The notes under the pieces: model-generated
Told to the model about the DNA's origin: nothing
The model's database searches: none
What the model saw: only the letters and a program-made list of their open reading frames with translations
Made by a program: the position numbers and the translations under genes
In this document: in pieces, positions 1-64,000 of the stretch
How the letters are laid out: each line of letters begins with the position of its first letter
Position numbering within the stretch: the stretch's first letter is position 1
From: Eledone cirrhosa
Taxonomy: Eukaryota
Assembly: GCA_964016885.1 (NCBI GenBank)
Contig: OZ024740.1
Span: 363,568,001 to 363,632,000, forward strand
DNA: 64,000 bases
Direction: 5' to 3'

Positions 1-649
1 GGAAATTGAAACTGTCTTAAAAACTTAATAAAATCCTTTCAAACAACACCCATCAGATGACTATTTCTGCTATTACTACTTTTTTTCATTTTAATTGAAT
101 GACATATTAGGAAACACAAAAATGACATGAGGAGGTGCTAACCGCAATCATCACACAATTGTGTGGTGTCAACAGAATCACATCCTCTTTAAAAGGAAGG
201 TGACAACCAATACCTGCAATTTGATTACTTGAGATTTATGCCTTCTATTTCACTTTCTTAAAATTATTATTTTTCTTATATCGTGTAAGATGTTTATGAA
301 AAAAAAAGAAGTTTAAACCTTAAGCATTTGCATTACTCTATATTTACTATTGTATTTTTGTAGTAAAAGCTTTACCTCATATATTTTCTCACATAATATT
401 GAATCTATGAGATTTTGATATTATTTAATTTGAGAACAATACCTTAACGTTGGTATGAGTGGTTGGTTACAGCTGGTTTCAACAAAAAGAGGTGAGAGAA
501 TTCTGGCTGGATACAGCTAGCTTAAACTAAAAGTTAGTAAAAAGTATCTCTTGTTTTGTGTAAATCTAGTAACTATTCTGATCCAGGTTCAATTTCCAAT
601 ATAAATCATTTTGTTTGACTTATATGGAAAATATTTTTTGGAATGGACC

Positions 650-810
650 CGCCATTGGTTCTGATAATCAACGTTCCAATACTTCGATGAATAAGACAGC
701 ATGTTCATAGAATTAGTAAGTGGCTGAGCATTCCACAGCCCATGCACCGTTAACATAATTCTCAGGGAGATTCAGCATGACAAGACTTTCACTTTGAATT
801 ACAGACCATG
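650..810. mobile_element. Degenerate interspersed repeat (SINE-like) fragment
   Basis: The segment 'aagtggctgagcattccacag...taacataattctcagggagattcagc' resembles a common octopus-type interspersed repeat. This is recalled similarity; no search was run. Confidence 0.4.
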
Positions 811-819
811 ACAAATTTC

Positions 820-965
820 TAAGCAGTTTCCATCAATACAATTTCATTCACAAGGCTTGGATTGATCCAAAGTTATTATAAATGACACTTGCCCAAGATA
901 CCACACAATGAGATCAAACCTTGGACCTACTGATTGCAAAGTAAACTTCTTAACAATTTGACTAT
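820..965 (-). mobile_element. Degenerate tRNA-derived CORE-like SINE remnant
   Basis: 'gacacttgcccaagataccacac...gagatcaaacc...aaacttcttaac' matches the reverse complement of a tRNA-like head followed by the CORE-type 'ttgggcaagtgtc' motif. Related head fragments occur at ~1250-1310 and ~1625-1700. Confidence 0.5.
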
Positions 966-988
966 GCTTTGAAAGGTAAAGACGTTAT

Positions 989-1148
989 CAGGGGCAGATT
1001 AAGCATGCATTGAGCCCCTGGTGGAAAATTTCACTGAGGCCCTTGCATATCGTATAGGGTAGCAAAAAAGAAATGAATTTGGAGTCCTTTAAATATTGTG
1101 GGGCACCTGGTTACCGCACAATCAATGCTGCTCCTTAATCTGCCACTG
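989..1148. mobile_element. MITE with 15-bp terminal inverted repeats (hAT-like ends)
   Basis: Left end CAGGGGCAGATTAAG (989-1003). Right end CTTAATCTGCCACTG (1134-1148), whose reverse complement CAGTGGCAGATTAAG matches 14/15. Length 160 bp, non-coding. No clean 8-bp TSD remains. Confidence 0.6.
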
Positions 1149-1779
1149 GATGAACATGTATGACAGGGAATATGGATAATCAATTATCGATAATTACTAA
1201 TTGATGAATAGACAAATAATCCAATGTCTTTATCACCATCATCTTGCAGACCAAGACTGAACACGAAACCACATGGTTGTGAAGCAAGCTCCTTAACCAC
1301 AGTCATGCTTGCAACAATATGTGATAAAAGAACAGCACATTGTAATATTTTGTATAAAAATTAGTACCATCTGATGTAGTAGTTTATATGAGAAAAGTAA
1401 AAGAATATGAAAGTGATGAAATTTACATCTGAAACCTATGTAGGTTTAGCTAGCTTCCTACGAAATTGTATGGTATAAGAGATATATTGGATGTTTTAAC
1501 AATAGGAGGCCCAGATCTAGCATATTGTTGTTACAGCTTACACCTATGTAGGTTTACCTGGCCTCCTGCAAGTGTGCATCTCCAATGAGGTTTCTAGAGT
1601 ATTTTAATAATAGCGCAACAACACAATGTGCCACCAGGTCAAGGAATTCAATCTATGACCATATAATGTTGAGACTAACACCCTAACCACTAGACCATGC
1701 ACCTTAAGAGAAAAACAAAAGGAATCAGAGAAAACAAACATTTTGTTAAATATAAAATAGTTTAATTCTCGATGTTTCT

Positions 1780-2069
1780 TCAGCGTAGTTTGGAGATTTT
1801 CAAAGGAATAAAATCGTTTGAATCTGAATCTTCCTCCCCCTCATCCTCATTGTCATCATCAATAATTATTGGTCGTTTGTTGTGTGTTTTTCTGCGAAAA
1901 GAATTTTTAGAATCAATGTCAGGTATTGGAAGCGAGGATGTTTCACTGTTGGTCTTAATCTCAGATTGTGAAGATGGTACCGTTGACATTAACTTGCTGC
2001 TATCATCTGACACCACCCGGAATTCTAGGCACACTTCATGGCTGGCAGTAATGAAGGTAGCTTTAGGAC
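1780..2069 (-). CDS. Probable terminal coding exon of an unidentified host gene (Ser-rich, basic patch, acidic tail)
   Basis: On the minus strand, a pyrimidine-rich tract and acceptor 'ctgttttctgttcttgaatgcag|GTCCT' (AG at 2071-2070). The open frame GPKATFITASHEVCLEFRVVS...RRKTHNKRPIIIDDDNEDEGEEDSDS...KLR* ends at TGA 1782-1780. Composition is protein-like, but I do not recognise the family. Confidence 0.5.
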
Positions 2070-2187
2070 CTGCATTCAAGAACAGAAAACAGTATTCTAT
2101 ATAATATTCTTGCATTTAGACAACAGATGAGAAGTAAATAACATCATTAGAATTAACTCTTAACATCCTGCACCACATTGAACTGCA

Positions 2188-2443
2188 TTAACAAGACAGT
2201 CTTGAAAAGTACGAAACAACACTATGACTACATCACATTGAAGTCTTTAGTTTACTACAAATGTTCCTGTTTGTTCACTGATAAAGATACAATAAGCATT
2301 TGAATTAACATACCACACAAAAGCATATTAGTAAGACATTCTCTAAAAGTACAAAATGACACTATGTTTGCATCACATTTACAGCAAATTTCCCCAACAA
2401 TCTGTTCAATATTAAAGATACTACAGACATTTGAATTAACATA
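2188..2443. repeat. Old degenerate tandem duplication (2 copies, ~130-140 bp)
   Basis: 'aagac..tct..aaaagtac.aaa..acactatg....catcacatt' followed by 'tgttca...taaagatac.....catttgaattaacata' occurs twice (~2188-2312 and ~2328-2443). Confidence 0.55.
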
Positions 2444-2669
2444 ACCATTTTAGATATTTTTAACTAAATCTCTATCAGAATCAGTATTGTCTTACACTCT
2501 CTCATGCACCCCACTCATATTATTTCGCCCTCAAAAAATAACAACTTGACCAGTGTCAGATAGATTTTAAGAATAAGTTAAGATATTCCAATCATATATT
2601 ATATTATATTTAATTTCATAAATGTTTTCTTCTCTGCCTTTAAAATTGTTCAATTCTATTACCCTACAG

Positions 2670-4172
2670 TAATGTAGTTGATGAAAAGAGAGATAAGTTA
2701 GATTCACATGACATAGAGGGCAAATGGAAATGTTTATGTGACAAACTTTTGTGAACTACTGATGTGACTTGTGACTAGAGCAAAGCACCAGCCAGATAGC
2801 ACCACTGGTGTTCAAAAGAAAGAGGCCTGGAAAAGTTACTAAGAGAGACTGATAAATGAAGAGAATGAATGAGGGGAAGAGTGACTACCTCCAACCTACC
2901 CAAAAGAGGGACCAGCTATTGAAATTGACAGGTATAGGGCCAAAGAAACAATAAAGGAGATGAAGAATGGTAAAACTGCGGGACAATCAGAGATAGTTGC
3001 TGAGATGCTGAAAGCATCAGAAGTAGGAGCCAAACTAGTAACCTGCATAGTCAATCAGGTAATACAGGAAGGAATCATACACAAGAACTGGTGCAGTAGA
3101 ACAATAAAAAAATTGTTACAAGATGCTCTAGAAAGGAGCAATTATAGAGGAATATAAATAATGGACCAATTTATGAAAGTGATATTGAGAGTTCTAGCAC
3201 AGCTAATTACAGAAAGAGTCAAATTAGATGAGATGCAATTCAGTTTTGTGCCAGGGAAAAGTACTACAGATGCTCTTATTTTAGTGAGGCAACTACAAGA
3301 CAAATTCCTAGCCAAAAATAAGCCACTGTATTTAGCTTTTATTGATCAAGAAAAGGCCCTTGACAGAGTACCTCATTCTGTTATCTGGTGGTCCTTAAGA
3401 AAATTAGGCATAGAAAAATAGCTTATGAGAGCAGTGCAATCCAAATACAGAGGAACTGTAAGTAAAGTGAGAGTAGGAAGTGAGTTTAGTGAGAAATTCA
3501 TGGTACAAGTAGGTGTTCATCAGGGTTCGGTTCTTAACCCACTACTATTCATCATAATTCTCCAGGCCATAACAGAGGAGTTTAAGACTGGCTGTCCATG
3601 GGAACTTCTCTATGCAGATGACCTGGTCCTTATAGCTAAATCCATAAAAGAACTAGAAAATAAGTTCCAACTATGGAAAAAGAATTTGGAATCAAGAGGG
3701 CTGAGAGGAAACATAGCCAAAATTAAGTGCTAGTGAGTAGGAAAGAAGATAAGACCCTGATTCTTTCAGGGAGGTGGTTCTGCTCAATATATAGAAAAAG
3801 AGGAGGCATAACTCTATCCAATGTACACAATGTGAATCTTAGGTACACAAGAGATGTAGTGGGATAGCAGGGGTAATCAATGGGAAGTGCATCAGTGATA
3901 TAAATCTTTTCCAATCACATGTGGTTAATAGCTTCTGTTATCTAGGTGACCTAATTAGTACTGGAGGTGGGTACTCCAAGATCATAATAACTAGAGTAAG
4001 GATAGGATGGAAGAAATTTAGAGAGCTACTCCAATTGTTGAAAACAAAAGGCTTCTCCCTATGTACAAAAAGATGGCTGGATGACACCTGTGTGAAAAGC
4101 GCGATGCTGCATGGTAGTAAAAAAACATGCGCAGTGACAACAATGGATATTCATAGCCTGGAGAGGAATGAA
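2670..4172 (+). pseudogene. Decayed non-LTR retrotransposon (RTE/RTE-X-like LINE) reverse transcriptase fragment
   Basis: Broken ORFs carry RT motifs MKNGKTAG, NYRGI, QFSFVPGKSTTDA, LAFID.EKA.DRVP, QGSVLNPLLF, ELLYADDLVL (YADD at 3611-3622), FCYLG and RIGWKKFREL. Many stops and frameshifts. 3'-truncated after ...LERNE. Confidence 0.92.
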
Positions 4173-4360
4173 GAAGAACAAAAGATAATATTAGTGATTT
4201 ATCTTCAAATGAATCAGATGTGTATATCCCTGATTTTTCATCCGATGATGATTGTTGTTATGAAAGTGAAAGCAAAGGAGATCTCCAGGACGCCATTGAA
4301 AATATTACAGCAACGTGATTGAGAAACACCACACCAATACATGTTCCTGATTTCATTGAA
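4173..4360 (+). pseudogene. piggyBac-type transposase N-terminal fragment (acidic region), continuing in frame into the satellite
   Basis: Manual translation: DNISDLSSNESDVYIPDFSSDDDCCYESESKGDLQDAIENITAT*(likely W)LRNTTPIHVPDFIE-NTDPQHTLRPDAGP. An acidic leader followed by W...P.F...GP is typical of the start of PGBD-like transposases. It is on the same strand as the C-terminal fragment at 52693. Confidence 0.65.
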
Positions 4361-7300
4361 AATACTGATCCACAACACACATTACGTCCTGATGCTGGTC
4401 CACAATACACATTACCTCCTGATGCTGGTCCACAATAAACATTACCTCCCAATACTGGTCCACAACACATATTACCTCCTGATGCCGGTCCACAATACAC
4501 ATTACCTCCCAATACTGGTCCAGAACGCACATTACCTCCCAATACTGGTCCACAACACACATTACCTCCCAATACTGGTCCACAATACACATTACCTCCC
4601 AATACTGGTCCACAACGCACATTACCTCCCAATACTGGTCCACAACACACATTACCTCCCAATACTGGTCCATAATACACATTACCTCCCAATACTGGTC
4701 CCCAACACACATTACCTCCCAATACTGGTCCACAATACACATTACCTCCCAATACTGGTCCACAACGCACATTACCTCCCAATACTGGTCCACAACACAC
4801 ATTACCTCCCAATACTGGTCCACAATACACATTACCTCCCAATACTGGTCCACAACGCACATTACCTCCCAATACTGGTCCACAACACACATTACCTCCC
4901 AATACTGGTCCACAATACACATTACCTCCCAATACTGGTCCACAACACACATTACCTCCCAATACTGGTCCACAATACACATTACCTCCCAATACTGGTC
5001 CACAACGCACATTACCTCCCAATACTGGTCCACAACACACATTACCTCCCAATACTGGTCCCCAACACACATTACCTCCCAATACTGGTCCACAATACAC
5101 ATTACCTCCCAATACTGGTCCACAACGCACATTACCTCCCAATACTGGTCCACAACACACATTACCTCCCAATACTGGTCCACAATACACATTACCTCCC
5201 AATACTGGTCCACAACGCACATTACCTCCCAATACTGGTCCACAACACACATTACCTCCCAATACTGGTCCACAATACACATTACCTCCCAATACTGGTC
5301 CACAACACACATTACCTCCCAATACTGGTCCACAACACACATCACCTCCCAATACTGCTCCCCAACACACATTACCTCCCAATACTGGTCCACAACACAC
5401 ATTACCTCTCAATACTGGACCACAACACACATTACCTCCCAATACTGGTCCACAACACACATTCCCTCCTGATGCTGGTCCACAACACACATCACCTCCC
5501 AATACTGGTCCACAAGACACATTACCTCCCAATACTGGTCTACAACACACATTCCATCCTGCTGCTGGTCCACAACACACATCACCTCCCAATACTGGTC
5601 CACAACAAACATTACCTCCCAATACTGGTCCACAACACACATTACCTCCTGATGCTGGTCCACAACACACATTACCTCCCAATACTGGTCCACAACATAC
5701 ATTACCTCCTGATGCTGGTCCACATCACACATTACCTCCCAATACTGGTCCACAACACACATCACCTCCCAATATTGGTCCACAACACACATCACCTCCC
5801 AATACTGGTCCACAACACACGTTACCTCCTGATGCTGGTCCACAACACACATCACCTCCCAATACTGGTCAACAACACACATTACCTCCTGCTGCTGGTC
5901 CACAGCACACATTACCTCCCAATACTGGTCCCCAACGCACATTACCTCCTGATGCTGGTCCACAACACACATTACCTCCCAATACTGGTCCACAACATAT
6001 ATTACCTCCCAATACTGATCCACAACACACTTAACCTCCGAATACTGGTCCCCAACACACATTCCCTCCCAATACTGGTCCCCAACACACATTCCCTCCC
6101 AATACTGGTCCACAATACACATTACCTCCCAATACTGGTGCACAATACACATTACCTCCCAATACTGGTCCACAACACACATTACCTCCTGATACTGGTC
6201 CCCAACACACATTACCTCCTGATGCTGCTCCACAACACACATTACCTCCCAATACTGGTCCCCAACACACATTCCCTCCCAATACTGGTCCACAATACAC
6301 ATTACCTCCCAATACTGGTCCACAACACACATTACCTCCCAATACTGGTCCATAACACACATTACCTCCCAATGCTGGTTCACAACACACATTACCTCTT
6401 GATGCTGGTCCACAACACACATTACCACCCAATACTGGTCCAGAACACACATTACCTCCCAATACTAGTCCCCAACACACATTACCTCCTGATGCTGGTC
6501 CACAACACACATTACCTCCCAATACTGCCCCACAACGTAGATTACCTCCCAATACTGGTCCACAACACACATTACCTCCCATTACTGGTCCACAACACAC
6601 GTTATCTCCCAATACTGGTCCACAACACACATTACCTCCTGATGCTGGTCCACAACACACATTACCTCCCAATATTGGTCCACAACACACATTACCTCCC
6701 AATACTGGTCCCCAACGCACATTACCTCACAATACTGGTCTACAACACACATTACCTCCCAATACTGGTTCCCAACACACATTACCTCCCAATACTGGTC
6801 CACAACGCACATTACCTCCCAATACTGGTCCACAACACACATTACCTCCCAATACTGCTCCCCAACACACATTACCTCCCAATACTGGTCCACAACACAC
6901 ATTACCTCTCAATACTGGTCCACAACACACATTACCTCCCAATACTGATCCACAACACACATTCCCTCCTGATGCTGGTTCACAACACACATCACCTCCC
7001 AATACTGGTCCACAAGACACATTACCTCCCAATACTGGTCTACAACACACATTCCATCCTGATGCTGGTCCACAACACACATCACCTCCCAATACTGGTC
7101 CACAACACACATTACCTCCCAATACTGGTCCACAACACACATTACCTCCTGATGCTGGTCCACAACACACATTACATCCCAATACTGGTCCACAACATAC
7201 ATTACCTCCTGATGCTGGTCCACATCACACATTACCTCCCAATACTGGTCCACAACACACATCACGTCCCAATATTGGTCCACAACACACATTACCTCCC

Positions 7301-10300
7301 AATACTGGTCCACAACACACATTACCTCCTGATGCTGGTCCACAACACACATTACCTCCCAATACTGGTCCACAACATATATTACCTCCCAATACTGATC
7401 CACAACACACTTAACCTCCCAATACTGGTCCCCAACACACATTCCCTCCCAATACTGGTCCCCAACACACATTCCCTCCCAATACTGGTCCACAATACAC
7501 ATTACCTCCCAATACTGGTGCACAATACACATTACCTCCCAATACTGGTCCACAACACACATTACCTCCTGATGCTGGTCCCCAACACACATTACCTCCT
7601 GATGCTGGTCCACAACACACATTACCCCCCAATACTGGTCCCCAACACACATTCCCTCCCAATACTGGTCCACAATACACATTACCTCCCAATACTGGTG
7701 CACAATACACATTACCCCCCAATACTGGTCCACAACACACATTACCTCCTGATGCTGGTCCCCAACACACATTACCTCCTGATGCTGGTCCACAACACAC
7801 ATTACCTCCCAATACTGGTCCACAACACACATTACCTCCCAATACTGGTCCACAACACACATTACCTCCCAATACTGGTCCACAGCACACATTACCTCCC
7901 AATACTGGTCCACAACACACATTACCTCCCAATGCTGATCCACAACACACATTACCTCCTGATGCTGGTCCACAACACACATTACCTCCTAATACTGGTC
8001 CACAACACACATTACCTCCCAATACTGGTCCACAACACACATTACCTCCCAATACTGGCCCACAACACACATTACCTCCCAATACTGGTCTCCAACACAC
8101 ATTACCTCCCAATACTGGTCGACAACACACATTACCTCCCAATACTGGTCCACAACACACATTACCTCCCAATGCTGGTCCACAACACACATTACCTCCT
8201 GATGCTGGTCCACAACACACATTACCTCCCAATACTGGTCCACAACACACATTACCTCCCAATACTGGTCCAGAACACAGATTACCTCCCAATACTGGTC
8301 CACAACACACATTACCTCCCAATGCTGGTCCACAACACACATTACCACCTGATGCTGGGGTCCACAACACACATTACCTCCCAATACTGGTCCACAACAC
8401 ACATTACCTCCCAATACTGGTCCACAACACACATTACGTCCTGATGCTGGTCCACAACACACATTACCTCCCAATACTGGTCCCCAACGCACATTACCTC
8501 ACAATACTGGTCCACAACACACATTAGCTCCCAATACAGGTCCCCAACACAAATTCCCTCCCAATACTGGCCCACGACACACATTACCTCCCAGTACTGG
8601 TCCACAACACACATTACCTCCTGATGCTGGTCCACAACGCACATTACCTGCCAATACTGGTCCACAATAGACATTATCTCCAAATACTGGTCCAGAACAC
8701 ACATTACCTCCCAATATTGGTCCACAACACACATCACCTCCCAATACTGGTCCACAACACACATTACCTCCTGATGCTGGTCCAAAACACACTTTACCTC
8801 CCAATACTGGTCAACAACACACATTACCTCCTGCTGCTGGTCCACAGCACACAGTACCTCCCAATACTGGTCCCCAACACACATTACCTCCTGATGCTGG
8901 TCCACAACACACATTACCTCCCAATACTGGTCCACAAAAACATTACCTCCCAATACTGGTCCACAACACACATTACCTCCCAATACTGGTCCCCAACACA
9001 CATTCCCTCCCAATACTGGTCCCCAACACACATTCCCTCCCAATACAGGTCCACAATACACATTACCTCCCAATACTGGTCCACAACACACATTACCTCC
9101 CAATGCTGGTCCACAACACACATTCCCTCCCAATACTGGTCCACAATACACATTACCTTCCAATACTGGTCCACAACACACATTACCACCCAATACTGGT
9201 CCACAACACACATTACCTCCCAATACTGGTCCACAACACACAATACCTCCCAATGCTGGTCCACAACACACACTACCTCCTGATGCTGGTCCACAACACA
9301 CATTACCTACCAATACTGGTTCACAACACACATTACCTCCTGATGCTGGTCCACAACACACATTACCTCCCAATACTGGTCCACAACACACATTCCCTCC
9401 CAATACTGGTCCACAACACACATTACCTCCCAATACTGGTCCACAACACATATTACCTCCTGATGCTGGTTCACAATACACATTCCCTCCCAATACTGGT
9501 CCACAACGCACATTACCTCCCAATACTGTTCCCCAACACACATTACCTCCCAATACTGGTCCCCAACACACATTACCTCCTGATGCTGGTCCGCAGCACA
9601 CATTACCTCCCAATACTGGTCCACAAAACATATTACCTCCCAATACTGGTCCCCAACACACATTATCTCCCAATACTGGTCCCCAACACACATTTCCTCC
9701 CAATACCGGTCCAAAACACATTACCTGCTGATGCTGGTACCCAACACACATTACCTCCTGATGCTGGTCCACAACACACATTACCTCCCACTACTGGTCC
9801 ACAAAGCACATTACCCCCCAATACTGGTCCCCAACACACGTTACCTCCCAATACTGGTCCCCAACACACATTACCTCCCAATACTGGTCCACAACGCACA
9901 TTACCTCCCAATACTGGTCCACAACACACATTACCTCCTGATGCTGGTCCACAACACACATTACCTCCCAATACTGGTCCACAACACACATTTCCTCCTG
10001 ATGCTGGTCCGCAGCACACATTACCTCCCAATACTGGTCCACAACACACATTACCTCACAATATTGGGACACAACACACATTACCTCCCAATACTGGGCA
10101 ACAACACACATTACCTCCCAATACTGGGCCACAACACACATTACCTCCCAATACTGGTCCACAACACACATTACCTCCCAATACTGGTCCACAACACACA
10201 TTACATCCCAATACTGGTCCACAACACACATTACCTCCCAATACTGGTCCACAACACACATTACCTCCTGATGCTGGTCCACAACACACATTACCTCCCA

Positions 10301-13300
10301 ATACTGGTCCACAACACACATTACCTCCTGATGCTGGTCCACAACACACATTACCTCCCAATACTGGTCCACAACACACATTACCTCACAATATTGGGAC
10401 ACAACACACATTACCTCCCAATACTGGGCAACAACACACATTACCTCCCAATACTGGGCCACAACACACATTACCTCCCAATACTGGGCCACAACACATA
10501 TTAACTCTCAATACTGGTACCCAACACACATTACCTTCCAATACTGGTCCATTACACACATTACCTCCCAATACTGGTCCACAACACACATTCCCTCCCA
10601 ATACTGGTCCACAACACACATTACCTCCTGATGCTGGTCCACAACACACATTACCTCCCAATACTGGTCCACATCACACATTACCTCCTGATGCTGGTCC
10701 ACAACACACATTACCTACCAATACTTGTCCACAACACACATTACCTCCCAATACTGTTCCCCAACACACATTACCTCCCAATACTGGTCCACAACACACG
10801 TTACTTCCTGATGCTGGTCCACAACACACATTACCTCCCAATACTGGTCCACAACACACATTACCTCCTGATGCTGGTCCACAACACACATTACCTCCCA
10901 ATAGTGGTCCACAACACACATTACCTCCCAATACTGGTCCACAACACACATTACCCCCTGATGCTGGTCCACAACACACATTACCTCCCAATACTGGTCC
11001 ACAACACACATTACCTCCTGATGCTGGTCCACAAAACACATTACCACCCAATACTGGTCCACAACACACATTACTTCCCAATACTGGTCCACAACACACA
11101 TTACCTCCCAATACCGGTCCAAAACACACATTACCTCCCAATACTGGTCCCCAACACACATTACCTACCAATACTGGTCCACAATACACCTTACCTCCAA
11201 ATACTGGTCCACATCACACATTACCTCCCAATACTGGTCCACAACACACATTACCTGCTGATGCTAGTCCACAACACACATTACCTCCCAATACTGGTCA
11301 ACAACACACATTACCTCCTGATGCTGGTCCACAGCACACATTACCTCCCAATACTGGTCCACAACACACGTTACCTCCTGATGCTGGTCCCCAACACAGA
11401 TTACCAGCCAATACTGGTCCACAACACACATTACCTCCCAATACTGGTCCACAACACACATTCCCTCCCAATACTGATACACAACACACATTCACTCCTA
11501 ATACTGGTCCACAATACACATTCCCTCCCAATACTGATCCACAACACACATTCCCTCCCAATACTGATCCACAACACACATTCCCTACCAATACTGGTCC
11601 ACAACACACATTCCCTCCTAATACTGGTCCACAACACACATTCCCTCCCAATACTGGTCCACAACACACATTCCCTCCCAATACTGATCCACAACACACA
11701 TTCCCTCCCAATACTGGTCCACAACACACATTCCCTCCCAATACTGGTCCACAACACACATTTCCTCCCAATACTGGTCCCCAACACACATTACCTCCCA
11801 ATACTGGTCCCCAACACACATTACCTCCCAATACTGTTCCACAACACACATTACCTCCCAATACTGGTCGACAACACACATTACCTCTCAATACTGGTCC
11901 ACAATGCACGTTACCTCCCAATTCTGGTCCACAACACACATTCCCTCCTGATGCTGGTCCACAACACAAATTACCTCCCAATATTGGTCCACAGCACACA
12001 TTACCTCACAATACTGGTCCACAACACACATTACCTCCCAATACTGGTCCACAACACACATTACATCGTGATGCTGGTCCACAACACATATTACCTCCCA
12101 ATACTGGTCCACAACACACATTACCTACTGATGCTGGTCCACAACACACATTACCTCCCAATACTGGTCCAAAAAACACATTACCTCCCAATACTGGTCC
12201 CCAACACACATTATCTCCCATTACTGGTCCACAACGCACATTACCTCCCAACACTGGTCCACAACACACATTATCTCCCAATACTGGTCCCCAACACACA
12301 TTACCTCCTGATGCTGGTCCACAAGATACATTTCCTCCCAATACTGTTCCACAACGCACATTACCTACCAATACTGGTCCCCAATACACATTACCTCCCA
12401 ATACTGGTCTCCAACACACATTACCACCTGATGCTGGTCCATAACACACATTACCTCCCAATACTGGTCCACAAAACACATTACCTCCCAATACTGGTCC
12501 CCAACACACATTACCTCCCAATACTGGTCCCCAACACACATTACCTCCCAATACTGGTCCCCAACGCACATTACCTCCCAATACTTGTCCACAATAGACA
12601 TTACCTCCTGATGCTGGTCCACAACACACATTACCTCCCAATACTGCCCCACAACACACATTTCCTCCTGATGCTGGTCCACAACACACATTACCTCCCA
12701 ATACTGGTCTACAACACACATTACCTCCCAATACTGGTCTACAACACACACTACCTCCTGATGCTGGTCCACAACACACATTACCTCCCAATACTGGTCC
12801 ACAACACACATTACCTCCCAATATTGGGCCACAACACACATTACCTCCCAATACTGGGCCACAACACACATTAACTCCCAATACTGGGCCACAACACACA
12901 TTAACTCTCAATACTGGTACCCAACACACGTTACCTTCCAATACTGGTCCACAACACACATTACCTCCCAATACTGGTCCACAACATACATTCCCTCCCA
13001 ATACTGGTCTACAACACACATTTCATCCTGATGCTGGTCCACAACACACATTACGTCCCAATACTGGGCCACAGCACAGATTACCTCCCAATACTGGGCC
13101 ACAACACACATTACCTCCCAATACTGGTCCACAACACACATTCACTCTCAATACTGCTCCCCAACACACATTACCTTCCAATACTGGTCTACAACACACA
13201 TTACCTCCCAATACTGGTCCACAACACACATTACCTCCCAATACTGGCCCACAACGCACATTACCTCCCAATACTGGTTCACAATAGACATTACCTCCTG

Positions 13301-16300
13301 ATGCTGGTCCACAACACACATTACATCCCAATACTGGTCCACAACACACATTTCCTCCTGATGCTGGTCCACAACACACATTACCTCCCAATACTGGTCC
13401 ACAACACACATTAACTCCCAATACTGGTCTACAACACACATTACCTCCTGATGCTGGTCCACAACACACATTACCTCCCAATACTAGTCCACAACAGACG
13501 TTACCTCCCAATACTGGTCCACAACACACATTACCTCCCAATACTGGTCCACAACACACATTTCCTCCCATTACTGGTCCACTACACACATTACCTCCCA
13601 ATACTGGTCCACAACACACATTACTTCCCAATACTGGTCCACAACACACATTACCTCCCAATACTGGTCCACAACACACATTACTTCCCAATACTGGTCC
13701 ACAACACACATTACTTCCCAATACTGGTCCACAACACACATTACCTCCCAATACTGGTCCACAACACACATAACCTCCTGATGCTGGTCCATAACACACA
13801 TTCCATCCTGATGCTGGTCCACAACACACATTTCCTCCTGATGCTGGTCCACAACACACCTTTCCTCCTGATGGTGGTCCACAACACACATTACCTCCCA
13901 ATACTGGTCCACAACACACATTACCTCCCAATACTGGTCCACAACATACATTACCTCCCAATACTGGTCCACAACACACATTACCTCCCAATACAGGTCC
14001 AAACACACATTACCTCCTGATGCTGGTGCACAACACACATTCCCTCCTGATGCTGGTCCACAACACACATTACCTCCCAATACTGGTCCACAAAATACAT
14101 TACCTCCCAATACTGGTCCACAACACACATTCCCTTCCAATACTGGTCCACAACACAGATTCCCTCCCAATACTGGTCCACAACACACATTACCTCCTGA
14201 TGCTGGTCCACTACACACATTACCTCCCAATACTGGTCCACAACACACATTACCTCCCAATACTGGTCCACAACACACATTCCCTCCCAATACTGGTCCA
14301 CAACACACATTCCCTCCCAATACTGGTCCACAACACACATTACCTCCCAATACTGGGCCACAACACACATTACCTCCCAATACTGGTCCACAAAACACAT
14401 TAACTCTCAATACTGGTCCCCAACACACATTACCTTCCAATACTGGTCCACAACACACATTAACTCTCAATACTGGTCCCCAATACTGGCCCCCAACACA
14501 CATTACCTCACAATACTGGTTCACAACGCACATTACCTCCCAATACTGGACAACAATAGACATTACCTCCTGATGCTGGTCCACAACACACATTACCTCC
14601 CAATACTGGTCCACAACACACATTTCCTCCTGATGCTGGTCCACAACACACATTACATCCCAATACTGGTCCACAACACACATTCCCTCCCAATACTGGT
14701 CTACAATACACATTACCTCCTGATGCTGGTCCACAACACACATTACCTCCCAATACTGGTCCACAACACACATTACCTACTGATGCTGGTCCACAACACA
14801 CATTACCTCCCAATACTGGCCCACAACACAGATTACCTCCCCATACTGTGCCACAACACACAGTACCTCCCAATACTGGGCCACAACACACATTACCTCC
14901 CAATACTGGTACACAACACACATTCCCTCCTGATGATGGTCCACAACACACATTACCTCCTGATACTGGTCCACAACACACATTACCTCCCAATACTTGT
15001 CCACAACACACATTACCTCCCAATACTGGTCCACAACACACATTACCTCGCAATGCTGGTCCACAACACAGATTCCCTCCTGATACTGGTCCATAACACA
15101 CATTACCTCATGATACTGGTACACAACACACATTACCTCCCAATACTGGTCCAAAACACACGTTACCTCCCAATACTGGTCCACAACACACATTCCTTCC
15201 CAATACTGGTCCACAACTCACATTAACTCCCAATACTAGTCCACAACACACATTACCTCCCAATGCTGGTCCACAACACACATTCCCTCCCAATACTGGT
15301 CCACAACACACATTACCTCCTGATGCTGGTTCACAACACACATTACCACCTGATGCTGGTCCACAACACACATTACCTCCCAATACTGGTCCACAACACA
15401 CATTACCTCCCAATACTGGTCCACAACACACATTACCTCCCAATACTGGTACACAACACACATTACCTCCTGATGCTGGTCCACAACACACATTACGTCC
15501 CAATACTGGGCCACAGCACAGATTACCTCCCAATACTGGGCCACAACACACATTACCTCCCAATACTGGTCCACAACACACATTACCTCACAATACTGGG
15601 CCACAACACACATTACCTCCCAATACTGGTCCACAAAACACATTAACTCTCAATACTGGTCCCCAACACACATTACCTTCCAATACTGGTCCACAACACA
15701 CATTAACTCTCAATACTGGTCCCCAATACTGGTCCACAACGCACATTACCTCCCAATACAGGTCCACAATAGACATTACCTCCTGATGCTAGTCCACAAC
15801 ACACATTACCTCCCAATACTGGTCCACAACACACATTTCCTCCTGATGCTGGTCCACAACACACATTACCTCCCAATACTGGTCTACAATACACATTACC
15901 TCCCAATACTGGTCCACAACACACATTACCTACTGATGCTGGTCCACAACACACATTACCTCCCAATACTGGCCCACATCACAGATTACCTCCCAATACT
16001 GGGCCACAACACACAGTACCTCCCAATACTGGTCCACAACACACATTACCTCCCTATACTGGTCCACAACACACATTACCTCCCAATACTAGTCCACAAC
16101 ACACGTTACCTCCCAATACTGGTCCACAACACACATTCCCTCCCAATACAGGTCCACAATACACATTCCCTCCTGATACTGGTCCACAACACACATTACC
16201 TCCCAATACTTGTCCACAACACACATTACCTCCCAATACTGGTCCACAACACACATTACCTCCCAATACTGGTCCACAACACACATTACCTCGCAATGCT

Positions 16301-19300
16301 GGTCCACAACACAGATTCCCTCCTGATACTGGTCCACAACACACATTACCTCCCAATACTGGTCCACAACACACATTCCCTCCTGATACTGGTCCACAAC
16401 AAACATTCCCTCCTGATGCTGGTCCATAACACACATTACCTCATGATACTGGTCCACAACACACATTACCTCCCAATACTGGTCCAAAACACACGTTACC
16501 TCCCAATACTGGTCCACAACACACATTACCTTCCAATACTGGTCCACAACACACATTCCTTCCCAATACTGGTCCACAACACACATTAACTCCCAATACT
16601 GGTCCACAACACACATTACCTCCCAATGCTGGTCCACAACACACATTCCCTCCCAATACTGGTCCACAACACACATTACCTCCTGATGCTGGTTCACAAC
16701 ACACATTACCTCCTGATGCTGGTCCACAACACACATTACCTCCCAATACTGGTCCACAACACACATTCCCTCCTGATACTGGTCCACAACACACATTACC
16801 TCCTGATGCTGGTCCACAACACACATTACCTCCCTATACTGGTCCACAACACACATTCCCTCCCAATACTGGTCCACATCACACATTCCCTCCCAATACT
16901 GGTCCACAACACACATTCCCTCCTGATGCTGGTCCACAACACACATTACCTCCCAATACTGGTCCACATCACACATTACCTCCCAATACTGGTCCACAAC
17001 ACACATTACCTCCCAATACTGGTACAGAACACACATTCCCTCCTCATACTGGTCCACAACACACATTCCCTCCTGATGCTGGTCCACAACACACATTCCC
17101 TCCCAATACTGGTCCACAACACACATTCCCTCCTGATGCTGGTCCACAACACACATTCCCTCCTGATGCTGGTCCACAACACACATTACCTCCTGATGCT
17201 GGTCCACTACACACATTACCTCCCAATACTGGTCCACAACACACATTACCTCCCAATACTGGTCCACAACACACATTCCCTCCCAATACTGGTCCACAAC
17301 ACACATTTCCTCCTGATGCTGGTCCACAACACACATTACGTCCCAATACTGTGCCACAGTACAGATTACCTCCCAATACTGGGCCACAACACACATTACC
17401 TCCCAATACTGGTCCACAACACACATTACCTCCCAATACTGGGCCACAACACACATTACCTCCCAATACTGGTCCACAAAACACATTAACTCTCAATACT
17501 GGTCCCCAACACACATTACCTTCCAATACTGGTCCACAACACACATTAACTCTCAATACTGGTCCCCAATACTGGCCCCCAACACACATTACCTCCCAAT
17601 ACTGGTTCACAACGCACATTACCTCCCAATACTGGTCCACAATAGACATTACCTCCTGATGCTGGTCCACAACACACATTACCTCCCAATACTGGTCCAC
17701 AACACACATTTCCTCCTGATGCTGGTCCACAACACACATTACCTCCCAATACTGGTCCACAACACACATTCCCTCCCAATACTGGTCCACAACACACATT
17801 CCCTCCTGATGCTGGTCCACAACACACATTACCTCCCAGTACTGGTCCACAACACACATTACCTCCCAATACTGGTCTACAACACACATTACCTCCCAAT
17901 ACTGGCCCACAACACACATTACCTCCTGATGCTGGTCCACAACAAACGTTACCTCCCAATACTATTCCACAACAAACATTACCTCCAAATACTGATCCAC
18001 AACACACATTACCTCCCAATACTGGTCCACAACACACATTACCTCCCAGTACTGGTCCACAACACACATTCCCTCCTGATGCTGGTCCACAACACACATT
18101 ACCTCCTGATGCTGGTCCACAACACACATTACCTCCCAATACTGGTCCACAATACACATTACCTCCCAATACTGGTCCACAACACACATTACCTCCCAAT
18201 ACTGGTCCACAACACATATTACCTCCCAATACTGGTCCACAACACACATTTCCTCCTGATGCTGGTCCACAACACACATTCCCTCCCAATACTGGTCCAC
18301 AACACACATTCCCTCCCAATACTGGTCCACAACACACATTACCTCCCAATACTGGTCCACAACACACATAACATCCTGATGCTAGTCCACAACCCACATT
18401 ACCTCCCAATACTGGTCCACAACACACATTCCCTCCCAACACTGGTTCACAACACACATTACCTCCCAATACTGGTCCACAACACACATTCCCTCCCAAT
18501 ACTGGTCCACAACACACATTACCTCCCAATACTGGTCCACAACACACATTACCTCCCAATACTGGTCCACAACACACATTACCTCCCAATAATGGTCCAC
18601 AACACACATTAACTCCCAATATTGTTCCACAACACAGATTACCTCCCAATACTGGTCCACAACACACATTACCTCCCAATACTGCTCCACAACACACATT
18701 ATCTCCTGATGCTGGTCCACAACACACATTACCTCCCAATACTGGTCCACAACACACATTCCCACCTGATGCTGGTCCACAACACACATTACCTCCTGAT
18801 GCTGGTCCACAACACACATTACCTCCCAATACTGGTCCACAACACACATTACCTCCTTATGCTGGTCCACAACACACATTACCTCCCAATACTGGTCCAC
18901 AAAACACATTCCCTCCCAATACTGGTCCACTACACACATTACCTCCCAATACTGGTCCACAACACACATTACCTCCCAATACTGGTCCACAACACACATT
19001 GCCTCCCAATACTGGTCCACAACACACATTACCTCCCAATACTGGTCCACTACACACATTACCTCCCAATACTGGTCCACAACACACATAATTTCCTGAT
19101 GTTGGTCCATAACACACATTCCCTCCTGATGCTGGTCCACAACACACATTCCCTCCTGATGCTGGTCCAGAACACACATTACCTCCTGATGCTGGTCCAC
19201 AACACAAATTACCTCCCAATACTGGTACACAACACACATTACCTCCTGATACTGGTCCACAACACACATTACCTCCCAATACTGGTCCACAATACTCATT

Positions 19301-22300
19301 ACCTCCCAATACTGGTACACAACACACATTACCTTCCAATACTGGTCCACAATACACATTACCTCCCAATACTGGTCGACAACACACATTACCTCCCAAT
19401 ACTGGTCCACAACCCACATTAAATCCCAATACTGGTACACAACACACATTACCTCCTAATGCTGGTCCACAACACACATTACCTCCCAATACTGGTCCAC
19501 AACACACATTACCTCCCAATACTGCTCCAGAACACACATTACCTCCTGATGCTGGTCCACAACACACATTACCTCCCAATACTGGTAACAACACTCATCA
19601 CCTCCCAATACTCGTCCACAACACTTATCACCTCCCAATACTGGTCCACAACACACATCACCTCCCAATACTCGTCGACAACACACATTACCTCCTGACG
19701 CTGGTCCACAACACACATTACCTCCCAATACTGATCACCAACACACATTACCTCCTGATGCTGGTCCACAACACACATTACCTCCCAATACTGGTCTACA
19801 AAAACATTAGCTCCCAATACTGGTCCACAACACACATTACCTCCCAATACTTGTCCACAACACACATTCTCTCCCAATACTGGTCCACAACACACATTCC
19901 CTCCCAATACTCGTCCACAACACACATTCCCTCCTGATGCTGGTCCACAACACGCATTACCTCCTGATGCTGGTCCACAACACATATTCCCTCCCCATAC
20001 TGGTCCACAACACACATTCCCTCCTAATACTGTTCCACAACACACATAAACTCCCCATAATGTTCCTCAACATACATTCCCTCCCAATACTGGTCCACAA
20101 CACACATTCCTTCCTAATACTGGTCCCCAAAACACATTACCTCCCAATAGTGGTCCACAACACAGATTAACTCCCAATACTGGTCCACAACACAAATTAC
20201 CTCCCAATACTGGTCCCAAACACACATTACCTCCCAATACTGGTCCACAACACACATTCCCTCCCAACACTGGTCCACAACACACATTACCTCCCAATAA
20301 TGGTCCACAACACACATTACATCCCAATACTGGTCCACAACACACATTACCTCCCAATACTGATCACCAACACATATTACCTCCTGATGCTGGTCCACAA
20401 CACACATTACCTCCCAATACTGGTCTACAAACACATTAGCTCCCAATACTGGTCCACAACACACATTCTCTCCCAATACTGGTCCACAACACACGTTCCC
20501 TCCCAATACTCGTCCACAACACACATTCCCGCCTGATGCTGGTCCACAACACGCATTACCTCCTGATGCTGGTCCACAACACACATTACCTCCCGATACT
20601 GGTCCCCAACAAACATTACCTCCCAATACTGGTCCACAACACACATTACCTCCCCATACTGGTCGACAACACACATTCCCTCCTAATACCGTTCCACAAC
20701 ACACATTGCCTACCCATAATGTTACTCAACACACATTACCTCCCAATACTGGTCCACAACACACATTCCTTCCTAATACTGGTCCCCAACACAAATTACC
20801 TCCCAATACTGGTCCCCAACACACATTACCTCCCAATACTGGTCCACAACACACATAACCTCCTGATGCTGGTCCATAACACACATTCCATCCTGATGCT
20901 GGTCCACAACACACATTTCCTCCTGATGCTGGTCCACAACACACCTTTCCTCCTGATGGTGGTCCACAACACACATTACCTCCTGATGCTGGTCCACAAC
21001 ACACATTACCTCCCAATACTGGTCCACAACACATATTACCTCCCAATACTAGTCCACAACACACGTTATCTCCCAATACTGGTCCACAACACACATTACC
21101 TCCCAATACTGGTCCACAACACACATTACCTCCCAATACTGGTCCACAACATACATTACCTCCCAATACTGGTCCACAACACACATTACCTCCCAATACT
21201 GGTCCAAACACACATTACCTCCTGATGCTGGTGCACAACACACATTCCCTCCTTATGCTGGTCCACAACACACATTACCTCCCAATACTGGTCCACAAAA
21301 TACATTACCTCCCAATACTGGTCCACAACACACATTACCTCCCAATACTGGTCCACAACACACAATCCCTTCCAATACTGGTCCACAACACAGATTCCCT
21401 CCCAATACTGGTCCACAACACACATTACCTCCTGATGCTGGTCCACTACACACATTACCTCCCAATACTGGTCCACAACACACATTACCTCCCAACACTG
21501 GTCCACAACACACATTCCCTCCGAATACTGGTCCACAACACACATTTCCTCCTGATGCTGGTCCACAACACACATTACGTCCCAATACTGGGCCACAGTA
21601 CAGATTACCTCCCAATACTGGGCCACAACACACATTACCTCCCAATACTGGTCCACAACACACATTACCTCCCAATACTGGGCCACAACACACATTACCT
21701 CCCAATACTGGTCTACAAAACACATTAACTCTCAATACTGGTCCCCAACACACATTACCTTCCAATACTGGTCCACAACACACATTAACTCTCAATACTG
21801 GTCCCCAATACTGGCCCCCAACACACATTACCTCCCAATACTGGTTCACAACGCACATTACCTCCCAATACTGGTCCACAATAGACATTACCTCCTGATG
21901 CTGGTCCACAACACACATTACCTCCCAATACTGGTCCACAACACACATTTCCTCCTGATGCTGGTCCACAACACACATTCCCTCCCAATACTGGTCTACA
22001 ATACATATTACCTCCTGATGCTGGCCCACAACACACATTACCTCCCAATACTGGTCCACAACACACATTACCTACTGATGCTGGTCCACAACACACATTA
22101 CCTCCCAATACTGGCCCACAACACAGATTACCTCCCAATACTGTGCCACAACACACAGTACCTCCCAATACTGGGCCACAACACACATTACCTCCCAATA
22201 CTGGTCCACAACACACATTCCCTCCTGATGATGGTCCACAACACACATTACCTCCTGATACTGGTCCACAACACACATTACCTCCCAATACTTGTCCACA

Positions 22301-25300
22301 ACACACATTACCTCCCAATACTGGTCCACAACACACATTACCTCGCAATGCTGGTCCACAACACAGATTCCCTCCTGATACTGGTCCACAACACACATTA
22401 CCTCCCAATACTGGTCCACAACACACATTCCCTCCTGATACTGGTCCACAACAAACATTCCCTCCTGATGCTGGTCCATAACACACATTACCTCATGATA
22501 CTGGTACACAACACACATTACCTCCCAATACTGGTCCAAAACACACGTTACCTCCCAATACTGGTCCACAACACACATTCCTTCCCAATACTGGTCCACA
22601 ACTCACATTAACTCCCAATACTAGTCCACAACACACATTACCTCCCAATACTGGTCTACAAAAACATTAGCTCCCAATACTGGTCCACAACACACATTAC
22701 CTCCCAATACTGGTCCACAACACACATTCTCTCCCAATACTGGTCCACAACACACATTCCCTCCCAATACTCGTCCACAACACACATTCCCTCCTGATGC
22801 TGGTCCACAACACGCATTACCTCCTGATGCTGGTCCACAACACATATTCCCTCCCCATACTGGTCCACAACACACATTCCCTCCTAATACTGTTCCACAA
22901 CACACATAAACTCCCCATAATGTTCCTCAACATACATTCCCTCCCAATACTGGTCCACAACACACATTCCTTCCTAATACTGGTCCCCAAAACACATTAC
23001 CTCCCAATAGTGGTCCACAACACAGATTAACTCCCAATACTGGTCCACAACACAAATTACCTCCCAATACTGGTCCCAAACACACATTACCTCCCAATAC
23101 TGGTCCACAACACACATTCCCTCCCAACACTGGTCCACAACACACATTACCTCCCAATAATGGTCCACAACACACATTACATCCCAATACTGGTCCACAA
23201 CACACATTACCTCCCAATACTGATCACCAACACATATTACCTCCTGATGCTGGTCCACAACACACATTACCTCCCAATACTTGTCTACAAACACATTAGC
23301 TCCCAATACTGGTCCACAACACACATTCTCTCCCAATACTGGTCCACAACACACGTTCCCTCCCAATACTCGTCCACAACACACATTCCCGCCTGATGCT
23401 GGTCCACAACACGCATTACCTCCTGATGCTGGTCCACAACACACATTACCTCCCGATACTGGTCCCCAACAAACATTACCTCCCAATACTGGTCCACAAC
23501 ACACATTACCTCCCCATACTGGTCGACAACACACATTCCCTCCTAATACCGTTCCACAACACACATTGCCTACCCATAATGTTACTCAACACACATTACC
23601 TCCCAATACTGGTCCACAACACACATTCCTTCCTAATACTGGTCCCCAACACAAATTACCTCCCAATACTGGTCCCCAACACACATTACCTCCCAATACT
23701 GGTCCACAACACACATAACCTCCTGATGCTGGTCCATAACACACATTCCATCCTGATGCTGGTCCACAACACACATTTCCTCCTGATGCTGGTCCACAAC
23801 ACACCTTTCCTCCTGATGGTGGTCCACAACACACATTACCTCCTGATGCTGGTCCACAACACACATTACCTCCCAATACTGGTCCACAACACATATTACC
23901 TCCCAATACTAGTCCACAACACACGTTATCTCCCAATACTGGTCCACAACACACATTACCTCCCAATACTGGTCCACAACACACATTACCTCCCAATACT
24001 GGTCCACAACATACATTACCTCCCAATACTGGTCCACAACACACATTACCTCCCAATACTGGTCCAAACACACATTACCTCCTGATGCTGGTGCACAACA
24101 CACATTCCCTCCTTATGCTGGTCCACAACACACATTACCTCCCAATACTGGTCCACAAAATACATTACCTCCCAATACTGGTCCACAACACACATTACCT
24201 CCCAATACTGGTCCACAACACACAATCCCTTCCAATACTGGTCCACAACACAGATTCCCTCCCAATACTGGTCCACAACACACATTACCTCCTGATGCTG
24301 GTCCACTACACACATTACCTCCCAATACTGGTCCACAACACACATTACCTCCCAACACTGGTCCACAACACACATTCCCTCCGAATACTGGTCCACAACA
24401 CACATTTCCTCCTGATGCTGGTCCACAACACACATTACGTCCCAATACTGGGCCACAGTACAGATTACCTCCCAATACTGGGCCACAACACACATTACCT
24501 CCCAATACTGGTCCACAACACACATTACCTCCCAATACTGGGCCACAACACACATTACCTCCCAATACTGGTCTACAAAACACATTAACTCTCAATACTG
24601 GTCCCCAACACACATTACCTTCCAATACTGGTCCACAACACACATTAACTCTCAATACTGGTCCCCAATACTGGCCCCCAACACACATTACCTCCCAATA
24701 CTGGTTCACAACGCACATTACCTCCCAATACTGGTCCACAATAGACATTACCTCCTGATGCTGGTCCACAACACACATTACCTCCCAATACTGGTCCACA
24801 ACACACATTTCCTCCTGATGCTGGTACACAACACACATTACCTCCCAATACTGGTCCACAACACACATTCCCTCCCAATACTGGTCTACAATACACATTA
24901 CCTCCTGATGCTGGCCCACAACACACATTACCTCCCAATACTGGTCCACAACACACATTACCTACTGATGCTGGTCCACAACACACATTACCTCCCAATA
25001 CTGGCCCACAACACAGATTACCTCCCAATACTGTGCCACAACACACAGTACCTCCCAATACTGGGCCACAACACACATTACCTCCCAATACTGGTCCACA
25101 ACACACATTCCCTCCTGATGATGGTCCACAACACACATTACCTCCTGATACTGGTCCACAACACACATTACCTCCCAATACTTGTCCACAACACACATTA
25201 CCTCCCAATACTGGTCCACAACACACATTACCTCGCAATGCTGGTCCACAACACAGATTCCCTCCTGATACTGGTCCACAACACACATTACCTCCCAATA

Positions 25301-28300
25301 CTGGTCCACAACACACATTCCCTCCTGATACTGGTCCACAACAAACATTCCCTCCTGATGCTGGTCCATAACACACATTACCTCATGATACTGGTACACA
25401 ACACACATTAACTCCCAATACTAGTCCACAACACACATTACCTCCCAATGCTGGTCCACAACACACATTCCCTCCCAATACTGGTCCACAACACACATTA
25501 CCTCCTGATGCTGGTTCACAACACACATTACCACCTGATGCTGGTCCACAACACACATTACCTCCCAATACTGGTCCACAACACACATTCCCTCCTGATA
25601 CTGGTCCACAACACACATTCCCTCCTGATGCTGGTCCACAACACAAATTACCTCCCAATACTGGTCCACAACACACATTACCTCCCAATACTGGTCCACA
25701 ATACTCATTACCTCCCAATACTGGTCCACAACACACATTACCCCCCAATACTGGTCCACAACACACATTACCTCCCAATACTGGTCCACAACACACATTA
25801 CCTCCCAATACTGGTCCACAACACACATTACCTCCCAATACTGGTCCACAACACACATTACCTCCCAATACTGGTCCACTACACACATTACCTCCCAATA
25901 CTGGTCCACAACACACATAATCTCCTGATGCTGGTCCATAACACACATTCCCTCCCAATACTGGTCCACAACACACATTCCCTCCTGATGCTGGTCCACA
26001 ACACACATTTCCTCCTGATGCTGGTCCACAACACACATTCCCTCCCAATACTGGTCCACAACACACATTACCTTCCAATACTGGTACACAACACACATTA
26101 CCTCCTGATACTGGTCCACAACACACATTACCTCCCAATACTGGTCCACAACACACATAACATCCTGATGCTGGTCCATAACACACTTTCCCTCCTGATG
26201 CTGGTCCAGAACACACATTACCTCCCAATACTGGTCCACAACACAAATTACCTCCCAATACTGGTACACAACACACATTACCTCCTGATACTGGTCCACA
26301 ACACACATTACCTCCCAATACTGGTCCACAATACTCATTACCTCCCAATACTGGTACACAACACACATTACCTTCCAATACTGGTCCACAATACACATTA
26401 CCTCCCAATACTGGTCGACAACACACATTACCTCCCAATACTGGTCCACAACACACATTACCTTCCAATACTGGTCCACAATACACATTACCTCCCAATA
26501 CTGGTCGACAACACACATTACCTCCCAATACTGGTCCACAACCCACATTAAATCCCAATACTGGTACACAACACACATTACCTCCTAATGCTGGTCCACA
26601 ACACACATTACCTCCCAATACTGGTCCACAACACACATTACCTCCCAATACTGCTCCAGAACACACATTACCTCCTGATGCTGGTCCACAACACACATTA
26701 CCTCCCAATACTGGTCCACAACACTCATCACCTCCCAATACTCGTCCACAACACTTATCACCTCCCAATACTGGTCCACAACACACATCACCTCCCAATA
26801 CTCGTCGACAACACACATTACCTCCTGACGCTGGTCCACAACACACATTACCTCCCAATACTGATCACCAACACACATTACCTCCTGATGCTGGTCCACA
26901 ACACACATTACCTCCCAATACTGGTCTACAAAAACATTAGCTCCCAATACTGGTCCACAACACACATTACCTCCCAATACTGGTCCACAACACACATTCT
27001 CTCCCAATACTGGTCCACAACACACATTCCCTCCCAATACTCGTCCACAACACACATTCCCTCCTGATGCTGGTCCACAACACGCATTACCTCCTGATGC
27101 TGGTCCACAACACATATTCCCTCCCCATACTGGTCCACAACACACATTCCCTCCTAATACTGTTCCACAACACACATAAACTCCCCATAATGTTCCTCAA
27201 CATACATTCCCTCCCAATACTGGTCCACAACACACATTCCTTCCTAATACTGGTCCCCAAAACACATTACCTCCCAATAGTGGTCCACAACACACATTAC
27301 ATCCTGATGCTGGTCCACAACACAGATTAACTCCCAATACTGGTCCACAACACAAATTACCTCCCAATACTGGTCCCCAACACTCATTACCTCCCAATAC
27401 TGGTCAACAACACACATTCCCTCCCAACACTGGTCCACAACACACATTACCTCCCAATAATGGTCCACAACACACATTACCTCCCAATACTGGTCCACAA
27501 CACACATTACCTCCCAATACTGATCACCAACACACATTACCTCCTGATGCTGGTCCACAACACACATTACCTCCCAATACTGGTCTACAAACACATTAGC
27601 TACCAATACTGGTCCACAACACACATTCTCTCCCAATACTGGTCCACAACACACGGTCCCTCCCAATACTCGTCCACAACACACATTCCCGCCTGATGCT
27701 GGTCCACAACACGCATTACCTCCTGATGCTGGTCCACAACACACATTACCTCCCGATACTGGTCCCCAACAAACATTACCTCCCAATACTGGTCCACAAC
27801 ACACATTACCTCCCCATACTGGTCGACAACACACATTCCCTCCTAATACCGTTCCACAACACACATTGCCTACCCATAATGTTACTCAACACACATTACC
27901 TCCCAATACTGGTCCACAACACACATTCCTTCCTAATACTGGTCCCCAACACAAATTACCTCCCAATACTGGTCCCCTTCACACATTACCTCCCAATACT
28001 GGTCCACAACACACATAACCTCCTGATGCTGGTCCATAACACACATTCCATCCTGATGCTGGTCCACAACACACATTACCTCCCAATACTGGTCCACAAC
28101 ACATATTACCTCCCAATACTAGTCCACAACACACGTTATCTCCCAATACTGGTCCACAACACACATTACCTCCCAATACTGGTCCACAACACACATTACC
28201 TCCCAATACTGGTCCACAACATACATTACCTCCCAATACTGGTCCACAACACACATTACCTCCCAATACTGGTCCAAACACACATTACCTCCTGATGCTG

Positions 28301-31300
28301 GTGCACAACACACATTCCCTCCTGATGCTGGTCCACAACACACATTACCTCCCAATACTGGTCCACAAAATACATTAACTCCCAATACTGGTCCACAACA
28401 CACATTACCTCCCAATACTGGTCCACAACAAACAATCCCTTCCAATACTGGTCCACAACACAGATTCCCTCCCAATACTGGTCCACAACACACATTACCT
28501 CCTGATGCTGGTCCACTACACACATTACCTCCCAATACTGGTCCACAACACACATTACCTCCCAATACTGGGCCACAACACACATTACCTCCCAATACTG
28601 GTCCACAACACACATTACCTCCCAATACTGGGCCACAACACACATTACCTCCCAATACTGGTCTACAAAACACATTAACTCTCAATACTGGTCCCCAACA
28701 CACATTACCTTCCAATACTGGTCCACAACACACATTAACTCTCAATACTGGTCCCCAATACTGGCCCCCAACACACATTACCTCCCAATACTGGTTCACA
28801 ACGCACATTACCTCCCAATACTGGTCCACAATAGACATTACCTCCTGATGCTGGTCCACAACACACATTACCTCCCAATACTGGTCCACAACACACATTT
28901 CCTCCTGATGCTGGTCCACAACACACATTACCTCCCAATACTGGTCCACAACACACATTCCCTCCCAATACTGGTCTACAATACACATTACCTCCTGATG
29001 CTGGTCCACAACACACATTACCTCCCAATACTGGTCCACAACACACATTACCTACTGATGCTGGTCCACAACACACATTACCTCCCAATACTGGCCCACA
29101 ACACAGATTACCTCCCAATACTGTGCCACAACACACAGTACCTCCCAATACTGGGCCACAACACACATTACCTCCCAATACTGGTCCACAACACACATTC
29201 CCTCCTGATGATGGTCCACAACACACATTACCTCCTGATACTGGTCCACAACACACATCACCTCCCAATACTTGTCCACAACACACATTACCTCCCAATA
29301 CTGGTCCACAACACACATTACCTCGCAATGCTGGTCCACAACACAGATTCCCTCCTGATACTGGTCCACAACACACATTACCTCCCAATACTGGTCCACA
29401 ACACACATTCCCTCCTGATACTGGTCCACAACAAACATTCCCTCCTGATGCTGGTCCATAACACACATTACCTCATGATACTGGTACACAACACACATTA
29501 CCTCCCAATACTGGTCCAAAACACACGTTACCTCCCAATACTGGTCCACAACACACATTCCTTCCCAATACTGGTCCACAACTCACATTAACTCCCAATA
29601 CTAGTCCACAACACACATTACCTCCCAATGCTGGTCCACAACACACATTCCCTCCCAATACTGGTCCACAACACACATTACCTCCTGATGCTGGTTCACA
29701 ACACACATTACCACCTGATGCTGGTCCACAACACACATTACCTCCCAATACTGGTCCACAACACACATTCCCTCCTGATACTGGTCCACAACACACATTC
29801 CCTCCTGATGCTGGTCCACAACACACATTACCTCCCAATACTGGTCCACAACACACATTACCTCCCAATACTGGTCCACAACACACATTACCTCCCAATA
29901 CTGGTACACAACACACATTACCTCCTGATGCTGGTCCACAACACACATTACGTCCCAATACTGGGCCACAGCACAGATTACCTCCCAATACTGGGCCACA
30001 ACACACATTACCTCCCAATACTGGTCCACAACACACATTACCTCCCAATACTGGGCCACAACACACATTACCTCCCAATACTGGTCCACAAAACACATTA
30101 ACTCTCAATACTGGTCCCCAACACACATTACCTTCCAATACTGGTCCACAACACACATTAACTCTCAATACTGGTCCCCAATACTGGTCCCCAACACACA
30201 TTACCTCCCAATACTGGTCCACAACGCACATTACCTCCCAATACAGGTCCACAATAGACATTACCTCCTGATGCTGGTCCACAACACACATTACCTCCCA
30301 ATACTGGTCCACAACACACATTTCCTCCTGATGCTGGTCCACGACACACATTACCTCCCAATACTGGTCCACAACACACATTACCTCCCAATACTGGTCT
30401 ACAATACACATTACCTCCTGATGCTGGTCCACAACACACATTACCTCCAAATACTGGTCCACAACACACATTACCTACTGATGCTGGTCCACAACACACA
30501 TTACCTCCCAATACTGGCCCACATCACAGATTACCTCCCAATACTGGGCCACAACACACAGTACCTCCCAATACTGGTCCACAACAAACATTCCCTCCTG
30601 ATGCTGGTCCATAACACACATTACCTCATGATACTGGTCCACAACACACATTACCTCCCAATACTGGTCCAAAACACACGTTACCTCCCAATACTGGTCC
30701 ACAACACACATTACCTTCCAATACTGGTCCACAACACACATTCCTTCCCAATACTGGTCCACAACACACATTAACTCCCAATACTGGTCCACAACACACA
30801 TTACCTCCCAATGCTGGTCCACAACACACATTCCCTCCCCATACTGGTCCACAACACACATTACCTCCTGATGCTGGTTCACAACACACATTACCTCCTG
30901 ATGCTGGTCCACAACACACATTACCTCCCAATACTGGTCCACAACACACATTCCCTCCTGATACTGGTCCACAACACACATTACCTCCTGATGCTGGTCC
31001 ACAACACACATTACCTCCCTATACTGGTCCACAACACACATTCCCTCCCAATACTGGTCCACATCACACATTCCCTCCCAATACTGGTCCACAACACACA
31101 TTCCGTCCTGATGCTGGTCCACAACACACATTACCTCCCAATACTGGTCCACATCACACATTACCTCCCAATACTGGTCCACAACACACATTACCTCCCA
31201 ATACTGGTCCACATCACACATTACCTCCCAATACTGGTCCACAACATACATTCCCTCCTGATGCTGGTCCACAACACACATTACCTCCCAATACTGGTCC

Positions 31301-34300
31301 ACATCACACATTACCTCCCAATACTGGTCCACAACACACATTCCCGCCTGATGCTGGTCCACAACACACATTACCTCCCAATACTGGTCCACAACACACA
31401 TTACCTCCCAATACTGGTCCACAACACACATTCCCTCCTGATGCTGGTCCACAACACACATTACCTCACAATACTGGTCCACATCACACATTACCTCCCA
31501 ATACTGGTCCACAACACACATTACCTCCCAATACTGGTCCACATCACACATTACCTCCCAATACTGGTCCACAACACACATTCCCGCCTGATGCTGGTCC
31601 ACATCACACATTACCTCCCAATACTGGTCCACAACACACATTCCCTCCTGATGCTGGTCCACAACACACATTACCTCCCAATACTGGTCCACAACACACA
31701 TTACCTCCCAATACTGGTCCACAACACACATTCCCGCCTGATGCTGGTCCACAACACACATTCCCTCCCAATACTGGTCCACAACACACATTCCCTCCTG
31801 ATGCTGGTCCACAACACACATTACCTCCTGATACTGGTCCACAACACACATTACCTCCCAGTACTGGTCCACAACACACATTACCTCCCAATACTGGTCT
31901 ACAACACACATTACCTCCCAATTCTGGCCCACAACACACATTACCTCCTGATGCTGGTCCACAACAAACGTTACCTCCCAATACTATTCCACAACAAACA
32001 TTACCTCCAAATACTGATCCACAACACACATTACCTCCCAATACTGGTCCACAACACACATTACCTACCAGTACTGGTCCACAACACACATTCCCTCCTG
32101 ATGCTGGTCCACAACACACATTACCTCCTGATGCTGGTCCACAACACACATTACCTCCCAATACTGGTCCACAATACACATTACCTCCCAATACTGGTCC
32201 ACAACACACATTACCTCCCAATACTGGTCCACAACACATATTACCTCCCAATACTGGTCCACAACACACATTTCCTCCTGATGCTGGTCCACAACACACA
32301 TTCCCTCCCAATACTGGTCCACAACACACATTCCCTCCCAATACTGGTCCACAACACACATTACCTCCCAATACTGGTCCACAACACACATAACATCCTG
32401 ATGCTAGTCCACAACCCACATTACCTCCCAATACTGGTCCACAACACACATTCCCTCCCAACACTGGTTCACAACACACATTAACTCCCAATACTGGTCC
32501 ACAACACACATTCCCTCCCAATACTGGTCCACAACACACATTAGCTCCCAATACTGGTCCACAACACACATTACCTCCCAATACTGGTCCACAACACACA
32601 TTACCTCCCAATAATGGTCCACAACACACATTAACTCCCAATATTGTTCCACAACACAGATTACCTCCCAATACTGGTCCACAACACACATTACCTCCCA
32701 ATACTGCTCCACAACACACATTATCTCCTGATGCTGGTCCACAACACACATTACCTCCCAATACTGGTCCACAACACACATTACCTCCCAATACTGGTCC
32801 ACAACACACATTCCCTCCTGATGCTGGTCCACAACACACATTCCCTCCCAATACTGGTCCACAACACACATTCCCTCCTGATGCTGGTCCACAACACACA
32901 TTACCTCCTGATACTGGTCCACAACACACATTACCTCCCAGTACTGGTCCACAACACACATTACCTCCCAATACTGGTCTACAACACACATTACCTCCCA
33001 ATACTGGCCCACAACACACAGTACCTCCTGATGCTGGTCCACAACAAACGTTACCTCCCATTACTATTCCACAACAAACATTACCTCCAAATACTGATCC
33101 ACAACACACATTACCTCCCAATACTGGTCCACAACACACATTACCTCCCAGTACTGGTCCACAACACACATTCCCTCCTGATGCTGGTCCACAACACACA
33201 TTACCTCCTGATGCTGGTCCACAACACACATTACCTCCCAATACTGGTCCACAATACACATTACCTCCCAATACTGGTCCACAACACACATTACCTCCCA
33301 ATACTGGTCCACAACACATATTACCTCCCAATACTGGTCCACAACACACATTTCCTCCTGATGCTGGTCCACAACACACATTCCCTCCCAATACTGGTCC
33401 ACAACACACATTCCCTCCCAATACTGGTCCACAACACACATTACCTCCCAATACTGGTCCACAACACACATAACATCCTGATGCTAGTCCACAACCCACA
33501 TTACCTCCCAATACTGGTCCACAACACACATTCCCTCCCAACACTGGTTCACAACACACATTACCTCCCAATACTGGTCCACAACACACATTCCCTCCCA
33601 ATACTGGTCCACAACACACATTAGCTCCCAATACTGGTCCACAACACACATTACCTCCCAATACTGGTCCACAACACACATTACCTCCCAATAATGGTCC
33701 ACAACACACATTACCTCCCAATACTGGTCCACAACACACATTCCCTCCCAATATTGTTCCACAACACACATTACCTCCCAATACTGGTCCACAACACACA
33801 TTACCTCCCAATACTGGTCCACAACACACATTACCTCCCAATACTGCTCCACAACACACATTATCTCCTGATGCTGGTCCACAACACACATTACCTCCCA
33901 ATACTGGTCCACAACACACATTACCTCCCAATACTAGTCCACAACACACATTACCTCCCAATACTAGTCCACAACACACATTATCTCCTGATGCTGGTCC
34001 ACAACACACATTACCTCCCAATACTGGTCCACTACACACATTACCTCCCAATACTGGTCCACAACACACATTACCTCCCAATACTGGTCCACAACACACA
34101 TTGCCTCCCAATACTGGTCCACAACACACATTACCTCCCAATACTGGTCCACTACACACATTACCTCCCAATACTGGTCCACAACACACATAATCTCCTG
34201 ATGCTGGTCCATAACACACATTCCCTCCTGATGCTGGTCCACAACACACATTACCTCCCAATACTGGTCCACAACACACATAACATCCTGATGCTGGTCC

Positions 34301-37300
34301 ATAACACACTTTCCCTCCTGATGCTGGTCCAGAACACACATTACCTCCTGATGCTGGTCCACAACACAAATTACCTCCCAATACTGGTACACAACACACA
34401 TTACCTTCCAATACTGGTACACAACACACATTACCTTCCAATACTGGTACACAACACACATTACCTCCTGATACTGGTTAACAACACACATTACCTCCCA
34501 ATACTGGTCGACAACACACATTACCTCCCAATACTGGTCCACAACCCACATTAAATCCCAATACTGGTACACAACACACATTACCTCCTAATGCTGGTCC
34601 ACAACACACATTACCTCCCAATACTGGTCCACAACACACATTACCTCCCAATACTGCTCCAGAACACACATTACCTCCTGATGCTGGTCCACAACACACA
34701 TTACCTCCCAATACTGGTCCACAACACTCATCACCTCCCAATACTCGTCCACAACACTTATCACCTCCCAATACTGGTCCACAACACACATCACCTCCCA
34801 ATACTCGTCGACAACACACATTACCTCCTGACGATGGTCCACAACACACATTACCTCCCAATACTGATCACCAACACACATTACCTCCTGATGCTGGTCC
34901 ACAACACACATTACCTCCCAATACTGATCTACAAAAACATTAGCTCCCAATACTGGTCCACAACACACATTACCTCCCAATACTGGTCCACAACACACAT
35001 TCTCTCCCAATACTTATCCACAACACACATTCCCTCCCAATACTCGTCCACAACACACATTCCCTCCTGATGCTGGTCCACAACACGCATTACCTCCTGA
35101 TGCTGGTCCACAACACATATTCCCTCCCCATACTGGTCCACAACACACATTCCCTCCTAATACTGTTCCACAACACACATAAACTCCCCATAATGTTCCT
35201 CAACATACATTCCCTCCCAATACTGGTCCACAACACACATTCCTTCCTAATACTGGTCCCCAAAACACATTACCTCCCAATAGTGGTCCACAACACACAT
35301 TACATCCTGATGCTGGTCCACAACACAGATTAACTCCCAATACTGGTCCACAACACAAATTACCTCCCAATACTGGTCCCCAACACACATTACCTCCCAA
35401 TACTGGTCCACAACACACATTCCCTCCCAACACTGGTCCACAACACACATTACCTCCCAATACTGGTCCACAACACACATTACCTCCCAATAATGGTCCA
35501 CAACACACATTACCTCCCAATACTGGTCCACAACACACATTACCTCCCAATACTGATCACCAACACACATTACCTCCTGATGCTGGTCCACAACACACAT
35601 TACCTCCCAATACTGGTCTACAAACACATTAGCTCCCAATACTGGTCCACAACACACATTCTCTCCCAATACTGGTCCACAACACACGTTCCCTCCCAAC
35701 ACTCGTCCACAACACACATTCCCGCCTGATGCTGGTCCACAACACGCATTACCTCCTGATGCTGGTCCACAACACACATTACCTCCCGATACTGGTCCCC
35801 AACAAACATTACCTCCCAATACTGGTCCACAACACACATTACCTCCCCATACTGGTCGACAACACACATTCCCTCCTAATACCGTTCCACAACACACATT
35901 GCCTACCCATAATGTTACTCAACACACATTACCTCCCAATACTGGTCCACAACACACATTCCTTCCTAATACTGGTCCCCAACACAAATTACCTCCCAAT
36001 ACTGGTCCCCAACACACATTACCTCCCAATACTGGTTCACAACACACATTCCCTCCCAATACTCGTCCACAACACACATTACCTCCCAATACTGGTCCAC
36101 AACACACATTACCTCCCAATAATGGTCCACAACACACGTTACTTCCCAATACTGGTCCACAACACACATTAATTCCTGATGCTGGTCCAGAACACACATA
36201 ACCTCCCAATACTGGTCCATAACATACATTACCTCCCAATACTGGTCCCCAACACAAATTACCTCCCAATACTGGTCCACAAAACACATTACTTCCCAAT
36301 ACTGGTACACAACACACATTACCTCCCAATACTGATCCACAACACACATTACCTCCCAATACTGGTCCACAACACACATTACCTCCCAATACTGATCCAC
36401 AACACACATTACCTCCCAATACTGGTCCACAACACACATTACCTCCCAATAATGGTACACAACACACATTACATTCCAATACTGTTCCACAACACGCATT
36501 ACCTTTCAATACTGGTCCACAACACACATTACCTCCCAATAATGGTACACAACACACATTACCTCCCAATAATGGTACACAACACACATTACCTCCCAAA
36601 ACTGGTCGACAACACACATTACCTCCCAATACTGGTCCACAACACACATTACCTACTGATGCTGGTCCACAACACACATTCCCACCTGATGCTGGTCCAC
36701 AACACACATTACCTCCCAATACTGGTCCACAACACACATTCCCTCCTGATGCTGGTCCACAACACACATTACCTCCCAATACTGGTCCACAACACACATT
36801 ACCTCCCAATAATTGTCCACAACACACATTACCTCCCAATACCAGTCCACAACACACATTACCTCCCAATACTGGTCCACAACACACATTACCTCCCAAT
36901 ACTGGTCCACAACACACATTACCTCCTGATGCTGGTCCACAACACACATTCCCTCCCAATACTGATCCACAACACACATTACCTCCCAATACTGGTCCAC
37001 AACACACATTACCTACCAATACCGGTCCACAACACACATTACCTCCCAATACTGGTCCACAACACACGTTACCTCCCAATACTGGTCCACAACACACATT
37101 ACCTCCCAATACTGGTCCACAACACACATTACCTCCAAATACTGGTCCATAACACACATTAACTCCCAATACTGGTACACAACACACATTACCTCCTGAT
37201 GCTGGACAACAGCAGACATTACCTCCCAATACTGGTCCACAACACACATTACCTCCCAATACTGGTCCACAACACACATTACCTCCAAATACTGGTCCAC

Positions 37301-40300
37301 AACACACATTACCTCCCAATACTGGTCCACAACACACATTCCCTACCGATACTGGTCCACCACACACATTACCTCCCAATACTGGTCCACAACACACATT
37401 CCCACACAATACTGGTCCACAATACACATTCCCTCCTGATGCTGGTCCACAACACACATTCCCTCCCAATACTGGACCACAACACACATTACCTCCCAAT
37501 ACTGGTCCACAACACACATTCCCACACAATACTGGTCCACAATACACATTACCTCCCTATACTGGTCCACAACACACATTACCTCCTGATGCTGGTCCAC
37601 AACACACATTCCCTCCCAATACTGGTACACAACACATATTCCCTCCTGATGCTGGTCCACAACATACATTACCTCCCAATACTGGTCCACAACACACATT
37701 ACCTCCCAATACTGGTCCACAACACACATTACCTCCCAATACTGGTCCACAACACACATTACCTCCTAATACTGGTCCACAACACACATTACCTCCTGAT
37801 GCTGGTCCACTACACACATTACCTCCCAATACTGGTCCACAACACACATTACCTCCCTATACTGGTCCACAACACACATTACCTCCCAATACTGGTCCAA
37901 AACACACATTACCTCCCAATACTAGTCCACAACACACGTTACCTCCCAATACTGGTCCACAACACACATTGCCTCCTGATACTGGTCCACTACACACATT
38001 ACCTCCCAATACTGGTCCACAACACACATTACCTCCCAATACTGGTCCACAACACACATAACCTCCTGATGCTGGTCCATAACACACATTCCCTCCTGAT
38101 GCTGGTCCACAACACACATTTCCTCCTGATGCTGGTCCACAACACACATTACCTCCTGATGCTGGTCCACAACACACATTACCTCCCAATACTGGTCCAC
38201 AACACATATTACCTCCCAATACTGGTCCACAACACACATTCCCTCCTGATGCTGGTCCACAACACACATTACCTCCCAATACTGGTCCACAACACACATT
38301 ACCTCCCAATAATTGTCCACAACACACATTACCTCCCAATACCGGTCCACAACACACATTACCTCCCAATACTGGTCCACAACACACATCACCTCCCAAT
38401 ACTGGTCCACAACACACATTACCTCCTGATGCTGGTCCACAACACACATTCCCTCCCAATACTGATCCACAACACACATTACCTCCCAATACTGGTCCAC
38501 AACACACATTACCTACCAATACTGCTCCACAACACACATTACCTCCCAATACTGGTCCACAACACACGTTACCTCCTGATGCTGGTCCACAACACACATT
38601 ACCTCCCAATACTGGTCCACAACACACATTACCTCCCAATACTGGTCCACAACACACATTACCTCCCAATACTGGTCCACAACAAACATTACCTCCCAAT
38701 ACTGTTCCACAACACACATTACCTCCAAATACTGGTCCACAACACACATTACCTCCCAATACTGGTCCACAACACACATTACCTCCTGATGCTGGTCCAC
38801 AACACACATTACCTCCCAATACTGGCCCACAACACACATTACCTCCCAATACTGGTCCACAACACACATTACCTCCTGATGCTGGTCCACAACACACATT
38901 ACCTCCCAATACTTGTCCACAACACATATTACCTCCTGATGCTGGTCCACAGCACACATTACCTCCTGATACTGGTCCACAACACATATTACCTCCTGAT
39001 GCTGGTCCACAACACACATTACCTCCCAATACTGGTCCACAACACACATTACCTCCTGATGCTGGTCCAAAACACACATTACCTCCCAATACTGGCCCAC
39101 AACACACATTACCTCCCAATACTGGTCCACAACACACATTACCTCCTGATGCTGGTCCACAACACACATTACCTCCCAATACTGGTCCACAACACACATT
39201 ACCTCCCAATACTGTTCCACAACACACATTACCTCCAAATACTGGTCCACAACACACATTACCTCCCAATACTGGTCCACAACACACATTACCTCCTGAT
39301 GCTGGTCCACAACACACATTACCTCCCAATACTGGCCCACAACACACATTACCTCCCAATACTGGTCCACAACACACATTACCTCCTGATGCTGGTCCAC
39401 AACACACATTACCTCCCAATACTTGTCCACAACACTCATTACCTCCTGATGCTGGTCCACAGCACACATTACCTCCTGATACTGGTCCACAACACATATT
39501 ACCTCCTGATGCTGGTCCACAACACACATTACCTCCCAATACTGATCTTCAAAACACATTACCTCCCAATACTGGACCACAAACAACATTACCTCCCAAT
39601 ACTGGTCTCCAACACACATTACCTCCCAATACTGGTCCACAACACACATTACCTCCCAATACTGGTCCACAACACACATTACCTCCCAATAATGGTCCAC
39701 AACACACGTTACTTCCCAATACTGGTCCACAACACACATTAATTCCTGATGCTGGCCAGAACACACATAACCTCCCAATACTGGTCCATAACATACATTA
39801 CCTCCCAATACTGGTCCCCAACACAAATTACCTCCCAATACTGGTCCACAAAACACATTACTTCCCAATACTGGTACACAACACACATTACCTCCCAATA
39901 CTGATCCACAACACACATTACCTCCCAATACTGGTCCACAACACACATTACCTCCCAATACTGATCCACAACACACATTACCTCCCAATACTGGTCCACA
40001 ACACACATTACCTCCCAATAATGGTACACAACACACATTACCTTCCAATACTGTTCCACAACACGCAATACCTTTCAATACTGGTCCACAACACACTTTA
40101 CCTCCCAATAATGGTACACAACACACATTACCTCCCAATAATGGTACACAACACACATTACCTCCCAAAACTGGTCGACAACACACATTACCTCCCAATA
40201 CTGGTCCACAACACACATTACCTACTGATGCTGGTCCACAACACACATTCCCACCTGATGCTGGTCCACAACACACATTACCTCCCAATACTGGTCACAA

Positions 40301-43300
40301 CACACATTCCCTCCTGATGCTGGTCCACAACACACATTACCTCCCAATACTGGTCCACAACACACATTACCTCCCAATAATTGTCCACAACACACATTAC
40401 CTCCCAATACCGGTCCACAACACACATTACCTCCCAATACTGGTCCACAACACACATTACCTCCCAATACTGGTCCACAACACACATTACCTCCTGATGC
40501 TGGTCCACAACACACATTCCCTCCCAATACTGACCCACAACACACATTACCTCCCAATACTGGTCCACAACACACATTACCTACCAATACCGGTCCACAA
40601 CACACATTACCTCCCAATACTGGTCCACAACACACGTTACCTCCCAATACTGGTCCACAACACACATTACCTCCCAATACTGGTCCACAACACACATTAC
40701 CTCCAAATACTGGTCCATAACACACATTAACTCCCAATACTGGTACACAACACACATTACCTCCTGATGCTGGACAACAGCAGACATTACCTCCCAATAC
40801 TGGTCCACAACACACATTACCTCCCAATACTGGTCCACAACACACAGTACCTCCAAATACTGGTCCACAACACACATTACCTCCCAATATTGGTCCACAA
40901 CACACATTCCCTACCGATACTGGTCCACCACACACATTACCTCCCAATACTGGTCCACAACACACATTCCCACACAATACTGGTCCACAATACACATTCC
41001 CTCCTGATGCTGGTCCACTACACACATTACCTCCCAATACTGGTCCACAACACACATTACCTCCCTATACTGGTCCACAACACACATTACCTCCCAATAC
41101 TGGTCCAAAACACACATTACCTCCCAATACTAGTCCACAACACACGTTACCTCCCAATACTGGTCCACAACACACATTGCCTCCTGATACTGGTCCACTA
41201 CACACATTACCTCCCAATACTGGTCCACAACACACATTACCTCCCAATACTGGTCCACAACACACATAACCTCCTGATGCTGGTCCATAACACACATTCC
41301 CTCCTGATGCTGGTCCACAACACACATTTCCTCCTGATGCTGGTCCACAACACACATTACCTCCTGATGCTGGTCCACAACACACATTACCTCCCAATAC
41401 TGGTCCACAACACATATTACCTCCCAATACTGGTCCACAACACACATTCCCTCCTGATGCTGGTCCACAACACACATTACCTCCCAATACTGGTCCACAA
41501 CACACATTACCTCCCAATAATTGTCCACAACACACATTACCTCCCAATACCGGTCCACAACACACATTACCTCCCAATACTGGTCCACAACACACATCAC
41601 CTCCCAATACTGGTCCACAACACACCTTACCTCCTGATGCTGGTCCACAACACACATTCCCTCCCAATACTGATCCACAACACACATTACCTCCCAATAC
41701 TGGTCCACAACACACATTACCTACCAATACTGCTCCACAACACACATTACCTCCCAATACTGGTCCACAACACACGTTACCTCCTGATGCTGGTCCACAA
41801 CACACATTACCTCCCAATACTGGTCCACAACACACATTACCTCCCAATACTGGTCCACAACACACATTACCTCCCAATACTGGTCCACAACACACATTAC
41901 CTCCCAATACTGTTTCACAACACACATTACCTCCAAATACTGGTCCACAACACACATTACCTCCCAATACTGGTCCACAACACACATTACCTCCTGATGC
42001 TGGTCCACAACACACATTACCTCCCAATACTGGTCCACAACACACATTACCTCCTGATGCTGGTCCACAGCACACATTACCTCCTGATACTGGTCCACAA
42101 CACATATTACCTCCTGATGCTGGTCCACAACACACATTACCTCCCAATACTGGTCCACAACACACATTACCTCCTGATGCTGGTCCAAAACACACATTAC
42201 CTCCCAATACTGGTCCACAACACACATTACCTCCTGATGCTGGTCCAAAACACACATTACCTCCCAATACTGGTCCACAACACACATTACCTCCTGATGC
42301 TGGTCCAAAACACACATTACCTCCCAATACTGGCCCACAACACACATTACCTCCCAATACTGGTCCACAACACACATTACCTCCTGATGCTGGTCCACAA
42401 CACACATTACCTCCCAATACTTGTCCACAACACACATTACCTCCTGATGCTGGTCCACAACACACATTACCTCCCAATACTTGTCCACAACACTCATTAC
42501 CTCCTGATGCTGGTCCACAGCACACATTACCTCCTGATACTGGTCCACAACACATATTACCTCCTGATGCTGGTCCACAACACACATTACCTCCAAATAC
42601 TGGTCCATAACACACATTAACTCCCAATACTGGTACACAACACACATTACCTCCTGATGCTGGACAACAGCAGACATTACCTCCCAATACTGGTCCACAA
42701 CACACATTACCTCCCAATACTGGTCCACAACACACATTACCTCCAAATACTGGTCCACAACACACATTACCTCCCAATATTGGTCCACAACACACATTCC
42801 CTACCGATACTGGTCCACCACACACATTACCTCCCAATACTGGTCCACAACACACATTCCCACACAATACTGGTCCACAATACACATTCCCTCCTGATGC
42901 TGGTCCACAACACACATGCCCTCCCAATACTGGACCACAACACACATTACCTCCCAATACTGGTCCACAACACACATTCCCACACAATACTGGTCCACAA
43001 TACACATTACCTCCCTATACTGGTCCACAACACACATTACCTCCTGATGCTGGTCCACAACACACATTCCCTCCCAATACTGGTACACAACACATATTCC
43101 CTCCTGATGCTGGTCCACAACACACATTACCTCCCAATACTGGTCCACAACACACATTACCTCCCAATACTGGTCCACAACACACATTACCTCCCAATAC
43201 TGGTCCACAACACACATTACCTCCTAATACTGGTCCACAACACACATTACCTCCTGATGCTGGTCCACTACACACATTACCTCCCAATACTGGTCCACAA

Positions 43301-46300
43301 CACACATTACCTCCCTATACTGGTCCACAACACACATTACCTCCCAATACTGGTCCAAAACACACATTACCTCCCAATACTAGTCCACAACACACGTTAC
43401 CTCCCAATACTGGTCCACAACACACATTGCCTCCTGATACTGGTCCACTACACACATTACCTCCCAATACTGGTCCACAACACACATTACCTCCCAATAC
43501 TGGTCCACAACACACATAACCTCCTGATGCTGGTCCATAACACACATTCCCTCCTGATGCTGGTCCACAACACACATTTCCTCCTGATGCTGGTCCACAA
43601 CACACATTACCTCCTGATGCTGGTCCACAACACACATTACCTCCCAATACTGGTCCACAACACATATTACCTCCCAATACTGGTCCACAACACACAATCC
43701 CTCCTGATGCTGGTCCACAACACACATTACCTCCCAATACTGGTCCACAACACACATTACCTCCCAATAATTGTCCACAACACACATTACCTCCTGATGC
43801 TGGTCCACAACACACATTCCCTCCCAATACTGATCCACAACACACATTACCTCCCAATACTGGTCCACAACACACATTACCTACCAATACTGCTCCACAA
43901 CACACATTACCTCCCAATACTGGTCCACAACACACGTTACCTCCTGATGCTGGTCCACAACACACATTACCTCCCAATACTGGTCCACAACACACATTAC
44001 CTCCCAATACTGGTCCACAACACACATTACCTCCTGATGCTGGTCCACAACACACATTACCTCCCAATACTGGTCCACAACACACATTACCTCCCAATAC
44101 TGGTCCACAACACACATTACCTCCTGATGCTGGTCCACAACACACATTACCTCCCAATACTTGTCCACAACACACATTACCTCCTGATGCTGGTCCACAG
44201 CACACATTACCTCCTGATACTGGTCCACAACACATATTACCTCCTGATGCTGGTCCACAACACACATTACCTCCCAATACTGGTCCACAACACACATTAC
44301 CTCCTGATGCTGGTCCAAAACACACATTACCTCCCAATACTGGCCCACAACACACATTACCTCCCAATACTGGTCCACAACACACATTACCTCCTGATGC
44401 TGGTCCACAACACACATTACCTCCCAATACTGGTCCACAACACATATTACCTCCTGATGCTGGTCCACAACACACATTACCTCCCAATACTGGTCTACAA
44501 ACACATTACCTCCCAATACTGGACCACAAACAACATTACCTCCCAATACTGGTCTCCAACACACATTACCTCCCAATACTGGTCCACAACACACATTACC
44601 TCCCAATACTGGTCCACAACACACATTCCCTCCCAATACTCGTCCATAACACACATTCCCTCCCAATACTGGTCCACAACACACATTCCCTCCCAACACT
44701 GGTCCACAACACACATTCCCTCCTGATGCTGGTGCACAACACACATTCCCTCCCAATACTGGTCCACAACACACATTCCCTCCCAACACTGGTCAACAAC
44801 ACACATTCCCTCCTGATGCTGGTCCACAACACACATTACCTCCCAATACTTGTCCACAACACACATTCCCTCCCAATACTGCTCCACAACACACATTCCC
44901 TCCCAACACTGGTCCACAACACACATTACCTCCTGATGCTGGTCCACAACACACATTCCCTCCCAATACTTGTCCACAACACACATTACCTCCCAATACT
45001 GGTCCACAATACACATTACCTCCCAATACTGGTCCACAACACACATTACCTCCCAATACTGGTCCACAACACACATTACCTCCCAATACTGGTCCACAGC
45101 ACACATTACCTCTCAATAATGGTCCACAACACACATTACCTCCTGATGCTGGTCCACAACACACATTACCTCCCAATACTGGTCCACAACACACATTACC
45201 TCCTGATGCTGGTCCACAACACACATTCCCTCCCAATACTGGTCCACAACACATATTCCCTCCTGATGCTGGTCCACAACACACATTACCTCCCAATACT
45301 GGTCCACAACACACATTACCTCCTGATGCTGGTCCACAACACACATTACCTCCTAATACTGGTCCACAACACACATTACCTCCCGATGCTGGTCCACTAC
45401 ACACATTACCTCCCAATACTGGTCCACAACACACATTACCTCCCTATACTGGTCCACAACACACATTACCTCCCAATACTGGTCCAAAACACACATTACC
45501 TCCCAATACTAGTCCACAACACATGTTACCTCCCAATACTGGTCCACAACACACATTGTCTCCTGATACTGGTCCACTACACACATTACCTCCCAATACT
45601 GGTCCACAACACACATAAACTCCTGATGCTGGTCCATAACACACATTCCCTCCTGATGCTGGTCCACAACACACATTTCCTCCTGATGCTGGTCCACAAC
45701 ACACATTACCTCCTGATGCTGGTCCACAACACACATTACCTCCCAATACTGGTCCACAACACATATTACCTCCCAATACTGGTCCACAACACACATTACC
45801 TCCCAATACTGGTCCACAACACACATTACCTCCCAATACTGGTCCACAACACACATTACCTGCCAATACGGGTCCACAACATACATTAACTCCCAATAAC
45901 TGGTCCACAACACACATTACCTACCAATACTGGTCCACAACACAAATTACATCGCAATACTGGTCCACAAAACACATTACCTGCTGATTGTGGTGCACAA
46001 CACACATTAACTCCCAATACTGGTCCACAACACACATTACATCGCAATACTGGTCCACAAAACACATTACCTCCCAATACTGGTCCACAACACACATTAC
46101 CTCCTGATGCTGGTCCATAACACATATTACCTCCCAATACTGGTCCACAACACACATTACGTCCCAATACAGGTCCACAACACACATTACCTCCCAATAC
46201 TGGTCCACAACACACATTACCTCCTGATACTGTTCCACAACACACATTACTTCCCAATACTGGTCCACAACACACATTACCTCCCAATACTGGTCCACAA

Positions 46301-49300
46301 CACACATTACCTCCCAATACTGGTCCACAACACACATTACCTCCAAATACTGGTCCACAACACACATTAACTCCCAATACTGGTACACAACACACATTCC
46401 CTCCTGATGCTGGTCCACAGCACACATTACCTCTCAATACTGGTCCACAACACACATTACCTCCTGATGCTGGTCCACAACACACATTACCTCCCAATAC
46501 TGGTCCACAGCACACGTTACCTCTCAATACTGGTCCACAACACACATTACCTCCTGATGCTGGTCCACAACACACATTACCTCCAAATACTGGTCCACAA
46601 CACACATTAACTCCCAATACTGGTCCACAACACACATTCCCTCCTGATGCTGGTCCACAGCACACATTACCTCTCAATACTGGTCCACAACACACATTAC
46701 CTCCTGACGCTGGTCCACAACCCACATTCCCTCCCAATACTGGTCCACAACACACATTCCCTCCCAATACTGGTCCACAACACACATTCCCTCCCAATAC
46801 TGGTCCACAACACACATTACCTCCCAATACTGGTCCACAACACACATTCCCTCCCAATACTGGTCCACAACACACATTACCTCCCAATTCTGGTCAACAA
46901 CACACATTACCTCCCAATACTGGTCCACAACACACATTACCTCCCTATACTGGTCCACAACACACATTACCTCCCAATACTGGTCCACTACACACATCAC
47001 CTCCCAATACTGGTCCACAACACACATTTCCTCCTGATGCTGGTCCACAACACACATTTCCTCCTGATGCTGGTCCACAACAAACATTCCCTCCTGATGC
47101 TGGTCCACAACACACATTTCCTCCTGATGCTGGTCCACAACACACATTTCCTCCTGATGCTGGTCCACAACAAACATTCCCTCCTGATGCTGGTCCATAA
47201 CACACATTACCTCCCAATACTGGTCCACAACACACATTACCTCCCAATACTGGTCCACAACACACATTACCTCCCAATACTGGTCCACAACACACATTAC
47301 CTCCCAATACTGGTCCACAATACACATTACCTCCCAATACTGGTCCACTACACACATTACCTCCCAATACTGGTCCACAACACACATTACCTCCCAATAC
47401 TGGTCCACTACACACATTACCTCCCAATACTGGTCCACAATACACATTACCTCCCAATACTGGTCCACTACACACATTACCTCCCAATACTGGTCCACAA
47501 CACACATTACCTCCCAATACTGGTCCACAACACACATTCCCTCCTGATGCTGGTCCATAACACACATTCCCTCCTGATGCTGGTCCACAACACACATTAC
47601 CTCCCAATACTGGTCCACAATACACATTACCTCCCAATACTGGTCCACAACACACATTACCTCCTGATGCTGGTCCATAACACACATTCCCTCCTGATGC
47701 TGGTCCACAACACACATTTCCTCCTGATGCTGGTCCACAACACACATTACCTCCTGATGCTGGTCCACAACACACATTACCTCCCAATACTAGTCCACAA
47801 CACACGTTACCTCCCAATACTGGTCCACAACACACATTGCCTCCTGATACTGGTCCACTACACACATTACCTCCCAATACTGGTCCACAACACACATTAC
47901 CTCCCAATACTGGTCCACAACACACATAACCTCCTGATGCTGGTCCATAACACACATTCCCTCCTGATGCTGGTCCACAACACACATTTCCTCCTGATGC
48001 TGGTCCACAACACACATTACCTCCTGATGCTGGTCCACAACACACATTACCTCCCAATACTGGTCCACAACACATATTACCTCCCAATACTGGTCCACAA
48101 CACACATTACCTCCCAATACTGGTCCACAACACACATTACCTCCCAATACTGGTCCACAACACACATTACCTGCCAATACGGGTCCACAACATACATTAA
48201 CTCCCAATAACTGGTCCACAACACACATTACCTACCAATACTGGTCCACAACACAAATTACCTCCCAATACTGGTCCCAACACACATTACCTGCTGATTG
48301 TGGTGCACAACACACATTAACTCCCAATACTGGTCCACAACACACATTACATCGCAATACTGGTCCACAAAACACATTACCTCCCAATACTGGTCCACAA
48401 CACACATTACCTCCTGATGCTGGTCCATAACACATATTACCTCCCAATACTGGTCCACAACACACATTACGTCCCAATACTGGTCCACAATACACATTAC
48501 CTCCCAATACTGGTCCACAACACACATTACCTCCCAATACTGGTCCACAACACACATTACCTCCTGATACTGTTCCACAACACACATTACTTCCCAATAC
48601 TGGTCCACAACACACATTACCTCCCAATACTGGTCCACAACACACATTACCTCCCAATACTGGTCCACAACACACATTACCTCCAAATACTGGTCCACAA
48701 CACACATTAACTCCCAATACTGGTACACAACACACATTCCCTCCTGATGCTGGTCCACAGCACACATTACCTCTCAATACTGGTCCACAACACACATTAC
48801 CTCCTGATGCTGGTCCACAACACACATTACCTCCCAATACTGGCCTACAACACACATTACCTCCCAATACTGGTCCACAACACACATTACCTCCCAATAC
48901 TGGTCCACAACACACATTACCTCCTGATGCTGGTCCACAGCACACGTTACCTCTCAATACTGGTCCACAACACACATTACCTCCTGATGCTGGTCCACAA
49001 CACACATTAACTCCCAATACTGGTACACAACACACATTCCCTCCTGATGCTGGTCCACAGCACACATTACCTCTCAATAGTGGTCCACAACACACATTAC
49101 CTCCTGACGCTGGTCCACAACCCACATTCCCTCCCAATACTGGTCCACAACACACATTCCCTCCTGATCTGGTCCACAACACACATCTCCTCCCAATACT
49201 GGTCCACAACACACATTACCTCCCAATACTGGTCCACAACACACATTACCTCCTAATACTGGTCTACAACACACATTACCTCCTGATGCTGGTCCACTAC

Positions 49301-52300
49301 ACATATTACCTGCCAATACTGTTCCACAACACACATTACCTCCCTATACTGGTCCACAACACACATTACCTCACAATACTGGTCCACTACACACATCACC
49401 TCCCAATACTGGTCCACAACACACATAACCTCCTGATGCTGGTCCATAACACACATTCCCTCCTGATGCTGGTCCACAACACACATTTCCGCCTGATGCT
49501 GGTCCACAACACACATAACCTCCTGATGCTGGTCCATAACACACATTACCTCATGATACTGGTACACAACACACATTACCTCCCAATACTGGTCCACAAC
49601 ACACATTACCTCCTGATGCTGGTCCACTACACATATTACCTGCCAATACTGTTCCACAACACACATTACCTCCCAATACTGTTCCACAACACACATTACC
49701 TCCCAATACTGGTCCACAACACACATTACCTCACAATACTGGTCCACTACACACATCACCTCCCAATACTGGTCCACAACACACATTTCCTCCTGATGGT
49801 GGTCCACAACACACATAACCTGCTGATGCTGGTCCCCAACACACATTTCCTCTTGTGCAGGTCTCCAACACACATTACCTCCCAATACTGGTCCACAACA
49901 CATATTACCTCCCAATACTGGTCCACAACACACATTACCTCCCAATACTGGTCCACAACACACATTACCTACCAATACTGGTCCACAACACACATTACCT
50001 ACCAATACTGGTCCACAACACACATTACCTCCCAATACTGGTCCACAACACACATTACCTCCCAATACTGGTCCACAACACATATTACCTCCCAATACTG
50101 GTCCACAACACACATTACCTCCCAATACTGGTCCACAACACACATTACCTACCAATACTGGTCCACAACACACATTACCTGCCAATACGGGTCCACAACA
50201 TACATTAACTCCCAATAACTGGTCCACAACACACATTACCTACCAATACTGGTCCACAACGCAAATTACCTCCCAATACTGGTCCCAACACACATTACCT
50301 CCTGATTGTGGTGCACAACACACATTAACTCCCAATACTGGTCCACAACACACATTACATCCCAATACTGGTCCACAATACACATTACCTCCCAATACTG
50401 GTCCACAACACACATTACCTCCCAATACTGGTCCACACACACATTACCTCCTAATTGTGGTCCACAACGCAAATTACCTCCCAATACTGGTCCCAACACA
50501 CATTACCTCCTGATTGTGGTGCACAACACACATTACCTCCCAATACTGGTCCACAACACATATTACCTCCCAATACTGGTCCACAACACACATTACCTCC
50601 CAATACTGGTCCACAACACACATTACCTCCCAATACTGGTCCACAACACACATTACTTCCCAATACTGGTCCACAACACACATTACCTCCCAATACTGGT
50701 CCACAACACACATTACCTCCCAATACTGGTCCACAACACACATTACCTCCAAATACTGGTCCACAACACACATTAACTCCCAATACTGGTACACAACACA
50801 CATTCCTTCCTGATGCTGGTCCACAGCACACATTACCTCTCAATACTGGTCCACAACACACATTACCTCCTGACGCTGGTCCACAACACACATTAACTCC
50901 CAATACTGGTCCACAACACACATTCCCTCCTGATCTGGTCCACAACACACGTTTCCTCCCAATACTGGTCCACAACACACATTAACTCCCAATACTGGTC
51001 CACAACACACATTCCCTCCCAATACTGATCCACAACACACATTACCTCCTGATACTGGTCCACAACACACATTACCTCCCAATACTGATCCACAACACAC
51101 ATTACCTCCTGATACTGGTCCACAACACACATTACCTCCCAATACTGATCCACAACACACATTACCTCCTGATACTGGTCCACAACACACATTACCTCCC
51201 AATACTGGTCCACTACACACATCACCTCCCAATACTGGTCCACAACACACATAACCTCCTGATGCTGGTCCATAACACACATTCCCTCCTGATGCTGGTC
51301 CACAACACACATTTCCTCCTGATGCTGGTCCACAACACACATTACCTCCTGATGCTGGTCCCCAACACACATTTCCTCTTGTGCAGGTCTCCAACACACA
51401 TTACCTCCCAATACTGGTCCACAACACATATTACCTCCCAATACTGGTCCACAACACACATTACCTCCCAATACTGGTCCACAACACACATTACCTCCCA
51501 ATACTGGTCCACAACACACATTACCTGCCAATACGGGTCCACAACATACATTAACTCCCAATAACTGGTCCACAACACACATTACCTACCAATACTGGTC
51601 CACAACACAAATTACCTCCCAATACTGGTCCCAACACACATTACCTCCTGATTGTGGTGCACAACACACATTAACTCCCAATACTGGTCCACAACACACA
51701 TTACGTCCCAATACTGGTCCACAACACACATTACTTCCCAATACTGGTCCACAACACACATCACCTCCCAATACTGGTCCACAACACACATTACCTGCCA
51801 ATGCTGGTCCACAACACACATTACCTCCCAATACTGGTCCACAACACACATTACCTCCCAATACTGGTCCACAACACACATTACCTCCCAATACTGGTCC
51901 ACAACACACATTACCTCCAAATACTGGTCCACAACACACATTAACTCCCAATACTGGTACACAACAAACATTCCTTCCTGATGCTGGTCCACAGCACACA
52001 TTACCTCTCAATACTGGTCCACAACACACATTACCTCCTGATGCTGGTCCACAACACACATTACCTCCCAATACTGGCCCACAACACACATTACCTCCCA
52101 ATACTGGTCCACAACACACATTATCTCCTGATGCTGGTCCACAACCCACATTCCCTCCCAATACTGGTCCACAACACACATTTCCACCTGATTCTGGTCC
52201 CCAACACACATAACCTGCTGATGCTGGTCCACAACACACATTTCCTCCTGTGCAGGTCCCCAACACACATTACCTCCCAATACTGGTCCACAACACATAT

Positions 52301-52692
52301 TACCTCCCAATACTGGTCCACAACACACATTACCTCCCAATACTGGTCCACAACACACATTACCTGCCAATACGGGTCCACAACATACATTAACTCCCAA
52401 TAACTGGTCCACAATACACATTACCTACCAATACTGGTCCACAACACAAATTACCTACCAATACTGGTCCCAACACACATTACCTCCTGATGCTGGTGCA
52501 CAACACACATTACCTACCAATACTGGTCCACAACACAAATTACCTACCAATACTGGTCCCAACACACATTACCTCCTGATGCTGGTGCACAACACACATT
52601 AACTCCCAATACTGGTCCACAACACACATCACCACGCACTACTGGTCCACAAAACACATTACCTCCCAATACTGGTCCACAACACACATTAC
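4361..52692. repeat. ~48-kb tandem satellite/minisatellite, 30-bp unit, ~1,600 copies, two main variants (…CCCAATACTGGTCC… and …CCTGATGCTGGTCC…)
   Basis: A 30-bp period is directly visible from 4361 to 52692. Occasional 29-, 31-, 32- and 12-bp units shift the phase. The plus strand is strongly C/A-rich. Most units contain GGTCC. Confidence 0.99.
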
Positions 52693-53475
52693 TTATATAT
52701 TGGGCACATTCTGTAATGTAAATCTTCACAGACACATATTTTGACCGTTTTTTTCTTCGCTGCTTCTAGCAGAGGATCTTTCCCTTGTAAATACGTACAC
52801 TTGCAGTATAATAATGGGGAAACGCAAAGGGCTACCCCAAGAAATAAAATGTACTAAATTTAAAAAAAGAGGGAGGGGACATTCTTCAGGTGCAAAAAGG
52901 GAACATGTTAGCCACATTGTACAAAGAAAAATGGCAAATGTTGTTCCTATCTTTCAACCAACAACCAGGTGTTGGGGCTGAAGGTAAACCTTTAGTCAAC
53001 ATCTCCCACAATAAATATATGGGTGGGGGGTTGACAAATCTGACCAGTATTGCGCATATTACACAATTGGACGCCCTGGAAAGAAATGGTGGAGATATAT
53101 CTTGTGGTTTTTAGTGAATTTAACCATTGTGAATTCTTTTATTGTATTCACTAAAAGCTACAAGGATTGGCCACCACCAAAGGACTACTGCCACATGAAA
53201 TTTTGTGTGGACGTCGCATCTCAGTTACGTGGAGGACATACTTTTCACAAACACAAAGCTGGGAGAAAATCAAAATTATCTGAGGTAAACAAAGAAATAT
53301 TGATTTTCATAAAGTGGAGAAAATTGATGGGAGGAAGGTTTGCTGAATGTGTTCTTTGCAAAAAAGAAAAACTGCTAAACGTTACCAAATTGAAATCTCA
53401 TTTATGTGTTCCTTTTCCAAAGTGCCATTATGTAAAGTGTGTTTTGGCCAATTCCACAATAGAAATATTGTCTGA
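52693..53475 (+). pseudogene. piggyBac transposase C-terminal half (DDE_Tnp_1_7-like core plus Cys-rich domain), decayed
   Basis: Reading across frameshifts: HRHI.FDRFF(S)SLLLAEDL...TYTCS...RKGLP, KPLVNISHNKYMGGVDKSDQYCAYYTIGRPGKKWWRYILWFLVNLTIVNSFIVF, then C-terminal C*MC...SFMCSFSKVPLCKVCFGQFH, stop at 53473-53475. These correspond to the second and third catalytic-Asp regions and the CRD of piggyBac. Confidence 0.9.
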
Positions 53476-53995
53476 AAATATTGAAAAATATATTGGAACA
53501 CGTTATGTACGGAAACACCTGCATTCACCTGTGTCACACCTGCATCACACCTGTTAATGGAGTATCTTAATGTTCTATGTACTCACTAGTTATCAAAAAT
53601 CTTTAATCACATTGCATTTATGTATTTCAGGTATCCTGTTGATGAAAGTGGTACTGTTAAATGAACCCCTAAAGAATGACTACTCCTCAAGAAAATGCAC
53701 AATGTGTGTCATGGTTTATTGAAACAAAATCAGACTCAGCGAAACTACAGAACTAAGTATGGAAGAGATCCACCGTCACATCCGTCAATTCATGCATGGC
53801 ACAAGAAATTTATGGAAAGAGGAGCATTGTTGGATAAAGGCAGAAGTGGACGACTAAGAATATCTGAGGAAAACATCGATCGTGTAAGACAAGCCTTTCA
53901 GTGTTCTCCTACAAAGCCCATCTGTACTGCTGTCAGACAGTTACAGCTGCCACCTTCAACAGTACAAAAAGTCCTACACAAGAACTTGCAATTGT

Positions 53996-54044
53996 CATGT
54001 CATCATTATCATCATTTAACGTCCATCTTCCACGCTACCATGGG
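53996..54044 (-). mobile_element. ~50-bp 5'-truncated retroelement 3' end inserted into the DD41D transposase
   Basis: 'catcattatcatcatttaacgtccatcttccacgctaccatggg' interrupts ...aacttgcaattgt|atgcttacaaagtg (NL.LYAYKV). Its reverse complement ends in an (ATG)n-like tail, as in RTE-type 3' ends. Confidence 0.6.
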
Positions 54045-54699
54045 ATGCTTACAAAGTGTAAATCTTACAGATACTCAAGCCAAATGATAAACCAAGACGA
54101 AAAGAGTTTCCAGTTAGCATGCTGGAATGAATTTCTGAGGATGAAACGTTCCTCACCTGAGTTTGTTTTAGTTATGAGGCAACCTTTCATGTTTCATGGA
54201 AACTGAATACACATAATGTGAGAATCTGGGGATCAGAATACCCCCATGTGACTAGTGAACTTCACTGAGATAGTCCAAAGGTGGAATGTGTGGTGTGGAA
54301 TCATGTGCAATCAAATCATTGCTCCGCTTTTCTTCAATGAGACATCAGTTACTGCAAATGTTTACCTTAACCTTTTGACTGAACATGTGGCACCACAACT
54401 AGATGACCTTCAACAAACAATCATTTTCCAGCAAGATGGTGCACCACCAAAATGAGGACTGCATGTTCATGGGTTCCTAAATCAAATATTTCCAAACCGG
54501 TGGATTGGAAGGGATGGCCCAATTCCCTGGTCACCTCATTCACCAGATATCACTCCTCTGGACTTCTTCCTATGGAGTTATGTTATAGATATCGTGTATC
54601 GAACAAAGATACAGCGAACATGGCAAGAAATCGAGTACCGTCTTGATGTGATTCGTGCAACTAATGGTGCCCATATGGAGGTGTATTGAATTAGTTAAA

Positions 54700-54884
54700 A
54701 TTGGCAGTATCAGTAAAGGGTTGGATGCCATGCTTTTGACGCATAGAGTTACGGCCCTTGCCATTCTGAGTTCAAATCCCGCCGAGGTTAACTTTGCCTT
54801 TCATTCTTACGGGGGCGATAAAATAAAGTACCAGTAATGCACTGGGATAATTACTGGCCTTGTGCCAAATGTAGAAACAATTAT
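54700..54884 (+). mobile_element. tRNA-related SINE with 10-bp TSD
   Basis: B-box-like 'gagttcaaatccc' and central 'actttgcctttcat.cttacgggg.cgataaaataaagtaccagt'. Flanked by ATTAGTTAAA at 54690-54699 and 54885-54894. Three more copies occur in the window. Confidence 0.85.
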
Positions 54885-55001
54885 ATTAGTTAAAGAAACA
54901 CCAATATCTATGCCTCATTTTGTAACAATTTCCACATATTTGTCTGTTCATTTGCTTTTGCAAAAAATTTTTTTAGTTGTAAAGAGACTTTATTGACACG
55001 T

Positions 55002-55111
<110 letters not shown>

Positions 55112-55117
55112 TACATA

Positions 55118-56014
55118 CGAGGTGTGTCAGAAAAGTTCCAGGACTGATGTCACAAAAGATTTATTTCAAACCCAAACTTTACACTAAGAGTTTTCTCCTT
55201 CCAAGTAATCCCCCTGGAGTATGTAACTGTAATCTTAGCTCTCTGCAGCGATCAAACTTTTTTCTTCATACTTTTATATACATGTCCTCTGTTTCAGGTC
55301 ATCAAGCAATGAGCACAGAGCAACGAACAAACTTGAAAACTCCGTCAGAAGCACTGGGATTGCTGCAGCAAGTGTATGGAGGTGAGACAATGTCACACTT
55401 GTGTGTTCTGGATGTGGTGCAAGAGGTTTAAAGAAGGACGCGAGGACGTGGAAGATGACCCCAGGAGCGGAAGGCCCTCAACAACCACGACTGAGGTCAA
55501 CGTTGAGCGCATCAGGCAGATGGTGCGTAGCAATCGTCGCCTGACTGTTCGACTGATGGCAAATGAGCTGGGCATGAATCGGGACAGCGTCTGGAAGATT
55601 CTCACTGAAGATTTGGACATGCGGAAAATCTATGCAAAGATGGTGCCAAAACTGCTGAACGATGACCAGAAGGGATGACACATGCAAGTGTGCCAGGACA
55701 TCCTCGAGCCTCTTGAAACCAAACCAGATTTGCTAGGGTCAGTCATCACTAGTGAAGAGTCACGGATCTTCGAGTAAGACCCGGAGGGGACCCGTTTTGA
55801 AGACGTGGACGACATCAAAAAAGCCATGACGATGGAACTGCGGAGGATCCCGGAGGAATCCTTCCAGGAGTGCATGCAAGCGTGGCAGAAAAGGATGGAA
55901 AAGTGCATTAGACTCCAGGGGGATTACTTTGAATGAGAAAACTCTTAGTGTGAAGTTTGGGTTTGAAATAAATCTTTTGTGACATCAGTCTTGGAACTTT
56001 TCTGACACACTTCG
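55118..56014 (+). mobile_element. Internally deleted mariner element with ~103-bp terminal inverted repeats and TA TSD
   Basis: IRs at 55118-55220 and 55912-56014, with TA on both sides. Transposase remnants: W.KRFKEGREDVEDDPRSGRP, AKMVPKLL (WVPHEL-like motif), ITSEESRIFE*DPE fused to GTRFEDVDDIK...KCIRLQGDYFE*. Confidence 0.92.
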
Positions 56015-56122
56015 TATATACATATACACATATAAACATATATACATATATATACATATACATACATATACATATATATACATATACATATGTATATATA
56101 TTACATATATATATATATACAC

Positions 56123-56153
<31 letters not shown>

Positions 56154-56414
56154 TGTATGCACACATATATATATACACACACATATATATATATACACAT
56201 ATACGTATACACACATATATATATATACACATATATATAAATACATTTATATACATATATATATGCACATATATATACATATACATATATATATATACAT
56301 ACATATATATATATACACATATATATACATATACATATATATATACATACATATATATACATATACATCCATAGACATATATATATACATATATATATAT
56401 ATATACATATACAC

Positions 56415-56467
<53 letters not shown>

Positions 56468-56560
56468 CACACACATATATATACACATATATATAGACAT
56501 ATATATATACATATATATACATGCATATACATATATATATATATATACATACATACATAT
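56015..56560. repeat. Degenerate (TA)/(TACA) low-complexity tract
   Basis: About 545 bp of alternating purine/pyrimidine TA/CA repeats. Confidence 0.95.
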
Positions 56561-57195
56561 GGTGGCTGCCAACTCGTTTTCGAGTACGGCCACTACTTTA
56601 TACCCATGTAGGAGAACCCCTACTGATGCGCTGAACGAGTGTGACTTTCTAGTCCAGCCAGCGACTTGAAAACTCTGGTACAAACACTACACTTGTGACA
56701 ATTACTGACTCATAGTGCTGGGCCCATGGTACCATGTGACGACAAGTGCAGAGAGATCTCCAGATATAAAGCAATGCCTGTGCCGTGAAGCTTTTATAGT
56801 GAGCAAAGGCACTGCACAAAGCCAGTCCCACTCTCTTAACCAAGATGATATTTACCAAAAAGAAGAACAAGTCAACATCATTGGATACCATCAGAGTTGC
56901 AGGTGTTATATCAGAGTTTTCCTTCTCCCAGAATTCTGCCTTGACAAAGGCTAAGGGGTCATCTCTCCCAGACAAAGGCTAAGGGGTCATCTCTCCCGGT
57001 GATTTTGGATGGCCATTGACTCTTAAGAGCTCCTTTGCCCTTTGACAGGTTTTGTTTTTAGTCCTGCAGGATGTCCAAAGTCACGCTCCTCACCAAGAAA
57101 CCTTGGTGGGGTTGCCAGTTTAGTCGCCACCGACTCGACCATGGGACAGGTTGTACTGGAATACATGTTATCAGTAGCACCAACTAGTGACCTGA
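56561..57195 (-). mobile_element. Probable 5' UTR region of an RTE-like LINE; contains a 27-bp tandem duplication
   Basis: Minus-strand 'ggcagaattctgggagaaggaaaactctga' resembles an RTE 5'-UTR motif (recalled, not searched). Bounded by microsatellites. GACAAAGGCTAAGGGGTCATCTCTCCC is repeated at 56943-56969 and 56971-56997. Confidence 0.4.
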
Positions 57196-57604
57196 CACAT
57201 ACATGCATACATATATACACACACACACATACACACACAGATTCATATACACATATATACATATTTCAACGGTTCTCCTATGCAATCAAGATGTAATTCA
57301 TGCATTTGTTGTTGTTATGAGAATGGTATCCTCACATGAAATTCAATTTTGTGATATGCAGCTGGCAGGAAAAACACGTCCTTCTGCTCATGTGTCCAGC
57401 AGACATATGAGTTCCTAAAAGGGTCTCTCAGCCGTTGTGTTTACTGGAGTAAAGTGCTAGCCATGTGTCAATTAGCGAAATCAGGATTCACGTAACCCCC
57501 ACGGAATTAAGGTCGTAAATCAACAAAAGGATAACCCCTCATGTGTGTTGTGTTAATCTGTACCAAACGATAGTCTATGCATAGCTAGAATCCAGCAGAT
57601 AGTG

Positions 57605-57945
57605 GAGGCAATAAACGGAACACTGAGAGGGTGAGGTATATATTTTGTTGACAACCACATTGAAGACAACAGCTACAACAACAACAACATCAACAACAAC
57701 GACAACAACAGCAAACACCGACCAACGTCACCTACACTGGCCGTTGTAGTTACAGTGATAGTATTACCCAGCTAACAGCGACAACAATAACAACAACGTT
57801 GATGACAACAAAAGCAGCAATAAACGGAACTTTGAAGTAGGACGATATACACACTTGACGACAGCCATCTTCAAGACAGCAGCAATAACAACAACGCCAA
57901 CAACAGCAACAACGCCCCATTGGTCGTCATAGTAGTAATGATATT
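57605..57945. repeat. (AAC)-rich region built from a degenerate ~210-bp duplication
   Basis: 'gcaataaacggaac...gaagaca.cagc' plus an AAC run occurs at ~57608 and ~57817. The second copy is interrupted by the SINE just before 'ttacccagcta'. Confidence 0.55.
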
Positions 57946-58115
57946 TGTTTCAGGCACAAGGCCAGCAATAACCCAGTTCATTACTGGTACTTTATTTTAT
58001 CGACCCCGTAAGGATGAAAGGCAAAGTCAACCTCAGCGGGATTTGAACTCAGATCGCAAAGGGACGTAACTATGCTGGAAAGCATGGCGTCCGACCCTCT
58101 ACCGATACTACCAAT
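57945..58115 (-). mobile_element. SINE, same family as 54700-54884
   Basis: Reverse complement of the same body: 'ctggtactttattttatcgaccccgtaaggatgaaaggcaaagtcaacctc...atttgaactcag'. Confidence 0.85.
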
Positions 58116-58622
58116 TACCCAGCTAGTGGCACTGAGTACATCTCTACCCGAGAGCCCGGCAGCGGCAGCAATACCAACAACAACACCAATAATGAACTTG
58201 TCACGACGACAACCTATGTATGTATGTATGTGTGTGTATATATATGTAGATATATATGTGGATTTGTGTATGCGTAGACATGTGTGATGGTAGATATATA
58301 TATATATACTAGCAGTTTAGCCCGGCGTTGCTCGGGTTTGTTCATTTGCTATGAAAAGTTACATACAGGTAAACGTGGCTTGAAAGCGAATAAGCTTATC
58401 AATTAAGTGCATAAAGCAGTTGAACCGGTTATTAAAAGTTACGAACCAATTAGCATTTTGGACAATCAATGATGGGTTAATAATCTTCCAATAGCGAATT
58501 TAGTAGACCAAAGTTGCAAGATGGTGGCTCTGATGCTGCTGGGTGTCAGATCTGTCCGCCATGGGATACCCTACCAGGAAATAGTGTTTCAGACGGCATA
58601 GCTCCAACACCTGCACCAACAT

Positions 58623-60985
58623 CTATAGCACCTCTTTGTAGACGATATTGCGTGTCATCCTTTGAGGAGTGTAAGCAAAAAGTCCATTCCTGCTCCCTAT
58701 GCAGGAACAGGCAACATAAGTTGGCCATGGGAGAAGGGCTGTTCATAATGTTGCACAGGGAGTCGATTGCTATGCCGCCCTTGTCATCCGCAGGGACCTT
58801 GCCCTCACCAAGTGCTAAAATGTTCTGAGAAAATGCTGCAGACATGTTGTCACCATGCACATGAGCACGCATATTTGTGCTCAGGTACAAACTCTTCACC
58901 TGGAGCAATAACATGGACGACTTAAGACAGGCACGCACTTCATCAGCTCTTGTCCCTTTGGAGATGACAGGCAGCGTTTCTCGAAAATCCCCTGATAGCA
59001 GAAGGGTTACGCCACCCATAGGAGCCGTAGAATCCCTAATGTCTTTCAGGGTTCTGTACAATGCGCCAAGGGCACCCTTGTGTGCCATTGTGCACTCATC
59101 CCAAACAATGAGGCAACATTTTTTGAGAACCAGAGCTTTATGTGAACTCTTGCTGACATTGCATGTTGGTGTCTCAGTTTTTACTAAATCCAAGGGGAGT
59201 TTAAAGGTTGAATGTGCTGTCCTGCCTCCCGGCAGCAAAGTAGCAGCGATCCCGGACGATGCAACAGCCAACGAAATTTTTTTCTCCTGACGAATCTTAG
59301 CAAGTATTAATTTCGTTACAAAAGTTTTTCCGGTAGCCCCAGGAGCACCGAGAAAGTAAATACCCCCAATCTGATTTTGAACCGCGTCAATGATAGTTAA
59401 ATAGGCCAACCTTTGGTCCGACAGAAGTTTGGGCTCATTTTCCTCTAAGTATTGGGAAAGGGATTCGATGTCATATGCTGTTTCCCGCAACAAACCCGGG
59501 GCCAACATGTTAGCTTCCCCTCTGACGGTTGACGGCAAGCCATACGTCGCCAACTCACTCCCACCCATGTTGAGGAGGGCGTCCTCGATATCAATGAGTG
59601 CCCTGTTGTAGATAATGTCACTGTAACTAACTTCCACTGAAGTATATTGCAGATGAGCCAGGCGCAGGAAGTCCTCAGACATGAAGTCTCTGTACTTGAC
59701 CCATAAATATTTGGGATCACTCAATTCACACTTTTGAAGCAAAATGGCAAAAGTTCCCGTAGACCTTTAGGCGATTTCAGCAAAGCACCATCTGCTAAAG
59801 TGGAATCCCATTGCGAATCATCTTCCAAAAGACCACGCTTAAAGCAGGCTTCCCAGTACGTAAGACATATTTCTCCATCAACAGTTTTGAGGTCCTGAAA
59901 ACTCTGTGGGCCTACAACTTCATGCAGAAGAAGGCGGAGATGAAAGCATTAATGCTGATATTGGGGGCACAGTGTAAACCCTTCCAAGACAGCTGTCAAA
60001 TTTTACACCAGGATGTCTGTCAACAGCCTGACCTGACTTTCTTCGCACCCAAGTGTTTTTCGACCATATAAAGTAGGATGGAACCTGGGGGGTACACAAT
60101 TGTTTGTGCAAATGTATCGAACTGGTAAAGTTTGAAGAAACCCGTCAGAGTGGTCTCTTTCGGATCGGCGGCCAACTTGGTGGCGGTTTGGTCCGTAAAG
60201 TAAACCCTTTGTCCATTTTCCAAATGTACCACAAACTGTACAATGGCGGAGTGTCGTTGGTGTAGGGGTAAACCAAATAGGCGCCAAAAAGCTTCATTGC
60301 TACTGATGTACCGCCCCGCCAGGTATTCTGTGACCTCGTCCCTGCTATTTTCAGCTTGAAATGCGAACAATGCGGCATCACAGTCCTTATTTACATATTT
60401 GTATATGTATTTTATCGACTTGACGGAGTTGCAAAACTGAACGTTGATGTGGGCATTGAACATCTTCAAGAGAAGCGGGCAGTAAGGGACCACCCATCTA
60501 TTGTCGACTTGACCTCCCCTTACTGTTGTGGTGAAGCCACCGTTCTCGGGCCGTCTCCGCCTGTACAGGGGGTACCTGTCGCCACCAATCTGAGTCTGGT
60601 CAACAAATGTTTTTGGGTATCCCTTACTGCACGATACCCCTTTCAGACACGTGTGATGCTCATTAGGACCCGATGCACACGGACCATGTTAGCTTTGACG
60701 ATGTCATGTAATTCCTGGTCAGTTGCTGGGTTAAGGATTTCAGCTGAAATGAAGCTGTCTATGGCATTTGAATTGATTTTATCAGCTAACCAAATCAAAA
60801 TGTGAGCATGTGGCAGCCCTCGTTTTTGCCATTCGACGGTGAACATGTCACATTTTACTACCCCGAATACCTGACCCTTTTTTATTAAAGCCATGAGTTT
60901 AGCCAGTTTCAGTCTGAACACTCTGACAATGAGGTCATGTCTGTTTGAATAATTTTGCCCAGGAAAAAGTTCACGGGTTACATTC
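58623..60985 (-). pseudogene. Helitron Rep/PIF1-like helicase (RepHel) pseudogene
   Basis: HUH motif VEWQKRGLPHAHILIWL, Tyr motif KSIKYIYKYVNK, RYISSNEAFWR, Walker A GAPGATGKTF, GRTAHS, Walker B IVWDE, GDFR, and frameshifted C-terminus FSHGQLYVACS...TRNIVYKEVL*. Frameshifts and deletions throughout. Confidence 0.93.
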
Positions 60986-61088
60986 CGATTTATATGTCTA
61001 TAGCATTAATCTGTTATATGAAGTGTTATTTTGCGGGTTGTTATTTGCAATAAGCCAATTGAAAATGCCCCAGATAAGCTGTATGCCA

Positions 61089-61302
61089 ATACGGAACGCT
61101 CAATACGGCACACTCCACTGCAGTGTTGTCATATAGGGAGTGAAAAGCGACAGAGAGAGTAAAGCATTTAAATTATAGAGAGAGGGAATATACGGAACGC
61201 TCCATTTGACCATAAACATTGTTTCTCTCTCGGCAGTGTTGTCATATGGGGAGTGAAGAGCGACAGAGAGAGTAAAGCAGTTAAATTATAGAGAGGGGGA
61301 AT
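61089..61302. repeat. Two-copy ~100-113 bp tandem repeat in the Helitron 5' region
   Basis: 'atacggaacgctc...cagtgttgtcatat.gggagtgaa.agcgacagagagagtaaagca.ttaaattatagagag' occurs twice. Confidence 0.85.
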
Positions 61303-61951
61303 GATCATGATCGAATTTTGCCCTTATTGTTGATGGATTTGAAATTTGTTTGCTTCATGACCTTTTCCTGACCAAAAGCAATAATTGTCCCGACTTTGAA
61401 TAGAATCCGTTGGAAATTGTGGACGTGAATCCGTTACAAACCTTAACACACACATCCTCAGCTTTATATATATAGATATACGTCTGTACTAACATAGTAG
61501 TCATTTGGTGAGCAGCTTTGGGTGATTGACAGGTTACGCGTGAATGACTGCAACCATTGGTTCAATTTGAGTGGTCAAAGGATGGCGGTGACGTTTGAAC
61601 TACTAAACCAATGAAAAGGCTGTATTAATAGGATGATGTTAGCAGCTGTGGCTGGAACAGAAGGAATGTTTTGAATTGGATGGAATGCTTTGAATACACA
61701 AGACATATCTGAGGAACTTGCGAATGCAGAGTCGGGTTCGATCTGTAACAGATGTTGCCTTGAGCTGATCGACGGAGAAACATATGTAACATGTGAATAA
61801 ATTGTTTTGATGCATTACTGATTCCTCGTTATCTATAATAATATACTCTGCTCTGCGCAAGCATCGAGTGCTCAAATGGTATACCCAGATGTATTTATTT
61901 ATTATTTTTACACACTTTTTAACTCTCCCGCTTCCTTAACGTTATTTATCT

Positions 61952-62041
61952 AACTTTGCCTTTCATCCTTACGGGGTCAATAAAATAAAGTACCAGTAAT
62001 ACACTGGAATAATTGCTGGCCTTGTGCCAAAAGTAGAAACA
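61952..62041 (+). mobile_element. 5'-truncated SINE with 11-bp TSD
   Basis: Same family body. GTTATTTATCT at 61941-61951 and 62042-62052. Confidence 0.85.
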
Positions 62042-62052
62042 GTTATTTATCT

Positions 62053-62485
62053 TTAGAGGTACCCGGCGTTGCTCGGGTATTAAATAGCAGTTGTGTATAC
62101 CATTTATGTCAATACTTCAGTGCTACTTCGAAAACTATACTTTTACAAAATCATCGGATTTTTCCAAAAGAGGGTTCCTGGCCCAAGGGGTTCCCTATTC
62201 AATATGTGCCAATTCTGAGAGTTCACATTCATATGTAGGACAAACGTAGCCCATGTGTCAAGTTTTATGAAAATCGGTCGCGAACTCCAGAAGTTATGAC
62301 GTTTTGTTGCCTTGCACTGCAGTTCTTCAGTCGACTCCAAGGAACTGGTTAAAGGGGGTTATCTGCCTGGAGGCCCTATAATCAATATCTGGAAAAATGA
62401 AAGTGCCCATGACCATCCCGAGTACATAAGTAACCTATGTCTTAAGTTTGGTGAAAATACTGTAAAAATGCTTGAGGTTTATACA
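62053..62485 (-). mobile_element. Non-autonomous Helitron-like element
   Basis: Contains the identical CCCGGCGTTGCTCGGG hairpin (62062-62077) found at 58321-58336, next to a degenerate CTAG. Non-coding. The far boundary is approximate. Confidence 0.55.
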
Positions 62486-62964
62486 CGCGCGCTTGTGTGT
62501 GTGTGGGGGGGGGGGGGTATGTATTGGTGTGTGCGTATGTATGTGTATGTCCGTCGGGGCATACGTATGTACTGGCCTAAATCTTTACTATTTACTTTTA
62601 CTATTTTAATAACCTCTGTCATTTTCGTTTTCAATTTTATTTACATCATTCTTAAACTGGAAATCATTCTGTTATGTTAAATAGAATATTAGTCTAACGA
62701 CTCCATCTATACCATAAACTTGGTCTTATCTTTGCATGAAATTGTTCTTCCCGCTCCACATAACGACGTATTATCCTCGCTTTTTTCCGTTCATTGCCAG
62801 GGAACGTCTTCACGAACCAAAATACCGTCTTCCTGTTTTCGTTCGGTTGCATCGTTTCTCGAAATATTTACTTCTGCGTTCACAGATTACTCTCAGTTCA
62901 ATTTGAATGGGAAATTCCTGTTTCATCGATTTTCTCTCTTTTCTTTATTTTTTGTTCTCTATTC

Positions 62965-63260
62965 CGCAGAGAGGCGGGGGGTGAGGGAGAAAAATAGAGA
63001 GAGAGAGGGGGAAATTAGCAAGCGTTCATTAACTTTTATTTATTTATTATTTTTACGCATTTCTTAAATCTCCCAATGTTATTTATCTTTTATTTATTTT
63101 TTGTTTGCTATTGTGTAGAGGATGAGAGAGAGAAAGAAAGAGAGGAGATGAGAAAGAAAAAGGGGGTGAGGTGGATGGGGAGAGAAAGACAATAAGAAAA
63201 GAGAAAAGATGAGAGAGAAAAAAAGTAAAGAGGCAGGAGAGAGGGAGGGTGATTGGAGGG
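62965..63260. repeat. Purine-rich (GA)n-like low-complexity tracts
   Basis: Runs of GA/GAAA separated by a T-rich stretch. Confidence 0.7.
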
Positions 63261-63674
63261 ATTATTTAACTAACGTGTGTCCGCGTTTATATATATATTT
63301 ACACACACACATATGTGTTATGGGGGGTGGGGGGGGGGTCTTTAGCAGACGATATATGTTACCCTCAAAGCTTATTTTCTACATATGTCTAAAGAAATCA
63401 GATGCTTTTATAGAAGTATAGATGTATGTATTTAACAGACGAAAAAAAAAAACGGTATTTTTAAAAGATATTATTTGAATATATTATTTTCCGCTGTTAT
63501 TTGAATTAATACAGAAAATATTTTTTTTGTAGTGTTTGTCGTTTTTTTGGATACAATCTGAAATCCCAATATTTTCTACATATGTCTAAAATAAATTACA
63601 CCTTATATACATTCATATAAAGAGATCATTTAAAACAAGTTGTTTCTATTTCGGAAAGAGTGTGGTGTGTAATA

Positions 63675-63738
63675 TTGTTTCTACTTTTGGCATAAGGCCA
63701 GCAATTATTCCAGTGCATTACTGATACTTTATTTTATC
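63675..63738 (-). mobile_element. 64-bp 5'-truncated SINE with 15-bp TSD
   Basis: GTGTGGTGTGTAATA at 63660-63674 and 63739-63753 flanks the reverse complement of the SINE 3' end. Confidence 0.85.
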
Positions 63739-63765
63739 GTGTGGTGTGTAATAATATCACTTCAA

Positions 63766-64000
63766 ATGCCTAGAAAACATTCCAGATCATTATATGGAAG
63801 GTCATCTTCAGTGGCTAAGAGAAAGAAAACACAGCAATCTGAAGAAAGTGAAGAAGTTCGGCATGCCTGAGCAGGAGAACAAGCCACAAGTAAAATGAAC
63901 TGGCTGATGGGTGCTCTTTCTTATGACCCTCAAAAGGACTACAGCAGTAATCCACAAATCAACATTGGGAAAATGAACAAATGCTGCCAGTATTGTGGTG
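63766..64000 (+). pseudogene. N-terminus of another Helitron RepHel protein (runs off the window)
   Basis: MPRKHSRSLYGRSSSVAKRKK...HA*...GALSYDPQKDYSSNPQINIGKMNKCCQYCG. The YDP..DY......IG.M...C..C pattern precedes the Helitron N-terminal Zn-finger. One in-frame stop. Confidence 0.7.

Follow-up and report, generated by a model that had tools for sequence, protein, structure and literature searches.

A 48.3-kb block of short tandem repeats lies between two pieces of piggyBac-like sequence, which raises the question of where the repeat came from. An earlier note on this DNA proposed that ten codons of a piggyBac transposase gene were amplified in place about 1,600-fold, and that the parent gene still flanks the product. 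We examined this proposal in the window, the whole 64-kb stretch of DNA analysed here. Tandem Repeats Finder places the array at 4361-52692 on the plus strand, with a period of 30 and 1,609.8 copies. The ~1,610 head-to-tail units form the long, unbroken run of short monomers by which a satellite is recognized. Wraparound decomposition of 4361-52692 yields 1,616 units of 13 to 32 bp, every one on the plus strand, and reveals no unique insert. Beyond the array no unit-like sequence was found within the 64-kb window, the best match reaching 18 of 30 bases.

The units are varied. Among 1,570 full units there are 419 distinct sequences, diverging from the consensus by a mean of 3.9% at non-diagnostic positions, and 34.5% of the 61-mers of the array are unique. 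Forty-four units deviate from 30 bp and shift the frame. A shortened unit of 13 bp occurs seven times between 14469 and 30179, marking one duplicated sub-domain. The array contains no Ns. EcoRI sites are present at 2020 and 53131 and absent inside the array, and AvaII digestion in silico gives 1,268 cuts, with 1,006 of the 1,267 fragments measuring 30 bp and the others following mostly 60-bp steps. As a separate observation, C>A, G>T, C>T and G>A changes all occur equally often in the array (~2% each), an unusually high share of transversions.

The left side of the array reads as transposase. A 5' coding remnant of a piggyBac transposase, with an acidic leader and a W..V..F segment, occupies 4177-4360 (plus strand). 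Positions 4184-4396 align with amino acids 26-96 of P0166 (E 3e-12), a protein of 560 amino acids with the domains PF13843 and PF13842. The raw score of this alignment is 148, and the scores of 1,000 shuffled sequences do not exceed 54; the last 36 residues of the flank alone score 85, against shuffles of at most 46. These controls show that the homology is above chance, and the reading of 4173-4360 as piggyBac, on which the earlier proposal depended, is upheld. Translation of 4319-4435 gives LRNTTPIHVPDFIENTDPQHTLRPDAGPQ, running directly into the repeat in frame, just as had been claimed. An in-frame TGA at 4316-4318 stands where a conserved Trp is expected.

To view this locus beside its relatives we compared four of the seven sequencing runs on 4150-4425; X1 to X3 are contigs from one sample, and X5 consists of raw reads from another individual and study. 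Position 4318 is G in 39 of 41 X5 reads, an A>G difference in family copies by which the majority letters restore the Trp. The founder segment, 4361-4396 on the plus strand, comprises the first unit plus GATGCT, reads N-T-D-P-Q-H-T-L-R-P-D-A and corresponds to the single copy of the parent. It carries private changes at 4368 and 4386; at these two positions and at 4390 the family majority letters equal the array consensus. In the listed rows, the 220 bp of left flank depart from the family majority at about 18 sites. Set against the 3.9% divergence of the units, this suggests, by inference, that the array grew after insertion of the element.

Other family copies display the gene in its unexpanded state. 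Copies leave the window sequence directly after 4396 into K-A-L-D-Y-F/Y-F-L-F in X1 (2 of 320 contigs), X2 (4 of 389 contigs) and X5 (16 of 426 reads), and no K-A-L-D-Y-F exit follows 4396 among the rows listed for X3; a further 156 loose-end rows lie outside the listings. Other copies of the family carry one unit and then normal transposase, which is the outcome that the earlier note had named as support, and the claim of a satellite raised from ten piggyBac codons to ~1,610 units stands. The predicted form of the parent was wrong: it had been given as NTGPQHTLPPDAGP, with DA followed by GP, and the unexpanded copies read NTGPQHTLPP-DA-KALDYF. The second GP comes into being only where duplication joined two units, and this strengthens the case. 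In one of 48 distant homologues GP directly follows the unit, so a rare DAGP subfamily may exist.

Tandem units are present in the same runs, with the go-back joint 4419>4361 in two X2 contigs, loose ends that continue the unit in X1 and X2 contigs, and four X5 reads. Summed contig depth over the unit is 16,000-44,000, and long single-copy contigs have a depth of 9.5-15; the resulting ratio of ~1,000-3,800 is no true copy number. A total of the order of 10^3 unit copies weakly hints that there is perhaps no satellite family beyond this array. The unit has no match in JGI metagenome scans. A single JGI metagenome match to the junction motif was dismissed as chance, being unrelated past the 20 bases.

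The placement of the unit within the protein agrees with this origin. Exhaustive protein search with the right flank returned 787 proteins at E<=0.001 (best 150 listed), and alignment search returned 284 proteins at E<=1e-20 (best 120 listed). Word-index searches gave no scored match for the right flank (59 candidates) or the left junction (26 candidates). Where the top matches listed have names, they are bivalve and shark piggyBac proteins of the PGBD4-like kind, with one uncharacterized lamprey protein. Among 92 full-length proteins, P0166 scores highest against the left flank and likewise against the right flank. Left and right scores correlate across homologues with rho 0.70 when the acidic leader is included and -0.02 when it is left out, which counts against the proposal, although P0166 is first either way. 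Among the proteins retrieved there was no full-length family member from the same species. The repeat unit falls in register on a conserved GP-x11-DYF segment, just N-terminal to the PF13843 domain. Of 95 proteins of at least 440 amino acids, 49 match the motif, and in 40 of these exactly 11 residues separate GP from D/E/N-[YF][FY]. Where the unexpanded copies read K-A-L-D-Y-F, P0166 has K-P-L-E-Y-F.

The strongest argument for birth inside a transposase gene comes from the joints between units. Two linked unit types make up the array: the NTGP type, joined at C|AATA, accounts for 1,093 junctions, and the DAGP type, joined at T|GATG, for 353. The unit of the parent has AATACT in front of it and closes with GATGCT; the two 6-mers lie exactly 30 bp apart, share four of six bases and both end in CT. 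The AATA-type joint links the downstream CCC of the parent to the upstream AATACT, and the GATG-type joint links the downstream GATGCT to the upstream GGT. Unexpanded sequence contains neither joint, yet it contains both sides of each. Hence the founding events had the gene's own edges within reach, and two monomer types that join opposite edges of the parent point to an origin of the array inside the transposase gene. By a hand calculation, the chance that two free point changes would recreate the upstream AATACT edge is ~3 in 10,000. The T that precedes GATG fits CpG deamination as judged from base counts: the boundary dinucleotide in the array is TG 408 times and CG 8 times, and most family copies have C at 4390 (20 of 24 X5 reads).

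Downstream of the array lies the other end of the gene. The C-terminal half of piggyBac, 52727-53475 on the plus strand, corresponds to amino acids 311-560 of P0166, with the second Asp motif frameshifted, the third present and a Cys-rich tail. By tblastn, 52727-53466 aligns with these residues at E 5e-57, with identities of 55-71% by piece. Two stretches of the flank match the PF13843 (piggyBac DDE_Tnp_1_7) profile on the same strand, profile positions 214-269 under the curated cut-off (E 0.002) and positions 311-349 over it (E 2e-5). The Cys-rich zinc-finger tail (PF13842) is present at 53296-53466, with 35 of 53 positions matching amino acids 507-560 of P0166 and one stop inside. The assignment of the right flank to the C-terminal half, on the same strand, is thus borne out. 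What is probably the 3' untranslated region of the element, containing short CACCTG repeats, follows at 53476-53559 (plus strand).

The copy is far from intact. The right flank contains at least four frameshifts and one stop, and amino acids 97-310 of P0166 (214 codons) have no match anywhere in the window, so that the flanks are non-contiguous and the transposase to which the array is joined is a deletion derivative. The first catalytic Asp motif (P0166 amino acids 236-239) is missing from the window, the second is frameshifted and the third is present. Read from its sequence, this piggyBac copy is a pseudogene without a complete DDD triad in one frame rather than an active element. A motif scan and a repeat search within each flank recognised no terminal inverted repeats or TTAA duplication, and no terminal repeat was found after 53559. 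The copy shares PF13843, the Cys-rich tail and GP-x11-DYF with PGBD4-like transposases from marine invertebrates and from sharks (P0166, P0283, P0004, P0008); unlike these it is dead, having lost 214 codons and gained frameshifts and stops, and no termini were found for it.

At the right edge of the array, homology to P0166 begins only at 52727, and the ~30 bp of 52693-52723 are a junction piece with no transposase coding. In X2 and in X3, a single contig connects the 5' part of piggyBac (to 4346) with a stretch that begins with 13 bases matching 53547-53559 and closes with 14 bases matching 52691-52704. Pieces adjacent in this contig stand in swapped order in the window, with a 2-bp TC overlap at the deletion joint of the contig. 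Because of the swapped order, the junction piece is likely displaced 3' DNA of the element or the end of another element. A resemblance of the piece to 53488-53509 was rejected, its score of 26 equalling the 95th percentile of shuffles (26). The claim that the parent gene flanks the array therefore survives in part: both flanks belong to one piggyBac family, but what remains is a remnant without 214 codons, and its right junction is not seamless. The flanks could derive from two copies of the family.

The interior of the array records how it lengthened. Rare 61-mers are shared within domains of roughly 4-8, 8-36 and 36-52 kb, and four blocks of 0.6-2.2 kb are duplicated within the array with 2-5 mismatches each. 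In the recent duplication at 19764-24839 (plus strand), 2,216 bp recur at an offset of 2,860 with 3 mismatches, including an exact stretch of 1,543 bp. The shared 61-mers and near-identical copies indicate that later growth was by blocks. A signal of older edges was not significant, since 5.5% of 15-unit windows in the array are as diverged as the last 15 units.

We also asked whether the repeat is constrained as coding sequence. Changes per possible change amount to 19.3 for synonymous, 19.9 for nonsynonymous and 22.7 for stop-making changes, and 78 of 1,570 units contain a stop. Such similar frequencies argue for a repeat without coding constraint, and the array is most likely neutral DNA with no function indicated. 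A functional alternative, in which a proline-rich or mucin-like protein was built on the start of a domesticated transposase, would account for a unit of ten codons that begins in the transposase frame and for the longest stop-free run of 1,360 codons; the equal frequencies, the 44 frameshifting units, the stop at 4316 upstream and the missing gene start speak so strongly against it that we give it next to no credence. Hardly more can be said for an unrelated satellite that landed in a piggyBac copy and is similar to the gene by coincidence. Satellites and transposons are often found together and the right junction holds foreign bases, but the exactly one in-frame unit in unexpanded copies contradicts such an insertion, and the segment is conserved in distant transposases. 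That the repeat derives from piggyBac coding DNA is, in our judgement, nearly certain.

The length of the array and the place of its birth are further matters. A real array may have been inflated by falsely repeated assembly blocks, as the 2,216-bp near-repeat with its exact core might imply, and no read was placed across the array; given the variety of units and 61-mers, the 2-5 bases that separate duplicated blocks and the lack of Ns, we consider inflation very improbable. Birth in another copy of the same piggyBac family, followed by arrival through an array-bearing deletion derivative moved in trans or by ectopic recombination between copies, is unlikely, though it has points in its favour; it would make this locus one of several instead of the place of origin. 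The family is multi-copy with abundant deletion derivatives, several tnp2B-array loci are described in Chenopodium (PMC7320549), and the left junction of this locus is unseen in the X1-X3 contigs, which do contain the repeat: no X1-X3 contig covers 4150-4169 or the junction of LINE and piggyBac, and none spans the stretch, although contigs drop rare variants. Against this, the depth ratio is of the order of one array of 1,610 units, a weak point as it gives no copy number, and no termini were found at this locus. The array is 30 bp of piggyBac transposase coding DNA amplified in tandem, and we think it probable that it grew in place in this dead copy.

Growth in place could have proceeded as follows. 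Slippage or microhomology-guided repair between the look-alike 6-mers AATACT and GATGCT would produce a first duplication, and a misaligned exchange resolving ~6 bp further in the same register would create the second junction type. The two steps may have occurred in either order: the 2-bp CT microhomology speaks for the GATG type as the earlier one, and the CpG pattern for the AATA type. Together they would capture both edges of the parent as monomer variants, and the T before GATG would be a deaminated CpG. Repeated unequal exchange would then copy blocks of up to several kb. At some stage, a deletion from the array into the gene would have removed the 214 codons and left the ~30-bp foreign piece at the joint.

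A stronger reading makes this locus the only birthplace of a young satellite confined to one locus and with a readable history, from a single-unit parent through two founding junctions and nested block duplications to 48 kb. We put it forward tentatively, as somewhat short of probable; if it is true, the length and presence of the array probably vary among individuals. The first steps from unique sequence to satellite are rarely visible, since in most cases the parent has disappeared or the array lies elsewhere. At this locus the parent, the junctions and the 48-kb product occur together, with unexpanded sister copies as controls, and microhomology seeding, unequal exchange and growth rate become testable in a population.

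Four other proteins (P0005, P0006, P0011 and P0133; ENA, contigs of 209-738 kb) contain in-frame tandem repeats of 29 residues, with 3-5 matched stretches. The repeated part is another piggyBac segment, which surrounds the third catalytic Asp and has KY at either edge. From their sequences, these proteins look as if the same process had been at work independently on a small scale. Taken with these 29-codon repeats in four unrelated proteins, the sole-birthplace reading, if true, would mean that piggyBac coding DNA repeatedly seeds arrays at look-alike edges in register.

The closest precedent, as described in its report, is the CficCl-61-40 satellite of Chenopodium, whose start monomer is ~40 bp from a deletion derivative of CACTA tnp2 (Belyayev et al. 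2020, PMC7320549). Its linked arrays reach ~125 units (5 kb), the satellite is pan-chromosomal, and by that account complete tnp2 domains did not yield the start motif and no mechanism was decided on; an Arabidopsis En/Spm case is cited there as well (PMC7320549). Both cases involve a short piece of a transposase gene, kept in the transposase frame and orientation and attached to a deletion derivative. In contrast to the plant CACTA example and its ~125 units, the present array is of animal piggyBac origin and has ~1,610 units in 48 kb; in addition, a single-unit parent is seen, the downstream half of the gene is present, and two monomer types are traced to the parent's edges. Other ORF-related satellites are reviewed in PMC9659126 (HinfI/CR1 ORF2, PROsat/L1 ORF2 and a gag-related satellite of rye), which states that any part of a transposon can serve as a satellite source. 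Their monomers likewise resemble transposon coding DNA, but as reviewed there they are similarity matches to retroelements. In Lathyrus sativus, short arrays within Ogre elements occasionally lengthen into satellites (Vondrak et al., PMC7004042); those tandem arrays already existed inside LTR retrotransposons, whereas the parent segment here is single, non-repeated and coding. The word piggyBac does not occur in the main text of PMC9659126 or in the available text of the satellite review PMC12628747. We found no satellite from a piggyBac reading frame in the Creative Commons part of PMC and in bioRxiv, a body of literature that leaves most subscription papers outside. The route from transposase DNA to satellite is already published, and this case is unusual in its size and in the legibility of its founding junctions.

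A mean length of ~7.7 kb is long for piggyBac. Octopus vulgaris carries 474 young PiggyBac insertions totalling 3.67 Mb, with a mean of ~7.7 kb (PMC13282606), and these long insertions might, going by the lengths given there, be array-bearing copies.

The surroundings of the array are a transposon graveyard. A resemblance to a SINE hints that the DNA may be octopod. To the left, a decayed LINE reverse-transcriptase fragment (2830-4176, plus strand, left bound approximate; RVT_1 matches at 3158-3418 and 3422-3730) adjoins piggyBac and replaces the 5' end of the element. Sequence upstream of 4177 differs in other family copies (16-18 contigs per run; 303 X5 reads). Over 4177-4227 the summed contig depth is ~40,000-50,000, and in 260 X5 reads the match to the window ends at 4227; this is the pattern of a very high-copy, MITE-like deletion derivative of this piggyBac family. 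To the right are two stretches that we take, by their motifs, to be decayed mariner-like elements (53676-54700 and 55115-56012, the second with inverted arms); the piece at 54456-54686 has no Pfam match. A search of Rfam gave no match. On the minus strand, 1783-2067 is a 95-codon open stretch behind a possible splice acceptor that ends in an acidic run and a stop; it has no Pfam or Atlas match, and it may be the last exon of a host gene, which would place the array in an intron or upstream. Degenerate direct repeats of 130-140 bp with 74-83% identity lie at 2172-2443, and a Helitron remnant with PIF1 and Helitron_like_N occupies 58546-61005.

Follow-up and report, generated by a model that had tools for sequence, protein, structure and literature searches.

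A satellite of 30-bp units in Eledone cirrhosa, built from ten codons of a dead piggyBac transposase gene, and the probable source of its two linked unit variants

The tandem array described here is a non-coding satellite, with a unit taken from ten codons of a piggyBac transposase gene that is itself dead. It was found in a stretch of 64,000 nucleotides from Eledone cirrhosa, referred to as the window. Two unit variants, designated AATA and GATG after the bases with which they start, dominate the array. Comparison with related proteins suggests that both descend from two positions of the transposase lying 30 bp apart, to which we assign a probability of roughly 0.85. For the order of the founding events a scheme is proposed in which the GATG unit would have come first, and we give this order an even chance.

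The array within the remnants of a transposase gene

The array is arranged head-to-tail inside co-oriented transposase remnants (Table 1), and its unit corresponds to ten codons of the transposase, in frame with the 5' remnant. This remnant could be aligned with the N-termini of the relatives P0043, P0008 and P0015, and a conserved Trp of the transposase reads as a stop at 4316-4318. In the 3' remnant, a match to PF13843 starting at 53015 scored 24.7 bits (cut-off 22.4) and a second piece scored 18 bits, below the cut-off. The closest named proteins are piggyBac fragments from Octopus vulgaris (P0001, 72%) and Octopus sinensis (P0003, 66%).

Table 1. Features of the array and of the adjoining transposase remnants (positions in the window).
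Feature	Position	Strand	Description
piggyBac-type transposase, 5' coding remnant	4172-4360	+	Acidic N-terminal region, then L-R-N-T-T-P-I-H-V-P-D-F-I-E
Tandem array	4361-52692	+	Period 30, 1,609 units, ~48.3 kb as assembled
Motif 1, N-T-[D]-P (family G-P), array start	4361-4372	+	Private G>A at +8
18-bp core Q-H-T-L-[R]-P (family x-H-x-L-x-x)	4373-4390	+	From frame reading and the relatives' alignment
First GATG-type junction, D-A-G-P	4391-4402	+	Another core comes next, so a repeat unit rather than the ancestral arm
Second GATG junction (4421), in-frame stop (4436), first CCC-AATA junction (4451)	4421-4462	+	
CCT-AAT unit cited as intermediate	7988-8002	+	Unit start 7991; one of 23
3' array junction	52685-52700	+	Partial unit joins transposase ~200 codons downstream; second arm and L-D-Y-F missing
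Transposase 3' coding remnant, frameshifted	52693-53470	+	PF13843 positions 214-269 and 311-349; Cys-rich tail

In four full-length relatives the G-P motif and the Y/F-x-D motif are separated by 228-229 residues, and the sequence of the window resumes 17 residues before Y/F-x-D. Therefore, ~200 codons (600 bp) of the transposase have been lost at the 3' junction. With the piggyBac/PGBD-like family (PF13843, DDE_Tnp_1_7) the element shares the acidic N-terminus, G-P...D-A-x-P, the G-V-D catalytic segment and the Cys-rich tail. It differs from the family in that this copy is dead, with stops, frameshifts and the deletion of ~200 codons (no intact frame with the catalytic triad was found), and in that no terminal repeats were recognised. 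A simple scan with TTAACC/GGTTAA for terminal repeats with the TTAA target site gave 10 scattered matches and no matched pair at the ends of the remnant, both of which abut other elements.

On the 5' side, the remnant is adjoined by a decayed reverse-transcriptase remnant at 2885-4170 (RVT_1, 41.7 bits in 3422-3730), which probably interrupts or replaces the piggyBac 5' end. Further upstream, at 1780-2115 on the reverse strand, a 111-residue frame without a Pfam match carries an acidic tract resembling the transposase N-terminus. On the 3' side, a Tc1/mariner-like remnant at 53680-54690 gave helix-turn-helix Pfam matches below the cut-off. A second, putative Tc1/mariner-like remnant, assigned by its motifs, is present at 55337-55930, and long (TA)n and degenerate TA-rich microsatellites lie on either side of it (55002-55106 and 56015-56560). 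The region 58546-61005 on the reverse strand encodes a PIF1 helicase (199 bits) with broken frames upstream and is likely a Helitron remnant.

Turnover within the array is apparent from 34 duplicated blocks of 20-77 units each, with a divergence of 0.4-3.3%. Nested duplicated blocks on the kb scale extend across 14229-47906; the pair 19727/22587 is offset by 2,860 bp, spans 77 units and differs by 1.0%, and the pair 38038/41246 differs by 0.4%. Seven units, at 14439, 15682, 17525, 21764, 24624, 28714 and 30137, contain an extra 13-base partial unit (43-bp period), and these insertions were propagated by block duplication. Just inside the 5' edge, a near-uniform run of 32 AATA junctions at 4500-5340 suggests a recent local expansion.

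The array is under no coding constraint, as variants per column are distributed evenly over the codon positions (67/62/54, no third-position bias), 78 units bear stops and all 43 indel units are frame-shifting. Conservation of frame and amino acids by selection was tested across the array units and was not found, and nothing indicates a function. A search for the 30-bp unit in bacterial and archaeal genomes gave 0 matches. It is hardly credible that the array is a functional coding repeat, even though the unit comprises precisely ten codons in phase with the transposase and long open frames occur, since the stops at 4316 and 4436 add to those listed above. The same low credence applies to an assembly artefact, against which the 419 distinct ungapped units and the diverged nested blocks argue.

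The two transposase motifs and the linked unit variants

To place the unit in the protein family, a profile search was used, which gave 148 new relatives; P0060 was left out, and of the 147 used, 44 were aligned over the motif region in a profile alignment. The relatives hold the repeated block once, as F-x-E-x-x-G-P-x-H-x-L-x-x-D-A-x-P-L-D-Y-F. At motif 1, G is found in 37/37 rows with a residue and P in 30/37, and N (4/35) and T (5/36) are compatible with the relatives, not conserved; D at the first position occurs in 1/35. At motif 2, D (16/41) and A (20/42) are both modal and P is found in 18/43, and the third position is S in 11, T in 10 and G in 0/42. A second G-P at a spacing of ten residues in the motif region is absent from all aligned relatives. 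The motifs x-x-G-P and D-A-x-P lie ten residues apart in the relatives, so that at the protein level the unit length equals the motif spacing. The N-terminal remnant plus the first units were also used as a query, and no close relatives covering the seed were found (43 candidates at 155-2000 residues, 3 at 88-280); the ancestral bases were thus deduced from distant proteins, which are ~30-59% identical over the C-terminal piece.

An earlier note on this DNA had described codons for NT(G/D)P and DAGP 30 bp apart at the start of the array. Indeed, AATACTGATCCA at 4361-4372 encodes N-T-D-P and GATGCTGGTCCA at 4391-4402, exactly 30 bp from it, encodes D-A-G-P, both in the transposase frame. The two motifs are identical at 9/12 bases, or at 10/12 when the private G>A of unit 1 at +8 is replaced by the array-majority base, which extends the longest exact run from 4 to 8 bases. 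The 18 bases to their right match at 16/18, and the 9 bases to their left at only 3/9. Because 4391 is already a full unit, such similarity is expected in any array. The proposal that a 12-bp microhomology between these motifs served as the seed is therefore circular: what is seen at 4391 arose from a junction, the relatives lack Gly at the third position of motif 2 and the true arm is deleted. What stands of the derivation of the 30-mer from two ancestral motifs is that the spacing and the variants fit positions of the single-copy transposase; a pre-existing 12-bp homology is not supported. Furthermore, 9/12 motif pairs at spacing 30 were found at 5 loci in 12.8 kb of non-array flank, and at spacings of 10-60 there are ~28 per kb of flank (simple repeats included). 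Since similar motif pairs are this common, the seed gives no explanation for expansion at this site.

Motif 1 is likely the donor of the AATA variant and of GGT-CCA in all units. Judged by the relatives, the D-A at 4391-4402 likely stems from the ancestral motif 2, and its G-P was probably copied from motif 1. The original second arm appears to have been lost with the ~600 bp deletion at the 3' end of the array. At this junction, CAC-ATT can also be read as transposase H-I, a possible microhomology; His is present in only 4/29 anchored relatives (motif in 31/147).

Haplotypes were scored at positions -1, +1 and +4 over all 1,608 junctions, and the counts were C-A-A 1,086, T-G-G 353, T-G-A 47, T-A-A 23, A-A-A 20, C-C-A 18, C-A-G 17 and others 64. 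C-AATA or T-GATG was present at 1,439 junctions, with r = 0.944 (-1/+1), 0.875 (+1/+4) and 0.854 (-1/+4). This confirmed that two variants dominate and that their diagnostic bases co-occur, with no independent assortment of the three sites. The best other pair of columns reached r = 0.55 (1,156 pairs tested), and linkage dropped within a few bases (r = 0.23 for -7/-1 and -0.08 for +1/+12). Minor alleles amount to 24-27% at the three diagnostic columns, 16% at one other column and at most 5.9% at the other 26. Given the distance to the next-best pair and this background of minor alleles, the three-site linkage is regarded as real. The chance that three linked sites cover both differences between motif 1 and the GATG unit with matching bases was ~0.001. 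A fourth common variant was observed at array column 24 (A>C 16%, A>T 3%), with r = 0.23 to GATG units and no source in the seed, which indicates that drift alone can raise variants.

Along the whole array, 16-29 of every 100 units are of the GATG type, and 78 GATG-GATG neighbour pairs were counted versus 77.3 ± 6.9 after shuffling, which corresponds to a random variant order. From this mixing and the steady ratio it follows that both variants are early. The earlier note had both arise at once, which the junctions do not allow: each junction position yields one haplotype, namely T-G-G for breakpoints 4-12, T-G-A for 1-3 and T-A-A, without microhomology, for 0, and C-A-A is not obtained from the present edge sequence at any position. 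The T-G-A units (17 clusters at the middle threshold) exceed both the point-mutation expectation and the reciprocal C-A-G, and this excess may reflect a third early junction, block amplification or exchange at a later time. Of the GATG units, 341/353 carry GGT, and no trace of a different third codon of motif 2 was found in linkage with them. The haplotype C-G-G, a predicted intermediate, was present at 1/1,608 junctions and looks recent.

The -1 base is a synonymous position, so that the proteins carry no signal on it. Its difference is most simply explained by CpG decay, from CCC-GAT to CCT-GAT, in the GATG lineage: if the ancestor was CCC-GAT, -1 and +1 formed a CpG, the AATA unit would have arisen without further mutation and the GATG unit via CpG>TpG. 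The extra T>C change that had been thought necessary for CCC before AAT is then not needed, although T>C may have occurred in the AATA lineage instead. CpG decay has acted on this transposase copy, as seen from the CpG-type decay of Arg codons in the 3' remnant and from a low CpG observed/expected ratio. Conserved Arg residues were changed in 5/8 cases versus 21/106 for other conserved residues (P = 0.015), four of them by CpG-type transitions. The ratio is 0.24 in the left flank and 0.40 in the 3' remnant, both with an accompanying excess of TpG and CpA; it is 0.24-0.42 in the near flanks and 0.71 farther right. Against CpG decay at -1 speak the single C-G-G junction and the array itself, in which no depletion of CpG-creating variants was visible. 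In octopus, moreover, transposons are mostly unmethylated, though satellites show higher methylation (PMC9476566).

The order of the founding events and its alternatives

The following order is proposed from the comparison of the array with its relatives. First, a slip or an unequal exchange would have joined motif 2 (GAT-GCT-xxx-CCA) to motif 1 (AAT-ACT-GGT-CCA) at the CT that both contain, producing a 30-bp duplication, the GATG unit; the homology needed for this step may have been only AT.CT (2+2 bases). With copies present, an exchange with unit 1 up to the homology edge could have moved AATA into an internal unit, and C>T at the CpG of CCC-GAT in the GATG lineage would have made the difference at -1. 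Unequal exchange, conversion and kb-scale block duplication would then have multiplied the units and shuffled them. At the 3' end, ~600 bp of the transposase would have been deleted, and the true second arm with it.

This order is favoured because the array opens at its 5' edge with two GATG junctions and because microhomology is prevalent at tandem duplications. When a toy duplication/deletion model was restricted to well-mixed runs with 12-35% GATG, two GATG edge junctions were 3-30x likelier if GATG began beside the seed (164/620 vs 5/599, 90/455 vs 15/463 and 22/160 vs 8/160); an earlier parameter set had lost the polymorphism in all runs. Several points count against this scheme: the second step requires an exchange that stops exactly at the homology limit, motif 2 may have carried Gly in this piggyBac family, and arrays should prefer sites of long homology. 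The lack of conservation of N and T at motif 1, the near-absence of C-G-G and the rise of a variant without seed source to 16% also weigh against it.

The AATA unit may instead have come first, which we consider unlikely, if less so than the two alternatives that follow. CCC-AAT would have resulted directly from a 30-bp duplication joined immediately upstream of motif 1, by no exact microhomology or by G-T wobble. GATG would have been picked up afterwards from the terminal copy at the 3' end, once CpG>TpG had occurred, and that terminus would then have been deleted. Such a course requires no T>C, agrees with the AATA majority and is consistent with the absence of Gly at motif 2 and with CpG decay. 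Its junction, however, lies at position 0, without microhomology, whereas ~80% of tandem duplications carry it (PMC13167724), and GATG at the first two junctions becomes less likely by the factor obtained from the toy model.

Taken literally, the earlier note has near-perfect 12-bp motifs, both ending in GGT-CCA, that pre-existed and gave both variants in one event, with the CCT-AAT units as survivors from before T>C. The motifs, their spacing and the strong linkage are as described, and an 8-base exact match, if ancestral, would be a good substrate. This course of events is nevertheless improbable, given that Gly is found in none of the relatives at the third position of motif 2 and that a single junction yields a single haplotype. 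The CCT-AAT units exist, as at ~7988, and are not supported as intermediates: they make up 2.0% (23/1,132) of the AATA class, compared with 1.2-4.0% C>T at 11 other C columns, and fall into 8 context clusters versus 6-20 for other C>T columns. They are therefore taken as ordinary later changes, and T>C is half as frequent in the array as C>T (1.0% vs 2.05%).

A similarly small chance is given to a single founder unit with point mutations, in which the CpG at -1/+1 decayed both ways (to TpG and CpA), a further transition occurred at +4 and unit 1 was later converted to the AATA type, whose agreement with motif 1 would thus be secondary. Two-way CpG decay gives -1/+1 linkage without a second motif, N-T is not conserved in the relatives and the variant without seed source rose to 16%. 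On the other hand, three early-fixed mutations within 5 bp, loss of all intermediates and conversion of unit 1 up to the homology edge are needed, unit 1 keeps two private changes whose combination is present in no other unit, and few relatives have D at the start of motif 1. Descent of both variants from the two transposase positions remains our preferred reading.

Relation to known repeats and significance

The array is a transposon-derived satellite: its unit is homologous to a piece of a transposable element, it lies within co-oriented remnants and its blocks turn over without coding constraint. Alu-derived minisatellites are reportedly the subject of a 2006 paper by Jurka and Gentles. In human, 7,276 cases of transposon-derived minisatellites are given in PMC3389668. 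The review table of PMC9659126 lists mostly LTRs, UTRs, SINEs and MITEs, with L1 ORF2 and a gag ORF as coding sources. The source here differs in being ten codons of a DNA transposase, and piggyBac is not mentioned in these two papers. Searches of an open-access library listed no report of this array or of any satellite from a piggyBac coding region, which is weak evidence of absence.

The maize arrays CRM1TR and CRM4TR resemble the present one in that they derive from an element, their monomer variants were traced to parents, a multi-step origin was proposed and gene conversion was considered as the source of variants. They differ in their long LTR-UTR monomers and in a variant that came from another subfamily copy, while here the donor would be the array's own edge (PMC3648361).

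In the Haber-Louis model and in microhomology-mediated tandem duplication (MTD), tandem repeats start from short direct repeats (PMC3389668, PMC6947457 and PMC13167724). The present array is alike in that, at the protein level, two short similar motifs lie one unit length apart and in that a first duplication would be followed by expansion. It differs in that the arms would have been imperfect and both would have left lasting variants, and in that the 3' arm is deleted, so that the two-arm signature cannot be read. PMC13167724 documents mostly 2-3 copies, compared with ~1,600 here. Compared with the 5-10 bp of MTD, only AT.CT is implied for the ancestral arms, and 8 exact bases would require the Gly that is missing from the relatives. 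By sequence comparison, the array would have originated by the known Haber-Louis route and would work like an MTD repeat, of which it may be an unusually readable case.

In-frame repeats were also observed among the 147 relatives scanned. P0019, P0027 and P0055 contain 4-5 in-frame copies of a 29-residue (87-bp) block located around the G-V-D catalytic segment and bounded by K-Y, with both arms visible in P0019 and P0055. The three proteins possibly form one family, and they suggest that in-frame duplications recur in piggyBac-like genes. Internal repeats were scored as well for P0022 (period 12), P0131 (period 7) and P0009. Based on the 29-residue repeats, it may be speculated, with little confidence, that piggyBac transposase genes are recurrent nurseries of in-frame repeats. 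Protein motifs would hard-code microhomologies at codon-multiple spacings, low-copy repeats could ride on active elements, and this locus would be an extreme, with the two arms of an imperfect microhomology preserved as linked variants over 1,600 copies.

The mechanism itself is already established. Since a long array obliterates the seed from which it grew, the first copies of a satellite can seldom be observed. In this case the array descends from a protein-coding motif that has many relatives, which allows its founding junctions to be located within a few bases and makes the sequence of steps open to testing. The locus also calls for caution, as microhomology at the edge of an array may be a product of the duplication and not its cause. 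If piggyBac genes do act as repeat nurseries, the order of the first events at the birth of a satellite would be readable here and could be compared with sibling copies.
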